Positions 1 to 64,000 of a stretch of 64,000 nt of DNA are shown piece by piece (positions within the stretch are counted from its first letter, which is position 1; the number at the start of each line of letters is the position of its first letter). This DNA is from an uncultured Rhodobacteraceae bacterium. Its GTDB lineage: Bacteria; Pseudomonadota; Alphaproteobacteria; Rhodobacterales; Rhodobacteraceae. The stretch lies in assembly GCA_947503765.1 (NCBI GenBank), contig CANNFA010000007.1, forward strand, positions 98,614-162,613. The letters are read 5' to 3'. The notes beneath the pieces are model-generated. The model was not told the origin of the DNA. It was given only the letters and a program-made list of their open reading frames with translations, and did not search any database. Both the position numbers and the translations under genes were made by a program.

Positions 1-402
1 CCCGCCGATCAGATGCTTCTGCATCAGCGTGCCCATCGTGTTGACCAGGGTCAGCCCGTCCAGCGGCCCCAGCACCCCGGCACAGGCCAGCGCGATGTAC
101 CAGCCCATCGAATTGCCGGTGACGCCGACGATGTCGAACCGGTCCCGGTCGATGGACAGGAAATCGAAATAGGCGCAGGCATGGATCAGCGGCGAGGCGT
201 TGTCGCCGCGTGTATGGCGGGCGATGGAATAGCGGTCGGCGGTATCGAGCGCGGTTATGGGCTCCTGCCCCTGCGCTTTGCGGTAGGCGTCGAACTCGGC
301 CAGCAGCGCGGCCTTGTCCGGGTGCAGGCGGCTCAGGCTGCCAAGCTCGGGCTTGTTGTAGGTGCCGCGTCCGGGGGCGACGATGACGGCGCGCTGTCTC
401 AT
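1..402 (-). CDS. FabD/ACP S-malonyltransferase-like acyltransferase, partial (runs off the left edge)
   Basis: Not in the ORF track. My translation from ATG 402 (ATGA overlap with the E1 stop) is open to base 1: MRQRAVIVAPGRGTYNKPELG...GVTGNSMGWYIALACAG. The PGxG and GxSxG motifs are typical of malonyl/acyl transacylases. Confidence 0.7.
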   Translation of the reverse strand, partial: MRQRAVIVAPGRGTYNKPELGSLSRLHPDKAALLAEFDAYRKAQGQEPITALDTADRYSIARHTRGDNASPLIHACAYFDFLSIDRDRFDIVGVTGNSMGWYIALACAGVLGPLDGLTLVNTMGTLMQKHLIGG

Positions 403-2582
403 GCCTGCCCCCACAGCGCGGCCGCCGCCTCGGCGATGCTGCCCCGCGACGGCATGGTCGCCGCATAGGCGGGGCCGGTGGCGATGAAGCTGTCCTCGGC
501 CGCAAGGCGGCGCGCCGGCAGATCGGTGCGTTCCGCAAGCAGCGTCATCAGCGCCTCGGAGACGTTGCCCGACCGGCGGCATTCGTCCACCACCAGCACC
601 TTTTGCGCGCCCTGAACCGCGTCCAGCAGCGCCTGTTCCGGCAGGGGCGCCAGCCAGCGCAGATCGACGATGCGCGTGTCGATGCCGCGGGCCTGCAATA
701 GCGGCGCGGCCTGCTGCGACAGGTAATGCCCGTTGCCATAGGTGACGATCGCCAGCGGGCCATCGCCGGTCACCCCCACCTCGCCCAGCGCGATGGTCCG
801 GTCCGGGGCGGGATAGGGACGCATCCAGCCGCCATCCTTGTCGCCGTGCAGATCGCGCATCGGATAAAGCGCGATGGGTTCCACGAACACCACCACGCGC
901 TGTTCCTCGCGGGCCAGCCGCACGCATTCGCGCAGCATCTTCGCCGCGTCGTCGCCGCGCGACGGGACTGCCAGCACGATGCCGGGAATGTCGCGCAGCA
1001 CGCCCAGCGAGTTGTCGTTGTGGAAATGCCCGCCGAACCCCTTCTGATAGCCCAGCCCGGCAATGCGCAGCACCATCGGGTTGGTGAACTGCCCGTTCGA
1101 GAAGAACGGCAGCGTCGCCGCCTCGCCGCGCAGCTGGTCCTCGGCGTTGTGCAGGTAGGCCAGGAACTGGATTTCGGGGATCGGAACGAACCCGTTATGC
1201 GCCATGCCGATCGCCAGCCCGAGGATGGATTGCTCGTCCAGCAGCGTGTCGATCACCCGCGACGGACCGAACCGGGCCTGAAGTTTCTGGGTGACGCCAT
1301 AGACCCCGCCCTTGCGGCCCACATCCTCGCCCATCAGGGCAAGCTCGCCATGTTCGAGCATCAGGTCGGTCAGCGCCCAGTTCAGCAGCCGCGACATCGG
1401 CTGCGGTTGGTCGAGCGTTTTCATGTCGGCGCCGAACGCGGCCGCGCGTGCCTCGGCCGGGGGGCCGTTGGTCGGCGCGCAGGGGCGCGGCGGCGGGATC
1501 AGCGACGCCATGACTTCGGACGCGGTTTGCAGGCGCGGGCGCTTCACCGCCTCTTCGGCAACCTTCTCGCATTGCGCATCGAGGCTGTCGTAGATCTCCA
1601 GCACCTCGGCGGCTGTCAGCGTGCCGCTGTCGATCAGCAGGCGGGCGGAATGCAAAAGCGGATCGTCGGCCTCCCAATCCTCGAAGACCTGCCTGTCCAG
1701 ATAAGTCTGCTGCATGTCCGAGCCGGCATGGCCGTACAGCCGCACCAGCGACAGGTGCAGGAAGGCCGGCTTGCGGCACCGGCGCACGTAATCGGCGGCC
1801 TCGGTCGCGGCGCGGTAGGTGTCGAAGATGTCGAGCCCGTCGGCATGGAAATACCGCAGCCCCGGTTTCTGCGAATAGTTCGCCGCCACCCAGCCCTTCG
1901 GCGTGCGCACCGAGATGCCGATGCCGTTATCCTCGCACACGAACAGCAGCGGCAGGGGCACCGACTGGTAGGAGGTCCAGCAGGCAGAGTTGATCGCGCC
2001 CTGCGCGGTGGAATGGTTCGACGACGCATCGCCGAAGGAACACATCACCAGCCCGTCATCGGCCAGCACGCGGTGTTCCGGCGGATGCCGCCGCGCCAGC
2101 CCGATGGAATAGGCCGCGCCGACCGCCTTGGGCAGATGGCTGGCGATGGTCGAGGTCTGCGGCGGGATCATCAGCGGCCGCGATCCCAGCACTTTGTGCC
2201 GCCCGCCGGAAATCGGATCCTCGGTCGAGGTGGAAAAGCTCAGCAGCATGTCCCAGGTCGGCGTGGTGCCCGGCACCTGCGCCGAGCGCATCGTCTGGAA
2301 CGCGCCGTCGCGGTAATGCAGGAACGCCATGTCGTCGGGCCGAAGCGCGGCGGCGACGGCGGCCATGCCTTCGTGCCCCGACGAGCCGATGGTGTAATAC
2401 CCCTGCCCCGCCGCCTGCATCTTGCGCGAGCGGCGGTCAAGGTTGCGGCTGAGGCATTGCGCCCGGAACACCGCAACCGCCTGTTCGGGCGGCAGCGGTC
2501 CGGCGGCGGCGGTGCCGCGCGGCAGGTCGCCGGACCGCACCCGGCCGCGAAACGCGTCGTGAACGATGTCGGCACGATCCAT
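399..2582 (-). CDS. ThDP-dependent 2-oxoacid dehydrogenase E1, fused alpha+beta subunits (727 aa)
   Basis: Alpha half has the GDASSN...EDNG ThDP motif and RLYGHAGSD. Beta half has MGEDVG...GGVYGVT, DTLLDEQSILG and PEIQFLAY. No lipoyl domain is visible. Confidence 0.85.
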   Translation of the reverse strand: MDRADIVHDAFRGRVRSGDLPRGTAAAGPLPPEQAVAVFRAQCLSRNLDRRSRKMQAAGQGYYTIGSSGHEGMAAVAAALRPDDMAFLHYRDGAFQTMRSAQVPGTTPTWDMLLSFSTSTEDPISGGRHKVLGSRPLMIPPQTSTIASHLPKAVGAAYSIGLARRHPPEHRVLADDGLVMCSFGDASSNHSTAQGAINSACWTSYQSVPLPLLFVCEDNGIGISVRTPKGWVAANYSQKPGLRYFHADGLDIFDTYRAATEAADYVRRCRKPAFLHLSLVRLYGHAGSDMQQTYLDRQVFEDWEADDPLLHSARLLIDSGTLTAAEVLEIYDSLDAQCEKVAEEAVKRPRLQTASEVMASLIPPPRPCAPTNGPPAEARAAAFGADMKTLDQPQPMSRLLNWALTDLMLEHGELALMGEDVGRKGGVYGVTQKLQARFGPSRVIDTLLDEQSILGLAIGMAHNGFVPIPEIQFLAYLHNAEDQLRGEAATLPFFSNGQFTNPMVLRIAGLGYQKGFGGHFHNDNSLGVLRDIPGIVLAVPSRGDDAAKMLRECVRLAREEQRVVVFVEPIALYPMRDLHGDKDGGWMRPYPAPDRTIALGEVGVTGDGPLAIVTYGNGHYLSQQAAPLLQARGIDTRIVDLRWLAPLPEQALLDAVQGAQKVLVVDECRRSGNVSEALMTLLAERTDLPARRLAAEDSFIATGPAYAATMPSRGSIAEAAAALWGQA

Positions 2583-2591
2583 GACGGCCGC

Positions 2592-3797
2592 CTAGAAGAA
2601 CGCCTGAAGGCCGGTCTGCGCGCGGCCCAGGATCAGCGCGTGAACGTCGTGCGTGCCCTCGTAGGTGTTCACCGTCTCCAGGTTGACCATGTGGCGGATG
2701 ACCTGGAATTCCTCGGAAATGCCGTTGCCGCCATGCATGTCGCGGGCCATGCGCGCGGCATCCAGCGCCTTGCCGCAATTGTTGCGCTTGATGAGGCTGA
2801 TCATCTCGGGCGCGGCGCGCGCCTCGTCCATCAGGCGCCCGGTGCGCAGCGCGGCCTGAAGGCCCAGCGCGATTTCCGTCTGCATGTCGGCCAGTTTCTT
2901 CTGGAACAGCTGCGTCTGCGCCAGCGGCTTGCCGAACTGCTTGCGGTCCAGCCCGTATTGCCGCGCCGCGTGCCAGCAGAATTCCGCCGCGCCCATCACG
3001 CCCCAGGCGATGCCGTAACGCGCCCGGTTCAGGCAGCCGAACGGCCCCTTCAGCCCCTGCACGTTCGGCAGCAGCGCATCCTCGCCGACCTCGACATCCT
3101 TCATCACGATCTCGCCCGTGGTCGAGGCGCGCAGGCTCAGCTTGCCCTCGATCTTCGGCGCGCTCAGCCCCTTGGTGCCCTTGTCCAGGACGAAGCCGCG
3201 GATCTTGCCGTCATGGGCGTCGGATTTCGCCCAGACGATGAACACGTCCGCGAAGGGCGAATTGGAGATCCACGTCTTGGTCCCGTTCAGCACATACCCG
3301 CCATCGGTCTTCTTCGCCCGCGTCTTCATCCCCGCAGGGTCGGAGCCGGCATCAGGCTCGGTCAGGCCGAAACAGCCGATCCATTCGCCGCTGGCCAGCT
3401 TCGGCAGGTATTTCTCGCGCTGCGCGTCGGTGCCGTAGGCGTGGATCGGGTACATCACCAGGCTGGATTGCACCGACATCATCGACCGATAGCCCGAATC
3501 GACCCGCTCGATTTCCCGCGCGACAAGGCCGTAGGCCACGTATCCCGCACCGATCCCGCCGTATTCCTCGGGGATGGTGACCCCCAGCAGGCCCATCTCG
3601 CCCATCTCGGCAAAGATGCCCGGATCGGCCGTTTCCTCGCGGTAGGCGCGAATGACGCGCGGTTGCAGCTTTTCCTGGGCATAGGCGCGGGCGCTGTCCT
3701 GGATCATCCGCTCGTCATCGTCCAGCTGCGAGTCCAGCAGCAGCGGATCGGACCAGTCGAACGAGGACAGGTCGGGGGCGTCTTTGGGTTTCAGCAT
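2592..3797 (-). CDS. gcdH: Acyl-CoA dehydrogenase, glutaryl-CoA dehydrogenase type
   Basis: [34 protein letters not shown] and [20 protein letters not shown]. Start moved to MLKPKD (3797). Confidence 0.8.
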
Positions 3798-3807
3798 GGA
3801 AGGTTCC

Positions 3808-5031
3808 TCAATCTTCAAGGGCGGCGACGGCGGCCGCGATTCGGCGGCAACCCTCGGCAAGGTCGCCTTGCGAATATGCATAGGACAGACGGAAATGGCC
3901 GGAAAGCCCGAACGCCCGTCCGGGCACCACGGCAACACCGGCCTCGTGCAGCAGGTACTGGCAGAAATCGGCGTCGGTTTCGATCTTTTGGCCGGCCGGG
4001 GTGCAACAGCCGAAGGTGCCGGTGCAGGCCGGGAACAGGTAGAACGCGCCGCCCGGCTCGTCGCAATGCAGCCGCCCGGTGGCGTTGATCCGCTCCAGCA
4101 CGAAATCGCGGCGGGCGCGGAACGCGGCGCGGCGTTCCGCCAGCAGATCCTGCGGGCCGGTCAGCGCGCCCAGCGCCGCCGCCTGCGAGATCGAGGACGC
4201 GCCCGAGGTCGATTGCCCCTGGATCGCCACCATGGCGCGGATCAATTCTGCCGGGCCGATCCCCCAGCCCAGCCGCCAGCCGGTCATGGAATAGGCCTTG
4301 GACACCCCGTTCACGATCAGCATCCGGCCCGCGAGCTCCGGCGCGGCGACGCGGAACGAGGTGAACGGGCGATAGGCGATGTGCTGATAGATCTCGTCGG
4401 ACAGCACCATGACCTGCGGATGATCGGCCAGCACCTTCGCCAGCGCCACCAGATCGTCCGCGCCGTACAGCGCGCCCGACGGATTGCCCGGCGTGTTCAG
4501 CATCAGCCAGCGGGTGCGCGGCGTGATCGCGGCGGCAAGGTCGGCGGGCGTGATGCGGAACCCGGTTTCCGCCGATGTCGCCCGCGGCACCAGCACGCCT
4601 TCGCAGGTGGCGACGGTATCGGCATAGGTGGTCCAGTACGGCGTCGGCACGATCACCTCGTCGCCCGGATCCACCGTGGCGAGAAAGGCGTTGCTGATCA
4701 CCTGTTTCGCCCCGGTGCTGACGATGATCTCGCCGGGATCGGGCCGCACGCCGGTCCAGCGCGCGTTGTCCTCGGCGATCGCCGCGCGCAGCGCCGGGGT
4801 GCCCTGGGTCGGCGGATAATTCGTCTGCCCGTCAAGCGCGGCCCGGTGCGCCGCCTCGATCGCATGCGGCGGGGTGGGAAAATCCGGCTCGCCGGTGCCG
4901 AAGGACAGGATGTCGCGCCCCTGCGCCTTCAGCGTCCTTGCCTGCTCGGAGACGCGGACGATCTCCGACACCTCAAGCGCGGCGGCCCGGCGGGCGCGGC
5001 GGAACGGGGCGGGGGAAGGCGGGGCGTCCAT
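3808..5031 (-). CDS. PLP-dependent class I aminotransferase (aspartate aminotransferase family)
   Basis: [21 protein letters not shown] and [15 protein letters not shown] (PLP lysine). Start is uncertain. Confidence 0.85.
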
Positions 5032-5247
5032 GGGGCGACTCGAACAAATATTCTGATCGTGCATGACATACGGCACAAGGACAGCCGGAAGAACCGCCAT
5101 TTTCGCATCATATCTTGTCAAAACGGAATGAAGTCGAAGGCCGCCCCTTCCGTTTTGCGGCATATCGCTGCGGGTCCGGCGCGCGGGGTCAGATCCTGAT
5201 CGCCGCCTTCAAACCGTGCCGGCCCGCCCTGCGGAAAACGGGACCGT

Positions 5248-6123
5248 TCAAGAGCCGTCCCAGCGCCTGAGCATCCAGTACCACTGGTCCGGGTTTGCCA
5301 GGATCCGCGCGGACAGGCTGTCGTTGAAGGCGCGGGTCATCGTGATGCTGTCGGTGTGCGGGATGGGGGCCTCGAATTCGACGCGGAATGCATGCCCGTC
5401 ATCCATGCGAATGCCGTAGGCCGGGATCATCGGCAGATCGTATTTGAGCGCAAGCTGGGCTGCCGACCGCGATGTAAGCGCGTCGATGCCCAGAAACGGC
5501 AGCCGCACGCCTTCCGCATATTTTTCGTCCAGCAGGATGGACACGATCCCGCCATCGCGCAGGTGACGCACAAGCGCCTTGGTGCCGACGCGGCCGGTTG
5601 CCAGGATCGGCTTTCCCCCCGCTTCGATACCGGTACGGATGCGGCGCTCGTAATGGCGGTTCTTGTGGGGGCGGTAGACGGCCCCGCTTTCCATCCCGTG
5701 CATCTTGATGACGGCGCGCACGGCCTCCCATTGCCCGAAATGACCCGAAACGATGATCGCGCCCTTGCCGGCCGTATTCGCCTCTTTCAGGGCGGCAAGG
5801 CCGGGGCCCGCGGCGCGGAACTTGTGGTGCTGGGTTTGAAATTCGGCGTCGTGGTAAATCTCGAACAGCGTCTGTCCCATCTGCCGGCCCATGGCCTGAC
5901 CGAGCTTCGCACGCGCGCGGCGCGTCATGTCGGGGAACACTCTTTTCGCCTCGCGGGCAAACCGGCGTCTCGCTGGCGGGAACCAGCGCATGACCACGCC
6001 CAGTGCCGTCCCCAGGCCACGCGACCGCATGTCGAAGCTGCGCCATCGAAGGGCCGTCAGCGCCGACCACAATGGCAGGTACCGGGCGTGAGACAAAACC
6101 GATTTCAATGTGGCCGGGAACAT
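5248..6123 (-). CDS. Lipid A / lysophospholipid acyltransferase (HtrB/MsbB family)
   Basis: HFGQWE (HxxxxE) motif, ILLDEK, and C-terminal NPDQWYWMLRRW. Confidence 0.75.
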   Translation of the reverse strand: MFPATLKSVLSHARYLPLWSALTALRWRSFDMRSRGLGTALGVVMRWFPPARRRFAREAKRVFPDMTRRARAKLGQAMGRQMGQTLFEIYHDAEFQTQHHKFRAAGPGLAALKEANTAGKGAIIVSGHFGQWEAVRAVIKMHGMESGAVYRPHKNRHYERRIRTGIEAGGKPILATGRVGTKALVRHLRDGGIVSILLDEKYAEGVRLPFLGIDALTSRSAAQLALKYDLPMIPAYGIRMDDGHAFRVEFEAPIPHTDSITMTRAFNDSLSARILANPDQWYWMLRRWDGS

Positions 6124-6420
6124 GAGGCTGTATGATCCGGTTCGCGGCAAAGGCCAATCGAAAACGCTGCGGGCGAATTGCCTTTGGCCACATTTTCCGG
6201 GTTTCGCGCATTTCGGCTATCGGCGGGCCGCCAGGGCTTTCAGGCGCGGCGCATAACCTTGCGGCACTTGGCCTGTCATGGCCGGATCCGGGCCAATTAT
6301 CACGTTGACGGGGCGAAAATCAGTTCGCACAGTACCGCAAGCAAGCAGCCCGGACCCGGCGCAGACCGGAACAGGGGCGTCCAAAGGGGGAACCGACGTG
6401 GCCGCAATGCGGGGACATAT

Positions 6421-7162
6421 ATGACGCTGGCGCTGGAGGCGCGCGGACTGACGAAGGAATTCAAGGGCTTCGTCGCGGTCAACAATGTCGATCTGCAAGT
6501 CGAGAGGGGCAGCATCCACGCCCTGATCGGTCCCAACGGCGCGGGCAAGACCACCTGTTTCAACCTGCTGACGAAGTTCCTGCAACCCACACGCGGCACC
6601 ATCACCTACGAGGGGCGCGACATCACCCGCATGGCCCCGGCCGAGATCGCGCGGCTGGGCATGGTCCGGTCGTTCCAGATCTCGGCGGTGTTCCCGCATC
6701 TGAGCGTGTTGCAGAACGTGCGCGTCGCCTTGCAGCGCCGGCGCGGCGAAAGCTACGATTTCTGGCGGTCCGAAAGGAACCTGTCGCGCTTCGATGCCGA
6801 GGCGCTGGGCTTCATCGAGGAGGTCGGGCTGGCCGAATTCGCCCATCACGAGGCAACCGAGCTGTCCTACGGCCGCAAGCGCGCGCTGGAGATCGCGGCG
6901 ACCCTGGCGCTTGAGCCGCAGATGCTGCTGCTGGACGAGCCGATGGCCGGCATGGCCCAGGAGGATGTCGAGCGGATCTCGGCGCTGATCCGGCGGGTGG
7001 CGAAGAACCGCACGGTGCTGATGGTGGAGCATAACCTGTCGGTGGTCGCCGACCTGTCCGACCGCATCACCGTCCTCGCCCGCGGCGAGATCCTGGCCGA
7101 GGGCGATTACGACACCGTGTCGAAGGCCCCCGAGGTGATCGACGCCTATATCGGAGCAGGCC

Positions 7163-7170
<8 letters not shown>
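6421..7170 (+). CDS. Branched-chain amino acid-type ABC transporter ATP-binding protein (LivG-like)
   Basis: GPNGAGKTT, LSYGRKR and LLDEPMAG. Start placed at MTLALE. Confidence 0.9.
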
Positions 7171-7870
<700 letters not shown>

Positions 7871-7921
7871 CCTGTCCACGACCGGCGCGGATTCCGCGCC
7901 GCCAACAAAAGGGAGTAGACC

Positions 7922-9121
7922 ATGCTTAAGAGAATCGCCTTTGGAAGCGCCATCGGCGCGCTCGCCGCGGGCGGGGCGCTCGCCCAGGACATCGACGTCA
8001 CGCTGGGCGTTCTGAACGACCGCTCGGGCGTCTATGCCGACCTGTCCGGCGAAGGCTCGGTCGTCGCCACGCGCATGGCGGTCGAGGATTTCGACGCGGC
8101 CGGCAAGGGCCTGAACGTGGAAATCATCTCGGCCGACCACCAGAACAAGCCCGATATCGGCTCCAACATCGCGCGCCAGTGGTATGACGTGGACGGCGTG
8201 AACGCGATCATCGACGTGCCGACCTCCTCGGTCGCGCTCGCCGTGGCCGACATCACCGCGGAAAAGAACGGCGTGCTGCTCGATTCCGGCGCCGGCTCCA
8301 CCGCGCTGACCCGCGAGCAGTGCCAGCCCAACACCGTGCACTGGACCTATGACACCGCCGCGCTGGCCAACGGCACCGGCGGCGCCGTCACCAATGCCGG
8401 CGGCGAAAAGTGGTTCTTCCTGACCGCCGACTATGCCTTCGGCCACTCGCTGGAAGAGAACACCATGGCCGTCGTCAAGGAGAACGGCGGCGAGGTTGTC
8501 GGCAACGTGCGCCATCCGTTCCCGTCGCAGGACTTCTCGTCCTTCCTGCTTCAGGCGCAGGGCTCCGGCGCTGACGTGATCGGCCTGGCAAATGCCGGCG
8601 GCGACACCGTCAACGCGATCAAGCAGGCATCGGAATTCGGCATCACCCAGGCCGGTCAGAAACTGGCCGCGCTCCTGATGTTCGTCACCGACGTGCATTC
8701 GCTGGGCGCCGAGACGGCACAGGGCCTGAACCTGACCGAAGCCTTCTACTGGGATCAGAACGACGCGACGCGCGACTGGTCGGCCCGCTTCGAGGAGGCG
8801 CATGGCGCCAAGCCGACGATGGTGCATGCCGGCGCCTATTCGGCGACGCTGGCCTATCTCGCCGCGGTCGAGGCCCTGGGCAGCGCCGAGGACGGCGCCG
8901 CGATCGTCGCCAAGATGAAGGAAGCGGACATCGACGACGCCCTGTTCGGCAAGACCAAGGTGCGCGGCGACGGCCGGGCGATCCACGACATGTACCTGTT
9001 CCAGGTCAAGGCGCCCGGCGACTCGACCGGCGAGTGGGATCTCTACGAGCAGATCTCGACGATCAGCGGCGAGGATGCGTTCCTGCCGATGCTCGACGAA
9101 TGCGACTTCACCAAGAAGTAA
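7922..9121 (+). CDS. ABC transporter substrate-binding protein (Leu/Ile/Val-binding fold)
   Basis: Signal peptide, then ADHQNKPDIG and ADYAFGHSLE. Position in a liv-type operon supports the call. Confidence 0.9.
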   Translation: MLKRIAFGSAIGALAAGGALAQDIDVTLGVLNDRSGVYADLSGEGSVVATRMAVEDFDAAGKGLNVEIISADHQNKPDIGSNIARQWYDVDGVNAIIDVPTSSVALAVADITAEKNGVLLDSGAGSTALTREQCQPNTVHWTYDTAALANGTGGAVTNAGGEKWFFLTADYAFGHSLEENTMAVVKENGGEVVGNVRHPFPSQDFSSFLLQAQGSGADVIGLANAGGDTVNAIKQASEFGITQAGQKLAALLMFVTDVHSLGAETAQGLNLTEAFYWDQNDATRDWSARFEEAHGAKPTMVHAGAYSATLAYLAAVEALGSAEDGAAIVAKMKEADIDDALFGKTKVRGDGRAIHDMYLFQVKAPGDSTGEWDLYEQISTISGEDAFLPMLDECDFTKK

Positions 9122-9132
9122 TCGCGCAACAG

Positions 9133-9166
9133 GGGCGCGTTCGCCGGGTTTCCGGCGGGCGCGCCC
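9133..9166 (+). other. Strong intergenic stem-loop after the binding-protein gene (mRNA stabiliser or attenuator)
   Basis: GGGCGCGTTCGCCGG-GTTT-CCGGCGGGCGCGCCC, with no U-tract. Confidence 0.55.
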
Positions 9167-9198
9167 GCCGCTGAACAGCTGACGCACAGGGTCGAAAC

Positions 9199-10086
9199 AT
9201 GTTCGAGCTATTGGGAATTCCGCCGCAGGTTCTGCTCGGCCAGCTTCTGCTGGGGCTGATCAACGGGTCGTTCTACGCGGTCCTGTCGCTGGGGCTCGCG
9301 GTGATCTTCGGGCTGCTCAACATCATCAACTTCGCACATGGCGCGCTTTACATGATGGGGGCCTTCGTGGCCTGGATGCTGCTGAACTATGTCGGCATCG
9401 GCTACTGGCCCGCGCTGATCCTCGCGCCGCTGATCGTCGGCGCCTTCGGGATCGTGCTGGAGCGCACCATGCTGGCGCGGCTCTATCACCTCGACCACCT
9501 GTACGGGCTGCTGCTGACCTTCGGGCTGGCGCTGATCATCCAGGGGCTGTTCCGCAATTATTACGGCATTTCGGGCCTGCCCTACCGGATCCCCGACATA
9601 TTGTCGGGCGGGCACAACCTGGGCTTCATGTTCATGCCGAATTACCGCGCCTGGGTCGTCGTCGCCTCTGTCATCGTGTGTTTCGGCACCTGGTTCATGA
9701 TCGAGAAGACCCGGCTGGGCGCCTATCTGCGCGCCGCCACCGAAAACCCGGTGCTGGTCGGCGCCTTCGGCATCAACGTGCCGCTGATGATCACCCTGAC
9801 CTACGGCTTCGGCGTGGCGCTGGCCGGGTTCGCGGGGGTGCTGGCCGCGCCGATCTACTCGGTCAACCCGAACATGGGCGCCGACATGATCATCGTGGTC
9901 TTCGCCGTGGTGGTGATCGGCGGCATGGGCTCGATCATGGGCGCGATCCTGACCGGCTACATCCTGGGGCTGGTCGAGGGGCTGACCCGTGTCTTCTACC
10001 CGGAAGGATCGGCGGTGGTGATCTTCGTCATCATGGCGATCGTTCTGCTCATCAAGCCCGAAGGGCTGTTCGGGAGGGCCGCGTGA
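9199..10086 (+). CDS. ABC permease (LivH-like)
   Basis: GLLNIINFAHG motif and a multi-TM hydrophobic pattern. Confidence 0.9.
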   Translation: MFELLGIPPQVLLGQLLLGLINGSFYAVLSLGLAVIFGLLNIINFAHGALYMMGAFVAWMLLNYVGIGYWPALILAPLIVGAFGIVLERTMLARLYHLDHLYGLLLTFGLALIIQGLFRNYYGISGLPYRIPDILSGGHNLGFMFMPNYRAWVVVASVIVCFGTWFMIEKTRLGAYLRAATENPVLVGAFGINVPLMITLTYGFGVALAGFAGVLAAPIYSVNPNMGADMIIVVFAVVVIGGMGSIMGAILTGYILGLVEGLTRVFYPEGSAVVIFVIMAIVLLIKPEGLFGRAA

Positions 10087-11078
10087 TGGCAATGAACGAC
10101 GCCGGCGCGGCCGGCCCGAAAACGGCGGACGACGCGCCCGCGCGGCCGGCCGGGATGCCGATGCTGCACAAGGCGATCTTCGGCATCCTGCTGATCTTCC
10201 TGCTGGCGCTGCCGTTCCTCGTCTATCCGATCTTCGCGATGAAGGTGATGTGCTTCGCGCTGTTCGCCGCCGCGTTCAACCTGCTGCTCGGCTTCGGCGG
10301 GCTGCTGTCCTTCGGGCATGCCGCCTATTTCGGCGGGGCAAGCTATGTCGCCGCCCATGCCGCCAAGGTCTGGGGCCTGACGCCGGAACTGTCGGTGCTG
10401 GCCGGCACCGCCGCCGCCGCGTTCCTGGGGCTGATCATCGGCGCGCTGTCGATCCGCCGGCAGGGCATCTATTTCGCCATGGTCACGCTTGCCTTCGCGC
10501 AGATGGTCTATTTCCTGTCGCTGCAACTGCCCTTCACCGGCGGCGAGGACGGCATCCAGTCGGTGCCGCGCGGCGACCTGTTCGGGCTAATCCCGCTCCA
10601 GGACAACATCTCGCTCTATTTCTTCGTGCTGGCGGTGACCTTCGGCGGCATCCTGTTCCTGTACCGGATCGTGCACTCGCCGTTCGGCCAGGTGCTCAAG
10701 GCGATCCGCGAGAACGAGCCGCGCGCGGTGTCGCTGGGCTACAACGTGAACCGCTACAAGCTTCTGGTCTTCGTGCTGTCGGCGACCTTTGCCGGGCTGG
10801 CCGGGGCGACGAAAAGCCAGGTGTTCCAGCTCGCCTCGCTGACCGATGTGCACTGGTCGATGTCGGGCGAGGTGGTGCTGATGACGCTGCTGGGCGGGAT
10901 GGGCACGATCTTCGGCCCGCTGGTGGGCGCGGCGGCGATCGTGACGATGCAGAACTACCTTGCCACCCTGGGCGCCTGGGTGACGATCATCCAGGGGGTG
11001 ATCTTCGTGATCGGCGTGCTGCTGTTCCGCGAGGGGATCGTGGGCGTCATCTCGCGCTGGCTGAAGCGGCCGCTCTGA
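10086..11078 (+). CDS. ABC permease (LivM-like)
   Basis: LSFGHAAYFG, GIYFAMVTLAFAQ and TGGEDGI. TGATG coupling to livH. Confidence 0.9.
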   Translation: MAMNDAGAAGPKTADDAPARPAGMPMLHKAIFGILLIFLLALPFLVYPIFAMKVMCFALFAAAFNLLLGFGGLLSFGHAAYFGGASYVAAHAAKVWGLTPELSVLAGTAAAAFLGLIIGALSIRRQGIYFAMVTLAFAQMVYFLSLQLPFTGGEDGIQSVPRGDLFGLIPLQDNISLYFFVLAVTFGGILFLYRIVHSPFGQVLKAIRENEPRAVSLGYNVNRYKLLVFVLSATFAGLAGATKSQVFQLASLTDVHWSMSGEVVLMTLLGGMGTIFGPLVGAAAIVTMQNYLATLGAWVTIIQGVIFVIGVLLFREGIVGVISRWLKRPL

Positions 11079-11097
11079 CGCGGCGCCTCGCCCCCGC

Positions 11098-11155
11098 GCA
11101 TCCTCATCTTGCCCGAAATACCTCGGGGAGGTCCGGAGGGGCAGCGCCCCTCCGG
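11098..11155. repeat. Dispersed intergenic palindromic repeat, copy 1
   Basis: GCATCCTCATCTTGCCCGAAATACCTCGGGGAG followed by the hairpin CCGGAGGGGC-AGC-GCCCCTCCGG. A second copy is at 18691. Confidence 0.7.
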
Positions 11156-11220
11156 CCCCTCCGCCGGCGCGGCGCCCGCCCTCCCTTGCGCTCCCGCGCC
11201 GCGACCGCCAGTGTGCGCGC

Positions 11221-12093
11221 ATGACCGGCACGCTTCTGTCCTTCGGCCACGGCTATTCGGCCCGCGCGCTCGCCCGCCTGCTGATCCCGCAGGGCTGGCG
11301 CGTCTTCGGCACCACGCGAAAGCCCGAAAAGGCCGACGCCCTGCGCACCGAGGGGGTCACCCCCCTGCTCTGGCCCGATGCCGGGCTTGACGGGCCGCTC
11401 GCCGCCGCCACCCATGTTCTGATCTCCGCCGGACCGGAGGCCGAGGGCGACCCGGTGCTGCACCGCGCCCGCGCCGCGCTGGTGGATGCCGCGCCGCATA
11501 TCCGCTGGGCCGGGTACCTGTCGACCACCGGCGTCTACGGCGATCATGGCGGCGGTTGGGTGGACGAGGACACGCCCCTTGCCCCCTCGACCCGCCGCGG
11601 CCGGCTGCGCGTCGCCGCCGAGGCCGAGTGGCAGACATTTGCGGCTGAAACCGGCCTGCCGCTGCACATCTTCCGGCTGGCGGGCATCTACGGCCCCGGC
11701 CGCGGTCCCTTTGCCAAGGTGCGTGCCGGCACCGCGCGGCGCATCGTCAAGCCCGGCCAGGTGTTCAGCCGCATTCACGTGGACGACATCGCGCGGGTGC
11801 TCGCCGCGTCGATCGCGCGGCCCGATCCCGGCGCCGTCTACAACCTGTGCGACGACGATCCCGCCCCGCCGCAGGACGTGATCGCCCATGCCGCCCAGCT
11901 TCTGGGCCTGCCGCTGCCGCCCGAAGTGCCGTTCGACGCGGCCGAGATGTCGCCGATGGCCCGCAGTTTCTACGCCGAATCGAAACGGGTGCGGAACGAC
12001 AGGATCAAGACGGATCTGGGCGTGCGCCTCTTGTATCCGTCCTACCGGGACGGGCTGGCGGCGCTGCTGTCCGGCGAAGACGGTGCAAGCTGA
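11221..12093 (+). CDS. SDR family NAD(P)-dependent epimerase/oxidoreductase
   Basis: SFGHGYSA Rossmann-like start, YLSTTGVYGD, FRLAGIYGPGR and RIHVDDIA. Confidence 0.85.
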   Translation: MTGTLLSFGHGYSARALARLLIPQGWRVFGTTRKPEKADALRTEGVTPLLWPDAGLDGPLAAATHVLISAGPEAEGDPVLHRARAALVDAAPHIRWAGYLSTTGVYGDHGGGWVDEDTPLAPSTRRGRLRVAAEAEWQTFAAETGLPLHIFRLAGIYGPGRGPFAKVRAGTARRIVKPGQVFSRIHVDDIARVLAASIARPDPGAVYNLCDDDPAPPQDVIAHAAQLLGLPLPPEVPFDAAEMSPMARSFYAESKRVRNDRIKTDLGVRLLYPSYRDGLAALLSGEDGAS

Positions 12094-12147
12094 CCAAGCG
12101 GGCGCCCCGGGGGTTGCACCTTGGCGCGTTCTGGCGATGATCGCTCC

Positions 12148-13956
12148 ATGAAGAACACCCCACTCAAAAGCTGGGCCGACGCCGCGCCGCGCCTTGTCGC
12201 CGTGGCCGCCGGCCGCCACCCTGCCGACCTGGTGATCCGGGGCGGCAAGGTCGTCTGCGTCCATACCCGCGAGGTGCTGGACGGCTGGCAGGTTGCCGTC
12301 GCCGAGGGCCGCATCGCCTATGTCGGCCCCGATGCCGGCCATTGCATCGGCGATGCGACCGAGGTGATCGAGGCGGACGGCCAATACGTGATCCCGGGCC
12401 TGTGCGACGCGCACATGCATATCGAAAGCGGCATGCTGACGCCGGCCGAATTCGCCCGCGCGGTCACGCCGCACGGCACCACGACGATGTTCACCGACCC
12501 GCACGAGATCGCCAATGTCATGGGGCTGGAAGGTGTGCGGCTGATGCATGACGAGGCGCTGCTGCAACCCGTCAACATCTTCACCCAGATGCCCTCCTGC
12601 GCGCCCAGCGCGCCGGGGCTCGAGACGACGGGCTTCGAGATCGGCCCGGGCGACGTGGCCGAGGCGATGACATGGCCCGGCATCGTGGGCCTTGGCGAGA
12701 TGATGAACTATCCCGGCGTGGCCGCGGGCGATGCAAGGATGCTGGCCGAGATCGCGGCAACCCAGAACGCGGGCAAGACCGTGGGCGGGCATTACGCCAG
12801 CCCCGATCTGGGCGCCGCCTTTCACGCCTATGTCGCCGGCGGGCCCGCGGACGACCACGAGGGCACGCGCGAGGAAGACGCGATCATGCGCGCGCGCCAG
12901 GGCATGCGCGCGATGCTGCGGCTGGGGTCGGCGTGGTACGACGTCGAGGCGCAGATCACCGCGATCACCGAAAAGGGGCTGGACCCGCGCGGTTTCATCC
13001 TGTGCACCGACGATTGCCATTCCGGCACGCTGGTCCATGACGGACACATGAACCGGGTGGTGCGCCATGCCATCGAGTGCGGCTGCGATCCGCTGATCGC
13101 GCTGCAGATGGCCACGATCAACACCGCCACCCATTTCGGGCTGGAGCGGGAGCTTGGCGCAATCGCGCCGGGGCGGCGGGCCGATATGATCCTGACCTCC
13201 GATCTGCGCGCCCTGCCGATCCACCGGGTGATCGCCCGCGGCGTCACGGTCGCGCAGGACGGCAAGGCCAAGGTGGATTTCCCGCATGGCGACTGGCCGG
13301 ACCGCGCGCGCGCCACGGTGAAGATGGGGCCGGACAAGACGGCGCAGGATTTCGTCGCCCGCGCGCCGGAAGGGGCGAACCGGGTCCGCGCACGGGTGAT
13401 CGGCGTGGTCGAGAACCAGGCGCCGACGCGCGCGCTGACCGCCGAGCTGCCGGTGCAGGGCGGCATCGTCGAAGGCGACGCCGCGCAGGATGTCTGCCAG
13501 ATCGCGCTGGTCGAACGGCACCGCGCCACCGGCACCGTGGCCAACGCCTTCGTGTCCGGCTTCGGGTATCGCGGCGAGATGGCCGTCGCCTCGACCGTGG
13601 CGCATGACAGCCACCACATGATCGTCGTCGGCACCAGCCGCGCCGACATGGCACGCGCCGCGAACCGGCTGGCCGAGGTCGGCGGCGGCGTGTCCGTCTG
13701 GCAGGACGGGCGCGAACTGGCGCTGGTGCGCCTGCCCATCGCGGGGCTGATGTCGGACGCGCCCGCCGCCGAGGTCGCCGCACAGGCTCAGGCCATGGGC
13801 GAGGCGCTGGCAGCTTGCGGCTGTACGCTGAACAACGCCTACATGCAGCATTCGCTGCTTGCGCTGGTCGTGATCCCCGAACTGCGCATCTCCGACAAGG
13901 GCCTGGTCGACGTGACGACCTTCCAGATCACCGACATCTTCGAGGCAGAAACGTGA
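12148..13956 (+). CDS. ade: Adenine deaminase
   Basis: DAHMHIES, DPHEIANV, GEMMNYP, TDD and STVAHDSHH. Confidence 0.9.
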   Translation: MKNTPLKSWADAAPRLVAVAAGRHPADLVIRGGKVVCVHTREVLDGWQVAVAEGRIAYVGPDAGHCIGDATEVIEADGQYVIPGLCDAHMHIESGMLTPAEFARAVTPHGTTTMFTDPHEIANVMGLEGVRLMHDEALLQPVNIFTQMPSCAPSAPGLETTGFEIGPGDVAEAMTWPGIVGLGEMMNYPGVAAGDARMLAEIAATQNAGKTVGGHYASPDLGAAFHAYVAGGPADDHEGTREEDAIMRARQGMRAMLRLGSAWYDVEAQITAITEKGLDPRGFILCTDDCHSGTLVHDGHMNRVVRHAIECGCDPLIALQMATINTATHFGLERELGAIAPGRRADMILTSDLRALPIHRVIARGVTVAQDGKAKVDFPHGDWPDRARATVKMGPDKTAQDFVARAPEGANRVRARVIGVVENQAPTRALTAELPVQGGIVEGDAAQDVCQIALVERHRATGTVANAFVSGFGYRGEMAVASTVAHDSHHMIVVGTSRADMARAANRLAEVGGGVSVWQDGRELALVRLPIAGLMSDAPAAEVAAQAQAMGEALAACGCTLNNAYMQHSLLALVVIPELRISDKGLVDVTTFQITDIFEAET

Positions 13957-15437
13957 CCCATTCGCACCGCCAGCTTCCCGTCCATTCCCCCGACCTGCCC
14001 GGACCCGAACGGTTCGACAGCGCCGAGGCGGCGGTGGATCACCTGACCGCGCTGTACCGCACCTCGGTGGAATTCCTGCGCGAGAAGTTCGCCGAAACCG
14101 TCACCGGCGCGTTTCCGGCCTGCCGCTTTCGCGCCTATTACCCCGAGATCCGGTTCACCACGTCGAGCCATGCGCATATCGACAGCCGGATGAGCTTCGG
14201 CCACGTGCCGATGCCGGGCACCTATGTGACCACGATCACCCGGCCCGACCTGTTCCGCGACTACCTGATCCAGCAGATCCGCCTGCTGATCGACAATCAC
14301 GGCCTGCCGGTGGCGATCGGGCCGTCAGCCACGCCGATCCCGGTGCATTTCGCGATGGACGGCTCCAGCGGCATGACCGTGCCGCAGGAAGGGGTGATGG
14401 AATTTCCGCTGCGCGACGTGTTCGACGTGCCGGATCTGGCGACGACCAACGACGACATCGTGAACGGCTTCAGCTTTCCCTACGGCGACGGCATCCTGCC
14501 GCTGGCGCCGTTCACCGCGCAGCGGATCGACTATTCGCTGGCCCGGCTGTCGCATTACATGGCGACCGACCCCGAGCATTTCCAGAACCACGTCCTGTTC
14601 ACCAACTACCAGTTCTACGTCGAGGAATTCGAGGTCTTCGCGCGGCAGATGCTGGCCGACCCGGACAGCGGCTATACCGCCTTTGTCGGGCCCGGCAACG
14701 TGGTCATCACCGACGCCGAAGCCCCGATGGACGTGCCGGCCAAGCTGCCGCAGATGCCGACCTATCATCTGAAACGCGAAGGCAGCGCCGGGATCACGCT
14801 GGTCAATATCGGCATTGGCCCGTCCAACGCCAAGACGGCGACCGACCATATCGCCGTGCTGCGCTCGCATGCCTGGCTGATGGTCGGGCATTGCGCCGGG
14901 CTGCGCAACAGCCAGCGGCTGGGCGATTTCGTGCTGGCCCATGCCTATCTGCGCGAGGATCACGTGCTGGACGACGACCTGCCGGTCTGGACCCCGATCC
15001 CGCCCCTGGCCGAGGTGCAGATCGCGCTGGAACAGGCGGTGGCGGATGTCACGCGCCTTGTCGGGTTCGAGTTGAAGCGGATCATGCGCACCGGCACCGT
15101 CGCCACCATCGACAACCGCAACTGGGAACTGCGCGACCAGTCCGGCCCGGTGCAGCGGCTGTCGCAATCGCGCTCGATCGCGCTGGACATGGAAAGCGCG
15201 ACCATCGCCGCCAACGGGTTCCGCTTCCGGGTGCCCTACGGCACGCTGCTCTGCGTCAGCGACAAGCCCCTGCACGGCGAGCTGAAACTGCCCGGCATGG
15301 CCAGCGATTTCTACCGCACGCAGGTGGCAAATCACCTGCTGATCGGGATCCGCGCGATGGAGCTGATCCGCGAGATGCCGCTGGAGCGGATCCACTCGCG
15401 CAAGCTGCGCAGCTTCGAAGAGACCGCGTTTCTGTAA
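13953..15437 (+). CDS. amn: AMP nucleosidase
   Basis: LFTNYQFYV, PQMPTYHL, NIGIGPSNAKT and DMESATIAANGFRFRVPYGTLLCVSDKPLHGE. GTG start overlaps the ade stop. Confidence 0.92.
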   Translation: MTHSHRQLPVHSPDLPGPERFDSAEAAVDHLTALYRTSVEFLREKFAETVTGAFPACRFRAYYPEIRFTTSSHAHIDSRMSFGHVPMPGTYVTTITRPDLFRDYLIQQIRLLIDNHGLPVAIGPSATPIPVHFAMDGSSGMTVPQEGVMEFPLRDVFDVPDLATTNDDIVNGFSFPYGDGILPLAPFTAQRIDYSLARLSHYMATDPEHFQNHVLFTNYQFYVEEFEVFARQMLADPDSGYTAFVGPGNVVITDAEAPMDVPAKLPQMPTYHLKREGSAGITLVNIGIGPSNAKTATDHIAVLRSHAWLMVGHCAGLRNSQRLGDFVLAHAYLREDHVLDDDLPVWTPIPPLAEVQIALEQAVADVTRLVGFELKRIMRTGTVATIDNRNWELRDQSGPVQRLSQSRSIALDMESATIAANGFRFRVPYGTLLCVSDKPLHGELKLPGMASDFYRTQVANHLLIGIRAMELIREMPLERIHSRKLRSFEETAFL

Positions 15438-15583
15438 CCGGAGGGCCGCGAAACCCCGCCGAAAGTCCACAAAATGCAGGAAAACCGGGCGCAGACGCAC
15501 ACTAAAGGTTGTGCGCATTCGCAATATTCCGATAAATTCCGCCGCGAACCCGCTAGAACGGGGGAGAACGAGGAGAGACCCAG

Positions 15584-15871
15584 ATGGCCAAACCCATGAC
15601 CAAGACCCAGCTCGTCGCCGCCCTGGCGGAAGAGATGGACAGCGACAAGAAATCGGCATCCGCCGCGCTGGACGCAATCACCAATATCATCACCCGTGAA
15701 GTGTCGCAGGGCGGTGCCGTGACCCTGCCCGGCGTCGGCAAGATCTATTGCCGCGAACGCCCCGAGCGCATGGTGCGCAACCCCGCCACGGGCGAGCAGA
15801 TCAAGAAAGAGGCCGACAAGGTGGTCAAGATGACCATCGCCAAGGCATTGAAGGACAGCGTGAACGGCTGA
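15584..15871 (+). CDS. HU/IHF family DNA-binding protein
   Basis: MTKTQLVAALAE and the arm motif RMVRNPATGE, 95 aa. Confidence 0.9.
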   Translation: MAKPMTKTQLVAALAEEMDSDKKSASAALDAITNIITREVSQGGAVTLPGVGKIYCRERPERMVRNPATGEQIKKEADKVVKMTIAKALKDSVNG

Positions 15872-15892
15872 CCCCTCCGGCATTCGTTGCGT

Positions 15893-15921
15893 AAAGGGCC
15901 ACCCAAGCGGGCGGCCCTTTT
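15893..15921 (+). terminator. Rho-independent (probably bidirectional) terminator after HU
   Basis: AAAGGGCCACCC-AAGC-GGGCGGCCCTTTT. Confidence 0.75.
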
Positions 15922-16103
15922 CGTTTCGCGTTGCCGAAAAGCGATCCGGAGGCACGGGACGCGATGTTCGCCCAAAGCCCTAAGCCGCCATGCGATACCG
16001 ATGACCGAAACGGGCGGCCCGGTCCGAAAGGCGAGAGGCTTGCCATTCCCGGGGGAAGGGTTTTCTCTGGCCTCGGACCTTCGGTGTCGTGAGGAACGGA
16101 TAC

Positions 16104-16445
16104 ATGAGCGACCGACGCAGGATGCGGATTGGTGACTGGCTCAACGGAGCGGCATTTCTGGCGATTGGCGTGTTTCTCGGATTGGCGGCCGACGGCATGG
16201 CCGGATTGGCAGGAACCGCATTCTGGCCGATGATAATCATCATCCCGGTCCTGTTCGGAGGCGTGTTTCTTTTCCTTTTGTTTTTCGACAGGGTCGTTGA
16301 CCGGATCTTCTCCAGCGGGATCAAACCCGCCTCCCGGCCGCGAACGAAAGATCGCAAACCCCTTGTCCTCCTTCTGAGCCTGCCGACCGGCATCGCGATC
16401 GGAATGATCGGGGCGCAGCTGGGCCTGGGGGAGTTGCTTCCTTAA
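16104..16445 (+). CDS. Small hypothetical membrane protein (about 3 TM segments)
   Basis: RBS-like GAGGA upstream of MSDRRRM, followed by hydrophobic segments. Confidence 0.55.
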   Translation: MSDRRRMRIGDWLNGAAFLAIGVFLGLAADGMAGLAGTAFWPMIIIIPVLFGGVFLFLLFFDRVVDRIFSSGIKPASRPRTKDRKPLVLLLSLPTGIAIGMIGAQLGLGELLP

Positions 16446-16642
16446 GATACCTGATCGCCTCCTTGACCCGTGATACTTCGGTATGCGGCTTTCATCATCG
16501 GCAAAGCATCCAACGACGGCGTCATCCAGCGAACCGGGCACGCGGCCGGCACCACGGGGCGGCCCGGCCTTGCGGCCCTTTTCGTTTGCGCGCCCGCGCG
16601 TTAAGGGCGGGCGGTGCGGCAGGGATGGCGGGGACAGCGGCG

Positions 16643-17506
16643 ATGGACATCCGGGCAATCGGAATGGGGCTGGCATTCGCGGTGATGTGGGCCTCGGCCT
16701 TCACCTCGGCGCGTTTGGTGGTGATCGACGCACCGCCGCTGACGGCGCTGGCGCTGCGGTTCCTGCTGTCCGGCCTGATCGGCGTCGCACTCGCGCTGCG
16801 GATGGGTCAGAGCTGGCGGCTGACCCGGCCGCAGCTGCTGGCCACCCTGGTCTTCGGGCTGTTCCAGAACGCGCTGTATCTCGGTCTGAACTTCGTCGCG
16901 CTGCAGACGGTCGAGGCCTCGCTGGCGGCCATCGTCGCCTCGACCATGCCGCTTCTGGTGGCGCTGGGCGGCTGGCTTGTGTTCGGCGACAGGGTGAAAC
17001 CGCTGGGCGCGGCGGGCCTCGTCGTCGGGGTCGCCGGCGTCGCGCTGATCATGGGATCGCGGATTTCCGGCGGTGTCGACCTTTTGGGGCTGGCGCTGTG
17101 CGTCCTCGGCGTGCTGTCGCTCAGCGTGGCGACGCTCGCGGTGCGCGGCGCCTCGTCGGGCGGCAACGTGTTGATGATCGTCGGGCTTCAGATGCTGGTC
17201 GGCGCGGCCGTGCTCGCCCCGGTCGCCGCCGTGTTCGAGACGTGGCAGGTCAACTGGACATGGCGGCTTGGCGCGGCCTTCAGCTACACCTTGCTGGTGC
17301 CGGGGCTGACGGCGACATGGGTCTGGTTCCGCCTGGTGAATCGGATCGGCGCCGTCCGCGCGGCAACCTTCCACTTCCTGACCCCGTTCTTCGGCGTGAG
17401 CATCGCGGCGCTGCTGCTGGGCGAGGCCCTGAGCGTGCTGGACGCGGTCGGCGTGGGCGTGGTGATGCTCGGCATCCTCGCGGTGCAAGTGTCGAAACGG
17501 CGCTGA
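16643..17506 (+). CDS. DMT/EamA family transporter
   Basis: About 10 hydrophobic helices in two EamA-like repeats (MWASAF...LRF; FLTPFFG). Confidence 0.85.
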   Translation: MDIRAIGMGLAFAVMWASAFTSARLVVIDAPPLTALALRFLLSGLIGVALALRMGQSWRLTRPQLLATLVFGLFQNALYLGLNFVALQTVEASLAAIVASTMPLLVALGGWLVFGDRVKPLGAAGLVVGVAGVALIMGSRISGGVDLLGLALCVLGVLSLSVATLAVRGASSGGNVLMIVGLQMLVGAAVLAPVAAVFETWQVNWTWRLGAAFSYTLLVPGLTATWVWFRLVNRIGAVRAATFHFLTPFFGVSIAALLLGEALSVLDAVGVGVVMLGILAVQVSKRR

Positions 17507-17519
17507 GACCGCGCTTCGC

Positions 17520-18635
17520 TCAGCCCTGCCCAGGCCCGATCCTGCCGCGCACGCCGCCGGTCTGCGCCCGGTCCAGCAGAACATGGTCGAGCAGCACGCA
17601 GGCCATCATCGCCTCTGCCACCGGCACCGCGCGAATCCCGACGCAGGGGTCGTGCCGGCCGCGGGTGACGATCTCGCGTTCGGCGCCCTCCGTGTCGATG
17701 GTCCGGCGCGGCGTCATGATCGACGAGGTCGGCTTGACGGCAAAGCGCACGACGATGTCCTGCCCGGTGGAAATGCCGCCCAGGATGCCCCCCGCATGGT
17801 TGCTGTTGAACCGCGGCGTTCCGTCATTGCCCATGAAGATCTCGTCGGCATTCGCCTCGCCGGTCAGCCCCGCCGCCGCCATGCCCTCGCCGATCTCGAC
17901 CGCCTTGACCGCGTTGATCGACAGCATCGCCGCGCCCAGCTCGGTGTCGAGCTTGCGGTAGACCGGCGCGCCCAGGCCGGCCGGAAAGCCGCGCGCCACC
18001 ACCTCGATCGCCGCGCCGACCGACGTGCCGCTCTTGCGCAGCCCGTCCAGATACGCCGCCCAGTCCTCGGCCGCCTCGGCGTCGGGCACCCAGAACGGGT
18101 TCGCGTCGATCTGGTCCCAGTCGAACCGGGCGCGGTCGATATGGCGCGCGCCCATCTGCACCATGTAGCCGCGCAGCTCGGCGCCCGGCACCAGCGCGCC
18201 CAGCACCGCGCGCGCCACGCCGCCGGCCGCGACGCGCGCCGCGGTTTCCCGCGCCGAGGACCGCCCGCCGCCGCGATAATCGCGGATCCCGTATTTCTGC
18301 CAATAGGTGATGTCGGCATGGCCGGGGCGGAACGCGGCGGCGATATCGCCGTAATCCTTCGACCGCTGGTCGGTATTGCGGATCATCAGCTGGATCGGCG
18401 TGCCGGTCGTCACCCCCTCGAACACGCCCGACAGGATCTCGACCGCGTCGGCCTCGCGCCGCTGCGTGGTATAGCGGTTCTGCCCCGGTTTGCGCCGATC
18501 CAGCCAGTGCTGGATCATCGCCGGCTCCAGCGCGATTCCCGGCGGGCAGCCATCCACCGTCGCGCCCAGTGCGGGGCCATGGCTTTCGCCCCATGTTGTC
18601 ACCCGAAACAGATGCCCGAACGTGTTGAAACTCAT
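17520..18635 (-). CDS. aroC: Chorismate synthase
   Basis: [40 protein letters not shown] and RHDPCV. Confidence 0.97.
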
Positions 18636-18690
18636 TGCCGTCCCTCCGCCGGTCCCGGTCTATCGCCGACCGCATCCAAGGAAAAGCCGT

Positions 18691-18745
18691 GCATCCTCAT
18701 CTTGCGCAAAATACCTTGGGGAGCGCGAGGGGCAACGCCCCTCGC
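18691..18745. repeat. Dispersed intergenic palindromic repeat, copy 2
   Basis: GCATCCTCATCTTGCGCAAAATACCTTGGGGAG followed by the hairpin GCGAGGGGC-AAC-GCCCCTCGC. Confidence 0.7.
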
Positions 18746-18811
18746 CCGCACCGGATCGCCCGCGGCGATCCGGCTCCTTGCCAAGGCGCGCTGCCGGGAC
18801 TAGATCAGGGG

Positions 18812-18907
18812 TTCACCTCGGGGTGCGCCGGATCGCCGATCCGCCGCTGAGACGCGCAAGCGAACCCGCCGAACCTGAACCGGGTAATACCGGCGGAGGG
18901 AAGGTTG
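18812..18907 (+). promoter_or_regulatory. TPP riboswitch
   Basis: Conserved CGGGGTGC...GCTGAGA...ACCCGCCGAACCTGAA-CCGGGTAATACCGG-CGGAGGGA with P1 ACCT/AGGT, directly upstream of thiBPQ. Confidence 0.93.
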
Positions 18908-18951
18908 GACAGCCTCCAAACCGGACCCATCCGCCCGCCATGGAGGACGTC

Positions 18952-19959
18952 ATGAGATTTCCGATCATCGTGCTGGCAACCAGCCTTGCAACGGGGCTTG
19001 CCGCGCCGCAGACCGCCACCGCACAGGACCGCCCGGTCCTGCGCGTGCTGACCTATGACAGCTTCGTCACCGAATGGGGTCCCGGCCCCAGGATCGAGGC
19101 CGCGTTCGAGGAAACCTGCGGCTGCGATCTGCAACTGGTCGCGGCGGGCGACGGCGCGTCGCTGCTGGCGCGGCTGAAACTGGAAGGCGCGCGCAGCGAT
19201 GCGGATGTCGTGCTCGGCCTCGACACCAACCTGACCGCGGCGGCGGCCGAAACCGGGCTGTTCGCCCCGCACGGCGTCTCGCCCGAGGGGCTGGACCTGC
19301 CGGTCGCCTGGGACGATCCGCTGTTCCTGCCCTATGACTGGGGCTATTTCGCCTTCATCTACGACCGCACGCGGCTTGACGCGGTGCCCGGCAGCCTGTC
19401 GGATCTGGCGGCAAGCGACCTGAAGGTGATCGTGCAGGATCCGCGCACCTCGACCCCCGGTCTCGGCCTCCTGCTCTGGGCGGAAACCGTGTTCGGCGCC
19501 GAGTCCGAGGCGTTCTGGGAAGCGATGGCCGACAACATCCTGACCGTCACCAAGGGCTGGTCCGAAGCCTACGGGCTGTTCCTCGACGGCGAGGCGGACA
19601 TGGTCCTGAGCTACACGACATCGCCGGCCTTCCACATCATCGACGAAGGCGACGACACCAAGGTCGCCGCACCCTTCGCGGACGGCCATTACCTGCAGAT
19701 CGAAGTGGCGGGCAAGCTGGCGGGCTCCGGCCAGCCGGCGCTCGCGGATGCGTTCCTGGACTTCATGCTGAGCGATGGCTTCCAGCGCGAGATCCCGACG
19801 ACCAACTGGATGTATCCCGCCGTCCTGCCCGAGGCCGGGCTGCCGGCCGGGTTCGACACGCTGATGACGCCTGACACGGCGCTGATCTATCCGGCGCAGG
19901 AGGCAGCCACGATGCGCGACCGGGCACTGGCCAAATGGCTCGCCGCGCTGGCACGCTGA
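18952..19959 (+). CDS. thiB: Thiamine ABC transporter substrate-binding protein
   Basis: TYDSFVTEWGPGP, DWGYFAF, QDPRTSTPG and SYTTSPA, downstream of the TPP riboswitch. Confidence 0.92.
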   Translation: MRFPIIVLATSLATGLAAPQTATAQDRPVLRVLTYDSFVTEWGPGPRIEAAFEETCGCDLQLVAAGDGASLLARLKLEGARSDADVVLGLDTNLTAAAAETGLFAPHGVSPEGLDLPVAWDDPLFLPYDWGYFAFIYDRTRLDAVPGSLSDLAASDLKVIVQDPRTSTPGLGLLLWAETVFGAESEAFWEAMADNILTVTKGWSEAYGLFLDGEADMVLSYTTSPAFHIIDEGDDTKVAAPFADGHYLQIEVAGKLAGSGQPALADAFLDFMLSDGFQREIPTTNWMYPAVLPEAGLPAGFDTLMTPDTALIYPAQEAATMRDRALAKWLAALAR

Positions 19960-21500
19960 CCCGGATCGCCGGCGGCGCCGCGGCGGCACTGGTCGCGGCG
20001 CTGACGCTGGGCACGCTGGCGGCGGTCGCATTGCGCGCCGACCGTGCGCCCGTGCTCGGGCCGGCGGACTGGGCGGCGATCCGGTTCACCCTGCTTCAGG
20101 CCACGCTTTCGGCGCTGATCAGCGTCGCGCTGGCGATCCCGGTGGCGCGGGCGCTGGCGCGGCGGTCGTTCCCCGGGCGCAGCCTGCTGGTGACGCTGCT
20201 GGGCGCCCCGTTCATCCTGCCGGTGATCGTGGCCGCGCTGGGGCTGCTGGCCGTGTTCGGGCGGAACGGCATCCTCAGCCAGGCGCTGGTCTGGGCCGGA
20301 TTCGCGCCGGTGCATATCTACGGGCTGCACGGGGTGGTTCTGGCGCATGTGTTCTTCAACATGCCGCTGGCGACACGGCTGATCCTGCAAGGCTGGCTGG
20401 CGATCCCGGCGGAACGGTTCCGGCTGGCCGCCTCGCTTGGCCTCGGGCCGCGCCAGGTGGCACGGATGCTGGAATGGCCGATGCTGCGCGCGGTGGTGCC
20501 GGGCGCGGCGCTGGTGATCTTCCTGATCTGCACGACCAGCTTTGCCGTGGCGCTGGTTCTGGGCGGCGGGCCCAAGGGCACCACGGTCGAGCTGGCGATC
20601 TACCAGGCGTTCCGGTTCGAATTCGACCTCGGCAAGGCGGCGCTGCTGTCGCTGATCCAGTTCGCGATCTGCGCGGTGGCGGCGCTGGCGGTCTGGGGGG
20701 TCAGCCTGCCGGCGGGCCTTGGCGGCGGGCTGGACCGGGTGGTGGCGCGCTGGGGCATCTCGGGCGCCGGGATGCGCGCGCTCGACGCGCTGGTGATCGT
20801 GCTGGCGGCGCTGTTCCTGCTGACGCCGCTGCTGCTGATCGCGCTTCGCGGGCTGCCGGGGCTGGCCGCGCTGCCGCCCTCGGTCCTGGCGGCGACGGGC
20901 CGGTCGCTGGCGGTGGCCTTGGGCGCGACGGCGCTGACGCTGGCGATGGCGCTGCCGCTTGCGGTGCTGGCAGATCGCGCGGCCGGCTGGCGTTCCGGCG
21001 GCGTAGAGGCGCTGGCGGCCCTGTCCATCGCCGTGTCGCCGCTGGTGATCGGCACCGGGCTGTTCATCCTGATCCACCCGGTGGCCGATCCGGTCGCGCT
21101 GGCGCTGCCGATCACGGCGCTGGTCAACGCGCTGATGGCGCTGCCCTTCGTATACCGCGCGCTGGCCCCCGCGCTGGCCGAGACCGAGGCGAGCTATGGC
21201 CGGCTGGCCGATTCGCTGGCACTGACCGGCGGCGCGCGCCTGCGCCACCTGCTGCTGCCGCGCCTGGCCCGGCCGCTGGGCTTTTCCGCCGGGCTGGCGG
21301 CGGCGCTGTCGATGGGCGATCTTGGCGTGATCGCCCTGTTCGCCGATCCGCGCCAGGTGACGCTGCCGATGCAGATGTACGCGCTGATGTCGGGCTACCG
21401 GATGCAGGAGGCGGCGGCGGCGGCACTGGTCCTGCTGGCCTGTTCGCTGGCGCTGTTCTGGCTGTTCGACCGGGGAGGACGCATTCGTGCTGCAACTTGA
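19935..21500 (+). CDS. thiP: Thiamine ABC transporter permease
   Basis: LAHVFFNMPLA with duplicated permease domains. Confidence 0.9.
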   Translation: MARRAGTLTRIAGGAAAALVAALTLGTLAAVALRADRAPVLGPADWAAIRFTLLQATLSALISVALAIPVARALARRSFPGRSLLVTLLGAPFILPVIVAALGLLAVFGRNGILSQALVWAGFAPVHIYGLHGVVLAHVFFNMPLATRLILQGWLAIPAERFRLAASLGLGPRQVARMLEWPMLRAVVPGAALVIFLICTTSFAVALVLGGGPKGTTVELAIYQAFRFEFDLGKAALLSLIQFAICAVAALAVWGVSLPAGLGGGLDRVVARWGISGAGMRALDALVIVLAALFLLTPLLLIALRGLPGLAALPPSVLAATGRSLAVALGATALTLAMALPLAVLADRAAGWRSGGVEALAALSIAVSPLVIGTGLFILIHPVADPVALALPITALVNALMALPFVYRALAPALAETEASYGRLADSLALTGGARLRHLLLPRLARPLGFSAGLAAALSMGDLGVIALFADPRQVTLPMQMYALMSGYRMQEAAAAALVLLACSLALFWLFDRGGRIRAAT

Positions 21501-22185
21501 CGGGGTAAGGATCGTCCAGGGCGATTTCCGGCTGGCGGCGGATTTCACGCTTGAGACCGGCATGCTCGCGCCGGTGGTGGGGCCGTCGGGCGCGGGCAAG
21601 TCCACGCTTCTGGACGTGGTCGCGGGGTTCTTCGCGCCCGCGCAGGGGCGGGTGCTGTGGGACGGGCAGGATCTGGGCCCGCTGGAGCCGGGGCAGCGGC
21701 CGCTGTCGATCGTGTTCCAGGACAACAACCTGTTCCCGCATCTGAGCGTGGCGCAGAATGTCGGGCTGGGCCTGTCGCCGTCGCTGCGCCTGTCGCGGGC
21801 AGATCGGGCGCGGGTGGAAAGCGGTCTTGACCGCGTGGGCCTTGCCGGCATGGGCGGGCGCAAGCCGGCCTCGCTGTCGGGCGGACAGCAAAGCCGGGTG
21901 GCGCTGGCGCGGGTGCTGCTGCGGGCGCGCCCGCTTCTGCTGCTGGACGAGCCGTTCGCCGCCCTCGGCCCCGCGCTCCGGGCCGAGATGATGGACCTGC
22001 TGCGCGCCCTCGCGGCCGAAACCGGGGCGACCGTGCTGATGGTCACGCACGATCCGCGCGACGCGCGGCGGCTTGGCGGGCAGACCGTGCTTGTGGCCGA
22101 GGGGCGCGCCCATGCACCGCAGGACACGGCCGCGCTGTTCGCCGACCCGCCCGAGGTGCTGCGCGCCTATCTGGGGGACGGGTAG
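21487..22185 (+). CDS. thiQ: Thiamine ABC transporter ATP-binding protein
   Basis: GPSGAGKST, FQDNNLFPHL, LSGGQQSR and LDEPFAAL. Confidence 0.9.
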   Translation: MLQLDGVRIVQGDFRLAADFTLETGMLAPVVGPSGAGKSTLLDVVAGFFAPAQGRVLWDGQDLGPLEPGQRPLSIVFQDNNLFPHLSVAQNVGLGLSPSLRLSRADRARVESGLDRVGLAGMGGRKPASLSGGQQSRVALARVLLRARPLLLLDEPFAALGPALRAEMMDLLRALAAETGATVLMVTHDPRDARRLGGQTVLVAEGRAHAPQDTAALFADPPEVLRAYLGDG

Positions 22186-22434
22186 CGCCGAAGCCCGGCA
22201 GGGACACATATCGCCCGAACAGCGCCGAAGGCGCCGGGCGAGCGCCTGCCCGTCCCGGCGGGCTGGCGCTTTGGCCGTCCGTGCGCGCCCACCGAAACGA
22301 AGAGGGACGTGGCGGGGATAAATCGCATCGCTCGACCGTTGCGGCGCCAACCCGACGGGCAGGCACCCGCCCGGCATACCTCTTGCCATTTTGGCAAAGG
22401 CAGGAACCTTGCGCCCCCGCCCCTCCATCGCACG

Positions 22435-22464
22435 AAAAAGGCCCGCCTCTGTCCGAGGCGGGCC
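22435..22464 (-). terminator. Rho-independent terminator of petABC
   Basis: 10-bp stem GGCCCGCCTC/GAGGCGGGCC followed on the minus strand by TTTTT. Confidence 0.75.
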
Positions 22465-22491
22465 CGTGTCGTCACCAAACGGCGCGGCGCA

Positions 22492-23301
22492 TCACTTTGC
22501 CGGGGCGTCCTTGGTCTTTTTCTTGATCGGCGCCCAGATCCGCTTGTTGGTCAGGTACAGCAGGCAGGTCAGCACCGTCAGGAACAGCACCCCGACCAGC
22601 CCGGCATGCTTGCGCTCCATCATCTTGGGCTCGGCCGCCCACATCAGGAACGCGGCCACGTCCTTGGAGATCGATTCGATATCGTTCGGCGATCCGTCCT
22701 CGAAATCGACATCCTCGCCCCAGAGCGGCGGCGCCATCGAGATCCAGCCGCCCGGGAACGCCGTGTTCTCGTACAGGATGGTGCCCGCCTGTTCCGATTC
22801 CTCGCCGGTATAGCCGGCAAGCAGCGACGCGATGTATTCCGCGCCGCCGATACCCCGGAAGAACTGGTTGATGCCCAGCCCGTAGGGGCCGTGGAAGCCG
22901 GCGCGCGCCTTGGCCATCAGCGACAGGTCCGGCGCGCCGGCCGAGGTGATGTGCGGGAAGTGGTCCGACGGCTTGGCGGCGCGGTAATCTTCCAGCTCGG
23001 TGTCGTAGACCTCGACGAAATCGGCGGCATAGGCGCGCACCTGATCCTCGGGCAGGCCCGGCCCGGTCTCCGAGCCCAGCGTGCGGATCGGCACGTAGCG
23101 CAGCCCGTGGCAGGCCGAACAGATCTCGGTATAGACCTGCAGGCCGCGTTGCAGCTGGAACTGGTCGTATGTGCCGAACGGCCCCTCGAACGAGAAGTCG
23201 TAATCGGTCACATGCGCTTCCTCGGCGGCGCTGCCGATGCTCGGCATCAGCCCGAGGCACAGCGCCGCGGCAAGGGCGGAAAGGGTGGTCTTGCGGATCA
23301 T
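22492..23301 (-). CDS. petC: Cytochrome c1
   Basis: CSACH heme motif, [10 protein letters not shown] and a C-terminal TM helix. Start at MIRKTT. Confidence 0.95.
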
Positions 23302-23318
23302 GTCTATTCCTTTCCCGC

Positions 23319-24659
23319 TCATTCCGCCGGGTCCACGACGGTGTGCGTTCCGCCGGTGGGCGCGGCATGGGCCCTGAAATCTTCCTCGATGGTTTCGGGC
23401 TGCGCCAGCGGCTTTTCGATGACACCCAGAAGCGGCAGGATCACCAGGAAATAGGCGAACCAGTAGGCCGCTCCGATCAGCGAGATGATCGAATAGGGCG
23501 GCTCCGCCGGCATCGCGCCGCACCACATCAGCACGATGAAATCCACGGCCAGCAGCCAGAACCACCACTTGAACATCGGCCGGTAGCGGCCCGAGCGCAC
23601 CGCCGACGTGTCCAGCCAAGGTGTCAGCGCCAGAACGATGATCGCGCCGAACATCGCCAGCACGCCGAAGAACTTGGCGTCGATGATGCCGCCGGTGATC
23701 CAGCTTGCCGCCATCACCACCCAGACGTCCGAGGTAAAGGCCCGCAGGATCGCGTAGAACGGCAGGAAGTACCATTCGGGGACGATATGCGCCGGCGTCG
23801 CCAGCGGGTTCGCCTCGATGTAGTTGTCGGGGTGGCCCAGGTAGTTCGGCATGAAGCCGACGATGGCGAAGAACACCACCAGGATCAGCACCAGCGCGAA
23901 CAGGTCCTTCATCACGAAATAGGGCCAGAACGGCAGCGTGTCCTTCTCCGCCTCGGCCTTGGAGGTGCGGCGCACCTCGACCCCGGTCGGGTTGTTGTTG
24001 CCGGTCGAGTGGAACGCCCAGACATGGACGATCACCAGCCCGGCGATGACGAAGGGCAGCAGGTAATGCAGGCTGAAGAAGCGGTTCAGCGTCGCGTTGT
24101 CCACCGCCGGCCCGCCCAGAAGCCAGGTCTGGATCGGCTCGCCGATGAACGGGATCGCGCCGAACAGGCCGGTGATCACCGTGGCGCCCCAGAACGACAT
24201 CTGCCCCCAGGGCAGGACATAGCCCATGAACGCGGTGCCCATCATGCACAGGTAGATCAGCATGCCGATGATCCACGTCACCTCTCGCGGGGCCTTGTAC
24301 GACCCGTAATAAAGCCCGCGGAAGATGTGGATATAGACGGCGAGGAAGAACAGCGACGCGCCGTTGGTGTGGATGTAGCGCAGCATGAAGCCGCCATTCA
24401 CGTTGCGCATGATGTGCTCGACGCTGGCGAAGGCCAGGTCGACATGCGGCGTGTAATGCATCGCCAGCACGATGCCGGTGACGATCTGCAACACCAGGCA
24501 GAAGGCCAGCACGATGCCCCAGATCCACCACCAGTTCAGGTTCTTCGGGGTGGGGATCATCAGGGTGTCATACAGCAGCGCCACCACTTTCAGGCGCTTG
24601 TCGAGCCATTTCTCCGCGCCGGTCTTCGGCTCGTAATGGTCGTGGGGAATTCCGGACAT
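23319..24659 (-). CDS. petB: Cytochrome b
   Basis: [18 protein letters not shown] and the PEWY motif. Confidence 0.97.
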
Positions 24660-24671
24660 GCGTTGTCTCCC

Positions 24672-25250
24672 TTAGCCGAGAACGATCGAGTCTTCACCGT
24701 CGAAGGCGGCGACCGGGATCGGCAGGTTTTCCGGGGCGGGGCCTTTGCGGATGCGGCCCGCGGTGTCGTAATGCGAGCCGTGGCACGGGCAGAACCAGCC
24801 GCCAAGGCCGCTGTCCAGCACGTAATCGCCCGCATTGCTCAGCGGAACGCAGCCCAGATGCGTGCACACGCCGATCTGCACCAGCCACTCCTCGCTGTCG
24901 TCCAGCGCGCGGTTGGGGTCGGTCGCCTGCGCGTCGGCGGGAAGGTTCGCGTTGCGCGCGTTGCTGTCGGGCAGCGTGGACACGTCGACATCGCGCGCCG
25001 CCTCGATCTCCGCCGGGGTGCGGCGGCGGATGAAGACCGGCTTGCCCAGCCACTTGACGGTCAGCTGCGTGCCCTCGGCGACGCCGCTGATGTCGACGCG
25101 GATCGAGCTGAGCGCCTGCACGTCTGCGGACGGGTTCATCTGGTTGACAAGGGGCCAGACCGCTGCGCCAGCCGCGACAGTGCCGGCGCCGGCGGTCGCG
25201 TAGTACAGGAAGTCGCGGCGTGTGCCTTCGTGGTCGTCTGCGTGGGACAC
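24672..25250 (-). CDS. petA: Rieske Fe-S protein of the bc1 complex
   Basis: Tat motif RRDFL, CTHLGC and CPCHGS. Confidence 0.97.
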
Positions 25251-25544
25251 GAGCGTTTCTCCATTCCTCGGCCGGCACCCCGGCCCGCATCAGATATCAA
25301 GGCGCAGGAATCCCGCACCTTTTTGCACCGCCGTAATAGGGCGAAGCCGGAATGCCGTAAAGCGCCCATTGCCACCCCATGGTGGCGCATTGTCGCGCCT
25401 GATGCCGGGAACCCACGGAAAACCGGCGCAAATCGGGGACAGTGCCGGCGAGAGGCAAGGATTCCGCCACGAAACATTTGATATTCCCGCCGCGAATTGC
25501 CATTTCTGGGCGGGACATGCATCGCCTCTGGAGTGTGAAGCGAA

Positions 25545-26216
25545 ATGAAAGCCGTATCGAAAGTTGTGGCAGCCGCGATCCTCGTCGCCGGGATGGCCAC
25601 ACCGGCCCTGGCCGAGATGGAACTGAGCTTCTACTCCGGGATCCAGGAATCGCCGCACAGCCGGGTGGAGGGCAACGATCCCGGCGGGCTTGGCGCGTTC
25701 AGCTTCCTGTCGGAATGGGAAGGCCGGTCGTTCGACATGCCGCCCTATTACGGCCTGCGCGGCACCTGGTGGACACCGGGCAACCCGAACCTCGGCTTCG
25801 GCCTCGAATTCACGCATAACAAGGTTTACGCCGACGACGCGACGCTGCGCGACAACGGGCTGAACACGCTGGAATTCACCGATGGCCTGAACCTGGTGAC
25901 GGCGAACGTCTGGTATCGCTGGCCGGGTGCCTGGGCGAATGGCAACCTGACCCCCTATGTCGGCGGCGGTGTCGGTGTCGCCATACCCTATGTCGAGTTC
26001 GCGACGGCGGGCGGCAGCACCTTCGAATACCAGATGACCGGCGCCGCCGTTCAGGCGGTCGCGGGGATCAAGTACAACCTCAGCGACAGCTGGGCGATCT
26101 TCGGCGAATACAAGGGCACCTATTCGATGAACGAGGCCGACCTGTCGAATGGCGGCACGCTCAGCACCGACATCGTGACCAACGCGATCAACGTCGGCGT
26201 CTCCTTCAGCTTCTGA
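25545..26216 (+). CDS. Outer-membrane beta-barrel protein, LpxQ (lipid A oxidase)-like
   Basis: WEGRSFDMPPYYG, THNKVYADD, LEFTDGLN, EYKGTYS and terminal VGVSFSF resemble my recollection of rhizobial LpxQ. Confidence 0.7.
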   Translation: MKAVSKVVAAAILVAGMATPALAEMELSFYSGIQESPHSRVEGNDPGGLGAFSFLSEWEGRSFDMPPYYGLRGTWWTPGNPNLGFGLEFTHNKVYADDATLRDNGLNTLEFTDGLNLVTANVWYRWPGAWANGNLTPYVGGGVGVAIPYVEFATAGGSTFEYQMTGAAVQAVAGIKYNLSDSWAIFGEYKGTYSMNEADLSNGGTLSTDIVTNAINVGVSFSF

Positions 26217-26228
26217 TCGCCGGGCGCG

Positions 26229-26837
26229 TCAGGCTTTCGGCGCCGTCGCCGCCATCGATTCGCGCCGGCCGAACGTGTCGAACCACGCAGCCAGCGGCGC
26301 GCGCCCGGTGCGCCAGTCGCGGTCCGCCAGCCGGAAATCGAGATATCCAAGCGCGCAGCCAAGCGCGATCTGGCCGATGTTCAGATCGCCGGCCAGCAGC
26401 CCGGCCCAGCGCGCGGTGCCGGTGTCGAGCGCCCGCTCGATCTTGGCCCATTGCGCCTCCACCCAGTCGGGATAGCGGATCGGCTCGGGCCGGGCGCGCC
26501 CCTCGTAGATCATCAGAACGGCGGCATCCATGATCCCGTCGGCCATCGCCTCCAGCGTCAGCACCTCCCACAGTGCGTTCTCGGGATAAAGTCCGGCCCC
26601 CGCCCGCATGTCGAGGAACCGGCAGATCACCCGGCTGTCATACAGCGCCGCGCCGTCGGCCTTCAGCAGGCACGGGATCTTGCCCAGCGGGTTGTGATCC
26701 AGCGGCAGCCGCCCGGTATCGAGCGGATGGCCCACGGCAAAGATCGTCTCGACATCGCCGGTCTGCCCGGTCTCGTGCAGCAGAACCTGCACCTTGCGGC
26801 AGAACGGCGAAGCGGGGTTGTCGTAAAGCCGGAACAT
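26229..26837 (-). CDS. Glutathione S-transferase
   Basis: SPFCRKV, NPLGKIPCL, LYDSRVI and CALGYLDFR. Confidence 0.88.
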   Translation of the reverse strand: MFRLYDNPASPFCRKVQVLLHETGQTGDVETIFAVGHPLDTGRLPLDHNPLGKIPCLLKADGAALYDSRVICRFLDMRAGAGLYPENALWEVLTLEAMADGIMDAAVLMIYEGRARPEPIRYPDWVEAQWAKIERALDTGTARWAGLLAGDLNIGQIALGCALGYLDFRLADRDWRTGRAPLAAWFDTFGRRESMAATAPKA

Positions 26838-26928
26838 GGGCTCGGTCCTTCGGGCGGAATTTTTTGATCGGGCAGACCTACGCGCCGGCGGTGCGCCTTG
26901 TCCAGCATTTCCGGTATGCCCGGCCCTG

Positions 26929-28191
26929 TCAGGCCGCAACCAGCCGCCCGCCATCCCGCCCGGCAATGCGCGCGCGCACGATCCGGCCCTCCGGCTGCGG
27001 TGCGGCGAATGTCACCTCGGCGAATTGCGCGGTGCGTCCCAGCACCGGGCTTTCCATCAGCACGTCATGCATCTTCCCGACCTGCGCCGCCAGGTGCCGC
27101 TCTGCCGCCGCCGCGCCGGCCGCGCGCAGCCGCGCCGCGCGGTCCTTGACGGCGCGCCCGTCCACCTGCGGCATCCGCGCCGCCGGGGTGCCGGGGCGCG
27201 GCGAATAGGGAAAGACGTGCAGCCATGTCAGCCCGCATTCCTCGACCAGCCGCAGCGAGTTTTCGAACATCGCCTCGGTCTCGGTCGGAAAGCCCGCGAT
27301 GATGTCGGCGCCAAAGGTCATGTCAGGCCGCAGCCGCCGCGCCTCTTGGCAGAACCCGATCGCGTCGGCGCGCAGATGCCGCCGCTTCATCCGTTTCAGG
27401 ATCATGTCGTCGCCGGCTTGAAGCGACAGATGCAGATGCGGCATCAGCCGGTCCTCTTCGGCAATGGCGCGCATCAGATTGTCATCCGCCTCGATCGAAT
27501 CGATCGACGAGATCCGCAAGCGCGGCAGGTCCGGCACCAGCCGCAGGATGCGCATCACCAGATCGCCAAGCCGCGGCCCGCCCGGCAGATCCAGCCCCCA
27601 GGAGGTCAGATCGACCCCGGTCAGCACGACCTCGTTGTAGCCGCGCGCGCACAGCCGCGCGATCTGCTCGACCACCACCCCGGCGGGAACGCTGCGCGAA
27701 TTGCCCCGGCCGTAAGGGATGATGCAGAAGGTGCAGCGATGATCGCAACCGTTCTGGATCTGCACATAGGCGCGGCTGCGGGTGCCGAACCCGTCGATCA
27801 GGTGGCCGGCGGTTTCCGTCACCGACATGATGTCGTCGACCTGCACCGGCTCGGTCGCGCCGATCAGGTCGGGGGCCATGCGCCGCCACGTCTCGGGGCG
27901 CATCTTCTCGGCATTGCCGATGACATGGTCGACCTCTTCCATCGCGGCAAAGCCGTCGGGGTCGATCTGCGCCGCGCAGCCGGTGACGATGACCCGCGCG
28001 CCGGGGTTGTCGCGCCTCAGCCGCCGGATCTCCTGCCGGGCCTTGCGCACGGCCTCCTGCGTGACGGCACAGGTATTGACGACCACGGCATCCCCGACCC
28101 CGTGCGCGGCGGCCAGATCCTTCATCGCCTCGGTCTCGTAGGCGTTCAGCCGGCAGCCCAGCGTGGTGAATTTCGGCGCGGCGCGGACCAT
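26929..28191 (-). CDS. mtaB: tRNA t6A37 methylthiotransferase
   Basis: TLGCRLNAYE, NTCAVT and the radical SAM motif CDHRCTFC. Confidence 0.9.
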   Translation of the reverse strand: MVRAAPKFTTLGCRLNAYETEAMKDLAAAHGVGDAVVVNTCAVTQEAVRKARQEIRRLRRDNPGARVIVTGCAAQIDPDGFAAMEEVDHVIGNAEKMRPETWRRMAPDLIGATEPVQVDDIMSVTETAGHLIDGFGTRSRAYVQIQNGCDHRCTFCIIPYGRGNSRSVPAGVVVEQIARLCARGYNEVVLTGVDLTSWGLDLPGGPRLGDLVMRILRLVPDLPRLRISSIDSIEADDNLMRAIAEEDRLMPHLHLSLQAGDDMILKRMKRRHLRADAIGFCQEARRLRPDMTFGADIIAGFPTETEAMFENSLRLVEECGLTWLHVFPYSPRPGTPAARMPQVDGRAVKDRAARLRAAGAAAAERHLAAQVGKMHDVLMESPVLGRTAQFAEVTFAAPQPEGRIVRARIAGRDGGRLVAA

Positions 28192-29028
28192 CTACAGAGC
28201 CTTCAGGAAGGCGGCGGTCAGCGTGCCGGAAAAGACATGCGCGGTCGGCCCGGTCATCCAGACGCCATCCTCGCGCCAGTCGATGTCGATATCGCCGCCG
28301 TCCAGCGTTATCCGCACGCGCCGCCCGGTCAGCCCGCGCCGCGCCGCCGCCACCGCCGCCGCGCAGGAGGACGAGCCCGAGGCCAGCGTGATGCCCGCCC
28401 CCCGCTCCCACACCCGCATCCGCAGGTGATCCGGCCCGACCAGATGCGCGAACTGCACGTTGGTCCGCTCGGAAAACAGCGGGTGACGTTCGATCTCGGC
28501 GCCGCGCGCGGCCAGATCCACCGTCTCGGCGTCGTCCACGAAGAAGGTGCAATGCGGGTTGCCCATCGACGTGGCCACCGGCGCACCCTCGATCGGCAGG
28601 CGCAGGGTATCCACCGCCTCGGCCAGCGGGATCGCCGCCCATCCGGTGACCGGCGCGCCCATGTTGACCCGCGTCAGCCCGCCGCCCGCATCCTCGCAGG
28701 CCAGAACGCCGCGCCCGGTGCGCAGCGCGACCGCACCCTTGCCGGTCTCGTCCATCAGCAGGCGGGCGATGCAGCGCGTGGCGTTGCCGCAGGCATCCGA
28801 CAGCGAGCCGTCGGAATTGTAGAAGGTCAGCCGCGCATCGGTGCCCGTGTCGGCCCCGACCACCGCAAGCTGATCGAACCCGACCCCGCGGTGCCGATCG
28901 GCCAGCGCCCGCACCAGCCCCGCAGACAGCTCCGCCCCGCCCGCGCGGCGATCCACCACCACGAAGTCGTTGCCGAGCCCATGCATTTTCAGGAACCCGA
29001 AGCCGTTCTGATCGTCATCGCCGCGCAT
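28192..29028 (-). CDS. dapF: Diaminopimelate epimerase
   Basis: [22 protein letters not shown] and RVWERGAG. The second catalytic position reads LASGSS rather than LACGTG. Confidence 0.92.
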
Positions 29029-29135
29029 GGCGCGCCTATATCCCCACCGCCCGACCGAATCCAGAGCCTGCGCGTTTCGCGGTGGATTTTGGCCTTGACC
29101 GCCCTTCCCGCTTTTCCTACGTAAGCGCCTCATGT

Positions 29136-29211
29136 GGGCCGTTAGCTCAGTTGGTAGAGCAACTGACTTTTAATCAGTGGGTCGCAGGTTCGAATCCTGC
29201 ACGGCTCACCA
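29136..29211 (+). tRNA. tRNA-Lys (anticodon TTT), with encoded CCA
   Basis: 76-nt cloverleaf. Acceptor stem GGGCCGT/ACGGCTC, anticodon arm ACTGA-CTTTTAA-TCAGT, T-loop GTTCGAATC. Confidence 0.98.
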
Positions 29212-29213
29212 CT
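29161..29213 (+). repeat. att direct repeat, left copy (within tRNA-Lys)
   Basis: AACTGACTTTTAATCAGTGGGTCGCAGGTTCGAATCCTGCACGGCTCACCACT, identical to 63886-63938. Confidence 0.97.
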
Positions 29214-29276
29214 AAATCGCTAAAAAACAAGAGGTTAAGGATAGCGCAAAGCTAAGCCTTTCCCTCCTGTTTTTGT

Positions 29277-29297
29277 TTTGTCACCGGATTTGTCACC
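29277..29297 (+). repeat. Tandem integrase arm-type sites TTTGTCACC x2
   Basis: TTTGTCACC-GGA-TTTGTCACC. Twenty bp are identical to 63729-63748. Confidence 0.75.
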
Positions 29298-29538
29298 AGA
29301 ATTCCCGCAGCACTGTCAGTGCCCGGATTCGCCCGCAAGAAAACAAGAAAACCTGAATCCCGCCTACCGATTCACGCGCAGCCGCATCGTCCGGCATTGG
29401 CACCACGCCTTGCGCGCGTGCGCACGGGGGTTCCGCCCGCTATTGTGCAGGGTCGAACCTAATTTGTTGCGGTTTATAGCAGGTAGGCTTGGGCCGCCGG
29501 TCCCGATATGGGCGCATCAGGCTTTCACCGGCCCCCCG

Positions 29539-29685
29539 TCACTGTCGCCGCGCACCCTGGGCTTCCAGCCGCGCCCGTTCGCGCTGCATCTCGATCAGCA
29601 GCCGGTTGACGTGCTCCTTCGCCGCCTGTGCGGCCTCTGCGGCGCTCTTTCCTTCATCGCGCAGCTCTTTGCATCCATCGCCGGG
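29539..29685 (-). pseudogene. 3' remnant of an unidentified gene, fused back-to-back with the recombinase relic
   Basis: GC3-rich coding-like frame (CKELRDEGKSAAEAAQAAKEHVNRLLIEMQRERARLEAQGARRQ*) that begins abruptly where recombinase homology starts. Confidence 0.4.
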
Positions 29686-30554
29686 CCGAGCGTATTCGCG
29701 ACAAGTTTGCGGCCAGTCGCAAGAAAGGCATGTGGATGGGCGGCGTGCCACCCTACGGCTATCGGGTCGACAACCGTAAGCTGGTCGTTGACGAAGAGGC
29801 CGCCGCGCATGTGCGCTGGATCTTCGCCCGCTTCCTTGAGATCGGATCGGGGACTGAGCTGGCGCGCGAGGTCGCGAAACGCGGGATCCGCACGCCACGC
29901 GGTAACCGGATCGACAAGAAGTACATCTACCGGATGCTGAACAACCGCGCCTACATCGGCGAAGCGGTCCACAAGGGCGAGAGCTATCCCGGAGAGCACG
30001 ACGCCATCATCGACCGCGACACATGGGACCGCGTACACGCCATCCTGCAAGAAAGCCCCCGCAAGCGCGCCGCCCGCACCCGCGCCGATACGCCCGCGCT
30101 GCTGAAAGGGCTGCTCTACGGCCCCGATGGCGCGGCGTTCTCGCCGACCCACACCCGGAAAGGCGGCAAGCTCTACCGCTACTACGTCAGCCAGACCGTG
30201 CTGAAGCACGGCGCCGGGTCTTGCCCGGTCGGCCGGGTGCCCGCCGGCGAGATCGAGGCCGCCGTCATCGACCAGCTTCGCGCCGTGTTCCGCCAGCCGG
30301 AGATCGTCGCAGGGACGTGGAAGGCGGCACGCGCCCACACCGACGACATCTCCGAGGCCGACGCCCGCACCGCCCTGCAGCAGCTCGACCCGCTGTGGGA
30401 CGAACTGTTCCCTGCTGAGCAGGACCGCATCGTGGCGCTGCTGGTCGAGCGCGTGGATATCGGCACTGACGGGCTCAACGTCCGGCTCCGTGTGGACGGG
30501 CTCGGTGCCCTCGCGCGAGAGATGTTGGCTGGAGACATGGGTGCGGCCGCATGA
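29685..30554 (+). pseudogene. Large serine recombinase, 5'-truncated (catalytic domain missing)
   Basis: Homology starts at AERIRDKFAASRKKGMWMGGVPPYGY, followed by recombinase and zinc-ribbon-like regions. There is no N-terminal resolvase domain or catalytic Ser. Confidence 0.8.
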
Positions 30555-30940
30555 CCCGCGTGGCTCCGATCCTCGACACGGTGACGCTCCACGTCCCGTT
30601 CCGGGTCGTGAAGCGTGGCGGGCGGAAGGAGATGCAGTTGCCGGAAGGCGCCGCGCAGACGCGCAAGATCGATGGCGCACTAGTCAAGGCTCTGGCCCGC
30701 GCGTTCCGCTGGAAGCGCATGCTGGAGACAGGCGAGTTCGCCACCATCGCAGAGTTGGCCGAGCGCGAGGGGATCGCACCCTCCTACATGACCCGCGTCC
30801 TGCGGCTGACCCTGCTCGCGCCCGACATCGTCGAGGCGATCTTGGACGGGAAGCAGGCGCCGGAGGTGACGCTGGCGCGGGTGCTGGAGCCGTTCCCGAT
30901 CGACTGGAGTGAGCAGAAGAACACCTTCGCTCACACCTAA
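30551..30940 (+). CDS. Conserved recombinase-associated HTH-like protein
   Basis: VKRGGRK...LVKALARAFRW...IAELAEREGIAPSYMTRVLRLTLLAPDIVEAILDG. ATGA-coupled to the recombinase. Confidence 0.75.
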   Translation: MTRVAPILDTVTLHVPFRVVKRGGRKEMQLPEGAAQTRKIDGALVKALARAFRWKRMLETGEFATIAELAEREGIAPSYMTRVLRLTLLAPDIVEAILDGKQAPEVTLARVLEPFPIDWSEQKNTFAHT

Positions 30941-31030
30941 CTACCTGACTTGGTCCATTTCGCGCAGCTACACCTATTGCTTCGGTGGGCCAAATTGGCC
31001 AAAAGTGTAAGGCCAAGGGCGGGGAGTCAG

Positions 31031-31225
31031 ATGCAGACCCTGAGCGCGAAAGACGCGAAGTACGGCTTCGGACGGCTGATCGATCTCGCCCGAGCTGAAC
31101 CAGTGGCAGTGGCCAAGCATGGGCGGCAAGTCGTCGTAGTGATGGCGATTGAAGAATACGAGCGATTGAAGACGATCGAGGCAGATCGGAATGCCCCCCA
31201 GGCTGCGGATCGCACCAACGAATAG
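31031..31225 (+). CDS. Phd/YefM family antitoxin-like protein, with no adjacent toxin
   Basis: MQTLSAKDAKYGFGRLIDLARAEPVAVAKHGRQVVVVMAIEEYERL, with GGGGAG RBS. Confidence 0.85.
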   Translation: MQTLSAKDAKYGFGRLIDLARAEPVAVAKHGRQVVVVMAIEEYERLKTIEADRNAPQAADRTNE

Positions 31226-31237
31226 AACGAGGGCCAC

Positions 31238-33691
31238 GTGGCAGTCAAAAAGTCGGAAATTTACAGCTCTCTCTGGGCGAGCTGCGATGCGCTTCGGGGC
31301 GGGATGGATGCCTCGCAATACAAGGATTATGTCCTTGTATTGCTCTTCGTGAAGTACGTCTCCGACAAATATTCCGGCGACCCGGATGGGCTGATCGAAA
31401 TCCCCGAAGGCGGCAGTTTTGCGGACATGGTCGCGCTGCGCGGCAATAAGGACATCGGCGAGAAGATCAACATCATCATCGCCAACCTGGCCGAGGCGAA
31501 CGACCTCAAGGGCGTGATCGACGTCGCCGACTTCAACGACCCGGAGAAGCTCGGCACCGGCAAAGAGATGGTTGATCGCCTCTCAAACCTTGTCGCAATC
31601 TTCAATCGCCCGGAGCTGGATTTTCGCAAGAACCGCGCCGATGGCGACGATATTTTGGGCGATGCCTACGAATACCTGATGCGCCATTTCGCCACCGAGT
31701 CGGGCAAGAGCAAGGGGCAGTTTTATACCCCGTCCGAGGTCTCGCGGATCATGGCAAAGGTAATCGGGATAGGTGCCGCGCGCAGCGCCGACCAGACTAT
31801 CTACGACCCCACTTGCGGTTCCGGCTCACTGCTTCTGAAGGCGCATGACGAGGCACCCTACGATCTTACCATCTATGGCCAGGAAAAGGACGTCGCCACC
31901 CGCGCCCTAGCGAAGATGAACATGGTCCTGCACGATTGTCCGACCGCGGAAATCTGGAAGGGCAACACGCTTTCATCCCCACACTTCCTGAACGCGGACG
32001 GCAGCCTAAAGACCTTCGACTACGTGGTCGCCAATCCGCCCTTCTCGGACAAGGCATGGTCGACCGGCGTGTTCGACGAGGGCAAGACCAACCTGACCGC
32101 GCGCTTCACGGTCGAAGGCGAGCGCCCGCCCGAGAAGAACGGCGATTTCGCCTATCTCCTCCACGTGATCGCCTCTCTGAAATCGACGGGCAAGGGCGCC
32201 GTCATTCTGCCCCACGGCGTCCTCTTCCGCGGCAACGCCGAGTCCACGCTGCGCCGCTGGATCATCAAGCGCGGCTACATCAAGGGGATCATCGGCCTGC
32301 CGGCCAACCTGTTCTACGGTACTGGCATTCCTGCCTGTATCGTGGTGCTGGACAAGGAGCTCGCCCAGGCCCGCACTGGCATCTTCATGATCGACGCCTC
32401 CAAGGGATTCGTTAAGGACGGCAACAAGAACCGCCTGCGCAGCCAGGACATCCACAAGATCGTCGACGCCTTCACCAAGCAGGCGCAGATCGACAAATAC
32501 TCGCGGATGGTCCCGCTGGCTGAAATCGAGAAGAACGACTTCAATCTCAACATCCCCCGCTACATCGATGCCTCGGAACCCGAGGACCTGCAGGATATCG
32601 AGGCGCATCTGAGGGGCGGCATCCCGGTGCGGGATGTCGATGCGCTGGATGACTTCTGGCAGGTCGTGCCCGCCGTGCGCCACGACATCTTCGCCCCTGG
32701 CGAACGGCCCGGATACCTGACCCCGATGGTCGAGGTGGCTGAGGTCAAGCCCGCCATCCTGAACCATGCCGAGTTCGCCGCCTATGCCGATACCGTCACC
32801 GCGGTGTTCGACGCCTGGCGCGCGGCGCATATCGACCGGCTGCGGGGTATCGCAATCGGAGACAAGCCGAAGGACTTGATCCACGTGATCTCCGAAGATC
32901 TGCTGGACCGCTTCAAGCCCGTGCCGCTGATCGATGGCTATGACGTGTATCAGCATCTCATGACCTACTGGTCTGAGGTAATGCAGGACGATGTCTATAT
33001 CCTCGTGCAGGATGGCTGGAAGGCCGGGCGTGTGATCCGCGAACTGGTCAGAAACGCCGAGGGCAAGTTCACCGAGACGCCCGACATCACGCTGGGCCGG
33101 CGCAAGCTGAAGGCCGAACTGATCCCGCCCGCGCTGATCGTGGCCCGGTTCTTCGCGGCCGAAAAGGCCGCGTTGGAGGCATTGGAAGCCAAGGCCGAGG
33201 AAGCAGCCCGCGCGATCGAGGAACTGGACGAGGAGCAGGGCGGCGAGGATGGGCTGCTGGCCGATGCCAAGACCGAAAAGGGCAAGCTGACCGCGAAATC
33301 GGTCAAGGACCGGATCAAGGACATTCGCCACGACCGCGATGCGGCTGAGGAGATGGCAATACTCAAGCAGGCGTTGCGGCTGATCGAGGCCGAGGCGGCG
33401 GCGGCCAAGGCGGTGAAGGAGGCGCAGGCAGCGCTGGATGAGGCCACGGTCAGGCACTACGCGAAACTGACCGAGGACCAAGTGAAGGCGCTGATCGTCG
33501 AGGACAAGTGGCTGGCGCGGGTGCAGGGCGATGTGGCGGCCGAGGTTGATCGCGTCAGCCAGGCGCTGGCCGGGCGGGTGAAGTTGCTGACCGAACGCTA
33601 TGCCGCGCCGCTGCCAGAGCTGGAGGATCGCGCGCAGGCGCTGGGCGCAAGGGTGGCCGAGCACCTGAAACGAATGGGGTTCGCCGCGTGA
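31238..33691 (+). CDS. hsdM: Type I R-M methyltransferase subunit
   Basis: LWASCDALRGGMDASQYKDY, GQFYTP, YDPTCGSG, the NPPF (m6A) motif and a long helical C-terminus. Confidence 0.95.
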   Translation: MAVKKSEIYSSLWASCDALRGGMDASQYKDYVLVLLFVKYVSDKYSGDPDGLIEIPEGGSFADMVALRGNKDIGEKINIIIANLAEANDLKGVIDVADFNDPEKLGTGKEMVDRLSNLVAIFNRPELDFRKNRADGDDILGDAYEYLMRHFATESGKSKGQFYTPSEVSRIMAKVIGIGAARSADQTIYDPTCGSGSLLLKAHDEAPYDLTIYGQEKDVATRALAKMNMVLHDCPTAEIWKGNTLSSPHFLNADGSLKTFDYVVANPPFSDKAWSTGVFDEGKTNLTARFTVEGERPPEKNGDFAYLLHVIASLKSTGKGAVILPHGVLFRGNAESTLRRWIIKRGYIKGIIGLPANLFYGTGIPACIVVLDKELAQARTGIFMIDASKGFVKDGNKNRLRSQDIHKIVDAFTKQAQIDKYSRMVPLAEIEKNDFNLNIPRYIDASEPEDLQDIEAHLRGGIPVRDVDALDDFWQVVPAVRHDIFAPGERPGYLTPMVEVAEVKPAILNHAEFAAYADTVTAVFDAWRAAHIDRLRGIAIGDKPKDLIHVISEDLLDRFKPVPLIDGYDVYQHLMTYWSEVMQDDVYILVQDGWKAGRVIRELVRNAEGKFTETPDITLGRRKLKAELIPPALIVARFFAAEKAALEALEAKAEEAARAIEELDEEQGGEDGLLADAKTEKGKLTAKSVKDRIKDIRHDRDAAEEMAILKQALRLIEAEAAAAKAVKEAQAALDEATVRHYAKLTEDQVKALIVEDKWLARVQGDVAAEVDRVSQALAGRVKLLTERYAAPLPELEDRAQALGARVAEHLKRMGFAA

Positions 33692-34941
33692 CGATGCAGG
33701 AGAAGATCAGGCCGGGCTACAGGCAGACCGACGTCGGGGTGATCCCAGAGGATTGGGATGTGGTGCCAATCGGAGGCTTGGGTGAAGTGCGGACGGGGGG
33801 CACTCCGCCCACCAATCGCCGCGAATTGTATGGCGGTGGGTATCTGTTTGTGAGCCCGGCGGATATCGGCGCAAACAAATACATTAATAGGACAGAAAAA
33901 ACGCTATCTCTCGAAGGTTTTCGCAGTTCACGCATTTTCCCGGCCGGCTCTTCGTTATTCGTTTGCATCGGCTCAACCATTGGGAAGGTGGGGTTGGCCG
34001 CGGTCGATCTTTGTTCCAACCAGCAAATTAATTCGGTCTCCCCTGAGGCAAATGTTGACTCTGAGTTTCTCTTTTACTCACTCGTGCATGCATCACCTAG
34101 AATTGCAGCATTGGCTGGCGAGCAGGCAGTCCCAATAATCAATAAGTCTGCATTCAGCGCCAACTTGATAGCGCTACCGGGCAAAGATGAGCAGCGAGCC
34201 ATCGCCGAGGCGCTGTCGGATGCGGATGCGCGAATTTTAACGCTGGAAACGCTGATCGCCAAGAAGCGCGACCTCAAGCAGGCCTCCATGCAACAGCTCC
34301 TCACCGGCAAAACCCGCCTGCCGGGCTTCTCGGGCGACTGGGAAGCGAAGCGGCTGGGGGACTTGGGTTCGACGTACGGTGGGCTGACTGGGAAATCCAA
34401 GGTGGATTTTGGGCATGGCTCTGCAAAATACATCCCCTTTATGAATGTAATGACCAATGTCGTTGTCGACCTCAATAGTTTAGAGAAGGTCGACGTAAGG
34501 CCCGGCGAGAGCCAGAACCAAGCCCGCGCTGGCGACTTATTCTTCAACGGCTCTTCGGAAACGCCTGAAGAGGTTGGGATGTGTGCGTTGTTGGCAGAAA
34601 ATGTCGAGGACCTGTATCTTAACAGCTTCTGTTTTGGTTTCCGGCTTAAGTCGGATGCAGCTGCAAATGGTTTGTTTCTGGCTGGTTACTTCCGCAGTCA
34701 GCAAGGCAGAGATCTGCTTGCGTCGCTCGCACAGGGGGCGACACGCTACAATCTTTCAAAGCGGGCTCTTCTGAAGGTGGAATTCGCTTGTCCGTCTCTG
34801 GATGAACAAGTCGCAATCGCCGAAATCCTCTCAGACATGGATGCAGAAATCGCAGCGCTGGAGGCCGAGGCCGAAAAGGCCCGTGGCATCAAGCAGGGCA
34901 TGATGCAGAACCTGCTGACGGGGAAGGTGCGGCTGGTATGA
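33688..34941 (+). CDS. hsdS: Type I R-M specificity subunit
   Basis: Two low-GC TRDs separated by the conserved EQRAIAEALSD...KQASMQQLLTGK block, repeated at the C-terminus. Confidence 0.93.
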   Translation: MTMQEKIRPGYRQTDVGVIPEDWDVVPIGGLGEVRTGGTPPTNRRELYGGGYLFVSPADIGANKYINRTEKTLSLEGFRSSRIFPAGSSLFVCIGSTIGKVGLAAVDLCSNQQINSVSPEANVDSEFLFYSLVHASPRIAALAGEQAVPIINKSAFSANLIALPGKDEQRAIAEALSDADARILTLETLIAKKRDLKQASMQQLLTGKTRLPGFSGDWEAKRLGDLGSTYGGLTGKSKVDFGHGSAKYIPFMNVMTNVVVDLNSLEKVDVRPGESQNQARAGDLFFNGSSETPEEVGMCALLAENVEDLYLNSFCFGFRLKSDAAANGLFLAGYFRSQQGRDLLASLAQGATRYNLSKRALLKVEFACPSLDEQVAIAEILSDMDAEIAALEAEAEKARGIKQGMMQNLLTGKVRLV

Positions 34942-35351
34942 GCTTCGGCTGGGCCGTCGATGCGCTGGTTGTCTTCGGCGGGCTCTCCGGCTGGGCGGCA
35001 GCCTACTTCTCTTGGTGGGAGTGGCAGAACACGAAGAAGAAGATCGCCATGCTCACCGACGCGGGCGCGGCCGCTGAGGTCCTGCCAGCCTGGTACACAT
35101 CCAGAATGATGACCGATCATTGGACCTTCGGGCTGCTGACAGAGGCCGGAAAGATGGTCGTGATCAAGCGAATTACGGCGCTTTCAGACGATGGGCGATG
35201 GATCGACGTCGAACTTGCGGAGAGCGAAGTGCTCGACTGGTTGCCGAAGGACTATCCGGCTGATTTCGTTTTCGCAGTCGGCCCCGAGAGGACGTCGGCA
35301 TCGCTGCAGATCTCCAAGATCGTTGCCGCGGTCGACCTGATGAATTCGTGA
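34938..35351 (+). CDS. Hypothetical protein with an N-terminal TM helix (137 aa)
   Basis: ATGA overlap with the hsdS stop. Hydrophobic residues ~5-27 followed by a beta-rich soluble region. Confidence 0.75.
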   Translation: MSFGWAVDALVVFGGLSGWAAAYFSWWEWQNTKKKIAMLTDAGAAAEVLPAWYTSRMMTDHWTFGLLTEAGKMVVIKRITALSDDGRWIDVELAESEVLDWLPKDYPADFVFAVGPERTSASLQISKIVAAVDLMNS

Positions 35352-35359
35352 GGCGCTGA

Positions 35360-36100
35360 ATGGTGAGTAGCGACCATCACAAGCGTCTGTTCATCGGCTG
35401 GGATGTCGGCGGCTGGAACTGCGACAAGAACCAGAACAGCCGCGACGCGCTGGTCGTGCTGGATCATACGGGCCAGACCCTCGGCCAGCCCTGGCGAGGC
35501 AATCTGCGCGAGACGATCAACAGCGCGACGACGCCATCGGCCTTCCTCGCCGCGCTCCTTGCGCTGTGCAAGCTGGACAACCCCGCTCGACCCAGCCACG
35601 CCACCCTTGCCATCGACGCCCCGCTCGGCTTCCCCGAGGCCTTCGCCCGCATGATCGCGGGTGGCGCCCCGGTCGATCAGATCGGTCGATCGGCAGCGAA
35701 CCCCTACCTCTTCCGGCACACCGAGCGGCGGCTGGTGGCCGAAGGGGTCACGCCGCTCTCGGCGATCAAGGACATGATCGGCAGCCAGGCGACGAAGGCG
35801 ATGCACGTGGTCGCGCGCTTTGCCCCACAGCGCCTGTCGACCGGCGTCTGGACAGATGGCGCGCATCTGACCGTGATCGAAACCTACCCGGCGCTGTGCC
35901 GCGCCCGCCTCGGGCCGCATGTTCGTACTGAACCGATCCCGAAAACCGGTCGCGAGGCAGATATTCACGACGCCAGTGTCTGCGCCCGCATCGCCCGAGA
36001 CTTCCATTTGAACCGCGAGCGCCTTGAACCCCCGACCGATGAAACACCGCCCTCGGAAGGCTGGATCTGGGCGCCGCGCCGCGTTTTTGTTGAGGCATAG
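35360..36100 (+). CDS. DUF429-like predicted RNase H-fold nuclease
   Basis: FIGWDVGG, LAIDAPLGFP, VIETYP and DASVCA acidic motifs. Confidence 0.75.
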   Translation: MVSSDHHKRLFIGWDVGGWNCDKNQNSRDALVVLDHTGQTLGQPWRGNLRETINSATTPSAFLAALLALCKLDNPARPSHATLAIDAPLGFPEAFARMIAGGAPVDQIGRSAANPYLFRHTERRLVAEGVTPLSAIKDMIGSQATKAMHVVARFAPQRLSTGVWTDGAHLTVIETYPALCRARLGPHVRTEPIPKTGREADIHDASVCARIARDFHLNRERLEPPTDETPPSEGWIWAPRRVFVEA

Positions 36101-36106
36101 TTCACG

Positions 36107-39100
36107 ATGAGCACCGTTGGCCAGATCGAGAGAAGAACTCAGAAGCGCGTCGTCGACCTGTTTCGGAACGCGTTGGGCTATGAGTACCTGGGCAACTGGA
36201 TCGATCGCGCTGACAAGATCGGTCGTCCGAACCGCAACATTGAGGACGAGTATCTGCGTCCCTTCCTGGAAAGGCAGGACTATTCCCCCGAACTGATCAC
36301 CCGCGCGATCCAGCAGCTGACGAAGGTTGCCACCGACCAGTCCCGCAGCTTCTACGACACCAACCGCGTTGTCTATGACCTGCTGCGCTACGGGGTGAAG
36401 GTGAAGGCCGATGTGGGGGATCAGACCCGCACTGTCTGGCTGATCGATTGGGCAAACCCTGCTGCCAATCATTTCGCGATCGCCGAAGAGGTCGCGGTGA
36501 AGCCCGCGGGCGACAAATCCTTCGGCAAGCGCCCGGACGTGGTGATTTATGTCAACGGGATCGCGCTGGGCGTGCTGGAACTGAAACGCTCGACCGTATC
36601 GGTGTCCCAGGGCATCCGGCAGAGCCTCGACAACCAAAAACCGGTATTCATCCAGCCGTTCTTCACCACCATGCAGCTGATCATGGCGGGGAACGACACC
36701 GAGGGGCTGCGCTATGGCGTCATCGAGACACCCGAGAAGTACTGGCTGACGTGGAAAGAGGAAGGCGGGCCGGAAAACCCCCTGGACCGCGCGCTGGTCC
36801 AGATGTGTGCCAAGCCGCGGTTCCTTGAACTGGTCCACGATTTTCTGGTGTTCGACGCCGGCGTGAAGAAGACCTGCCGCCACAACCAGTATTTCGGTGT
36901 GCGCGCAGCGCAGGACCACATCCGCCGACGAGAAGGCGGGATCATCTGGCACACGCAAGGGTCGGGCAAGAGCCTGACGATGGTATGGCTGGCCAAATGG
37001 ATACGCGAGAACGTGCCTGACAGCCGGGTGGTGGTGATCACCGATCGCACCGAGTTGGACGAGCAGATCGAAAAGGTCTTCAACGGGGTCAACGAGGAAA
37101 TCCTGCGCACGAAATCCGGCGCCGATCTGATCGCCCGGCTGAACGACACGAACCCATGGCTGCTGTGCTCGCTGATCCACAAGTTTGGCGGCAAGGAGGA
37201 CAGCGACGCGGATGTCGAAGGTTACGTCGAGGATTTGAAGAGCGCGCTGCCCAAGGACTTTAGCGCCAAGGGCGATATCTTCGTCTTCGTGGACGAATGC
37301 CACCGCACGCAAAGCGGCGATCTGCACAACGCAATGAAGGCGATCCTGCCCAGCGCAATGTTCATCGGTTTCACTGGCACGCCCCTTCTGAAGGCCGACA
37401 AGCAGACGAGCCTCGAAGTGTTCGGCCCATATATCCATACGTACAAGTTTGACGAGGCGGTGTCGGACGGTGTGGTCCTAGATCTGCGCTATGAGGCCCG
37501 AGATATCGACCAGAACATCACGTCGCAGGCGAAGATCGACAAATGGTTCGAGGCCAAGACCAAGGGCCTGACCGATATGGCCAAGGCGCAGCTGAAGAAG
37601 CGCTGGGGTACGTTGCAGAAGGTGCTGTCCAGCCAGTCGCGGCTGGAAAAGATCTTGGCCGATATCCTGATGGACATGGAGACCCGGGACCGGCTTCAAA
37701 GCGGCCGCGGCAACGCCATGCTCGTGTCGTCGAGCATCTATCAAGCGTGCAAGTTCTTTGAGCTGTTCGACAAGACCGATCTGGCGGGCAAGTGCGCGAT
37801 CGTCACCTCCTACAAACCGTCGCCGAACGACATAAAGGGCGAGGAAAGCGGCGAGGGGCTGACGGAACGCCTGCGACAATACGATATCTACAACAAGATG
37901 CTGGGGGGCAAGGAGCCCGAGGCATTCGAGAAGGAGGCGAAGCGGAAGTTCATCGATGAGCCAGGGCAGATGAAACTGCTGATCGTCGTGGACAAGCTGC
38001 TGACCGGCTTTGACGCCCCCTCGGCCACGTATCTCTACATCGACAAGAAGATGCAGGACCACGGCCTGTTCCAGGCGATCTGCCGGGTGAACCGGCTGGA
38101 CGGGGACGACAAGGAATACGGCTACATCATCGACTACAAGGACCTGTTTAAGAGCCTTGAGACCTCGATCAAGGACTACACGGCCGAGGTTTTCGATGGT
38201 TATGACAAGGCGGATGTAGCGGGCCTGCTTTCGGATCGGCTTGAAAAGGCGCGCGAGAGGCTGGACGAGGCATTGGAAGCTGTCCGGGCTCTCTGTGAAC
38301 CGGTCGAGCTGCCCCGCGATACCCTCGCCTACCAGCGCTTCTTCTGTGCAAAGGACACGGCCGACAAGGAGGCGCTGAAGGAGAATGAGCCGAAGCGGCT
38401 AACCCTCTATCGGCTGGTGGCCTCGTTGTTGCGCGCCTACGCCGATGTGGCAAACGAGATGAGCGAGGCCGGCTACTCCGAGGCCGAGGTCGCCAGTATC
38501 AAAGCGGATGTCGATCACTTCGAGAAGGTGCGGAATGAGGTGAAGCTGTCGAGCGGTGACTATATCGATCTGAAGATGTACGAGCCGGCGATGCGGCACC
38601 TGATCGACACCTATATCCGCGCCGAAGAAAGCGAAGTGATCTCGGCCTTTGACGATGTTTCGCTGATCCAGCTTATCGTTGAGAGGGGGGTGGATGCGGT
38701 CAACGCCTTGCCCCAGGGCATTCGTCAGAGCAAAGAAGCCGTGGCGGAGACGATCGAGAACAACGTCCGGAAGCTGATCATCGACGAGACGCCGATTAAT
38801 CCGAAGTACTATGAGAAGATGTCCGAACTGCTGGACGCCCTAATCGAGCAGCGCAAGCGCGAGGCGCTGAGTTATCAGGAGTATCTCGCTCAGATAGTCG
38901 AGCTCACGAAAAAGGCCCAAGGCACCGAAACGGCCGCCTCGTATCCAGCCGCGCTGAATTCGAAGGCGAAGCGCGCGCTTTTCGACAATCTCGATGGGGA
39001 CGAGGCCCTGGCTTTGGCGATCGACGAAGAAATTCGCCTCACCAAGAAGGACTCCTGGCGCGGCAACAGGTTCAAGGAGAAGGAGGTGCGCAACGCAATC

Positions 39101-39172
39101 AAGAAGCACATCTTTGACCCCGGTCAACTCGATGCGATCTTTGAACTGGTGTGGAACCAGGATGAGTACTGA
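36107..39172 (+). CDS. hsdR: Type I R-M restriction subunit
   Basis: RPD...GVLELK nuclease motif, HTQGSGKS, DECHR, GFTGTP, KLLTGFDAP and QAICRVNR. Confidence 0.96.
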   Translation: MSTVGQIERRTQKRVVDLFRNALGYEYLGNWIDRADKIGRPNRNIEDEYLRPFLERQDYSPELITRAIQQLTKVATDQSRSFYDTNRVVYDLLRYGVKVKADVGDQTRTVWLIDWANPAANHFAIAEEVAVKPAGDKSFGKRPDVVIYVNGIALGVLELKRSTVSVSQGIRQSLDNQKPVFIQPFFTTMQLIMAGNDTEGLRYGVIETPEKYWLTWKEEGGPENPLDRALVQMCAKPRFLELVHDFLVFDAGVKKTCRHNQYFGVRAAQDHIRRREGGIIWHTQGSGKSLTMVWLAKWIRENVPDSRVVVITDRTELDEQIEKVFNGVNEEILRTKSGADLIARLNDTNPWLLCSLIHKFGGKEDSDADVEGYVEDLKSALPKDFSAKGDIFVFVDECHRTQSGDLHNAMKAILPSAMFIGFTGTPLLKADKQTSLEVFGPYIHTYKFDEAVSDGVVLDLRYEARDIDQNITSQAKIDKWFEAKTKGLTDMAKAQLKKRWGTLQKVLSSQSRLEKILADILMDMETRDRLQSGRGNAMLVSSSIYQACKFFELFDKTDLAGKCAIVTSYKPSPNDIKGEESGEGLTERLRQYDIYNKMLGGKEPEAFEKEAKRKFIDEPGQMKLLIVVDKLLTGFDAPSATYLYIDKKMQDHGLFQAICRVNRLDGDDKEYGYIIDYKDLFKSLETSIKDYTAEVFDGYDKADVAGLLSDRLEKARERLDEALEAVRALCEPVELPRDTLAYQRFFCAKDTADKEALKENEPKRLTLYRLVASLLRAYADVANEMSEAGYSEAEVASIKADVDHFEKVRNEVKLSSGDYIDLKMYEPAMRHLIDTYIRAEESEVISAFDDVSLIQLIVERGVDAVNALPQGIRQSKEAVAETIENNVRKLIIDETPINPKYYEKMSELLDALIEQRKREALSYQEYLAQIVELTKKAQGTETAASYPAALNSKAKRALFDNLDGDEALALAIDEEIRLTKKDSWRGNRFKEKEVRNAIKKHIFDPGQLDAIFELVWNQDEY

Positions 39173-39890
39173 TGCCGCCCAGCTGTCCGTTGGAGGCTTC
39201 GAGGTAGAGGTGGTTCGCAAGCCGATCAAGAACTTGCACCTCGGTGTCTACCCGCCTCATGGACGTGTCCGCGTTGCAGCGCCGCTAGAGATGGGTGACG
39301 AGGCCGTACGGCTCGCTGTTGTCACCCGCCTTGCCTGGATCAAGCGCCAGCAGGCCAAGTTCGCGGCGCAGCCGCGCCAGTCCGAGCGACGCTATGTATC
39401 AGGGGAAACCCACTTCTTCCTGGGCCAACGGTATCGACTGAACCTGATCGAGGGGGCCAGGGCGGGGCAGGTTCGGGTTCGCAACAGAAAGACAATCGAT
39501 CTTCATGTGCGCAATGACAGCGATCTGGCCATTCGAGAACGGGTGTTCATCGATTGGTACCGGCGAGAGCTTCGTGCGCGAGCGAGACCCCTAATGGAGC
39601 ACTGGGCGGCGGAATACGGTATCGCAACGCCGAATTGGGGCATCAAGCGGATGAAGACCAAATGGGGCACCTGCAATATCGAAGCACGTCGAGTCTGGTT
39701 GAACCTCGAACTGATCAAGAAGCCGCCGCAGTGTCTTGAATACGTGATCGTCCATGAGCTGGCGCACTTCTTTGAGCGCAACCACACAGAGCAGTTCGTG
39801 GCCCTTCTGGACCGGATGCTTCCGCATTGGCGGATCGTTCGTGACGAGCTCAACGCCGAGCCCCTGGCGCATGATGATTGGAGCACATAG
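39162..39890 (+). CDS. M48/YgjP-type zinc metallopeptidase-like protein
   Basis: KPIKNLHLGVYPPHGRVRVAAP, KWGTC and EYVIVHELAH (HExxH). Overlaps the hsdR stop. Confidence 0.85.
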   Translation: MSTDAAQLSVGGFEVEVVRKPIKNLHLGVYPPHGRVRVAAPLEMGDEAVRLAVVTRLAWIKRQQAKFAAQPRQSERRYVSGETHFFLGQRYRLNLIEGARAGQVRVRNRKTIDLHVRNDSDLAIRERVFIDWYRRELRARARPLMEHWAAEYGIATPNWGIKRMKTKWGTCNIEARRVWLNLELIKKPPQCLEYVIVHELAHFFERNHTEQFVALLDRMLPHWRIVRDELNAEPLAHDDWST

Positions 39891-40405
39891 CATTTGTGCC
39901 GCAGTCAGAGCGTCGCTCTGCTGGCATGCATCCCAGAACGCAGGATATCGGCTTTACGTTTTCGATCCCGGTCCCGTCTGCCCAACGCCCCTGGCATCGA
40001 AGTGCTCAGCCATGGACTCGAAAAAGCCTCACAGTTTCTGACGCTTGCAAGCAATTCACCAAATCGGCGCAGTCATGAGGTCCGGAGAATATCGACCCTG
40101 AGAGACCGCTTTCGGGCCTCCTGGCGCCGGGGCCAGTGCTCAGCCCCTCCCGCATAACCCTCGAAAACAACGGAAAAATCCGTCCGCAGCCGGATCGGGA
40201 GAACGCTTTCGCGAGGGCAAGTGGCGGAGGGAACGCGACTGGCGTCAAACCTTCTCTGGATTATAACACCCTGACTTTTATTCTTAGCGCGCCATTCCGA
40301 TACATCCCCGCCCGGGCCGGGTTGCTCTGACACCGCCGATCGCGGGACCTGTGAATGCATGCGCCAACGAGATCAAGGAACAGCGGGAGCAAGAACTGGA
40401 GAAGA

Positions 40406-40425
40406 CCCGCGACAGGCGTCGCGGG
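40406..40425 (-). terminator. Probable terminator of the pho operon
   Basis: CCCGCGAC-loop-GTCGCGGG perfect 8-bp stem followed by a T-rich tract on the minus strand. Confidence 0.55.
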
Positions 40426-40470
40426 CTTAGCGACGGGTTTGGGTTGTGAGCTGACAGTGGGCAAATTCCA

Positions 40471-41163
40471 TCAGCCCAAGGCATAGCCAGCGCCCCGAAC
40501 GGTGCGTAGAAGATCGTCACCGCCTTGCCGACACAAGGCCTTGCGCAAGCGGCCAATATGGACATCGACCGTGCGGGTTTCGACATAGATATCGCGGCCC
40601 CAGACACGGTCGAGCAACTGTTCGCGGCTAAAAACCCGCCCCGGTCTTTCCATGAAGGTGGCGAGCAGGCGTAACTCGGTCGGGCCGAGTTGCAACGACT
40701 TGCCCGCGCGGGTGACACGATAGGTTTCGCCGTCAAGCCGGATATCCTGAAACTCCAGGACCATGCCAACGGTTGAAGGGCGCACACGCCGCAGGTTGGC
40801 GCGGATGCGGGCCATCAGCTCGACGATGGAGTAGGGTTTGATTACATAGTCATCTGCTCCGGTTTCAAGGCCGCGCACCCGATCCACCTCTTCGGAGCGG
40901 GCCGACAGCATGATGACCGGTATCGCGCGCGTTTCGGCCCGCGATTTCAGGCGGCGGCACACCTCGATCCCCGAAAGGTTCGGCAACATCCAATCGAGCA
41001 CGATCAGGTCCGGGGAGTCCTCGCGAACCATCATTATCGCCTCTTCGCCGTCTTGCGCCAGATTGACGCGGTAGCTTTCGGCGGTGAGGTTGTAGGACAG
41101 CACTTCGCGCTGTGCCGGCTCATCCTCAACCAGCAGGATCAGCGGGTGTTCTATGGTCGCCAT
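40471..41163 (-). CDS. phoB: Phosphate regulon response regulator
   Basis: LVEDE, LDWMLP, GADDYVIKP and ETRTVDVHIGRLRK. Confidence 0.92.
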   Translation of the reverse strand: MATIEHPLILLVEDEPAQREVLSYNLTAESYRVNLAQDGEEAIMMVREDSPDLIVLDWMLPNLSGIEVCRRLKSRAETRAIPVIMLSARSEEVDRVRGLETGADDYVIKPYSIVELMARIRANLRRVRPSTVGMVLEFQDIRLDGETYRVTRAGKSLQLGPTELRLLATFMERPGRVFSREQLLDRVWGRDIYVETRTVDVHIGRLRKALCRQGGDDLLRTVRGAGYALG

Positions 41164-41171
41164 GCGGCCTC

Positions 41172-41888
41172 CTATTCTGCTGTGCCTGATGCAATCGACG
41201 TATTGTCTGCCTTGGGGCGATCGTCATCCGGCAAGGAACCGGTGGTGAGATAGATCACCTGCTCGGCAATCCCGGTCGCATGGTCGCCCATCCGTTCGAT
41301 GTTCTTGGCGATGAAATGCAGGTGCAGGCAAGTCGAGATGTTGCGCGGATCCTCGGTCATATGCGTCAGGAACTCGCGGAACAGCGAGTTGTACATCTGA
41401 TCAATATCGTGGTCGTTCCGCCGCACCCGATCAGCCAGTTCGGCGTCGCCGTGGATATAGGCGTCGAGCACGTTCTTCAGTTGCAATTGAACCGCCTTGG
41501 CCATGCGCCGGATCAGGGCGGTCGCGCCACCAATGGGGGGCATCCTCGCTAGGATCGTCGAACGTTTCGCAAGGTTCTTGGCATAGTCGCCACAGCGTTC
41601 CAGCGCCGCGGCAATCTTTATCGCGGGCAGCAGCATGCGCAGATCGGCAGCGGCAGGCGAGCGCAGCGCGATCAGGCGAGCGGCCTCGGCATTGATCTGT
41701 TCTTCGAGGGCGTCGATGGCCCGGTCGCCCTTGCGCACCGCATCGGCAAGTTCGTCGTCGCGGGTTTCCAGTGCGCGGGCCGCGTCGAGAATGGCCGCTT
41801 CGACCAGCCCGCCCATGCGCGCGATCATGGCCTGAACGGCTTCGAAGTCGCGGTCGAAGGCCGACGCGATGTGGGGGTCGCTTTTCAT
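41172..41888 (-). CDS. phoU: Phosphate signalling protein PhoU, copy 2
   Basis: HIASAFDRD, LERCGDYAKN and KNIERMGDHAT. True start is MKSDPH; the ORF-track extension upstream is a pstB relic. Confidence 0.92.
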   Translation of the reverse strand: MKSDPHIASAFDRDFEAVQAMIARMGGLVEAAILDAARALETRDDELADAVRKGDRAIDALEEQINAEAARLIALRSPAAADLRMLLPAIKIAAALERCGDYAKNLAKRSTILARMPPIGGATALIRRMAKAVQLQLKNVLDAYIHGDAELADRVRRNDHDIDQMYNSLFREFLTHMTEDPRNISTCLHLHFIAKNIERMGDHATGIAEQVIYLTTGSLPDDDRPKADNTSIASGTAE

Positions 41889-41899
41889 CTTATCCTCTG

Positions 41900-42040
41900 T
41901 CAGCCGGAACCGGCCGGTGATGTAACTTTTAGTGCGCGGATCGGTCAGGTAGCTAAATGCATGGCACGTTTCTCCGTATTCGAGCTGACTGCCAAGGTGA
42001 AAGGACACTTTGCGCCGATGTCGCGGGCAGCTTGCTACAT
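41900..42040 (-). pseudogene. pstB: Degenerate 3' remnant of pstB
   Basis: Reads M*QAAR...(frameshift)SFHLGSQLEYGE...DPRTKSYITGRF, versus MQQAAR...[12 protein letters not shown]...[13 protein letters not shown] in the intact PstB of this window. Confidence 0.8.
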
Positions 42041-42079
42041 GATGGTTGTATCGACCACTCTAGGGTCGGCGCACCACGC

Positions 42080-42112
42080 TTTTGCGACAGTCTTGTAACA
42101 GTTTTATGAAGG
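42080..42112 (-). promoter_or_regulatory. Pho box array (3 x 11-bp units)
   Basis: CCTTCAT-AAAA-CTGTTAC-AAGA-CTGTCGC-AAAA, against the consensus CTGTCAT-A(A/T)A(T/A). Confidence 0.8.
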
Positions 42113-42116
42113 CTGC

Positions 42117-43142
42117 TCAGGTTTTCGGCAGAAGAACCGTAAAGCATGCGCCCTTGCCGCGTTGGCTGCTGATGGTGAACTCTCCGCGATGACGGTTGAC
42201 GATGTGCTTGACGATGGCAAGCCCTAGACCGGTGCCGCCCTTTTCGCGTGAACGGTGGGTGTCAACGCGGTAGAACCGCTCGGTCAGGCGCTGCAAGTGC
42301 TGCTCTTCGATGCCGTCCCCCCGGTCGATCACGTCGATTTGCAACAGGGGGTCGCTGGTTGGCGGATGGATCCTGACCGTGATCAGCCTGCCGGAGGCAC
42401 CGTATTTTATCGCGTTCTCAATCAGGTTCTGGAACACCTGCAACAACTGATCCGCATCGGCCGGGACATGCGGTGCGGAGTCCGCTCCAGTGATTTCCAG
42501 CGTCACGTTGGCTGCATTGGCGACAGGGCGCAGGGCGGCCGCGGCGGATTGGATCACCGCTGCGACATCCACGTCGGTGGTGGGGCGTCGGCGTTCCTCT
42601 GCCTCGACCCTCGAGAGGGACAGAAGATCTTGCACAAGGCGGTTCATGCGTCCTGTCTCACGTTCCATGATCGTAAGGAATCGGTCACGGGCCGCTGGAT
42701 CGTCTCGGGCCGCTCCTTTCAGCGTTTCGATGAACCCTGCCAGCGCCGTCAGGGGGGTGCGTAACTCGTGGCTGACATTGGCGACGAAATCCCGGCGCAG
42801 CTGGCCGATGAGTTCCTGTTCGGTGATGTCCTCGAAGGCGCAGAGAGCACCACTTCTGTCGGTGCTGGAAACGGGAGTCACCGTAACGAGATAGGTTACC
42901 TCATGCGACGGACCATGAATCACATAGCGTGCCTGCCCAGCGACCCTATCGTGCAGCGTAACTTCAATCGCGGCCAGCAAGGCGGGTTGGCGCAAGGCGA
43001 TGGCGTGGTGGCGACCGATCTGGCCGGTCCCCAAAATGGCCTCGGCTGCCGGGTTGGCCGCGAAAATCAGGTCATCTGCTCCAATCATCACCATTGGCAA
43101 TGGTACGCCGCTCAAAATACCGTCAAGCCATTGCCGATCCAT
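42117..43142 (-). CDS. phoR: Phosphate regulon sensor kinase (short PAS-HisKA-HATPase type)
   Basis: DFVANVSHELRTPLT, NLIENAIKYG, ERFYRVD and GGTGLGLAIVKHI. Confidence 0.9.
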   Translation of the reverse strand: MDRQWLDGILSGVPLPMVMIGADDLIFAANPAAEAILGTGQIGRHHAIALRQPALLAAIEVTLHDRVAGQARYVIHGPSHEVTYLVTVTPVSSTDRSGALCAFEDITEQELIGQLRRDFVANVSHELRTPLTALAGFIETLKGAARDDPAARDRFLTIMERETGRMNRLVQDLLSLSRVEAEERRRPTTDVDVAAVIQSAAAALRPVANAANVTLEITGADSAPHVPADADQLLQVFQNLIENAIKYGASGRLITVRIHPPTSDPLLQIDVIDRGDGIEEQHLQRLTERFYRVDTHRSREKGGTGLGLAIVKHIVNRHRGEFTISSQRGKGACFTVLLPKT

Positions 43143-43235
43143 TTCAAACCCTTTCGCCAGCGCATTCATGCCATGGGCGCGCCGAAAATTTTATCCAACG
43201 AGTGTTGGGGATGCGAGTCGCGTATGGTGGAAGTA

Positions 43236-43658
43236 TCAGCCAACCCGGTGTCCTTTCGCGTCGATCAGCGGCGTGCCGTCCTCTTTGGCCATCGGGCCGG
43301 GTGGCAGGCGGTCGAGTAGATCGAGCACGGCTTCACTCGGGCGGCAGAGCCGGACCCCCTTGCGCGAACAGACGATGGGACGGTTGACCAGAACGGGGTA
43401 GTCAATCATTGCCGTGAGTAGCGTTTTATCGCTGACGGTGGGGTCGAGCAGGCCCAGTTCCTCTGCAGGTGATTTCGTCGTCCGCAGGGCGGAGCGGGGC
43501 GTCAGGTCGGCAGCCGCGAACAGTGCCAGAAGCTGCGGGCGGGTCCATCCAGTTTCGAGGTATTCAATCACAATCGGCGTCTCGCCAGACGCTTCGATGA
43601 TCGCGAGCACATTGCGCGAGTTGCCGCACTCGGGGTTGTGGTGGATGACGATGCTCAT
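43236..43658 (-). CDS. arsC: Arsenate reductase (glutaredoxin type)
   Basis: [17 protein letters not shown] and LCRPSE. Confidence 0.92.
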
Positions 43659-44722
43659 GATGTGCCCCCGTTGGCCGGAAACCAGTGCTGTGTCCGGTTG
43701 GCAAAGGCGACGAGCGACAACATCACCGGCACCTCCACGAGGACGCCGACAACTGTGGCAAGAGCCGCACCCGATCCAAGGCCGAACAGGCTGATGGCAA
43801 CAGCCACCGCCAGCTCAAAGAAGTTTGACGTGCCGATCATGGCGCAGGGCGCGGCCACGTTGAACGGGATGCACCAAGCCCGCGCCACACCGTAGGCCAC
43901 GAAGAAAATGCCATAGGATTGGATCAACAGGGGCACCGCGATCAGCGCGATAACGAGCGGACGGTCGAGAATGACTTCGCCCTGAAACCCGAAAAGCAGT
44001 ACCACCGTGACCAGCAAGCCAAAGATCGAGAACGGCTGTACGCGGGCCTTGAACGCATCCACGGCCGCCTCTCCGCCATTACCGACAAGGTTGCGGCGCG
44101 TCACATACCCGGCCAGCAGCGGCAGCATGACATAGAGTCCAACCGACAAAAGCAACGTGTTCCAGGGAACGACGATGTCGGTCACGCCCAGCAGGAAGGC
44201 CACGATGGGCGCGAAAGCAAAGACCATGATCACGTCGTTCACACTGACCTGCACCAGCGTATAGGTTGCGTCGCCGCGCGTGAGGTTCGACCAGACAAAG
44301 ACCATTGCCGTGCAGGGGGCCGCGCCCAGCAGGATAACGCCAGCAAGGTAGGCCTGCGCATCGTCGGCCGGGATCAGCCCCGCAAAAACATACTCGAAGA
44401 ACAGCACGCCCAAGGCCGCCATCGTGAAGGGCTTGATCAGCCAGTTCACCACCAGCGTCACGACCAGCCCCTTCGGCTTGTCCCCGACCTGACGCAGCGC
44501 GCCGAAATCCACGCCGACCATCATCGGATAGACCATCGCCCAGATCAGCATCGCCACGGGCAGATTGACCGAGGCGATTTCCAGCGAGGCCAGAAACGAA
44601 AACAGACCCGGAACCAGATTGCCCAGCAGCAGCCCCGCGCCGATGGCCAGTGCCACCCAGACGGACAGCCAGCGTTCGAATGTACCCAGACCCGCCGCAG
44701 CGGGAAGCGATGTATCAGTCAT
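43655..44722 (-). CDS. acr3: Acr3 family arsenite efflux pump
   Basis: [37 protein letters not shown] and LVEVPVML. Confidence 0.95.
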
Positions 44723-44766
44723 GTCGTTCTTTCGTGTGGTTGGCCTTCAGGTGAGCCTAGCGGCCC

Positions 44767-45096
44767 CTAGCAGCAGGTGATTTCGTCGAGAACGTGCTGA
44801 CAAAGTTCGTGACGCCCGCCGCAGCACTCCTTCATCAAGAATATAATAAGGCCGCGCACCCCCTCCATGTCGGCGAAATAGCGGATATTGCGGCCCTCCC
44901 GCCTGTTCCGGATCAGACCGGACCGAGCGAGGATCCCGAGATTGGCCGACATCGTGTTCTGGCGCACCTCCAGTGCGCTACTGATATCACCGGCCAACAC
45001 CCCTTGCTGCCCTGCCTTGATCAGCAGCCGGAACACGTCGAGCCGGGTTGACTGGCTGAGAGCGGCAAAGGCGTCGAGCGCATGAATCTTATCCAT
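44767..45096 (-). CDS. arsR: ArsR family repressor
   Basis: FAALSQSTRLDVFRLL, C-terminal ECCGG and terminal CC. Confidence 0.92.
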   Translation of the reverse strand: MDKIHALDAFAALSQSTRLDVFRLLIKAGQQGVLAGDISSALEVRQNTMSANLGILARSGLIRNRREGRNIRYFADMEGVRGLIIFLMKECCGGRHELCQHVLDEITCC

Positions 45097-45113
45097 ATAT
45101 CTGGAATTATGGA
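45092..45113. promoter_or_regulatory. Candidate ArsR operator
   Basis: Inverted repeat TCCATA-N10-TATGGA in an AT-rich gap overlapping the arsR start codon. Confidence 0.5.
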
Positions 45114-45128
45114 AGTGAATGCTATACG

Positions 45129-45854
45129 TCAAGCGGTCCCGTCAATCGCCTCGGGACTGGAAAGCGATGTCAGATCGCCTTTCGGTCGTTCCTCGTCAGG
45201 CAAATCGCCGGTCACCAGATAAATCACCTGTTCGGCAATCGACGTGGTGTGATCGCCCATCCGCTCGATGTTCTTGGCGATGAAATGCAGATGCATACAG
45301 GCGGTGATGCTGTGGGGCTCTTCCATCATGAGCGTCAGGAGTGAACGAAAAAGGGCGTTGTACATTTCATCTATCTCACAATCCCGCGCTCGGACTTCGT
45401 GAGCGATTTCGAGATCGCGTTGCATATAGGCATTGAGCGCGTCGGCCATCATGTCGACGACCGCCTTGTGCATACGACGCAGAGTCCGGGAAACATCTTT
45501 GACCAGGTGCGCATGGGCCAGCACGGACGTGCGTTTGGCGATGTTCTTTGCATAATCGCCGCACCGTTCCAGATTCGAGGCGATGGTCATGACCGTCAAA
45601 ACCGTACGCAGGTCGCCCGCGTACGGAGAGCGCGTTGCGAGAATGCGGGCGCAATCGATCTTGATTCTCTCTTCCAGCTCGTCGATGGCCTTGTCATTCC
45701 TCCGCACCGCTTCGGCCATTTCGAGATTACTGGTCTCGAGGGCTTCGGCAGCCCGATTCATGGCCTCGTCGACCAAGCCGACCATTTTCATGAGCATGGC
45801 CTGTGCGCCTTCAAGGTCGCGGTCGAAGGCACTGGAGATGTGTTTCGTGGTCAT
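45129..45854 (-). CDS. phoU: PhoU, copy 1
   Basis: MTTKHISSAFDRD, LERCGDYAKN and KNIERMGDHTT. Confidence 0.92.
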   Translation of the reverse strand: MTTKHISSAFDRDLEGAQAMLMKMVGLVDEAMNRAAEALETSNLEMAEAVRRNDKAIDELEERIKIDCARILATRSPYAGDLRTVLTVMTIASNLERCGDYAKNIAKRTSVLAHAHLVKDVSRTLRRMHKAVVDMMADALNAYMQRDLEIAHEVRARDCEIDEMYNALFRSLLTLMMEEPHSITACMHLHFIAKNIERMGDHTTSIAEQVIYLVTGDLPDEERPKGDLTSLSSPEAIDGTA

Positions 45855-45864
45855 AACGTCTTTC

Positions 45865-46689
45865 CTATCCGATCCGGCCAGAGATGTAGCTTTCGGTGCG
45901 GCTGTCCTTGGGGTTCGCGAAAATCTCGTCGGTATCGCCGTATTCGACGAGGCTGCCGAGATGGAAAAAGGCGGTCTTCTGGCTGACCCGCGCGGCCTGC
46001 TGCATCGAGTGGGTGACGATGACCACGGTGTATTTCTCACGCAGGGTGTCGATCAGTTCTTCGACTTGCGAGGTCGCGATGGGGTCGAGCGCCGAGCACG
46101 GCTCGTCCATCAGCAGTACTTCGGGGTCGGTGGCCACGGCACGGGCGATGCACAGGCGCTGTTGCTGTCCGCCCGACAGGCCAGTGCCGGGGGCGTGCAG
46201 GCGGTCCTTGACCTCGTCCCAAATTGCACCGCGGCGCAGCGACTGCTCGACGATCTCGTCCATATCGGCTCTGGACCTGGCCAAACCGTGGATCTTGGGG
46301 CCATAGGCGACATTGTCGTAAATAGACTTGGGAAACGGGTTCGGCTTTTGGAACACCATACCGACGCGGGCGCGCAGCTGCACCGGGTCGATAGTCCGGT
46401 CATAGATGTCGTCACCGTCGATGCGGATATCGCCCTCGACCCGGCAGATGTCGATCGTGTCGTTCATCCGGTTGATACAGCGCAGGAAGGTGGATTTGCC
46501 GCAGCCAGACGGGCCGATGAAGGACGTGACCGAGCGTTCCTTGATATCCACCTCGACATCCTTGATCGCATGGGTATCGCCGTAATGCACCTGCACGCCG
46601 CGCGCGCTGATTTTGGTGGCGTTGGTGCCAACATCGCGGTTGACGGCTCTGAGGTCGTCCACGGACTGTCCTTTCGGGTTACTTACCAT
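45865..46689 (-). CDS. pstB: Phosphate ABC transporter ATPase
   Basis: [27 protein letters not shown] and DEPCSALDP. Confidence 0.96.
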
Positions 46690-47975
46690 TTGCGTTCAAA
46701 CTTGCTGCGCAGGTAGGTCGCGATGGCGTTCATCATGATGAGGAAGGACAGCAACACGAGGATTGCGGCAGATGTCCGGCTGACAAAGCCGCGCTCGGGG
46801 CTGTCGGCCCAGATGAAGATTTGCGTCGGCAGTGCGGTGGCGCTGTCAAACGGCGTCGCGGGCGCCGAGGTGATAAAGGCGTTCATCCCGATCAGCAGGA
46901 GCGGCGCGGTTTCGCCCAAGGCCTGTGCCAAGCCAATGATGGTGCCCGTGAGGATGCCGGGCATCGCCAGGGGCACGACATGGCCAAAGACCACCTGTTG
47001 TTTGGATGCGCCCACACCCAGGGCGGCCTCGCGGATCGAGGGCGGTACGGCCTTGAGTGCGGCGCGCGTCGCAATGATGATCGTCGGCATTGTCATCAGG
47101 GCCAGTGTCATACCACCGACGAGCGGTGCCGAGCGCGGCATCCCGAACCAGCCGATGAAGACCGCCAGCGCCAGAAGGCCGAAGACGACCGAGGGCACGG
47201 CAGCCAGATTGTTGATATTGACCTCGATGAAATCGCTCAGCTTGTTCTTGGGCGCGAATTCCTCGAGGTAGATGGCCGCGCCGATGCCCAGCGGGAACGA
47301 GATCAGAAAACAGGTCAGGAGCGCCCAGAACGAGCCCATGATCGCGCCCTTGAGGCCCGCCAGCTCGGGAAAGCGGCTGTCGGCATTGGTCAGAAGGCCG
47401 GTATTGAGGCTGGAGGTGATCGCGCCAATCTCGATCAGACGGTCATAAAAGGCGATCTGCGTGTCATCGAGACGGCGCAGGCTCTCAGGGGTCTCGCGGT
47501 CCAAAAGGCCCTTGCGAAGCTGGTCATAGGGGTCCGACACAGGCACGCTCAGGGCAATGGTCTGCCCGATCAGCGACGGGTCCGCCACCACGCGGTCACG
47601 CAGCTGAAACTGGGCGCCGTTGGACAGGATGCCGCCCACCACGCGCATCGCAGCGCGGTCATTGGGGTCAACCGATGGCAGGTCTGCTGCCAGAGCCGCC
47701 GCCAGCACATCGTCGAAATTGCCGCGCGGCAGGCGCTCGGCGCTGATTTCCTCGGGGTCGATGAACACCTCAAGCGTGATCTCGGTCTGGGTGAATGCCT
47801 TGTGGCCGGTCGAGATCAGCGAGGCGAGCAGGATGAACAGCATCAGGAACGCCAGGCTGATCGCCGTGATGCCCAAGGCCTGCAGGATGAACTGCTTGCG
47901 GTGCCGCCGAGAGAGGCTGCCGCGCACCATGTCCATTGTGGTCCGTGCCACGGAGCCGGAGGGAATATCGGTCAT
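46683..47975 (-). CDS. pstA: Phosphate ABC transporter permease
   Basis: [22 protein letters not shown] and ALGETAPLL. Confidence 0.95.
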
Positions 47976-47986
47976 GGGATCAAGCC

Positions 47987-49372
47987 TCAATCGTAGGCTT
48001 CGCGGCACTTCCGAACAATGCGGAGTGCGAAGATATTGATGACAAGGGTGACAAGGAACAGCATCATCCCGAGGGCAAAGGCGGCCAGCGTCTTGGGGTT
48101 GTCAAACGAAGTATCCCCGATCAGCAGCGTGACGATCTGCACGGTGACGGTAGTCACACTCTCCAGCGGGTTGAGCGTGAGATTGGCCATCAGCCCGGCT
48201 GCCATCACAACGATCATCGTCTCGCCGATGGCGCGGCTGACGGCCAGCAGGACACCACCGACGATGCCGGGGATCGCCGCCGGAAAGAGAACGTTCAGCA
48301 CTGTCTCGGCGCGTGTGGCGCCGAGGGCCAGCGCGCCATCGCGCATCGCCCGTGGCACCGCCGACAGCGCGTCATCGGCGAAGGACGAGATGAACGGCAC
48401 CAGCATGATGCCCATCACCCCGCCAGCCGCCAGTGCAGTATTGGGTGCGACCGGAATGCCCAGTGACGCGCCAATGCTGCGGATTGCGGGGGCCACGACG
48501 AGGATGGCGAAGAAGCCGTAGACGACCGTCGGTACCCCGGCGAGGATCTCCAGCAGCGGCTTGGCCACCGCGCGGATGCGCTTGGGCGCGAATTCGAAAA
48601 GGTAGATGGCCGACAGCAGGCCGATCGGCACGGCAATGACGATGGCGACGATGGTGATGACGATCGTGCCGACGAACACCGGGATCCAGCCAAAGGCACC
48701 GGCAGCGGCGATCTGGTCGGCGCGGATCGGGATCTGAGGCTCCCAGTTGAGGCCAAAGAGGAACTCGGTCAGCGGCACCAACCGCAGAAACTTGTAGGTC
48801 TCGAAGGCCAGCGAGGCGACGATGCCGACGGTGGTAAAGATGGCGACGACCGAGCAGAAGATCATCAGGCCCGAGACGATCCGCTCGACCCCCTGGCGCG
48901 CGCGGAACTCGGCCGAGACCTTCTTGCGGGCAATGATCATGATGGCGAGGCAAAGAAGCGCGGTCACCAGCACAAGGCCAAGCGCGGCCAGCTGGCGCAG
49001 CTCAGTCAGACGCTCGGCAGCCGCCAGTTTCCACGGCTCGGGCTGGCCAAAGACGCGGCCCCCGGCGATGGACTGGATCTCGGCCAGAATGAGATCGACC
49101 TGGCCCTTTTCCAGCCCGGTCAGTGTGCCGTCCGGCAGCCCGCCCATCACCACCGCGTTGACGACGGACCCTTGCAGCACCAGCCAGGCCAGGATCACGA
49201 CCAGAACGGGCACCAGCATCAGCAGCAGCGCAAAGAGGCCGTGATAATTCGAGACTGAATGCAGCCTTGCGCCGCCATTGCGGATGCCGGTCGCGGCGCG
49301 CCGGTTCAAGGCGTAGGCCGCAAGGCTGGCGACAAGAAGAATAGCGAAGGCCAAGGTCGTCATCGGATACAC
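47987..49372 (-). CDS. pstC: Phosphate ABC transporter permease
   Basis: EILAGVPTVVYG and SRAIGETMIV. Confidence 0.95.
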   Translation of the reverse strand: MYPMTTLAFAILLVASLAAYALNRRAATGIRNGGARLHSVSNYHGLFALLLMLVPVLVVILAWLVLQGSVVNAVVMGGLPDGTLTGLEKGQVDLILAEIQSIAGGRVFGQPEPWKLAAAERLTELRQLAALGLVLVTALLCLAIMIIARKKVSAEFRARQGVERIVSGLMIFCSVVAIFTTVGIVASLAFETYKFLRLVPLTEFLFGLNWEPQIPIRADQIAAAGAFGWIPVFVGTIVITIVAIVIAVPIGLLSAIYLFEFAPKRIRAVAKPLLEILAGVPTVVYGFFAILVVAPAIRSIGASLGIPVAPNTALAAGGVMGIMLVPFISSFADDALSAVPRAMRDGALALGATRAETVLNVLFPAAIPGIVGGVLLAVSRAIGETMIVVMAAGLMANLTLNPLESVTTVTVQIVTLLIGDTSFDNPKTLAAFALGMMLFLVTLVINIFALRIVRKCREAYD

Positions 49373-49432
49373 CCACTCATGGTAGAATGCCCGGGCCAGA
49401 CAAGGCCGGCCCGGGCGGAATCAGACAGGCGT

Positions 49433-50479
49433 TCAGCCTGCCGGGGCTTCCATCGACTGGCCGTTCAGAACGTTGCCCTGCAAGGTCTGCATCCGGTCCT
49501 CGGCCAGCGGCACAAGGCCCCGCTCGGACAGGTAGCCGCCAGAGGCCAGCGCGTCGTCGGACATGTATTCCTCGATGAAGGCATCAAGGTTGGGGATCAC
49601 GCCGCGATGCGCGTTCTTGATGTAGAAATAGAGCGGGCGCGACACGGGATAGGATTTGTCGGCGATGGTCTCGATCGACGGTTCGACGCCTTCGATCTGC
49701 ACGCCCTTCAGCTTGTCCATGTTCTCGTAAAGGAAGGAATAGCCGAAGATACCCATGGCGTTCGGGTCGGCCTCGATGCGCTGGACGATCAGGTTGTCAT
49801 TCTCGCCCGCCTCCACAAAGGGGCCGTCGGTGCGCATGCGCGAACAGTTCTCTTCAACCCAGTCACCGTCGAAGCCGCCGTTGGCTACATAGTCCAGCTC
49901 TTCGCAGCCCGCGTGCATCGCCAACTCGACAAAGGCGTCGCGGGTGCCGGATGTGGGCGGCGGGCCATAGGCCAGGATCTCGGTTTCGGGCAGGTCGGGG
50001 TTGATTTCCGACCATTTGGTATAGGGGTTGTCGACCCATTCACCGTTGACCGGAACCTGGGCACCGAGGGCGAGGTAAACCTCACCGAGAGTCAGATTCC
50101 AGTCGAAATCGTTCTCGCGCGAGATCGCGAGCGACAGGCCATCGAAGCCGATCAGCGCTTCGGTGATGTCGGTGACTCCGTTCTGCTGGCACAGCTCGAA
50201 CTCCGATGCCTTCATGGCGCGTGAAGCACCGGTGATGTCGGCATGCGATTCGCCGATGCCGCCGCAGAAGATCTGCATGCCACCGCCGGTGCCGGTGGAT
50301 TCCACGACGGGCGACGGGGCGCCGGTGTTGTTGGCGAACTGTTCGGCGACCGCTTGCGTGTAGGGAAACACGGTCGAAGACCCGACGATACGGATCGCAT
50401 CGCGGCTTTGCGCGAAAGCAGCAGTTGTGGAGATTGCGGCAACCGCGCAGGCAGAGGCAGTCAGTTTCAGGTAAAGCAT
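49433..50479 (-). CDS. pstS: Phosphate-binding protein
   Basis: Signal peptide, GSSTVFP, ESTGTGGG, GPPPTSGTRD and YPVSRPLYFY. Confidence 0.95.
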   Translation of the reverse strand: MLYLKLTASACAVAAISTTAAFAQSRDAIRIVGSSTVFPYTQAVAEQFANNTGAPSPVVESTGTGGGMQIFCGGIGESHADITGASRAMKASEFELCQQNGVTDITEALIGFDGLSLAISRENDFDWNLTLGEVYLALGAQVPVNGEWVDNPYTKWSEINPDLPETEILAYGPPPTSGTRDAFVELAMHAGCEELDYVANGGFDGDWVEENCSRMRTDGPFVEAGENDNLIVQRIEADPNAMGIFGYSFLYENMDKLKGVQIEGVEPSIETIADKSYPVSRPLYFYIKNAHRGVIPNLDAFIEEYMSDDALASGGYLSERGLVPLAEDRMQTLQGNVLNGQSMEAPAG

Positions 50480-50536
50480 GATGGCTCCCAGGTTTGTTTC
50501 GGTCGCTGTCACGACCGTGGTGATCGGATACGCGGG

Positions 50537-50580
50537 CTTTGTGACGCCGATGTAAGAGTTCTGTTACGGTTTCATGACAA
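50537..50580 (-). promoter_or_regulatory. Pho box array (4 x 11-bp units) upstream of pstS
   Basis: TTGTCAT-GAAA-CCGTAAC-AGAA-CTCTTAC-ATCG-GCGTCAC-AAAG. Confidence 0.75.
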
Positions 50581-50935
50581 ATCGCTTGGGAGACCGATCG
50601 CGCAACGCACCTGCAGTTTCTTGGGACACCCGCTTTAACCGGGGTCGGAACGGTCTGCTGATCCAATATCTGGTATGTTGAGTTTTCCGGGATTTTTGCC
50701 GCTCGATCAAAGCACCGCGATCAGGAGGACGACGGCTGGCGGCATCCAGCATCTGGCGTTGAATGTCATAGGTTTTCTCCGATGCTTGCAAACGTTCAGC
50801 GATCCGCCCGATGCGTTCACCGGAGCGGCGGATCGACAGCAGGAACAGAACGATGGCCAGCGCGATTGCACCGTAGCGAAGCGCTGCCCTCGTCCATGGA
50901 GTTGCGGAGATCCCGCCGAAAATGGTGGTGATCAT
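50564..50935 (-). pseudogene. Prophage lysis-cassette small membrane protein; C-terminus apparently replaced at ~50698
   Basis: N-terminal TM (YGAIALAIVLFLLSI) plus a coiled region, ATGA-coupled to the M15 gene. The tail reads through into the pstS promoter. Confidence 0.55.
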
Positions 50936-51459
50936 CGCTGCCCCCTGCGCCAATCATCAAGCCGCGCATAGATCGCAACACCAATGCCTGCCAAGGCCAC
51001 GGCGATAAACACCCAGCGCAGCGTATCGAGATAGGGTACCAGCGGCAGGACGGCGGACTGGGTTTCGGAAAGCACGTTCTGCGCCACCTCGACCCCCGCC
51101 GCGCCCAGCGTCGCTACGCCTGCCGCCCCGCCACCTTTCATGGTGCGGCTATCGGCCAAAACCTCTCGCGCCGGTGGCGTTTCTTCGGCGAAGGCAGTCG
51201 CCCGGACCGGGAACCGCTCGCCCCACTGTCGCGCCGGACCGAGATCGACATGGATGAACCCCGAGCGCGGGTAGAAGCCAAAGCCGAGGAACCCGACCTC
51301 GCGCGCCGCCGCCTCGAAGGCCACCGGGTCGTGGTTCGCCATGGCGATCTCGAAGGCGGCGCCGTCGAGGTGCTTCGACCGGGTCGCGCCGCCGACGGCA
51401 CTGTTGTGCTCGGGGCTGCGATAGGCCGAGCGGACAATCAGGGGTTTGTCCAGCCGGAC
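50932..51459 (-). pseudogene. Peptidase M15 (D-Ala-D-Ala carboxypeptidase-like) endolysin, 5'-truncated
   Basis: SAYRSPEHN, SKHLDGAAFE, FIHVD and C-terminal TM segments. The frame has no credible family N-terminus before RLDKPL. Confidence 0.7.
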
Positions 51460-51479
51460 AGCGACACCCATAGCTATTG

Positions 51480-51526
51480 TGCCCATTTATTGGGCAATTT
51501 CCAAATCGCTGCGCAAATCTTGTGCA
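51480..51526 (+). promoter_or_regulatory. Tandem NtrC-like binding sites
   Basis: TGCCCA-TTTAT-TGGGCA (51480-51496) and TGCGCA-AATCT-TGTGCA (51510-51526), 30 bp apart, upstream of glnK. Confidence 0.75.
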
Positions 51527-51638
51527 TCAGCACCGATTCGAAGCCCCCGGGTTCAGCACCTCAGCTTTACGCCGCACCGCAGAGATTTCTACGCTGCAGT
51601 TGCAACTATCACAGTGCGGGAATCCGAAAGGCGAAAAT

Positions 51639-51977
51639 GTGAAACTCATAACAGCAACAATAAAGCCGTTCAGGCTCGACGCGGTGCGCGAAGCGCTCAC
51701 CGATGTCGGGGTGCGCGGCATGATGGTCAATGAAATAAAGGGCTTTGGCGCGCAATCCGGCCACGCCGAAATCTACCGCGGCGCCGAGTACACGGTCAAT
51801 TTCGTTCCGAAGCTCAAGCTTGAAATTGCCGTCGCTGCGTCGATGGCCGACCAGGTGGTCGAGGCCATCAGCCATACCGCCCGGACCGGTCGGATCGGGG
51901 ACGGAAAAATTTTCGTACAGGACATTGAACAAACCGTTCGCATACGCACCGGCGAAACCGACGCAGATGCATTGTGA
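51639..51977 (+). CDS. glnK: P-II nitrogen regulatory protein
   Basis: 112 aa; KPFRLDAVREAL, EIYRGAEY and GRIGDGKIFV. Directly upstream of amtB. Confidence 0.93.
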   Translation: MKLITATIKPFRLDAVREALTDVGVRGMMVNEIKGFGAQSGHAEIYRGAEYTVNFVPKLKLEIAVAASMADQVVEAISHTARTGRIGDGKIFVQDIEQTVRIRTGETDADAL

Positions 51978-51999
51978 CGCGCAAGACAAGGAGAATGAC

Positions 52000-53322
52000 A
52001 TGTCAAACTACATTAGGCTGGGCGCCGTCGCAGCACTGATCGCACTGCCTCAACTCGGGGCCGCGCAAGAGACCGACACGACACCGCTCAATGCCGAAAT
52101 CGGCTTCATCTTCACGACCTTCATGTTTCTCGTGTCGGGCTTTCTGGTCTTCTTCATGGCCGCGGGGTTCGCCATGCTGGAAGCGGGGTTGGTGCGGGGC
52201 AAGAACGTTGCGATGCAGCTGACAAAGAACGTGGCGCTCTTTTCGCTCGCATCACTCTTTTACTATGTCCTGGGCTACAACCTGATGTACCCTGGGGACG
52301 CTTGGACGATTTCCGGTATCCTCGGTGCGTTTTCCGTTACCGGGCTGGAACCTGTGGGTCTTGAGGGCGGGGACCCCGACCTCACCTACGCGTCGGTCGG
52401 CTCGGACTTCTTCTTTCAGCTGATGTTCTGTGCGGCGACGGCATCCATCGTCTCCGGTGCGCTGGCTGAGCGGATCAAGCTTTGGCCTTTCCTGCTGTTC
52501 GTGGTGCTACTGACGGCGGTGATCTACCCGATACAAGCGAGCTGGAAATGGGGCGGGGGATTTCTGGACGCAATGGGCTTTCAGGATTTCGCGGGTTCGA
52601 CCGTGGTGCATTCGGTGGGCGGCTGGGCTGCGTTGACCGGAGCGATCATTCTGGGGCCGCGACTGGGCAAGTACAAGAATGGCAAGGTCAACCCATTCCC
52701 GGGGTCCAATCTGGCGCTGGCAACGCTGGGCATGTTCATTCTTTGGCTGGGCTGGTTCGGTTTCAACGGCGGCTCGCAACTATATATGGATACCGCAGGC
52801 AACGTGGCCGATATCAGCCGCATCTTCTCGAACACCAATATTGCCGCGGCGGCCGGCGTGATGGTCGCGCTTGTCCTTACGCAGTTGATGTACGGGAAGC
52901 CCGATCTCACCATGATCCTGAACGGTGCGCTTGCAGGCCTGGTGTCGATCACTGCCGAGCCGCTGACCCCCACCTTGGTTGAGGCGACGTTCATTGGTGG
53001 CATTGGGGGTGCGATCGTGGTCTTTGCGGTGCCGATGCTCGACAAATTGCAAATCGACGACGTCGTCGGCGCTATCCCGGTGCATCTGTTCGCAGGTATC
53101 TGGGGCACGATAGCTGTAGCCTTCACCAACGACGCGGCGAATGTGCTCACACAATTCTATGCGATCATGATCGTCGGTGCTTTTGTTTGCGCAACATCAG
53201 CCCTGGCCTGGATGGTTCTGAGACTGACCATAGGTTTGAGGGTCGAAGAAGAAACCGAAATCATCGGCCTTGATATTGCTGAGCTGGGGATGGAAGCCTA
53301 TCCGGAATTCAATCCTGTATGA
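52000..53322 (+). CDS. amtB: Ammonium transporter
   Basis: GFAMLEAG, DFAGSTVVHSVGG, WLGWFGFNGGS and DDVVGAIPVH. Confidence 0.96.
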   Translation: MSNYIRLGAVAALIALPQLGAAQETDTTPLNAEIGFIFTTFMFLVSGFLVFFMAAGFAMLEAGLVRGKNVAMQLTKNVALFSLASLFYYVLGYNLMYPGDAWTISGILGAFSVTGLEPVGLEGGDPDLTYASVGSDFFFQLMFCAATASIVSGALAERIKLWPFLLFVVLLTAVIYPIQASWKWGGGFLDAMGFQDFAGSTVVHSVGGWAALTGAIILGPRLGKYKNGKVNPFPGSNLALATLGMFILWLGWFGFNGGSQLYMDTAGNVADISRIFSNTNIAAAAGVMVALVLTQLMYGKPDLTMILNGALAGLVSITAEPLTPTLVEATFIGGIGGAIVVFAVPMLDKLQIDDVVGAIPVHLFAGIWGTIAVAFTNDAANVLTQFYAIMIVGAFVCATSALAWMVLRLTIGLRVEEETEIIGLDIAELGMEAYPEFNPV

Positions 53323-53380
53323 ATATTGACAGAACCCGTTGCCTGAGGTCTTCGGCGACGATCGCCGGAGGCCAAATCTG

Positions 53381-53645
53381 GGCGCCGTCAGCCGGATGAG
53401 AACCCATCTCACCAAGGACAGTGACGCTGGCCCTTATGCGGCGCAGAGGCCGCGCCACTCTGCGAGGGCGGTGGCGCGGTTAGCCTTGAATTTGGGACGG
53501 GAAGAGAGGCTGCGTTCCTGATCGAAATGGTTGCTGACGGAGGCGTGAACGGCGGCGAATTTCTGCAAACTTCGTATCCGCCGGAAGCACGACATCGCCC
53601 GTTCACGCCTTCGAAAAGGCTGATGCGAATTCTCCGCAGCGCGAT
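53381..53645 (-). mobile_element. IS6-family remnant (transposase C-terminus plus one terminal IR)
   Basis: AENSHQPFRRRERAM...QKFAAVHASVSNHF...ALAEWR*, followed by an IR-like end GGCGCCGTCAG. Confidence 0.7.
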
Positions 53646-53656
53646 CGGCCGAATGA

Positions 53657-54421
53657 TCACAGGCGTGCCGGTTTCCGGGCTGGCTGCACGGGCGATTCTG
53701 ATGCCTGGCCCGACTGTCGGGGGGCGGCGCCGAGCCGATCCAGCCTGCAAAGCAGGTTCCTGACGCTGGACACATGCCATTTTCCGCCGCGCCGTGTGAG
53801 GATGCCGCGCCGGTTCAGTTCGGCGGCCATGGCGCGCAACGTTTCGTGGCCTTGCGCCCGGATATCCAGGAAGACCTCCGCCAGGTCGGCGGCGTGGGCA
53901 TCGGCATTTCCCGTGACGACCGCGCGCAGCGCCGCACCGCCCTTGCCCGCGCGCCGAAGCGCTGCCGCGCCGTTGGGATTGCCGAGTGTTACGCCACGCG
54001 CCTTCGCAGCGGCCAGCGCTTCCCTGGAGCGCCGCGAGATCGCCTCGCGCTCCTGCTGGGCCACCAGCGCCATGATGCCGACGGTCAGGTCGTTGGCCTC
54101 GGGCATGTCCACCGCCAGGAAGCGCACCCCGCTGTCGCGCAAGGTCAACAGGAACACCGCGTTGCGGCTGAGCCGGTCGAGCTTGGCGATCACCAGCGTG
54201 GCGCCGGTGAGCCTTGCCAGATGCAGCGCCCTGGCAAGATCGGGTCGGGAATCCCTGCCGCCGCTTTCGACTTCCGTGAACCGGCCGATGACAACCGCGC
54301 CGCGCGATGCCGCGAATTCATCGATCGCCCGGCGCTGCGCCTCCAGACCGAGCCCCGAGCGCCCCTGCCGCAGGGTCGAGACCCGCTCATAGGCAACGAA
54401 TTTCGGGGCGGCATGAGGCAT
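53657..54421 (-). CDS. Serine recombinase (resolvase family with a C-terminal recombinase-type DNA-binding domain)
   Basis: VAYERVST (catalytic Ser), ESG, AKLDRLSRN and EREAISRR. Confidence 0.9.
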   Translation of the reverse strand: MPHAAPKFVAYERVSTLRQGRSGLGLEAQRRAIDEFAASRGAVVIGRFTEVESGGRDSRPDLARALHLARLTGATLVIAKLDRLSRNAVFLLTLRDSGVRFLAVDMPEANDLTVGIMALVAQQEREAISRRSREALAAAKARGVTLGNPNGAAALRRAGKGGAALRAVVTGNADAHAADLAEVFLDIRAQGHETLRAMAAELNRRGILTRRGGKWHVSSVRNLLCRLDRLGAAPRQSGQASESPVQPARKPARL

Positions 54422-54484
54422 GTACAAACCTGCGCAACGTGGGTTTGGCAGATATGTACGCTGGGCGGCGCGGGATTGGAACGC

Positions 54485-55027
54485 TCAAAGAGAGCCATCC
54501 GGCTTATAATATATTGTTTCTGCTTTATTTTCTATCTCCGCGGCTTTCCCTCTGGACAAGTCCAGCGGCCGTTCGCAGCGCTTGCCCTCCGCGTCGGTGT
54601 AGACGGTCACGAACTCGATCTTCGTCACCCGATCCGCCGGATTGTCCAGCCCGATGTCCAGGCGCGCGCGGGCGACCGGTGTCAGTCCCAGCTCGCCCAT
54701 GTACCGCGACATCAGCTCCATCTGCTTGTTGGCGACCGAGAGCCAGGGCGACTGCTGCACGTAGCCGCTGGGCGCCTTGAGAAGCATCGGCGTGGCGGCG
54801 AGCTTCTCCTCCGCCTCCACCCAGCGGCTGTAGGCCTGGCAATAGACCGCGAGCGCCGTGCGATCGGCCACCGTCAGAACCCCCACGGAATGCAGGACGG
54901 AGGCCAGGCGGCGCCATTCCCTGCGGGCAGTTGCATTCAGATGCGCCGGACAGCGCGGCAGGGCGCCGAGCGCCCGGCTGCCATGATCGACGATCCTGGG
55001 CATCGGCTTACGGCCGCGCCTGCTCAT
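54485..55027 (-). CDS. P27-family terminase small subunit, copy 2 (C-terminally extended)
   Basis: RGRKP, AHLNATARREW, DRTALAVYCQAYSRW, QQSPW and ELGLTPVARARL. Confidence 0.85.
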   Translation of the reverse strand: MSRRGRKPMPRIVDHGSRALGALPRCPAHLNATARREWRRLASVLHSVGVLTVADRTALAVYCQAYSRWVEAEEKLAATPMLLKAPSGYVQQSPWLSVANKQMELMSRYMGELGLTPVARARLDIGLDNPADRVTKIEFVTVYTDAEGKRCERPLDLSRGKAAEIENKAETIYYKPDGSL

Positions 55028-55518
55028 CGCTCATACCACTCGTCCAGTTCAGCGAACGGGTTCGGTCCGGCATCGCTCATTCCGGCCACCCGGGTCCGCG
55101 CCGAAGGCGTCAGCCCGAACTCGGCCGCATAGCGCACCATGTCGGCCATCGCCTTGTTCGCCGCCCCGACCAGCGGGTTCTGGATCAGGTTGCCGCTCTT
55201 CGTCTTGACAATCAGACCGTCGGTGACCGTATCCCGTGCGGCCATGCGCGCCAGCGCCGTCTCGGCAGCCGCCCAGCGGCCGTAGGCCTGGCAATAGGCC
55301 GCCAGCGCCCCGCGATCGAGATCGGTCAGGATGCCCAGGGCCACCAGGTCGACGACAACCCGGTCCCATTCCTGCCGCGCGGCATCGGTCAGATGCTCGG
55401 GCGGGTCGGGTTTGGCCGCATCCGGCGCCGGCTCATGCGGGTTGATCCGGTGGGCGCGCGCCGTTCCGGTCAGCAGCTTGAGTTTGGTGGGTTTCGGCTT
55501 CGGCCCGCGCGGCGCCAT
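55024..55518 (-). CDS. P27-family terminase small subunit, copy 1
   Basis: RGPKPKPT, PPEHLTDAARQEW, DRGALAAYCQAYGRW, IQNP and EFGLTPSARTR. Strong RBS AGAAAGGAG. Confidence 0.9.
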   Translation of the reverse strand: MAPRGPKPKPTKLKLLTGTARAHRINPHEPAPDAAKPDPPEHLTDAARQEWDRVVVDLVALGILTDLDRGALAAYCQAYGRWAAAETALARMAARDTVTDGLIVKTKSGNLIQNPLVGAANKAMADMVRYAAEFGLTPSARTRVAGMSDAGPNPFAELDEWYER

Positions 55519-55544
55519 GTCAGCTCTCCTTTCTGCGGTTCAAA

Positions 55545-55645
55545 TCGTTCGACCCCCGGTCGGAATCATGGCCGCGTGAAAATCTGGCTCCCCACGCCGG
55601 TCCCGTGGCCCCCGTCTGGGAAGAATCAGCGTGCCCCCCGGGGGT
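55545..55645 (-). other. Candidate cos / packaging site
   Basis: Non-coding G-run-flanked block GGGGGGCAC...GGGACCGGCGTGGGGAGCC...TTTTCACGCG...CCGGGGGTC immediately upstream of terS, the usual position in HK97-like cos phages. Confidence 0.6.
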
Positions 55646-55800
55646 GGCGGCACCGCGCAGTCCGGTCAAGGTCCGCCGTGCCGTGTCGGGGTTGCTAACG
55701 TGACTGCCCGACTGAAACCGGGCCGCATGGGCGGAGATAGCCCGCGCGCGGCCAGCGCAACGGGCGACGGGCAAGATGGAGCCCGCCGCCTGCATCCTCA

Positions 55801-57024
55801 TCAGGTGCCGACGCGCAGCAGCTTGATCGCTTCGGAGTTGAACACCGCGCCACCAACGCGCTTGGTCGTATAAAACCGCACGTTCGGTTTGTCGGTGAAC
55901 GGATCGCGCAACATGCGCAGCCCGGTCCGGTCAACGATGATGTAACCACTCGCGAAGTCCCCGAAGGCGATGGGCGTCGTGCCCGCGCCCACGTCCGGCA
56001 TTTCCTCGTCCAGTGCCACCGGGAAGCCCAGCAGGCGCGGCGGTTCACCGGCGGCGATGCTGTCAGCCCAGAGAAAACGGCCATCCGTGTCCTTGAATTT
56101 GCGGGCAATGGCGGCGGTCTTGCGGTTCATGATCCACGACGCTCCGGCACGATACTCGGGCTTGAGCGTGTAGGTCAGATCAATCAGCGCGTCAGCCGGG
56201 CTGACCGATGTCGTCGGCGCCAGAAAGCCGTCAGCCTTGCCGGTCGGCGTGGTCTGAATCGTTCCCCACGCCCGCGCGTCGTCGTCGGTGTCGGCGGTAT
56301 CATATTGCAGGATGCCGCGCGGCTTGTTCACACCATCACCGTTGATGAATGCCGCGCCTTCCTTACGCGCGAACCGCTGCGAGATATGCCCCGTCAGCCA
56401 CGTTGCCAGGTCGAAGGTGGAATCGTCCAGCAGGCGTTGCGTGATCTTCGGCATGGCCGAAATCTCGTGAACCGGCACGCTCAGTTTGTGCAGCGTCGGG
56501 GAAACCGTGTCGCCCCGCGCCTCGCGTTCCGCCACCCATTCGGCCCCGCCTTCGCCTGTGTCCGCGATCTCTTCGAACACGTCCGTTGCGATGACCTCGG
56601 TCCGCGCCAACTGGCGCATGGGCGAGATTGCGTGAAGCCGCTCGGTCATCACCGGCGAAAGATACGGGACCACTGTAAACCCGCCGTCCGGCGCGCTGTC
56701 GGTGCTCAAGCCCGCATTGATGCCAGTTTGCAGCGATGCGAGGGGGGCCTCGTCACCGTCGCGGATCAACCGGCGCAGGGCGCTGTTCACCTCGGTCCGG
56801 TCGCGCTCAGACGCGCCGCCCGATGCCGGGCCGGCCCCGCCGACGCGCATCCCCGCAAGAGTCTGATTGACCTCATCAAGCCCGGCCTGCAATTCGCGCA
56901 CCTGACCGTGGTGGTTCTGTTTGAATTCGCTGAAGGCGGTAGTCATTTCGTTCAGGATTTGAGCAGGATTGCCCGAGGCGTTCGCACGCACGGCCAGAAT
57001 CCCGCGGAACTGTTCATGTTTCAT
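55801..57024 (-). CDS. HK97-fold major capsid protein with an N-terminal delta-like domain
   Basis: DGGFTVVP, MRQLA, KITQRLLDDSTFD, AFINGDG...PRGIL, FGDF and RVGG. ATG 57024 is preferred on RBS spacing. Confidence 0.93.
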   Translation of the reverse strand: MKHEQFRGILAVRANASGNPAQILNEMTTAFSEFKQNHHGQVRELQAGLDEVNQTLAGMRVGGAGPASGGASERDRTEVNSALRRLIRDGDEAPLASLQTGINAGLSTDSAPDGGFTVVPYLSPVMTERLHAISPMRQLARTEVIATDVFEEIADTGEGGAEWVAEREARGDTVSPTLHKLSVPVHEISAMPKITQRLLDDSTFDLATWLTGHISQRFARKEGAAFINGDGVNKPRGILQYDTADTDDDARAWGTIQTTPTGKADGFLAPTTSVSPADALIDLTYTLKPEYRAGASWIMNRKTAAIARKFKDTDGRFLWADSIAAGEPPRLLGFPVALDEEMPDVGAGTTPIAFGDFASGYIIVDRTGLRMLRDPFTDKPNVRFYTTKRVGGAVFNSEAIKLLRVGT

Positions 57025-57244
57025 CTGAAACACCTTTCATGTTGCCCCAAAGGGCGTTTGTTTTTCGGGGAATTCCGCCGCTACGGCAGGCGGTTCGCGC
57101 GGGCCTTGTGCTGTTCTGCATCGGCATTGCGGATACTTCACGCGCCGCCGGGCAGTGCATCGAGCCGGGCCTTGCCAGTGGTGCAGCGTCGTGCGTGCCC
57201 CGCGTGGCAGGACCAAAGCGCAGCGCATGGCAATGCACCTTGAT

Positions 57245-57279
57245 GGTATCATAATACCTCATTGAATCGGCCGCTGCAA
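57245..57279 (-). promoter_or_regulatory. Sigma70-type promoter for the capsid/terS operon, with an overlapping palindrome
   Basis: TTGCAG-17nt-TATTAT, with GGTAT-N4-ATACC (57245-57258) covering the -10 element. Confidence 0.6.
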
Positions 57280-57498
57280 GGGCGCCTCTGCGCGCTCGAT
57301 CACGTCCGCCAGGTCGCGCAGCCATTCCGCCGCGCTCGTCGGGCCTTTGTTGCAGGCGGCGATGGTGGCCCCGGTCATGACGAAAGCGGTGGCGATGTCG
57401 GCCTCGGGCAGAGCGCCACCTTGGCGCAGCCCGCCAGCGGTTTCCATCAGGCGCGCGGCGAGATAATTGCGCAGTTGTTCGTTGGTGGTGTCGGTCAT
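57259..57498 (-). CDS. Hypothetical protein (79 aa)
   Basis: MTDTTNEQL..., ATGA-coupled, with RBS AAGGA. Confidence 0.7.
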   Translation of the reverse strand: MTDTTNEQLRNYLAARLMETAGGLRQGGALPEADIATAFVMTGATIAACNKGPTSAAEWLRDLADVIERAEAPLQRPIQ

Positions 57499-57812
57499 GT
57501 CAGGTTCCTTTCGTGGTGGTGGTTTCGAGCCATCGCGGCGGCGGCGTCCCATACCGCCTCAATTGCCTCAGGCGTGCGTGCTACCCCGTCCGGGTCGGCC
57601 AGGGCGGCGGCGCGTTCTTCGTAAAGGTCGCGGGTCAGGCCCTCGGGTGAGATTTCAAAAACAGGAACCCACCCCGTTCCTAATCTTCCGAATGCTCCTA
57701 ATCCTGCCCCGCGCGCATCGCATGGATTAGGACGAATAGGACGATTAGGATGGTCCCGCAGTTTTCGCGCAGCTTCCAATGCCGCCTTTGCGTCGAAGCT
57801 AAAGCCGGTCAT
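57495..57812 (-). CDS. Hypothetical protein overlapping the candidate origin
   Basis: ATGA-coupled to the primase. Its tripeptide repeats (PNR/PIR/PNP, LGA/FGR/LGT) are the translation of the iterons. Confidence 0.55.
   Translation of the reverse strand: MTGFSFDAKAALEAARKLRDHPNRPIRPNPCDARGAGLGAFGRLGTGWVPVFEISPEGLTRDLYEERAAALADPDGVARTPEAIEAVWDAAAAMARNHHHERNLT
57677..57751. repeat. Inverted arrays of 9-bp iterons (candidate replication origin)
   Basis: TTCCTAATC TTCCGAATG CTCCTAATC - 21 nt - GATTAGGAC GAATAGGAC GATTAGGAT. Confidence 0.75.
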
Positions 57813-60328
57813 GCCAGCCCCTCGCGCACGATCCGCCACGCTTCCTTGCGGGGCTTGCCTGCCACCTCTGCGCCGTGATCCTCGACCAGCCATCCGTGCG
57901 CCTGAAGGCGTTGCAGCGCCTTGCGTGCTCGATCTGTCACCTTGAACGGCCCGCGCTGCGCCGCGATACCCGCCGAGATACACGGCTCGGCCCATGATCC
58001 CAGCAGCCATTTGCGCATCCGCTCCGCATCGGCCACCTCGGGCGGCAAGATTGCAGCATCCGCGAGGCGCGCAGCCTCGTTCGCGTAGAAGGTCGCAATC
58101 TCCGTTGCCCCGGCCATTGTCTCGCCCGTTACCTCGGGCGCGTCAGGGTCCGCATAGATCGTCAGCACCGCCGCGAGGCGGGCGGCATGCTCTGCGGTTT
58201 TCGACGCGAAGGCGCGCGCATCCTCGAAGGGTCTGCCCGGTGCCTGCGCCTTTTCCACTTCGCGCGCAAAGCAGGTCAGCACCGCGCGGGCCTCTTGCGA
58301 CATGGACACGACCGGCGGCGCGAGTTCGCTACGCTTGCCATCCGCTAGGGGCAGGTCGCGGGATAGAAGCGACCGGATGCGGGCGGCAAAGCTGGCAATC
58401 CGGGCCTCGGCTTGCGCGTCCCTCTCCATGCGCAAGCGGGTGCCGATGCGCGAGGCGGGGCGGCACGTCAGGAAGCGGGCGAGAAGGCCTTGTCCGTTCG
58501 CCATCGGATCCGATAGCAGCGCCTCAGCCGCGACCGGCTGCACAAGGATATGTGCCGAAAAGCGCCGCCCGGTATAGGCTTCAACGCCATCGCCTGCGCG
58601 CCACCTGTCGAGCGGTGCGCCGTCCCACATGGCGCTGAAGCTGGCACAGGTGGCGAGGCGGTTTTCCGCCTTCATGCTGTGCCCGCCGATGAGTGCGCCG
58701 CCTTCCTCGGTCATGATACCGAGGCTTGCGCGCAGTTCGGGCAGGTGTTTCACGATCCCTTCAATCGTCGGCGCGCTTGCCACGATATGCGGCTTGATCG
58801 GCGCGGGCGGTTCCGGCCCCAGGGCTTGCAGATCGGCCCGCTTCGCGGCGGCGTCGGCTTTCTTGTCTCCGATGATCTTCGCGCGGGTGGCCTTCCATAT
58901 CTCGTGCGCATCGCGCCAAAGGTCGTGCTGGATATCGTAATCGGTGCGCAGATCGGCCTCGAAGTCGCGCACACCCTTCATGGCGAGGCGGTCGGCAGTG
59001 CTCTTGCGTTCCCCGCTCTCGGCCACCGTCAGCAAAAACAGGCTTGCAGGTGCAATGCCGTTCAATGTCTCCGCGTCCCGATGCCCCTGCGCGGCCAATG
59101 CCGCCGAGGCGAGCACGCTTGCCGCGCACATGGCGACTGGGGCCTCGGTCGCGCGGGCAATAGCCTCTGCCGGTTCGCGCAGCGGCCCCAACGCCGCCAC
59201 CGGATAGGGTCCGGCCTCGGGCATTTCGCGGATGAGTGGCGTCGGGTCTGCACGGTCGAGGCGGTTCTGGTCGCGCTCGCGTTGCACGCGCTCGGCTTCA
59301 TCGCGGCCCGCCTCGGTTTCGCCCGAATAGAGGCCATGCCGCGCGAGATGCCCGAGGCGCAGGCGGCGCAGGGTGTTCTGCACGCGCTTGCGCAATGCCC
59401 GCTGCCCCGGCTCAGAGGTCCAGCGATCATCACCTTCAGTCTCCTGACAAAAGCGCAGATAGGCGGCATCGAAGATTTCTTCGGCGGTCGGGTCTGCGCC
59501 TGTCGCGCGCTGATACTTGGCGAGTTCGGCAATCACGATCTGCCGCCAAAAGGCTTCGCGGCCATCCGTGACCAGCCCGGAGGCGTCGCGGATGATCTCG
59601 CCCGGCCCGCCATTGCCGCCTTTGCCGCCTTTGTGTGTCGGCTGCCAGCCCGGCAAGGGGCCGAGGCGCGCGAGGCGGTCGAGGTCTGCGGCGGGCGCAT
59701 CCTCGGTTATGACGGCGGTCAGCTCGTCAACATAGCCTTTCGCCTGCTTTGCCGGGTCTGTGATCCAGTTGACCGTGCCGCCAAGGCGCAGAATGCGCGC
59801 GCTGTCCCTGACCTTCGCATCGGCCCCCACATGCGCCACCAGCGCGCCCAGGGCTTCAGTGTAGGTGTCCGGATCGTCGCAAAGTTCGCGCAGCGGCAAC
59901 CAGTGATGGACGCGCTTTTCGGGGTGCTGGCCCGTCCTGACGCGGATCGCGCCTTTCAGGCCAGCCCCCGCGATCCGTTCGGCCACCTTGTCCGCGTCCT
60001 CGTCGGCTTCACAACCGGCATAGGCGGCGGCGTAGAAGTCCAATGTAGAGCCGCGCCGGAATCGGTTAGAATCCGGTGCCCGCAATGCCGCGCCGATGTA
60101 GAGGTTCGCGCCCTCGGCATTGCGGTCAGCAGCGAAAGCGGCGGCGGCGTCGATCTCATCCAAACCGAAAAGGCGGGCGCGATTAGGTGCCGGATCGCCG
60201 GGCGCGGTATAGGCAATTTCGCAAAGCCCGTCCTCGAATTCGGATTGCATGAAAGGTACGGCCCATGCGGCAATGTGCTGCCGGATCGCGGGCAGGTTGG
60301 GGGCAAGGATGGTGTCCTGCATGTTCAT
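57809..60328 (-). CDS. Primase-helicase (RepB/AEP-like primase N-terminus, DUF3987-like P-loop helicase C-terminus), 839 aa
   Basis: NLYIG and RVHHW primase-like motifs, Walker A-like AESGERKS, Walker B-like TEEGG and GLLARFL. Start at MNMQD. Confidence 0.85.
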   Translation of the reverse strand: MNMQDTILAPNLPAIRQHIAAWAVPFMQSEFEDGLCEIAYTAPGDPAPNRARLFGLDEIDAAAAFAADRNAEGANLYIGAALRAPDSNRFRRGSTLDFYAAAYAGCEADEDADKVAERIAGAGLKGAIRVRTGQHPEKRVHHWLPLRELCDDPDTYTEALGALVAHVGADAKVRDSARILRLGGTVNWITDPAKQAKGYVDELTAVITEDAPAADLDRLARLGPLPGWQPTHKGGKGGNGGPGEIIRDASGLVTDGREAFWRQIVIAELAKYQRATGADPTAEEIFDAAYLRFCQETEGDDRWTSEPGQRALRKRVQNTLRRLRLGHLARHGLYSGETEAGRDEAERVQRERDQNRLDRADPTPLIREMPEAGPYPVAALGPLREPAEAIARATEAPVAMCAASVLASAALAAQGHRDAETLNGIAPASLFLLTVAESGERKSTADRLAMKGVRDFEADLRTDYDIQHDLWRDAHEIWKATRAKIIGDKKADAAAKRADLQALGPEPPAPIKPHIVASAPTIEGIVKHLPELRASLGIMTEEGGALIGGHSMKAENRLATCASFSAMWDGAPLDRWRAGDGVEAYTGRRFSAHILVQPVAAEALLSDPMANGQGLLARFLTCRPASRIGTRLRMERDAQAEARIASFAARIRSLLSRDLPLADGKRSELAPPVVSMSQEARAVLTCFAREVEKAQAPGRPFEDARAFASKTAEHAARLAAVLTIYADPDAPEVTGETMAGATEIATFYANEAARLADAAILPPEVADAERMRKWLLGSWAEPCISAGIAAQRGPFKVTDRARKALQRLQAHGWLVEDHGAEVAGKPRKEAWRIVREGLA

Positions 60329-60423
60329 CAGGGCGCCCCCCAGATCAGCGCACAAAGCGCGGATGCCTGCGCCTCGGTCATCCCGTGCAGGCGCATCAGA
60401 AGGCGGATTTGAAGCTGTCTCAT
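60328..60423 (-). CDS. 31-aa micro-ORF
   Basis: MRQLQIRLLMRLHGMTEAQASALCALIWGAP*. ATGA overlap upstream and TGATG overlap with the primase start. Not in the ORF track. Confidence 0.6.
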   Translation of the reverse strand: MRQLQIRLLMRLHGMTEAQASALCALIWGAP

Positions 60424-60662
60424 ACCGCGCCCCCCACCATTTCCAGCGGGTCGAATTCGCCCGCGCCCTCGACGCGCGCCAGGACGCGGCCCCGGTCATC
60501 CCTCAGAACGCGGTGCGGATCGCAGTTGCAGAGCCGCGCGGCGGTGTAGATCGCGCAGCCCGGATCGTGCTGGAATTCGACGTGATAGAGATTGCCGCGC
60601 TTGATATGTTTGCGCTGCGCGGCGGCCCACGCCCGGCGGGCCTGTCTTCTGGATTGTGTCAT
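60420..60662 (-). CDS. Small His/Cys-rich hypothetical protein (80 aa)
   Basis: HDPGC...CNCDPH cluster, coupled to downstream ORFs. Confidence 0.7.
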   Translation of the reverse strand: MTQSRRQARRAWAAAQRKHIKRGNLYHVEFQHDPGCAIYTAARLCNCDPHRVLRDDRGRVLARVEGAGEFDPLEMVGGAV

Positions 60663-60742
60663 GCTCGGTTCCCCAGGGTTTGCCCCCGGCGGTCGGCAGT
60701 GCTATTCTTCCAGCCGTAGCTTGCCAGCGTTCGACTATCCGA

Positions 60743-60773
60743 AAGCCCCCACCGATTCCGCCGGTGGGGGTTT
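60743..60773 (-). terminator. Internal hairpin / terminator within the satellite operon
   Basis: CCCCCACCG/CGGTGGGGG 9-bp core stem followed on the minus strand by a short TTT tract, directly after a stop codon. Confidence 0.6.
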
Positions 60774-61160
60774 CTATTTGTTCAGCAGCGCGCGCAGGCG
60801 GCTACTGGCCTCGCTGGTATTGTTCATGCTGGCCTGTTGCGCGTTCGTCGCCGCGCGGATGATCCGGTGCAGGTGGATCGCGTCGGAGCTGTCGAAGTCG
60901 GGATTTGCCAGCGCCGTGCAGGCGACTTCCAGAACCGATTCAACGAAGCCTTCGGCGTCGTCCACGTCGATCCTGTCATCGTTGCGCACGAGACAGGCAT
61001 TGGCTTGGCTCGCCGCTTCCGCCGGATCGGTCGGCAGTTCCGCAAAGGCCTCCTGTTCGCGCAGGCGGCGCGCCTCGATCGCCAGCAGGTCGAAGCCGTG
61101 GCCCGAAAGCGATTTCAGCTTTTCGACGGCTTCGGCGGGCAGGTCGGAAAGGGTGATCAT
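60774..61160 (-). CDS. Hypothetical protein (128 aa)
   Basis: Starts MITLSDLPAEAV, 2 bp after the upstream stop. Helical and acidic. Confidence 0.65.
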   Translation of the reverse strand: MITLSDLPAEAVEKLKSLSGHGFDLLAIEARRLREQEAFAELPTDPAEAASQANACLVRNDDRIDVDDAEGFVESVLEVACTALANPDFDSSDAIHLHRIIRAATNAQQASMNNTSEASSRLRALLNK

Positions 61161-61162
61161 GT

Positions 61163-61405
61163 CTAGCCCTCCCCGCGCGCGGCAATTTCCGCCAACTTGG
61201 CGCTGGCTTGGCGACTGGCGCTCACCGCGTCCAGCGCATCCGCGTGCTCCAAGTACCAATTGCCCATGTCTTCGACCGCATCCGCAATCGCGGTCACGGC
61301 CTCGGGGCAATACTCCAGGCGCTGCAACAGGAATTGAAGCTGCACGCCGGGATATTCGCCAGCGCCTTCCATCGTGCGGCGCATCACGTCTTTTTCCCAG
61401 TTCAT
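61163..61405 (-). CDS. Hypothetical protein (80 aa)
   Basis: Starts MNWEKD, with a TAATG overlap with the excisionase stop. Confidence 0.65.
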   Translation of the reverse strand: MNWEKDVMRRTMEGAGEYPGVQLQFLLQRLEYCPEAVTAIADAVEDMGNWYLEHADALDAVSASRQASAKLAEIAARGEG

Positions 61406-61611
61406 TACGCCGCCCCCCGATTGGCGCGGGGCTGCGCCTGTTCCTGCGCCAGCAGCCACGCCTCGATTGCCGCCGGGCGGTAGTAGATGGTGCGGCCCAA
61501 CTTGATGAAGGGCGGGCCGATGCGCTGCGCGCGCTCGCGCTGCACCGTGCGAACGGAAACGCCACGCGCGGCGGCGTAGTCAGCTTCCGGGATAAGGTCT
61601 TGAATGGTCAT
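61405..61611 (-). CDS. Excisionase / AlpA-like winged-helix protein
   Basis: YAAARGVSVRTVQRER...GPPFIKLGRTIYYRPAAIEAW. Confidence 0.85.
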   Translation of the reverse strand: MTIQDLIPEADYAAARGVSVRTVQRERAQRIGPPFIKLGRTIYYRPAAIEAWLLAQEQAQPRANRGAA

Positions 61612-61671
61612 TTTTTTAGCCTCACGTTGTTTCGACGTGCGGCCAGTGTCGCGCTTTGGCGATGGAAGGGC

Positions 61672-62397
61672 TTAGCCCGTTTTTCCAACTTTCTTTAGGT
61701 CATCGCGAATTGTTCTGTCGGTAACTCTGATTCCGAGGTCGTCGTAGTTGTCCTTGAAATACCTCTGCACCTCACGCACCAAGGCGCCATGAGTGGCGCT
61801 TGATTGTGCCGCGAATTCCGCAACAATTTTCTGCCGCTTCTCAGCTTTCTCCCGTTTTTTCTCGTTTGCGCTGTTGCGGTGATCATCCAGAACTCTAGTC
61901 TGCTTCTTCCCCGAAATTGCCAGTTCTTCGCGCCTCTTTCCGGTCAGCGGGTCTACTCCCGCGCGCCACCACATGCGCTCTTGAAGGCGTCCCATTTCCT
62001 CAGTTGCCATGAGCATCCGAGATAAGTTGTTCGGGGAAACGTCGCCTGCCTCAAACCGCTCGCGACCTCGCGTCAACGCGTTATATTCAGCCAGCCAGTG
62101 CGCCGCTATCCATTGTGCAGAGTTTTCGGCCAAACCTTTCGCGCGCAGAGTCCCGATATTCACCGCGCACATACCATCATCGGTCATTCCATCGGTTGCA
62201 AGGATTGCTCGGCATCGCTCTGCATTATGCCGATGCAAGGCATCACCGAGCCAATCGCCCGGCGCAGCCTGCGGCTGCCGTTCCGCATATTTCTTCCACG
62301 CCTCAATGATCGCCTCAATGTCTTTCGGATCATCCATTCGATACTTGATTTCGGTCCGCTGCATCATTCCGGTGTCTTTGGTAACTTTTTTGGCCAT
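61672..62397 (-). CDS. Hypothetical protein with a C-terminal HTH-like segment (241 aa)
   Basis: TAATG overlap with the integrase stop, lower GC, and C-terminal VREVQRYF...VTDRTIRDDLKK. Confidence 0.7.
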   Translation of the reverse strand: MAKKVTKDTGMMQRTEIKYRMDDPKDIEAIIEAWKKYAERQPQAAPGDWLGDALHRHNAERCRAILATDGMTDDGMCAVNIGTLRAKGLAENSAQWIAAHWLAEYNALTRGRERFEAGDVSPNNLSRMLMATEEMGRLQERMWWRAGVDPLTGKRREELAISGKKQTRVLDDHRNSANEKKREKAEKRQKIVAEFAAQSSATHGALVREVQRYFKDNYDDLGIRVTDRTIRDDLKKVGKTG

Positions 62398-63704
62398 TAC
62401 TGCGCCCTTTCCAGCTTCACCACGTTGTCGAACTGCGCGGCGTCGGGGTCTTGCCCGGCTACGATCCGCGACAATCGCGCGCCCCATGCCTCCAGCGCCG
62501 CGCGCCGTTCATCCTTGAAGTCGTGCCGATCATAAACGCCCCGGATACCCGGTATCACATGCCCGGTGACGATCTCGGCTATATCCGGCCTCACCTTGCA
62601 GGCGCTCAATTCCGTGCGCATGGTGCGCCGCAAATCATGTGGACGCCACCGCCCGCGCCCATCCGCCTCTCCCCGATCACCAAGAGTCTCACCAACCCGC
62701 AGAACGGCCCGAGCAAGCCCTGCATTGGTGATCGGCGCACCGGGCCTTGCCTCGAAGATAAAGCCGCTCCACGTCTCATTTCTGCGCCTGTGCAGGCGTT
62801 CCAGTTCGGCCTTGGCGTCCGCGACGATCTGCAAGGCGGTCTCGCTTAAATAGACTTCCTGCGCGCTATCCGTCTTGCCCCTGCGGCTTGCCGGAATAGT
62901 CCACCAGCGGCCCGAGATTTCATCCTCGTGCATCCCGGCGACCTCGCCCGGCCTTTGCCCCGTGATCAGCACCAGCTTGAGGCAAAGCGCGGTCAGCCGA
63001 TGCAGGCCGCAGGTTTCGGCATTGGTCCAGAAGGCGCGGATTTCGTCGTGATCCAGAACGCGGGCGCGCGGCTTGGCCTTGAGTGGGTTGCGCTGCCCTT
63101 TCACGGTTATCGAGGTCGGTTTCAGATCGGCCACCGGGTTCGCCATGATAATTTCGCGGTCTGCGGCATAGGACAGAATCTTGCGCGTGTAGATCAAGAG
63201 TTGCGCGGCGCTGCGCGGTGCCCTTTCCGCCTTGGCCTCGACCATGTCGATCACGTCCCGGCGTCGCACGTCCGTAACCTTCAAGTCGCCCAGCGTCGGC
63301 ACGATATCGTTGTTCACCAGCCCACGAATTGTGCCGATGCTCTTTAGTCCCGTCTGTTTGTCCAGCCATTCCCCCGCAAGGTCTGCCATCGTCGGCTCGG
63401 CCTTGCGACGTCTCTTGGCCTCTAACGGATCGTCGCCCCGGTCAATCCGCTGCACCAGATCGCGAGCCTCGATCCGCGCCGCTTCAAGCGTCCAGGTCGG
63501 CCAGTCGCCTATCGTCTTGCGGCGCTGTTTCCCTTCCACCGTGTATTGCAGCACGAAAGCCTTTCCGCCCGCAGCGGTGATCCGCAAGGCAAAGCCGCGC
63601 GGCGCGTCCCGGTGGTCATCCCAGATGAAACGCTGCCCCTTGGCGGGTGCCTCGGCCTTCGCAATCGTGCCGCTCTTACCATCTGTCAGTTTGCCCACGG
63701 TCAT
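62397..63704 (-). CDS. Tyrosine integrase (P4-like, with an N-terminal arm-binding domain)
   Basis: IWD...PRGFALRITAAGGKAF arm domain, and catalytic TGQRPGE, PHDLRRT, GH and VYDRH all intact. Confidence 0.95.
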   Translation of the reverse strand: MTVGKLTDGKSGTIAKAEAPAKGQRFIWDDHRDAPRGFALRITAAGGKAFVLQYTVEGKQRRKTIGDWPTWTLEAARIEARDLVQRIDRGDDPLEAKRRRKAEPTMADLAGEWLDKQTGLKSIGTIRGLVNNDIVPTLGDLKVTDVRRRDVIDMVEAKAERAPRSAAQLLIYTRKILSYAADREIIMANPVADLKPTSITVKGQRNPLKAKPRARVLDHDEIRAFWTNAETCGLHRLTALCLKLVLITGQRPGEVAGMHEDEISGRWWTIPASRRGKTDSAQEVYLSETALQIVADAKAELERLHRRRNETWSGFIFEARPGAPITNAGLARAVLRVGETLGDRGEADGRGRWRPHDLRRTMRTELSACKVRPDIAEIVTGHVIPGIRGVYDRHDFKDERRAALEAWGARLSRIVAGQDPDAAQFDNVVKLERAQ

Positions 63705-63728
63705 ATCCCCTTGATGCCTGCGCCGCGA

Positions 63729-63872
63729 TTTGTCACCGGATTTGTCACTAACTGAAACAGGGTTCGGTGGCGCAACGTGTCGTCATGTGTCAGTTAACAT
63801 ACGGCATATGTCAATTAAAAACAGGGTGTTATGTGCGTTCGATTTTGAATTTGTCACCAAATCAGCAGCTTA
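63729..63872 (+). repeat. Integrase arm-type sites and IHF-like boxes
   Basis: TTTGTCACC/T at 63729, 63741 and 63850. WATCAR-N4-TTR matches at 63860-63872 (full) and 63819-63831 (1 mismatch). Confidence 0.7.
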
Positions 63873-63885
63873 AAAACTGGTTCAA

Positions 63886-63938
63886 AACTGACTTTTAATC
63901 AGTGGGTCGCAGGTTCGAATCCTGCACGGCTCACCACT
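63886..63938 (+). repeat. att direct repeat, right copy (3' part of tRNA-Lys)
   Basis: 53-bp identity to 29161-29213. The acceptor 5' strand and D-arm are absent. Confidence 0.97.
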
Positions 63939-64000
63939 GTTTCTTCAAAGAGATCAAGACGATGCAGGCCGCCCGAAAGGACGGTCGCTGCCGGCCCCGC

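Follow-up and report, generated by a model that had tools for sequence, protein, structure and literature searches.

A probable PICI-type satellite with a large foreign insertion at tRNA-Lys(UUU) of a Rhodobacteraceae bacterium carries the sole copies of host nutrient genes

The window, a 64,000-nucleotide stretch of DNA from an uncultured Rhodobacteraceae bacterium, contains a 34.7-kb element whose features are listed in Table 1. This element is probably a PICI-type satellite at tRNA-Lys(UUU), composed of a backbone of about 9.9 kb and a foreign insertion of about 24.8 kb that holds sole-copy host genes, and it would be carried in helper-sized heads, if in any. In the proposed scheme, a satellite backbone of a Rhodobacteraceae family, with an iteron origin beside its DUF3987 helicase gene, is integrated in the tRNA gene, and the foreign DNA fills the accessory slot that follows terS. 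The host, a marine alphaproteobacterium, relies on this island for PhoB/PhoR and for its ammonium transporter.

Table 1. Features of the tRNA-Lys element (positions in the window)
Feature	Position	Strand	Evidence or remark
tRNA-Lys(UUU), integration target	29136-29211	+	ARAGORN; Rfam tRNA, 76 bits
attL, left copy of 53-bp direct repeat	29161-29213	+	100% identity to right copy
tRNA-proximal arm	29277-29297	+	two exact TTTGTCACC arm-type repeats
Small-ORF remnant, C-terminal 40 codons	29539-29660	-	alignment to L021, L033 ORFs, residues 39-79 only
Large serine recombinase, 5'-truncated	29628-30554	+	Pfam Recombinase + Zn_ribbon_recom, without Resolvase catalytic domain
Block A type I R-M operon	31238-39890	+	
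hsdM	31238-33691	+	Pfam
hsdS	33688-34941	+	Pfam
ORF in type I R-M operon	34938-35351	+	
PDC-S44/DUF429-like	35360-36100	+	PADLOC PDC-S44, E = 1e-98
hsdR	36107-39172	+	Pfam
YgjP-like metallopeptidase	38994-39890	+	Pfam
200-bp repeated non-coding element, left edge of block B	40058-40257	.	blastn
phoB	40471-41163	-	Pfam
phoU (first copy)	41172-42008	-	Pfam
phoR	42117-43169	-	Pfam
arsC	43236-43658	-	Pfam
acr3	43655-44722	-	Pfam
arsR	44767-45132	-	Pfam
phoU (second copy)	45129-46040	-	Pfam
pstB	45865-46689	-	Pfam
pstA	46683-48008	-	Pfam
pstC	47987-49372	-	Pfam
pstS	49433-50512	-	Pfam
M15 peptidase (D-Ala-D-Ala carboxypeptidase family)	50932-51486	-	Pfam; PHROG peptidase
glnK	~51642-51977	+	Pfam
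amtB	~52096-53322	+	Pfam
Small serine recombinase, plasmid type	53657-54421	-	Pfam Resolvase + HTH
terS_a, P27-family small terminase	54485-55027	-	Pfam Terminase_4; PHROG 83
terS_b, P27-family small terminase	55024-55518	-	Pfam Terminase_4; PHROG 83
Candidate packaging site or promoter, between capsid and terS	55637-55759	.	conserved non-coding
HK97-fold major capsid homologue, sole head gene	55801-57033	-	Pfam Phage_capsid, E = 1e-86; PHROG 10
Candidate origin, 3+3 head-to-head 9-bp iterons	57678-57750	.	TCCTAATCN
Replication protein, DUF3987 helicase domain at aa 453-814	57809-60499	-	Pfam, E = 4e-82; PHROG helicase/primase
HTH_17 (excisionase/AlpA-like)	61405-61611	-	Pfam
Tyrosine integrase	62397-63704	-	Pfam Phage_integrase + Arm-DNA-bind_3 + Phage_int_M; PHROG 1
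Integrase-proximal arm	63729-63858	+	TTTGTCACC repeats at 63729, 63741 (1 mismatch), 63850
attR, right copy of 53-bp direct repeat	63886-63938	+	53/53 identical

The 53-bp repeat that encloses the 34.7 kb corresponds to the 3' part of tRNA-Lys(UUU), and exact copies of TTTGTCACC are confined to at most 160 bp from either att core. The tRNA-proximal arm and its counterpart in L033, a relative of 9.8 kb at the same tRNA-Lys site, share 84% identity, as do the integrases of the two elements. Since the same arm-type repeats lie on both att arms, one integrase is predicted to handle the element as a single excision unit and should excise it entire. A direct repeat of a tRNA 3' end, an integrase and foreign composition, the marks of a tRNA-integrated genomic island, are all present. 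An earlier note on this DNA had described an att-bounded unit combining R-M, pstSCAB, phoR, phoB, two phoU, ars and glnK-amtB genes with an integrase, a capsid gene and two TerS genes. The perfect repeats bear this out, as do the matches to Pfam for the first group and to Pfam/PHROGs for the second.

No genome with both an empty attB and conserved synteny was found, because the DNA downstream of tRNA-Lys varies in every relative. The site is a hotspot, and genome G004 carries there an unrelated 15.3-kb island with a 49-bp repeat, as might be expected if the window held two tandem islands, one bearing the cargo and adjoining the tRNA, the other a satellite farther away from it. Such a tandem is very improbable: no third att copy occurs between the repeats, even a degenerate one (3 mismatches allowed per 20-mer), and the first 474 bp on the tRNA side are satellite sequence, made of the arm repeats and the small-ORF remnant. 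The satellite origin of these 474 bp places the cargo inside the satellite.

The element contains an integrase, a primase-replicase module (by its helicase match), a capsid-related gene and a small terminase, with no other structural or lysis genes, as do PICIs. The HTH_17 protein (68 aa, E = 5e-7) is 84-91% identical in four relatives, and the Phage_AlpA profile was not matched. The primase-helicase proposed in the earlier note stands as a DUF3987 helicase; its primase part was not recovered, as the N-terminal 420 aa matched no family or PDB entry and no primase domain was found. The candidate origin was confirmed as an array of 9-mer iterons, which are conserved on both strands in the relatives L028 and L037. 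The capsid homologue is 80% identical to that of L021, and the adjacent non-coding candidate site is 84% conserved with L033 despite differing terS genes. The tandem terS_a and terS_b show 41% mutual identity. A Pfam/PHROGs scan of approximately 40 ORFs revealed no portal, TerL, tail or holin family. The int, HTH_17, helicase, capsid and both terS genes are full length and free of frameshifts or stops, and dN/dS of the backbone genes against L021 is 0.17-0.25. To call the island intact goes too far: the small ORF found after terS in relatives has its N-terminal 38 codons missing at the cargo junction, and the element also contains a 5'-truncated large serine recombinase and a small one.

Eighteen related loci were found in at least eight Rhodobacteraceae genera, including Roseovarius, Lutimaribacter, Salibaculum and Loktanella. 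They share the order int, HTH_17, DUF3987 helicase, HK97 capsid and terS, which is followed, where both ends are visible, by a small ORF and the tRNA. The att-to-att length is 6.1-9.95 kb in all 11 relatives with both ends visible, on which this range rests, and the host genome itself has a second compact copy of 9.2 kb at tRNA-Asn. The 34.7-kb element is about 3.5 times as long as its nearest relatives (3.5-5.7 times across the eleven measured). The helicase is 80-91% identical in other genera and was not found in any of 7 same-genus species; the family appears to be horizontally mobile across genera. A compact family with a lone capsid gene and terS is apparently new; in the literature searched, no description of satellites in Rhodobacteraceae was found.

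The HK97 capsid, terS and integrase genes, together with an M15 peptidase that has a weak endolysin PHROG match, could also be what is left of a degraded prophage that has retained only capsid and terS, with no satellite involved. This is scarcely credible, as 18 loci from several genera show the same minimal set at the same compact size, kept by purifying selection, remnants of portal, TerL, tail or holin genes are absent from every one of these loci, and the M15 gene belongs to the cargo, outside the backbone.

The element can be divided into the 9.9-kb PICI-type backbone and about 24.8 kb inserted after terS. DNA homology to relatives skips from the terS region to positions 29539-29687 beside the tRNA, with its end at 29687, and the relatives at the tRNA-Lys site have no cargo. 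GC content rises from 0.61 in each of the two cargo blocks to 0.64 across the backbone and 0.68 in the flanking DNA. The island pst operon shows 42-82% aa identity to a second, native operon at C3:181.4-186.9 kb. The cargo-free relatives, the GC of 0.61 versus 0.68 and the native pst operon all argue against the possibility, raised in the earlier note, that the cargo is fixed chromosomal DNA. Its proposal of two merged lifestyles is upheld in that PICI hallmarks and N/P/As/R-M cargo share one unit, but the cargo is a secondary insertion that cuts a backbone ORF. The arsC-acr3-arsR unit is in turn nested inside the pho/pst cluster; among 400 family genomes, the ars unit alone is matched, and matches essentially never extend across its junctions.

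The cargo forms two blocks, A (~10.4 kb) and B (~14.4 kb), with a serine-recombinase gene at each outer end. Both genes had gone unmentioned in the earlier note. The large recombinase, which has no paralogue in the genome, adjoins the left cargo junction; its Recombinase domain begins only about 105 bp beyond the point where satellite homology ends. The right junction, at 54446-54485, adjoins the small recombinase, which shares 50-56% identity with those on small Rhodobacteraceae plasmids and 88-95% with a copy on contig C4 that an IS has disrupted. The 200-bp element of block B has 85% identity to C4:412429-412627 and 86% to C2 (blastn). On C4 the matching segment is found 94 bp upstream of the recombinase homologue; in the window, the element and the small recombinase stand at opposite ends of block B. 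Block B may derive from a circular molecule that was opened beside its recombinase gene, and both blocks may have entered via serine-recombinase or plasmid cointegration events. The junction position and a single circular-permutation signature suggest such a role of serine recombinases in cargo capture.

A tblastn search of the host's own genome showed that the island phoB and phoR are its only copies, and the island amtB is its only amtB. Comparison with same-genus genomes shows that the slots in which native phoB, phoR and glnK-amtB would stand are vacant. As these native genes have been lost, the island is their sole source and is under selection to stay. The pattern points to xenologous displacement of native genes, in which either cargo gain or native loss may have come first. 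The host's need for phoB, phoR and amtB, the oversized element with its truncated small ORF and the failure to find a helper would also suit an immobilised relic, whose satellite functions are disused and whose region is fixed chromosomal DNA kept for the cargo. This explanation seems doubtful: int, HTH_17, helicase, capsid and both terS are undamaged, unlike the fragmented helicases of L033 and L037, the distal att copy still matches at every position, and the GC3 of the cargo is still unshifted toward the host value.

Because the element is some 3.5-fold oversized, transfer in helper-phage particles is the weakest link of the earlier reading. For the probable satellite with inserted cargo proposed here, arithmetic from the lengths suggests that the element would be too long for the small capsid that its capsid gene may specify, and that travel would be possible only in helper-sized heads (38-45 kb class), if at all. 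Neither the genome nor 50,697 phage records yielded a helper phage; the proteins of the nearest phage terS and capsid genes share about 40% identity with those of the element. Alternatively, the whole 34.7 kb might be a functional satellite that is induced by a helper, replicated from the iterons and packaged via terS and a cos/pac site, transducing N/P/As/R-M genes. The five PICI core functions as full-length ORFs, the perfect repeats with arm sites at both ends and the movement of the family between genera are in favor of this, and phages with the closest capsids have genomes of 38-45 kb, of which 34.7 kb makes up 77-92%, so that one copy could be accommodated in a helper-sized head. It is nevertheless unlikely. 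The 6-10 kb of the measurable relatives imply packaging tuned to small units, the conserved ORF by terS is cut by the cargo, the searches for a helper were negative and a cargo-bearing copy was found nowhere else. Also quite unlikely is a working satellite in helper-sized capsids that would be the first PICI-type element known to transduce a full set of Pho regulon control genes (phoBR, two phoU, pstSCAB) along with arsenic detoxification, glnK-amtB and type I R-M genes, with host phoBR and amtB displaced.

If the proposed reading holds, a compact satellite family moving between genera is documented in Rhodobacteraceae, and a satellite accessory slot captures tens of kb of metabolic DNA via serine-recombinase-linked insertions. 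It would also provide the combination of PICI and nutrient cargo reported absent among tycheposons, and a clear example from nature of xenologous displacement, in which master nutrient regulation has come to lie on an element that depends on phage and may be mobile. If still packaged, the element would be a means of moving entire nutrient-acquisition regulons from one marine bacterium to another; if not, it is an example of a satellite locked in place through host dependence. Were it a working satellite, core nutrient regulation would be carried by a phage parasite.

The PICI core set comprises an integrase, a regulation module with a homologue of alpA, merR or stl, a primase-replicase, a capsid-related gene and a small terminase, and accessory genes are placed after the terS homologue (de Sousa et al. 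2023, PMC10085698). By gene content, the element has these five components in canonical order, with a candidate AlpA/MerR-like HTH as regulator, and its cargo occupies exactly the post-terS accessory position. It differs in its host clade, Rhodobacteraceae, in its full HK97 major capsid homologue and two terS genes, and in its 24.8 kb of metabolic and R-M cargo (34.7 kb in total), whereas the cargo of PICIs is usually a few kb long and serves defence or virulence. SaPIbov5-type PICIs have a single HK97-fold capsid homologue (Ccm) without the rest of the head module. The lone capsid homologue of the element similarly suggests helper-capsid remodelling, but its host is Gram-negative and terS genes are also present. 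As in cfPICIs, a major capsid protein and terS are encoded; the portal, protease, head-tail adaptor/connector and TerL genes that define cfPICIs were not found between the att sites with Pfam/PHROGs. The psu, delta and sid capsid-size genes of P4-like satellites gave no Pfam/PHROG match in the element, which instead encodes a capsid homologue of the HK97 type together with terS.

Marine VEIMEs (Eppley et al. 2022, PMC9618062) likewise possess integrase and replication genes, and some of these marine satellites occur in Alphaproteobacteria. Tycheposons of Prochlorococcus resemble the element in being tRNA-integrated and in carrying a tyrosine recombinase, a replication module and nutrient (P, N) cargo or capsid/terS genes, and their genes include small serine recombinases (Hackl et al., bioRxiv 10.1101/2020.12.28.424599). 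Tycheposon membership is set by shared picocyanobacterial hallmark profiles; the likeness here is functional, by the description in that paper. The contrast drawn in the earlier note between PICIs and tycheposons was a fair one, as cargo was never observed in PICI-like tycheposons (Hackl et al.). In contrast, the window element joins capsid/terS genes and nutrient cargo in one unit, in which the cargo is visibly secondary.

Three things stand out in the 34.7-kb island: how large its cargo is, the probable role of recombinases in capturing it, and the replacement of native host genes, phoBR and amtB. The window contains a single tRNA gene, tRNA-Lys(UUU), detected by ARAGORN and Rfam (see the table). 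As the earlier note had claimed for its att repeats, a perfect 53-bp direct repeat, made of the 3' 51 nt of this tRNA plus 2 nt, bounds the island, with its two copies 34,725 bp apart. The left flank has a GC content of 0.68, which drops to 0.61-0.64 within the island. An Rfam scan of the island gave no family besides the tRNA; a TPP riboswitch (RF00059, 61 bits) lies in the left flank and has no relation to the island.

Exact copies of the TTTGTCACC repeat were found only at 29277, 29289, 63729 and 63850, together with a one-mismatch copy at 63741, and every one lies at most 160 bp from the att cores. These repeats are best read as putative arm-type sites for the arm-binding integrase. Since they occur at both ends, the two ends would represent one attP and the 34.7 kb one predicted excision unit, which also argues against two islands in tandem at tRNA-Lys. 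The tandem arrangement was ruled out for want of an internal att copy: with up to 3 mismatches per 20-mer tolerated, neither strand yielded a third copy. The empty tRNA-Lys site that the earlier note had proposed to look for could not be demonstrated when the joined flanks were compared with 40 relatives: the left flank and the tRNA are kept, the right flank is located elsewhere in every one, and the sequence beyond tRNA-Lys is unrelated in each relative compared. The tRNA-Lys site is an integration hotspot. In the same-genus genome G004, it carries an unrelated island whose primase is of the DUF927/Toprim type and whose distal integrase is just 28% identical.

Pfam and PHROG scans recovered all gene classes named in the earlier note, primase and cos site set apart. 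The backbone encodes a tyrosine integrase with an arm-binding domain, a 68-aa HTH_17 protein, a DUF3987 helicase, a lone HK97 capsid and two P27-family TerS proteins (41% mutual identity), and the core ORFs are all intact. The cargo includes the restriction-modification genes hsdM, hsdS and hsdR, the uptake and arsenic genes phoB, phoU, phoR, arsC, acr3, arsR, phoU, pstB, pstA, pstC and pstS, an M15 peptidase gene, and glnK with amtB. Two further genes, absent from the earlier list, both encode serine recombinases; the large one is a fragment with Recombinase and Zn-ribbon domains only. The 9-mer array (3+3, inverted) was confirmed directly downstream of the helicase gene. Of the proposed primase-helicase, the helicase was confirmed and the primase remains putative: the N-terminal 420 aa have no match in Pfam (E up to 1) or in a PDB sequence search. 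This region is common to only 3 of 18 relatives, the rest matching the DUF3987 half alone (noted at loci L024-L035), which indicates that the N-terminal domain is swapped within the satellite family.

These 18 loci were matched when the replication protein was run against GTDB species, each represented by one genome, and belong to Roseovarius, Lutimaribacter, Salibaculum, Loktanella, Marivita, Shimia, Marimonas, Aliishimia and other genera. According to tblastn with the island proteins, they share the order int, HTH_17, small ORFs, helicase, capsid and terS. At most about 1 kb beyond terS lies a tRNA gene, and a repeat of its 3' end is located immediately upstream of int. The fullest match is L021, with amino acid identities of 72% (integrase), 90% (HTH_17), 85% (helicase) and 80% (capsid). 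L033, from a Loktanella MAG, shares the island's tRNA-Lys repeat (52/53 nt) and has an 84% identical integrase. The island's non-coding stretch 55637-55759, a candidate packaging site or promoter, has 84% identity to L033 despite differing terS genes. The post-terS slot of the compact relatives holds one or two small accessory genes, such as a retropepsin-like aspartyl protease gene in L021 and a 159-aa ORF with no function assigned in L033. The host genome itself has a second compact satellite with the family architecture, at the tRNA-Asn gene of contig C3 (capsid 45%, integrase 32% and one ORF 84% identical, the last to window 60774-61181).

The helicase is missing from all 7 other same-genus species yet reaches 80-91% amino acid identity in other genera, which indicates that the backbone is horizontally mobile; flanking genes within the genus have 75-78% DNA identity. 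Backbone dN/dS values of 0.17-0.25 against L021 reflect purifying selection. No near-identical DNA to the backbone was found in phage records, IMG/VR scans with helicase and capsid gave no member of the family, and exact-protein look-ups for int, terS_b and phoB gave no match.

Features of the island, its host genome and related elements (coordinates without contig or locus are window positions)
Feature	Location	Size	Remark
TPP riboswitch	18809-18918		
tRNA-Lys(UUU)	29136-29211		
attL; attR	29161-29213; 63886-63938	53 bp	
Block A	29688-40057		truncated large serine recombinase, type I R-M operon incl. PDC-S44 gene, YgjP-like gene
Block B	40058-54445		
Large serine recombinase	29628-30554		fragment
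DUF429-like gene	35360-36100		PDC-S44
200-bp element homologue	40058-40257		
Non-coding/pseudo-ORF stretch	53380-53637		
Small serine recombinase	53657-54421		
terS_a; terS_b	54485-55027; 55024-55518		
Replication protein N-terminus	59240-60499	420 aa	
Second 200-bp element copy	C2:2325-2448		
phoB deletion site	C3:181,248-181,390		
phoR deletion site	C3:186,728-186,785		
tRNA-Asn satellite	C3:626,909-636,125	9.2 kb	50-bp direct repeat
Recombinase homologue	C4:410,155-412,416		transposase ORFs 410,450-411,890
glnK-amtB deletion site	C10:5,761-5,880		
Unrelated tRNA-Lys island	L015 (G004:C15) 862-16166	15.3 kb	49-bp repeat
Protease gene	L021:15800-16330		post-terS slot
159-aa ORF	L033:8615-9094		post-terS slot
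Compact satellite	L021	9.95 kb	att-to-att
Compact satellite	L022	8.6 kb	att-to-att
Compact satellite	L023	9.0 kb	att-to-att
Compact satellite	L024	9.9 kb	att-to-att
Compact satellite	L027	8.3 kb	att-to-att
Compact satellite	L028	9.6 kb	att-to-att
Compact satellite	L030	6.1 kb	att-to-att
Compact satellite	L031	9.6 kb	att-to-att; site without detected tRNA gene
Compact satellite	L033	9.8 kb	att-to-att
Compact satellite	L035	9.0 kb	att-to-att
Compact satellite	L037	9.9 kb	att-to-att

Comparative data show that the cargo is a secondary insertion into such a satellite. At the DNA level, the match to the relatives starts at attR, covers int, helicase and capsid and breaks off near 55637; after a gap of 26 kb it resumes at 29539-29687 and continues into the tRNA-adjacent arm. 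The relatives have a conserved 79-81-aa ORF overlapping the terS stop codon, of which the island keeps only the last 40 codons (29539-29660), joined to unrelated sequence. On the right side, terS_a stops at 54485 and homology to a small-recombinase copy on contig C4 starts at 54445. The homology break at 29687 and this right boundary delimit an insertion of about 24.8 kb (29688-54445/54485). The backbone left over amounts to 9,440 + 474 bp, or 9.9 kb, matching the nearest relatives in size.

Both outer ends of the insertion carry a serine-recombinase gene. The large recombinase, on the left, has lost its catalytic Resolvase domain, and its Recombinase domain begins only about 105 bp after satellite homology stops. 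The small one, at the right junction, is complete when compared with its closest homologues, proteins of about 220 aa with 50-56% identity that are encoded on 6-30-kb Rhodobacteraceae plasmids. The C4 copy is 88-95% identical, frameshifted and split by a 1.5-kb IS, and a 200-bp element is located 94 bp further on. In the window, the homologue of this element (85% identical) lies at the far end of the pho/pst/ars/amtB block, away from the small recombinase gene. Based on the serine recombinases and this displaced element, the cargo was divided into two blocks. The element, which has no Rfam family and a further copy on contig C2, is possibly a recombination or mobility site. That the recombinase pieces, which lie on opposite strands, are one gene split by a cargo inversion was rejected, because both span the start of the Recombinase/HTH region; the full length of the small recombinase against its plasmid homologues and the lack of inverted repeats flanking the cargo also contradict this model. 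The ends of block B show the pattern that would be expected if a circular molecule had been opened beside its recombinase gene and then inserted.

In block A, the DUF429-like gene between hsdS and hsdR matches the PADLOC phage-defence candidate PDC-S44 (E = 1e-98). Block B itself appears to be a mosaic. The arsRBC unit is common in 400 family genomes (up to 82% identity), where essentially no ars match extends into phoR/phoU, the longest overrun being about 100 nt; a search of these genomes for the ars-in-pho arrangement recovered the ars unit alone. No cargo donor with near-identical DNA was found in plasmids, the best matches being 73-82% over single operons. The non-coding/pseudo-ORF stretch beside the small recombinase gene has 72-83% identical repeats on contigs C12, C13, C14 and C3 and no Rfam match; C12, C13 and C14 have lower GC and are possibly plasmid.

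The host keeps a native pstSCAB-phoU operon on C3 (42-82% amino acid identity to the island operon), and no phoB, phoR or amtB was found in its genome outside the island. Same-genus species all carry phoR-pstSCAB-phoU-phoB, single copy each, and amtB is present in nearly all relatives. When the loci of G004 and G003 were aligned to C3, 142 bp replaced a 1.25-kb segment with phoB and 57 bp a 1.55-kb segment with phoR. The native glnK-amtB of G001 and G003 sits between genes adjacent on host contig C10, where about 2.2 kb is reduced to 118 bp. The losses are clean, the surrounding core loci being otherwise syntenic with G001, G003 and G004. The island genes are xenologues, with identities of 70-76% between its phoB and those of the genus and of 67-79% between its amtB and those of the family. 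With the native copies lost, the host has no Pho two-component system and no ammonium transporter other than those of the island. Cargo gain may have come before or after the loss of the native genes.

Transfer of the whole 34.7-kb element in particles at the present day seems unlikely. The intact core ORFs and perfect att repeats speak for it, and the phages whose capsids are most similar have genomes of 38-45 kb, of which 34.7 kb would be 77-92%. Against it, all measurable relatives span 6-10 kb and the backbone ORF next to terS has lost part of its sequence. Neither the host genome nor 50,697 phage records yielded a helper phage; the nearest phage TerS and capsid proteins have about 40% identity. 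A resident capsid homologue on contig C11 is 44.6% identical to the island capsid. The C11 cluster (~66-82.4 kb) comprises TerL- and portal-sized ORFs, a capsid gene and a 1478-aa ORF, with native GC3 of 0.87-0.93. It looks like an RcGTA-type gene transfer agent, which is not plausible as a vehicle for 35 kb. A search for the strain's own sequencing runs gave only metagenomes with 5-11% of sampled words.

Within the literature collection searched, no publication on satellites in Rhodobacteraceae was found. PICIs have five core components, with accessory genes usually after terS (de Sousa et al. 2023, PMC10085698). The island gene set matches four of them and this layout, with the HTH_17 protein as a candidate for the fifth, the regulator; by gene content it would count as a PICI, and it is predicted to work like one. 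The family lacks the portal, protease, connector and TerL of cfPICIs as well as the psu, delta and sid of P4, and the island has a capsid gene, unlike VEIMEs (Eppley et al. 2022, PMC9618062). The earlier note had seen two lifestyles merged in one element; both gene sets do stand in one unit, as the product of secondary insertion rather than of a designed merger. The island resembles tycheposons in tRNA integration, replication module and nutrient cargo. In tycheposons, capsid/terS-bearing and cargo-bearing forms reportedly never coincide (Hackl et al., bioRxiv 10.1101/2020.12.28.424599), so the island, which carries both, is a counter-example in another phylum.

What the first reader, a model, noticed from the sequence alone, without database searches (positions are those of the whole stretch)
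34938..36100. Membrane protein + DUF429-like nuclease pair embedded between hsdS and hsdR
Seen: a 137-aa TM protein overlaps the hsdS stop (ATGA), the RNase H-like ORF follows 8 bp later, and hsdR starts 6 bp after that, so both are integral to the R-M operon. Established: this slot hosts back-up defence effectors such as the anticodon nuclease PrrC, which fires when the R-M complex is inhibited. Inference: this is a candidate undescribed two-gene guard or abortive-infection module coupled to type I R-M.
Basis: partly seen in the sequence, partly recalled or inferred. Interest (0 to 1): 0.75.

Follow-up and report, generated by a model that had tools for sequence, protein, structure and literature searches.

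The report
Two independent passengers in restriction operon
Both small genes between the specificity and restriction genes of this type I restriction-modification operon are real, but they are independent passengers: one is an already catalogued, untested candidate defence nuclease (PADLOC PDC-S44), and the other is a rare, unannotated, probably membrane-anchored protein tied to the specificity gene.

Summary
The layout is exactly as described: hsdS and ORF137 overlap in ATGA, ORF246 starts 8 bp after ORF137, and hsdR starts 6 bp after ORF246.

**ORF246**
- It matches the PADLOC candidate PDC-S44 (E 1e-98). This is one of 145 untested candidates that Payne et al. 2024 derived from genes embedded in BREX, DISARM and type I R-M systems.
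- It is a DUF429-type RuvC/RNase H-like protein. D15, D86, E174 and D201/D204 are invariant.
- At least 29 of 80 related loci hold it in the same hsdS–hsdR slot, beside varied cargo (AbiE, SoFic, PDC-S02 and others).
- It has switched between embedded and non-embedded sites at least 7 times.

**ORF137**
- It has no match in Pfam, PADLOC or NCBIfam.
- The model (pLDDT 93) shows an N-terminal membrane-type helix followed by an Sm-like barrel.
- Relatives of the barrel lie in phage early regions.
- Its start overlaps the hsdS stop in 8 of 10 contexts. Four of those have PDC-S44 and four do not.

**Are they a pair?** Of the 80 PDC-S44 loci, 78 lack ORF137, including one whose ORF246 is 89% identical. 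The only other lineage with the pair carries PDC-S44 from a different clade (AU p 6e-10). A dedicated two-gene module is therefore not supported. A defence role for either gene is plausible but untested.

The parts
29136..29211 (+). tRNA-Lys(UUU); left edge of the lower-GC island that carries the operon
   Evidence: ARAGORN. GC falls from 0.68-0.71 upstream to 0.55-0.61 over most of the operon (up to 0.67 at the hsdM 3' end and in ORF246). A recombinase fragment follows at 29628-30554, with Recombinase and Zn_ribbon_recom matches only.
30950..31225 (+). Phd/YefM-type antitoxin-like gene heading the operon, with no toxin partner (likely true start is the ATG near 31031)
   Evidence: Pfam PhdYeFM_antitox, E 1.8e-11. 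Conserved upstream of hsdM in L002 at 91% identity.
31238..33691 (+). hsdM, 817 aa, type I methyltransferase
   Evidence: Pfam N6_Mtase E 5e-101 and HsdM_N; PADLOC MTase_I.
33688..34941 (+). hsdS, 417 aa, specificity subunit
   Evidence: Pfam Methylase_S, two stretches; PADLOC Specificity_I. Its target-recognition domains are replaced in a ~94% identical relative.
34938..35351 (+). ORF137: small protein with an N-terminal membrane-type helix (residues ~4-32) and an Sm-like beta-barrel domain (residues ~40-137); translationally coupled to hsdS
   Evidence: ATGA overlap. No Pfam, PADLOC or NCBIfam match. 21 close homologues; 323 cluster representatives for the C-terminal domain. AF2 pLDDT 93. 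Foldseek best hits are Sm/LSm proteins, E 0.14-0.5. Hydropathy and charge bias.
35360..36100 (+). ORF246: PDC-S44 family, DUF429-type RuvC/RNase H-like predicted nuclease
   Evidence: PADLOC PDLC05021 PDC-S44, E 9.7e-99, residues 7-241 on profile 4-249 of 257. Pfam DUF429 E 5.5e-4; 21 of 40 relatives match. Invariant D15, D86, E122, K146, H149, E174, D201, D204 and EGW233-235.
36107..39172 (+). hsdR, 1021 aa, restriction subunit
   Evidence: Pfam HSDR_N, SWI2_SNF2 and T1R_D3-like; PADLOC REase_I.
39162..39890 (+). YgjP-like (M48/SprT-like) metallopeptidase; overlaps the hsdR stop by 11 nt and is conserved after hsdR across this R-M family
   Evidence: Pfam YgjP-like E 2e-59. ATG at 39162. Present after hsdR in most related loci.

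Best explanation
The operon is a type I R-M system of the hsdM-hsdS-[cargo]-hsdR-YgjP peptidase family, on a tRNA-Lys island. The gap between hsdS and hsdR is a recurrent cargo slot, and here it holds two unrelated passengers. (1) ORF246 belongs to PDC-S44. It is a DUF429-type RuvC/RNase H-like protein whose invariant acidic residues (D15, D86, E174, D201/D204) predict a metal-dependent nuclease. Inferred: it is expressed from the R-M operon as an extra, largely autonomous anti-phage layer. It probably cuts phage nucleic acid or replication intermediates such as RNA:DNA hybrids or branched DNA, by analogy with the RNase HII-type activity reported for the one characterised DUF429 domain. (2) ORF137 is a rare protein with an N-terminal membrane-type helix and a probably cytoplasmic Sm-like barrel. 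Its gene is tied to the 3' end of hsdS, not to the nuclease. Inferred: it is an accessory of this R-M clade, either a membrane tether or regulator, or a small independent cargo. Its soluble domain is shared with proteins from phage early regions.
For: - Layout and family matches.
- PDC-S44 match at E 9.7e-99. PDCs are defined as untested candidates found embedded in BREX, DISARM or type I R-M systems.
- 29 of 80 loci hold PDC-S44 between hsdS and hsdR of the same R-M family. At least 16 of them show a 4-bp overlap between hsdS and PDC-S44.
- The slot also holds AbiEi/Eii, SoFic, PDC-S02, HEC-05-like, Schlafen-type and REase-ARP genes.
- Embedded and non-embedded PDC-S44 interleave on the tree, with 7-11 switches.
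- The catalytic-type residues are invariant. DUF429 is placed in the RuvC-like clade D of the RNase H-like superfamily, and a DUF429 domain has RNase HII-type activity.
- ORF137 follows hsdS in 8 of 10 contexts, four without PDC-S44. It is absent from L003.
- The ORF137 model is confident. Its relatives lie in phage-like loci with ERF, endolysin and a primase zinc-finger fusion.
- Metatranscriptome contigs of a ~94% identical relative run unbroken from hsdS through both ORFs into hsdR.
Against: - No functional data exist for PDC-S44 or ORF137, and the only literature mention of PDC-S44 is a survey listing.
- Part of the PDC-S44 family sits in conserved non-defence neighbourhoods: MscS-like/HicB/YebC, M28 peptidase, arginase.
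- ORF137 and PDC-S44 were juxtaposed at least twice independently, which could hint at a functional affinity.
- The ORF246 fold was not modelled here.
- The ORF137 Sm-like hits have E-values above 0.1, and its hydrophobic segment is borderline for a transmembrane helix.
- The metatranscriptome contigs may include DNA carry-over.
Confidence: 0.72

Rival explanations
1. One reading: ORF137 and ORF246 form one two-gene guard or abortive-infection module. The membrane protein senses or executes, and the nuclease is its partner. The module fires when the R-M complex is inhibited.
For: The two genes are adjacent with tight spacing. The pair recurs in L001, L002 and, at about 50% identity, in L081. 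The juxtaposition arose twice independently.
Against: 78 of 80 PDC-S44 loci lack ORF137, including L003 with 89% identity. Four ORF137 lineages in R-M operons lack PDC-S44. In at least 16 loci PDC-S44 is itself coupled directly to hsdS.
Confidence: 0.12
2. PDC-S44 alone is a PrrC-like guard. The Hsd complex keeps it latent, and phage anti-restriction proteins release it.
For: It occupies the same slot as PrrC. It is often translationally coupled to hsdS. About 37% of sampled loci are embedded in one R-M family.
Against: 49 of 80 loci are not embedded, and there are 7-11 switches on the tree. It lacks an ABC ATPase or anticodon-nuclease domain. PrrC is almost exclusively embedded.
Confidence: 0.15
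3. PDC-S44 is not a defence gene. It is either a housekeeping RNase H/R-loop or junction-processing nuclease, or a selfish cassette that hitch-hikes in the recombination-prone slot at the hsdS 3' end.
For: Some clades have conserved non-defence neighbourhoods. The characterised DUF429 domain is an RNase HII-type enzyme. Majorek et al. noted conserved genomic contexts for DUF429.
Against: It is repeatedly placed beside type I and type IV restriction systems, Tiamat, AbiE and Kiwa. It is patchy: found only in the window's own genome among 301 genomes of the same family. No flanking repeats were found here.
Confidence: 0.15
4. ORF137 is a domesticated phage or mobile-element protein that modulates restriction (for example restriction alleviation or self-protection) rather than an effector.
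For: Its soluble domain has standalone relatives in phage early regions and beside Toprim and orphan-methylase genes. It is coupled to hsdS.
Against: Purely contextual evidence. tblastn of ORF137 and of one standalone relative found no match in the deposited-phage collection. No match to a known anti-restriction family in Pfam or PHROGs.
Confidence: 0.1

Closest known systems
PADLOC phage defence candidate PDC-S44 (Payne et al. 2024, bioRxiv 10.1101/2024.01.29.577857)
   Same: ORF246 matches the model end to end (E 9.7e-99). It is a single gene embedded in a type I R-M operon, which is the criterion that defined the PDC candidates.
   Different: None for ORF246. PDC-S44 is untested, and the model set does not include ORF137.
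DUF429 (PF04250), RuvC-like clade D of the RNase H-like superfamily; the characterised member is the N-terminal domain of M. smegmatis MSMEG_5849 (RNase HII-type activity)
   Same: Family-level Pfam match and invariant acidic residues at the predicted first and fourth strands.
   Different: The window protein is below the Pfam cut-off (20.2 vs 23 bits). There is no RelA/SpoT or Nudix fusion. The context is a defence operon. The substrate is unknown.
PrrC anticodon nuclease in the EcoprrI (hsdM-hsdS-prrC-hsdR) locus
   Same: Same slot between hsdS and hsdR, and the same idea of a second defence layer.
   Different: No ABC ATPase or anticodon-nuclease domain. PDC-S44 is frequently found outside R-M operons. 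No evidence of latency or of activation by an anti-restriction factor.
Sm/LSm small beta-barrel fold
   Same: The ORF137 model has a helix plus a bent five-stranded sheet. The best Foldseek hits are Gemin6/7 and Lsm proteins (probability up to 0.96).
   Different: E-values are 0.14 or worse. There is no sequence match to any Pfam or PDB entry. An N-terminal membrane-type helix is attached.

Membership tests
PADLOC PDC-S44 | Full-length match to the PDC-S44 HMM | tested here: met
   E 9.7e-99, 328 bits, residues 7-241 on profile positions 4-249 of 257.
PADLOC PDC-S44 | Found embedded in a BREX, DISARM or type I R-M system | tested here: met
   Sits between hsdS and hsdR. 29 of 80 related loci are likewise embedded. 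Definition taken.
PADLOC PDC-S44 | Anti-phage activity | not testable with these tools
   The PDCs are stated to be untested. No experimental paper mentions PDC-S44.
Pfam DUF429 / RNase H-like clade D | Score at or above the Pfam gathering threshold | tested here: inconclusive
   The window protein scores 20.2 bits against a cut-off of 23. 21 of 40 family members match at E <= 0.01, best 2.2e-7.
Pfam DUF429 / RNase H-like clade D | Conserved acidic residues on the first and fourth strands, plus a C-terminal helix | tested here: met
   D15, D86, E174, D201 and D204 are invariant in 40 sequences. The strand assignment is inferred because no model of ORF246 was made.
PrrC-type R-M guard | ABC ATPase domain plus anticodon-nuclease domain | tested here: not met
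   No such Pfam or PADLOC match for either ORF.
PrrC-type R-M guard | Near-exclusive embedding in type I R-M | tested here: not met
   PDC-S44: 49 of 80 loci are not embedded, with at least 7 switches. ORF137: 8 of 10 contexts follow hsdS.
PrrC-type R-M guard | Latency imposed by the Hsd proteins and activation by an anti-restriction factor | not testable with these tools
   Requires experiments.
Obligate two-gene module | The partners co-occur across the family | tested here: not met
   2 of 80 PDC-S44 loci carry ORF137. 4 of 10 ORF137 contexts carry PDC-S44. The two pair lineages are not a clade (AU p 5.7e-10).
Single-pass membrane protein (ORF137) | A hydrophobic helix of about 20 residues with positive-inside flanks | tested here: inconclusive
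   Model helix at residues 4-32. Kyte-Doolittle 19-residue mean is 1.43, below the usual 1.6; family range 1.4-2.5. No K/R before the segment and 3-5 after it.
Sm/LSm fold (ORF137 C-terminal domain) | Significant structural match | tested here: inconclusive
   Top hits are Sm/LSm proteins with probability up to 0.96 and target-normalised TM 0.55-0.65, but none has E <= 0.001.

The most novel reading that the evidence does not exclude
ORF137 is a dedicated fourth component of a small clade of type I R-M systems. In this reading it is a membrane-anchored Sm-like protein, derived from a phage early-region domain and translationally coupled to HsdS. It would either tether or gate the restriction complex at the membrane where phage DNA enters, or act as a decoy sensor for a phage replication protein.
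Probability: 0.15. Interest if true: 0.7.

Novelty: new variant of a known kind. Interest (0 to 1): 0.36.

Why it matters
Type I R-M operons act as carriers for extra immune genes, and this operon is another clear example. For ORF246 the result is a tidy assignment to an existing but untested candidate. It also supplies a set of invariant residues to mutate, and evidence that the gene moves freely in and out of R-M operons, which argues for an autonomous function. ORF137 is the less expected part. It is an unannotated family whose gene is welded to the end of hsdS and whose soluble domain is otherwise found in phage early regions. If it proves to be an R-M accessory, it would bear on how type I enzymes are localised or controlled. 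The family is rare, so the impact would be modest unless the wider domain family turns out to have a common role.

Tried and rejected
- A single-sequence AF2 run of ORF137 was useless (pLDDT 36). It succeeded only with a 65-sequence alignment.
- Profile searches of the PDB sequences found nothing for ORF137 and only a chance hit for ORF246.
- tblastn of ORF137 and of a standalone relative against deposited phage genomes found no match.
- I tested whether ORF137 is related to the MscS beta-domain protein that precedes PDC-S44 in Halomonadaceae. hhalign gave a probability of 0.4%, so this was rejected.
Only short chance-level repeats were found.
- The promoter and terminator scan showed nothing beyond shuffled expectation inside the operon.
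- Estimating the base rate of PDC-S44 in this R-M family within the same taxonomic family gave too few systems to be useful: 6 other genomes, none with cargo.
Full report
**1. Observation**

The ORF table and the sequence show one co-directional gene string:
- a Phd/YefM-like gene, 30950-31225
- hsdM, 31238-33691
- hsdS, 33688-34941
- ORF137, 34938-35351
- ORF246, 35360-36100
- hsdR, 36107-39172
- a YgjP-like metallopeptidase, 39162-39890

The ORF137 ATG overlaps the hsdS TGA in ATGA. ORF246 starts 8 bp after the ORF137 stop, and hsdR starts 6 bp after the ORF246 stop. Pfam and PADLOC confirm the Hsd subunits and the peptidase.

The operon lies just downstream of tRNA-Lys (29136-29211) and a recombinase fragment. 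Most of it has GC of about 0.55-0.61, against 0.68-0.71 upstream, so it sits on an island. The pattern scan found no promoter or terminator excess inside the operon.

**2. ORF246**

ORF246 matches PADLOC model PDLC05021, PDC-S44, at E 9.7e-99 over nearly the full length. Its Pfam DUF429 match is weak (20.2 bits against a cut-off of 23). However, 21 of 40 aligned relatives match DUF429, and several homologues are annotated by JGI as 'predicted nuclease with RNAse H fold'.

Majorek et al. 2014 place DUF429 in the RuvC-like clade D of the RNase H-like superfamily, with conserved putative active-site residues in the first and fourth strands. The one characterised DUF429 domain is in M. smegmatis MSMEG_5849 and is reported to have RNase HII-type activity.

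In a 40-sequence alignment (45-91% identity to the window protein) these residues are invariant:
- D15 (IGWD), D86 (IDAP), E174 (IETYP), D201 and D204
- E122, K146, H149 and the EGW motif at 233-235

No relative has a solved structure detectable by sequence.

Payne et al. 2024 explain what a PDC is. It is one of 145 untested candidates derived by 'guilt-by-embedding' from genes nested in BREX, DISARM or type I R-M systems. The same paper notes that PrrC is almost exclusively embedded in type I R-M. The only paper that mentions PDC-S44 is an environmental survey. ORF246 is thus catalogued but functionally unknown.

**3. Neighbourhoods of PDC-S44**

A scan of species-representative genomes returned 80 loci. 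I mapped the window's proteins onto them and called genes.

- 29 loci have PDC-S44 between hsdS and hsdR of the same hsdM-hsdS-...-hsdR-YgjP family. Two more are partial.
- This is a lower bound, because many contigs are short.
- In at least 16 loci the PDC-S44 start overlaps the hsdS stop by 4 bp. That is the position ORF137 occupies here.

The slot is a cargo hot spot. Alongside PDC-S44 it holds:
- PDC-S02 (a NucS_C-like protein and a DUF1016/YhcG protein)
- AbiEi/AbiEii
- SoFic
- a Schlafen AlbA_2/HATPase_c_4 protein
- a HEC-05-like protein
- a REase-ARP PD-(D/E)XK nuclease

Outside R-M operons the contexts are mixed:
- Defence-type: next to Tiamat TmtA, GmrSD, and a McrB-like ATPase with an HNH-HIT protein.
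- Conserved non-defence: MscS-like/HicB/YebC in Halomonadaceae, M28 peptidase/pentapeptide in Nitrosomonas relatives, and arginase.

On a maximum-likelihood tree of 81 proteins, embedded and non-embedded members interleave. The minimum is 9-11 state changes, and 7 are forced by well-supported branches. The window's own clade contains four embedded members (window, L001-L003) and eight non-embedded alphaproteobacterial members.

PDC-S44 was found in only the window's genome among 301 genomes of the same taxonomic family. It is therefore a patchy, mobile accessory gene that does not need a type I R-M system around it. This weakens a strict PrrC-type dependence but does not exclude one.

**4. ORF137**

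ORF137 has no Pfam, PADLOC or NCBIfam match. Only 21 close homologues turned up among 5.8 billion proteins. It was found in 1 of 401 genomes of the class, the window's own. The family is nevertheless well conserved, with 27 invariant columns at 44-95% identity.

A profile search of 1.84 billion cluster representatives found 323 relatives.
- Most are standalone proteins of 100-125 aa that correspond to residues ~40-137 and lack the N-terminal hydrophobic segment.
- A few are fused to a DnaG-type CHC2 zinc finger or to a DnaB N-terminal domain.
- One such fusion sits in a 36-kb phage-like contig with ERF recombinase, DUF3310 and an endolysin.
- Other relatives lie in strings of small unannotated ORFs, or beside Toprim and DUF4942-methylase genes.

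With the 65-sequence alignment, AF2 gave a confident model (pLDDT 93, pTM 0.75). It has a long helix at residues 4-32 followed by two short helices and a bent beta-sheet. Foldseek's best PDB hits are Sm/LSm proteins such as Gemin6/7 and Lsm1-7, with probability up to 0.96, but the E-values are 0.14-0.5 and none is significant. In the viral library the best hits are uncharacterised phage proteins.

The N-terminal segment is moderately hydrophobic. The 19-residue Kyte-Doolittle mean is 1.43 here and 1.4-2.5 across the family. There are no K/R residues before it and 3-5 just after it. This fits an N-out, C-in anchor but does not prove one.

**5. Are the two genes a pair?**

I examined ten distinct contexts of ORF137 homologues.

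| Context | Loci |
|---|---|
| After hsdS, followed by PDC-S44 | window, L001, L002, L081 |
| After hsdS, hsdR directly downstream | L084/L085, the 8.6-kb JGI contig with L091, L092 (frameshifted copy) |
| After hsdS, followed by a Fic gene | L089/L090 |
| No R-M genes nearby | L086, L088 |

In eight of the ten contexts ORF137 directly follows hsdS, and its start overlaps the hsdS stop. Four of these eight have PDC-S44 next, and four do not.

Conversely, 78 of 80 PDC-S44 loci lack ORF137. One of them is L003, whose hsdR is 98% and ORF246 89% identical to the window's, and where hsdS abuts PDC-S44 directly.

The L081 pair is not a diverged copy of the window's pair. Its PDC-S44 belongs to another clade (64% identity to L016, 49% to the window). 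Forcing the pair-bearing sequences into one clade is rejected (AU p 5.7e-10).

So ORF137 tracks hsdS and the R-M backbone, while PDC-S44 comes and goes. The two independent juxtapositions are worth noting, but they are what one expects if both genes favour the same slot. I could not estimate a useful base rate: only six other genomes of the taxonomic family carry this HsdR type, and none has cargo.

**6. Expression**

Four metatranscriptomic libraries from biofloc and aquatic samples contain contigs of up to 9.1 kb carrying a relative about 94% identical to the window. The contigs in three of them (7.7-9.1 kb) run without a break from the hsdS 3' end through ORF137 and ORF246 into hsdR; in the fourth the stretch is covered by shorter overlapping pieces. 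The two hsdS target-recognition domains are replaced in this relative. This is compatible with co-transcription and shows specificity swapping around a fixed cargo. Such contigs can include DNA carry-over, so the evidence is weak.

**7. Interpretation**

Best reading (confidence about 0.72): the slot holds two independent passengers.
- ORF246 is a PDC-S44 member. It is a predicted metal-dependent RuvC/RNase H-like nuclease that most likely serves as an autonomous add-on defence gene expressed from the R-M operon. Its substrate and trigger are unknown, and both the nuclease activity and the defence role are inferred.
- ORF137 is a rare, hsdS-coupled, probably membrane-anchored Sm-like protein. 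It is most likely an accessory of this R-M clade or a small separate cargo. Its mechanism is inferred only from anatomy and context.

Rivals:
- a PrrC-like guard role for PDC-S44 alone (0.15)
- a non-defence or selfish role for PDC-S44 (0.15)
- a restriction-modulating role for ORF137 (0.10)

**8. Novelty**

The embedding phenomenon and the PDC-S44 family are already described, though the family is untested. Two earlier follow-up notes in this scan reached the same conclusion for other genomes. I reached mine before reading them, and I did not find the flanking hsdS-tail repeat that one of them proposed.

The new element is the ORF137 family: its coupling to hsdS, its confident Sm-like model, and its relatives in phage early regions. 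Overall this is a new variant of a known kind, of moderate interest.

Noticed in passing
window 30950-31225: An orphan Phd/YefM-type antitoxin-like gene ends 12 bp before hsdM, with no toxin gene beside it. It is conserved (91%) in the same position in L002. Other loci of this R-M family have different small regulators or TA genes there: an HTH protein in L084 and TacA/TacT in L092. It may be an operon regulator.
   Followed up: partly
window 29136-30554: tRNA-Lys is followed by a large-serine-recombinase fragment that has Recombinase and Zn_ribbon_recom domains but no N-terminal resolvase domain. This is probably the decayed integration module of the island.
   Followed up: no
window 39162-39890 and most related loci: A YgjP-like/SprT-like metallopeptidase gene overlaps the hsdR stop by about 10 nt in nearly every member of this R-M family. 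It looks like a constant, uncharacterised fifth gene of the system.
   Followed up: partly
window 33757-34197 and 34359-34887 (hsdS): In a ~94% identical relative seen in metatranscriptome contigs, both hsdS target-recognition domains are replaced by unrelated sequence of similar length. The conserved N-terminal, central and C-terminal hsdS segments and the cargo are kept.
   Followed up: partly
L092 5840-6246: The ORF137 homologue in an otherwise intact hsdM-hsdS-hsdR-YgjP operon carries a 1-nt frameshift near codon 55. This is either a pseudogene or a long-read assembly error.
   Followed up: no
L004 7929-8717: A 22-codon remnant of the hsdM 5' end (91% identical) lies directly upstream of a non-embedded PDC-S44 gene. 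A GmrSD-type gene follows a little further downstream (9254-10678). This suggests a decayed or rearranged R-M operon.
   Followed up: no
L101 4244-4867; proteins P0175 and P0187: The unannotated ~95-aa Sm-like domain of ORF137 is fused to a DnaG-type CHC2 zinc finger (P0175, inside a phage-like contig) and to a DnaB N-terminal domain (P0187; its context was not examined). In both cases the catalytic domains are absent. These are candidate replisome-binding phage proteins.
   Followed up: partly
L081 5240-8522: In this operon the hsdS-hsdR slot holds ORF137, PDC-S44, a KwaA-like gene with a 295-aa partner, and a GmrSD gene in a row. That makes five cargo genes in one slot.
   Followed up: no
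L070 7156-7983 and L080 7354-7983: In Halomonadaceae a gene for an MscS-like channel overlaps the start of the PDC-S44 homologue. It is unrelated to ORF137 (hhalign probability 0.4%). It is nonetheless another membrane protein with an Sm-like beta domain immediately upstream of this nuclease.
   Followed up: partly

Follow-up and report, generated by a model that had tools for sequence, protein, structure and literature searches.

A PICI-type phage satellite integrated in tRNA-Lys of a Rhodobacteraceae bacterium carries an intact, selectively maintained major capsid protein gene

The element described here, found in a 64,000-nucleotide stretch of contig CANNFA010000007.1 from an uncultured Rhodobacteraceae bacterium (assembly GCA_947503765.1; hereafter the window), is a PICI-type phage satellite integrated in tRNA-Lys, and it contains an intact and selectively maintained gene for a major capsid protein (MCP). 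Its family consists of small phage parasites that integrate at tRNA genes of marine-type alphaproteobacteria and have to borrow all virion parts except a shell protein and a DNA-recognition protein from a helper phage. The best explanation as a whole, to which we assign a probability of only about 0.4, is that a PICI-type satellite would assemble its own MCP shell on the portal and with the protease of a helper phage, with the satellite small terminase (TerS) directing the helper large terminase (TerL).

The capsid gene (55801..57024, minus strand) is a real, intact, full-length gene of the HK97 family and encodes 407 residues. Its reading frame begins with ATG, an alternative GTG being located at 57033, and its product matches Pfam Phage_capsid PF05065 (E 1.4e-86, residues 117-407), PHROG 10 'major head protein' (E 7e-70), and the RcGTA capsid 6TB9/6TBA (E 9e-89, residues 26-405, 45% identity). 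The RcGTA capsid is the best solved homologue, followed by the capsid of the cf-PICI EcCI2 (9GYI; E 2e-53, 34% identity, TM 0.73-0.80). The AlphaFold model that was kept (pLDDT 86) was built on a 109-sequence alignment and superposes on the RcGTA capsid chains with TM 0.77-0.84 and 47-49% identity; a 17-sequence alignment gave pLDDT 56, and that model was discarded. The protein consists of a helical N-terminal delta domain (residues ~1-105) and the mature HK97 fold (~116 to 407). The 17-sequence alignment, which combines satellite- and phage-context homologues and includes the window's MCP, has 52 invariant columns, and the window's MCP retains all of these positions as well as the full fold. 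The initial annotation had called the gene full-length and motif-intact, and the Pfam match, the invariant columns, and the intact reading frame bear this out.

The att repeats proposed in the same annotation also exist, as a perfect 53-nt direct repeat on the plus strand (29161..29213 = 63886..63938; chance expectation 0). The left copy is the 3' 53 nt of an intact tRNA-Lys gene (29136-29211), and the right copy is a displaced 3' fragment of tRNA-Lys. Inside them, the arm-type repeat TTTGTCACCGGATTTGTCAC is present in identical copies at the tRNA-proximal end (29277..29296) and the integrase-proximal end (63729..63748), and it is also found at both ends of the Lutimaribacter satellite L010, making it a candidate arm site for the integrase. 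The integrase itself (62397..63704) is a P4-type tyrosine recombinase with three Pfam domains, Arm-DNA-bind_3 among them, and is 84% identical to that of satellite L020, which likewise lies at tRNA-Lys. This gene and those that follow are all on the minus strand. Next to it are a 68-aa AlpA/excisionase-type HTH regulator (61405..61611; PHROG 66 'excisionase and transcriptional regulator', E 1.3e-7), 90% identical to an L010 orthologue that has a weak HTH_17 match; three small conserved ORFs of 80, 129, and ~80 aa (60420..61405) with homologues in L010; a DUF3987 helicase-type replication protein of 839 aa from MNMQD (57809..60328; Pfam E 3.8e-82), 87% identical to its L010 counterpart; orf105 (57495..57812), 55% identical to a protein of the Lutimaribacter satellite; and orf79 (57259..57498), directly upstream of the capsid gene.

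Directly downstream of the capsid gene are two P27-family small terminases, TerS1 (55024..55518; Pfam Terminase_4, E 6e-29) and TerS2 (54485..55027; Terminase_4, E 6e-26; PHROG 83), and after them a small serine recombinase of the resolvase type (53657..54427; Pfam Resolvase, E 2.3e-24). The spacer between the capsid gene and terS (55519..55800), 84% conserved with L020 over 55637-55759, is a candidate packaging site. The resulting order of integrase, AlpA-like regulator, DUF3987 replicase, orf79, MCP, and TerS is the canonical layout of a Gram-negative PICI (int-alpA-pri-capsid homologue-terS), already known from other bacteria. A Pfam search of the window's ORFs found no portal, prohead protease, TerL, connector, tail, or holin/lysis genes between the att repeats, and the contiguous head, tail, and lysis modules that characterize an HK97-like prophage are not present around the capsid gene. 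Thus, the earlier statement that no other head-module gene lies between the repeats stands for portal, protease, TerL, and connector, but not for the two P27 TerS genes, which are part of a packaging module.

Two features had been missed in the initial annotation: orf79, which always precedes the capsid gene, and about 24 kb of cargo inside the satellite. The product of orf79 is an acidic, satellite-specific protein of 79 aa that shows 61-68% identity in L008, L010, and L011; its HMM also matches L019, L020, and a paralogous island in the same genome (E 5e-20), with no match in any phage or GTA locus searched, and no Pfam or PHROG family was found for it. The cargo (29662..53656), as read from ORF translations, comprises a truncated large serine recombinase, type I restriction-modification genes, pho/pst, ars, an M15 peptidase, glnK-amtB, and an IS6-type fragment. 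Recombinase and Zn_ribbon_recom domains are found at 29628-30554 without the catalytic domain, and a DDE_Tnp_IS240 fragment at 53434-53775 scores 24 bits, below the cut-off. The cargo stretch has no counterpart in the relatives. At its edge lies a truncated 3' gene remnant (29539..29661, minus strand), the last 40 codons plus stop, which is 78% identical at the amino acid level to residues 40-79 of L010:11927-12166 and derives from the small gene 3' of terS in the 10-kb relatives. The ends of L010 and L020 map by blastn to this remnant and to 29300-28741, and the remnant marks the original distal end of the satellite. By these alignments, this copy has demonstrably grown by entry of cargo between terS and the tRNA-proximal end, and it measures 34.7 kb instead of the 9-11 kb of the family because the cargo was inserted inside. 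An explanation of the 34.7 kb as tandem islands was rejected, as a search for an internal att copy found none. For this copy, such a length is hard to reconcile with a strategy based on small capsids.

Related capsid genes sit in 9-11 kb tRNA-bounded islands in all 13 contexts checked, and the portal, protease, TerL, and head module are missing in every one of these contexts of the MCP clade, which span several genera and two orders. The islands contain an integrase, AlpA, a primase/helicase, the conserved 79-aa ORF, the capsid gene, and usually TerS, the replicase slot being occupied by PrimPol-D5, DUF5906/VapE, or AAA_25, and tRNA-derived direct repeats delimit units of 9.1, 9.9, and 11.1 kb. 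Among the hosts of 10-kb members are Lutimaribacter and Parasedimentitalea isolates. The paralogous island in the same genome is 9.1 kb long, has a Phage_AlpA match, and aligns with the orf129 region of the present element at 89% DNA identity. The element is missing from 40 related genomes, including seven congeners, and most of them have a GTA capsid. As to how relatives were recruited, a search with the single MCP found only three loci, and one with the alignment returned mostly GTA capsids; public sequencing runs yielded only partial relatives as contigs. The phage-type relatives have genomes of 41-47 kb with the order TerS-TerL-portal-ClpP-capsid-tail, and in every one of them a P27-type TerS adjoins a Terminase_1-type TerL; the true prophages L017 and L103 contrast with the satellite loci in having a head/tail context.

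Selection on the MCP is purifying, with dN/dS of 0.17-0.24, equal to or below the values for the integrase and the replicase and as low as for any island gene, and omega is ~0.2 in the delta domain and in the shell-forming domains alike. These observations bear on the idea that the capsid gene is the remnant of a decayed prophage, left from a head module that lost its portal, protease, and TerL. The 34.7-kb size with IS and recombinase fragments might suggest such decay, as might a separate head-only remnant elsewhere in the genome, but the recurrence of the portal-less layout in precise tRNA-bounded units in 13 of 13 relatives, the intact reading frame under purifying selection, and the demonstrable insertion of the extra 24 kb into a 10-kb satellite backbone contradict this reading, which is very improbable. 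Context and selection both support the original proposal of a satellite whose one capsid gene is functional, as opposed to a dying prophage. Neither of the two findings that the initial annotation had named as refuting it, relatives with portal, protease, and TerL at this position or relaxed selection on the gene, was made when both were checked. On grounds of context, phylogeny, and selection, we also rejected an encapsulin-like compartment and a GTA paralogue.

The same constraint speaks against a role in interference only, in which the MCP would poison or titrate helper assembly in a defence-like manner while satellite concatemers are packaged in normal helper capsids. EcCICFT073 is packaged in full-size capsids despite its capsid homologue (PMC6092414), marine satellites can enter helper-size heads as concatemers (PMC9618062), and the 34.7-kb copy would fit only a helper-size head. 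However, constraint extends over the whole MCP, its gene always stands together with terS and orf79 in what resembles an operon, and a mere poison would not need all of the invariant assembly residues; we therefore regard this reading as unlikely.

In phylogenetic analysis, the satellite MCPs form one clade (SH-aLRT 99) that is sister to true-phage MCPs and that is set apart from 73 GTA-context MCPs. Only orf79 and the MCP are common as a module to all five close relatives, whereas integrase, replicase, and TerS have been swapped; TerS can be as little as 31% identical where the MCP is 82% identical. That the MCP is retained when its packaging partner is replaced is easier to understand for a self-sufficient shell than for a protein that has to fit the lattice of each helper. 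It is an argument against Ccm-like co-assembly, in which the satellite MCP would enter the helper lattice, for example as pentons, and the shell would be smaller or altered and mostly made of helper protein. Co-assembly has the only solved lone-MCP precedent on its side, namely SaPIbov5 Ccm, which still has its delta domain, undergoes cleavage, and occupies the pentons of T=4 shells (PMC8569155), and PmCI172, which has an MCP homologue, makes small capsids (PMC6092414). In addition, a satellite without portal and protease must suit the helper head machinery anyway, and the 42-47% identity of the satellite MCP to phage-clade MCPs exceeds the value for Ccm, which is 24% identical to the capsid protein of its helper. 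Nevertheless, the MCP lineage has persisted through exchanges of TerS and, presumably, of the helper; the satellite MCPs are an old monophyletic clade and were not repeatedly re-acquired from helpers; and every invariant position and the full fold are kept. Of the two mechanisms put forward in the initial annotation, we consider co-assembly possible but doubtful and prefer an own shell.

The length of the delta domain is strictly bimodal, with 69-92 aa in satellites versus 106-110 aa in phages, and 52 of the 109 aligned homologue clusters carry the short form, which looks ancestral on the tree ((satellite, phage), GTA). The delta domain of HK97, which builds T=7 shells, has about 103 aa. The suggestion that a short delta domain is a sign of small capsids was rejected, since the total of ~105 aa equals that of HK97 and the short form looks ancestral. 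The indel is usable as a clade marker only.

With regard to the helper, portals number just two in the entire genome and Terminase_1-type TerL genes just one, all on other contigs, and no helper-type prophage is resident in it or in three other satellite-bearing genomes; the MCPs of cultured phages reach at most 44% identity. In four of the five Rhodobacterales hosts examined, this genome included, a GTA provides the only further head module of HK97 type; the resident GTA MCP is 45-48% identical to the satellite MCP. This raises the question of whether the resident RcGTA-like GTA is itself the helper, with the satellite MCP (together with orf79) and TerS reprogramming its portal, protease, terminase, and tails for a 9-11 kb element. 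Besides this distribution, the position of the RcGTA capsid as best solved homologue and the GTA-like length of the satellite delta domain would agree with it, and, if true, this would be the first case of a satellite that exploits a domesticated virus-like particle. However, the tree places the satellite MCPs with phages and apart from GTAs with support of 99, and the GTA TerL is T4-type (Terminase_6N/6C), as opposed to the Terminase_1-type beside P27 TerS in the phage relatives. TerS1 is also closest to the TerS of phage-type prophages, with 45% identity to that of Brucella/Falsochrobactrum prophages (L022/L023) versus 31-34% to those of the closest satellites. Furthermore, GTA heads hold only about 4 kb. 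A GTA helper is thus very unlikely, and a satellite-made shell with a borrowed portal and protease is far likelier.

Under the preferred explanation of a private shell on a borrowed portal, the cycle would begin with infection by, or induction of, a temperate HK97-like siphophage, upon which the satellite would leave the chromosome and replicate. Its probable helper would belong to the sister clade of the satellite MCP, with P27-type TerS, Terminase_1-type TerL, portal, ClpP-type protease, and a genome of 41-47 kb. The satellite MCP, probably with the acidic orf79 protein, would polymerise on the helper portal into procapsids made of satellite MCP, the N-terminal delta domain would be cut off by the helper prohead protease, satellite TerS would steer helper TerL to satellite DNA, and helper connectors and tails would finish the particle. 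The shell would be the satellite's own and would probably fall short of the helper's in size, because the family genome is ~1/4 of the helper genome, and it would favour satellite transfer while diverting helper parts. What counts for this proposal is the recurrent architecture, the monophyletic MCP clade, the purifying selection, the stability of orf79 with the MCP, the phage-like TerS1, and the mobility of the element. What counts against a private small shell is that the 34.7-kb copy could not fit inside it. The outcome of the helper search also weighs against the proposal, with neither a resident helper-type prophage nor a cultured-phage MCP above 44% identity. In addition, SaPIbov5, the only mechanistically solved lone-MCP satellite, has mixed shells in which Ccm makes up the pentons only (PMC8569155), and deletion of the EcCICFT073 capsid homologue left interference intact, and that element is packaged into full-size capsids (PMC6092414).

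With the present analysis, the PICI layout with a capsid gene reaches Rhodobacterales and Hyphomicrobiales, two orders that have abundant members in the sea and in wastewater; no earlier description of satellites from these orders was found in the literature, and searches for PICIs in roseobacters and alphaproteobacteria returned nothing specific. It also defines a satellite-specific capsid clade that is diagnosed by an indel in the delta domain and has orf79 as its conserved partner. A family in which the capsid and orf79 are the invariant core and the remaining modules are exchanged offers a good opportunity to ask if satellites can form their own shells with the portal and protease of a helper, and this copy shows that a satellite accessory slot can accept 24 kb of cargo with restriction-modification, phosphate, arsenic, and ammonium genes.

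The novelty of the arrangement had been overrated in the initial annotation, as satellites with a lone capsid homologue were already known, Ccm of SaPIbov5 among them (PMC10085698, PMC6092414, PMC8569155). Such a homologue, placed beside terS, is one of five core components of proteobacterial PICIs (PMC10085698) and is documented in EcCICFT073 (c1499) and in PmCI172 of Pasteurella multocida (PMC6092414); no role was detected for the EcCICFT073 homologue, and the gene responsible for the small capsids of PmCI172 is unproven (PMC6092414). Like the present element, Gram-negative PICIs ('PICI type A' of SatelliteFinder) have an integrase, an AlpA-type regulator, a primase/replicase, a capsid gene, and terS (PMC10085698, PMC6092414), and they share with this family the site-specific integration, direct repeats, size of ~10 kb, and lack of tail, lysis, portal, and TerL genes. 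PICIs measure ~10-15 kb, about one third of their helper or less, compared with 9.1-11.1 kb for the family against 41-47 kb for the phage-type relatives, and 34.7 kb for this copy. The differences from EcCICFT073 and PmCI172 are the Rhodobacterales host, the separate MCP clade with its orf79 partner, and the 24 kb of internal cargo; neither Alphaproteobacteria nor Rhodobacterales is mentioned in the main text of PMC10085698 or PMC6092414. VEIMEs were rejected as a match, as they are without capsid genes.

SaPIbov5, a cos-type SaPI of Staphylococcus aureus, is similar in that it lacks portal, protease, and TerL, has Ccm as its single capsid homologue with an HK97 fold and a delta domain, and relies on the head machinery of its helper (PMC8569155, PMC5052747). 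It differs in having the helper cos site instead of terS, in its Firmicute host, and in Ccm, whose likeness to the window's MCP is at the level of the fold. The RcGTA capsid (Rcc01687; 6TB9/6TBA) shows 45-49% identity, the same fold, and a similar delta-domain length. However, GTA capsid genes belong to a separate clade and to a fixed chromosomal cluster that is not mobile and has its own TerL, portal, and protease, and unlike the satellite MCP they are not linked to an integrase, a replicase, or P27 TerS. Finally, the cf-PICIs EcCIEDL933 and EcCI2 share the int-alpA-rep left arm, and their capsids, which build whole shells, also fall in satellite-specific monophyletic clades (10.1101/2022.09.08.507074). 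They differ in encoding protease, portal, head-tail connectors, HNH, and TerL (10.1101/2022.09.08.507074), a head/packaging module of which no part was found in the present element or in 13 related elements. We tentatively suggest, at somewhat less than even odds, that the family is intermediate between PICI and cf-PICI, a 'shell-only' class whose members make the whole shell themselves and borrow the portal and protease.

The satellite is delimited by a perfect 53-nt repeat of the tRNA-Lys 3' end (29161-29213 and 63886-63938), in agreement with the att repeats of the initial annotation, and all genes of its module lie on the minus strand. From the integrase end, a tyrosine integrase (62397-63704) is followed by an ORF of unidentified family, a 68-aa AlpA/excisionase-type HTH protein (61405-61611), three small ORFs, a DUF3987 replication protein (57809-60328), orf105, orf79 (57259-57498), which adjoins the capsid gene (55801-57024), two P27-family small terminases, TerS1 (55024-55518) and TerS2 (54485-55027), and a resolvase (53657-54427). 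The capsid gene had been described as standing alone between the repeats; this holds in that the 64-kb window contains no portal, prohead protease, large terminase or connector, but not for packaging genes altogether, as TerS1 and TerS2 lie directly downstream. Both portals encoded in the 3.98-Mb genome, and its single Terminase_1-type TerL, lie outside the window.

A Lutimaribacter satellite (L010) has the same gene order in a 9.9-kb unit with 51-nt tRNA-Asn repeats at its ends, and the arm-type repeat GTGACAAATCCGGTGACAAA occurs near both ends of both elements. Alignment of the window DNA to L010 and to L020, a Loktanella element in the same tRNA-Lys site, shows where the ancestral 10-kb element ended: its distal features (the final 40 codons of the small post-terS gene, the arm repeat and the tRNA) lie at 29539-29661 and 29300-28741, and therefore about 29.7-53.6 kb is inserted inside the satellite, in the classical PICI accessory-gene position after terS. 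This cargo comprises a truncated large serine recombinase, type I R-M, pho/pst, ars, an M15 peptidase, glnK-amtB and an IS6-type fragment. Because no internal att copy was found within the element, the window copy is a single unit of 34.7 kb, 3.5 times the family norm. At the left cargo edge (29539-30554), what is left of the post-terS gene, its last 40 codons, abuts the serine recombinase, which lacks its catalytic domain; at the right edge (53434-53775), a C-terminal IS6-family (DDE_Tnp_IS240) transposase fragment lies between amtB and the resolvase. GC content rises from ~0.60 in the cargo to 0.64-0.68 in the satellite module and ~0.69 in the chromosome.

The 407-aa capsid product matches Pfam Phage_capsid (E 1.4e-86) and PHROG 10 'major head protein' (E 7e-70), and its residues 26-405 match the solved RcGTA capsid protein (E 9e-89). 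An AlphaFold model based on a 109-homologue alignment (pLDDT 86, pTM 0.75) has three N-terminal helices (20-61, 73-89 and 93-100), predicted to be the delta/scaffolding domain, and the remainder is a complete HK97 fold. It superposes best on RcGTA capsid chains (TM 0.77-0.84, 47-49% identity) and second best on the capsid of the capsid-forming PICI EcCI2. Relaxed selection, raised initially as a possible objection, is not seen: comparison with each of five close relatives gives a pairwise dN/dS of 0.17-0.24 (dS 0.7-1.1), similar in the delta and shell domains, as low as in the integrase and replicase and below that of the element's small ORFs. The satellite protein is a functional capsid protein, and its host satellite is without all other head genes.

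Genomic contexts of capsid homologues were examined across the identity range. Every examined homologue at least 52% identical, and every remoter one with a 'short' delta domain, lies in a small island, with an integrase and a replication gene wherever the contig extends far enough and with TerS in most, not all. There are 13 independent contexts (the window, a paralogue on contig C3, and the compared loci L008, L010, L011, L014, L016, L019, L020, L101, L102, L184 and L185), and islands with both ends visible are units of 9.1, 9.9 and 11.1 kb bounded by tRNA-derived repeats. Portal, protease and TerL are absent from 13/13, and such small tRNA-bounded islands rule out the decayed prophage that had been considered as an alternative. 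'Long' delta-domain homologues lie in complete phage modules in 6/6 cases, ordered TerS(P27)-TerL(590 aa)-portal-ClpP protease-capsid-connectors-tail, and GTA-type homologues (n=72) in TerL(T4-type)-portal-protease-capsid clusters. In the maximum-likelihood tree, satellite capsids form one clade (SH-aLRT 99) that groups with the phage clade, and the split from the GTA clade is supported at 99.

The delta-domain segment is strictly bimodal among the 109 homologues, with 69-92 residues in 52, 106-110 in 57 and none between. HK97, which builds T=7 shells, has a delta domain of ~103 aa, equalled by the short satellite form with its total of ~105 aa. As this form also appears ancestral on the tree, delta-domain length was dropped as anything more than a clade marker.

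Several islands carry further genes. Four contexts from Oricola sp. and metagenomic contigs (L016, L102, L184 and L185) hold a capsid sub-family without recognisable TerS, in which two genes come after the capsid gene: an ORF of 65-81 aa, missing from L184, and one for a protein of 615-764 aa, which in L185 matches the tape-measure domain TMP_2. In the 11.1-kb satellite of Parasedimentitalea psychrophila (L014/L015), a 952-aa NACHT-domain protein (12358-15216), likely an anti-phage defence gene in the accessory slot, follows the capsid gene. In JGI metagenome contigs (L011-L013), the satellite consists of an AAA_25 replicase, orf79, capsid and TerS; directly beyond it are a second integrase, an HTH_17 gene, a VapE/DUF5906 primase and a resolvase, so that a single site seems to carry a tandem of two different islands.

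Only orf79 and the capsid gene are common to all five close relatives. The integrase (23-84% identity), TerS (31-37%) and the replication module are exchanged, with DUF3987, DUF5906/VapE, AAA_25 and PrimPol-D5 types at the last slot. The acidic 79-aa orf79 protein matches no Pfam or PHROG family. Throughout this satellite subclade its gene directly precedes the capsid gene, as it does in the paralogous island, whose copy is matched by the orf79 HMM (E 5e-20); no phage or GTA locus compared gave a match. By analogy with CpmB, the protein is a candidate accessory factor for capsid assembly. None of 40 related genomes, seven of them congeners, carries the element, as fits a mobile accessory element.

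TerS1 is 45% identical to TerS of phage-type prophages, closer than to sister-satellite TerS. The helper suggested by this is an HK97-like siphophage whose TerL is of the Terminase_1 type. Related phage contigs that look complete span 41-47 kb, and no cultured phage has a capsid >44% identical to that of the satellite. The three other Phage_capsid genes of this genome belong to an RcGTA-like cluster (C11), a second satellite (C3:627-636 kb) and a head-only element (C3:606-613 kb); no helper-type prophage is resident here or in three other satellite hosts, where the sole other capsid is that of the GTA. This leaves the GTA as a formal but improbable candidate for the helper: the tree sets satellite capsids with phages, TerS1 resembles phage TerS, and the GTA TerL is T4-type, whereas P27 TerS always adjoins Terminase_1-type TerL. 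Because PICIs commonly wait for an infecting helper, the lack of a resident one is not counted against the satellite reading.

The GTA cluster (L007; C11:67,500-82,400) is complete, with T4-type TerL, portal, protease, capsid, tail genes and a 1477-aa host-specificity protein; GTA and satellite capsids share 45-48% identity. The second satellite (C3:626,900-636,150; L005:6910-16135), a 9.1-kb paralogue at tRNA-Asn with 59-nt direct repeats, encodes a ParB-N protein, a TerS-like 125-aa ORF, capsid, an orf79 homologue, PrimPol-D5 primase, AlpA and integrase. Its capsid is 45% identical to the window capsid. Window 60307-60436 and 60644-61181 have counterparts in this second satellite at 89-93% DNA identity, yet the two capsid genes match at only 67%, a contrast suggesting that a regulatory module was recently exchanged between the satellites. 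The tail-less head-only element (C3:605,900-613,000; L006:5910-12894), with GC3 below its surroundings, encodes a Terminase_1-type TerL, HNH, a 511-aa capsid-like protein, an S78 prohead protease and a portal; it represents a cf-PICI-like element or else the remnant of a prophage. Its TerL belongs to the class that pairs with P27 TerS, a protein absent from this element and present in the satellites.

The satellite capsid would contribute to heads that assemble on the portal of the helper, whose protease would also process it, and the TerL of the helper would be recruited by the satellite TerS. A shell built from the satellite MCP is tentatively preferred, with a probability of roughly 0.4, because this MCP belongs to an old lineage that is monophyletic and specific to satellites, comparable to the capsids of cf-PICIs, which form entire shells (10.1101/2022.09.08.507074), because the MCP is constant while its packaging partner changes, and because every invariant assembly position is retained. 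A Ccm-like mixed shell containing the satellite MCP seems somewhat less likely on these grounds, although the only solved case, SaPIbov5 Ccm, is such a shell (PMC8569155). Against a shell of satellite MCP also stands the EcCICFT073 capsid homologue, for which no role was detected (PMC6092414). The 34.7 kb of the window copy would, moreover, not fit into a small private shell, so that this copy may be stranded or travel only in helper-size heads.

The int-alpA-pri/rep-capsid homologue-terS layout of the window element is that of the five-component definition of proteobacterial PICIs (PMC10085698), among which capsid homologues were noted in EcCICFT073 and PmCI172 (PMC6092414). The element agrees with PICIs in its integrase and flanking repeats, AlpA-type regulator, capsid homologue, small terminase and lack of portal, connector and TerL genes, and it carries a replication protein of its own; PICI size is found in its family (9.1-11.1 kb), not in the 34.7-kb window copy. 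It is not a cf-PICI, because it has no protease, portal, connector, HNH or TerL, and it differs from marine VEIME satellites, which are without capsid genes (PMC9618062). We found no description of such satellites in Rhodobacterales in the literature. The PICI layout with a capsid homologue is already known; the host clade and the capsid lineage are new, and they provide a clean system for the role of lone capsid homologues in Gram-negative satellites.
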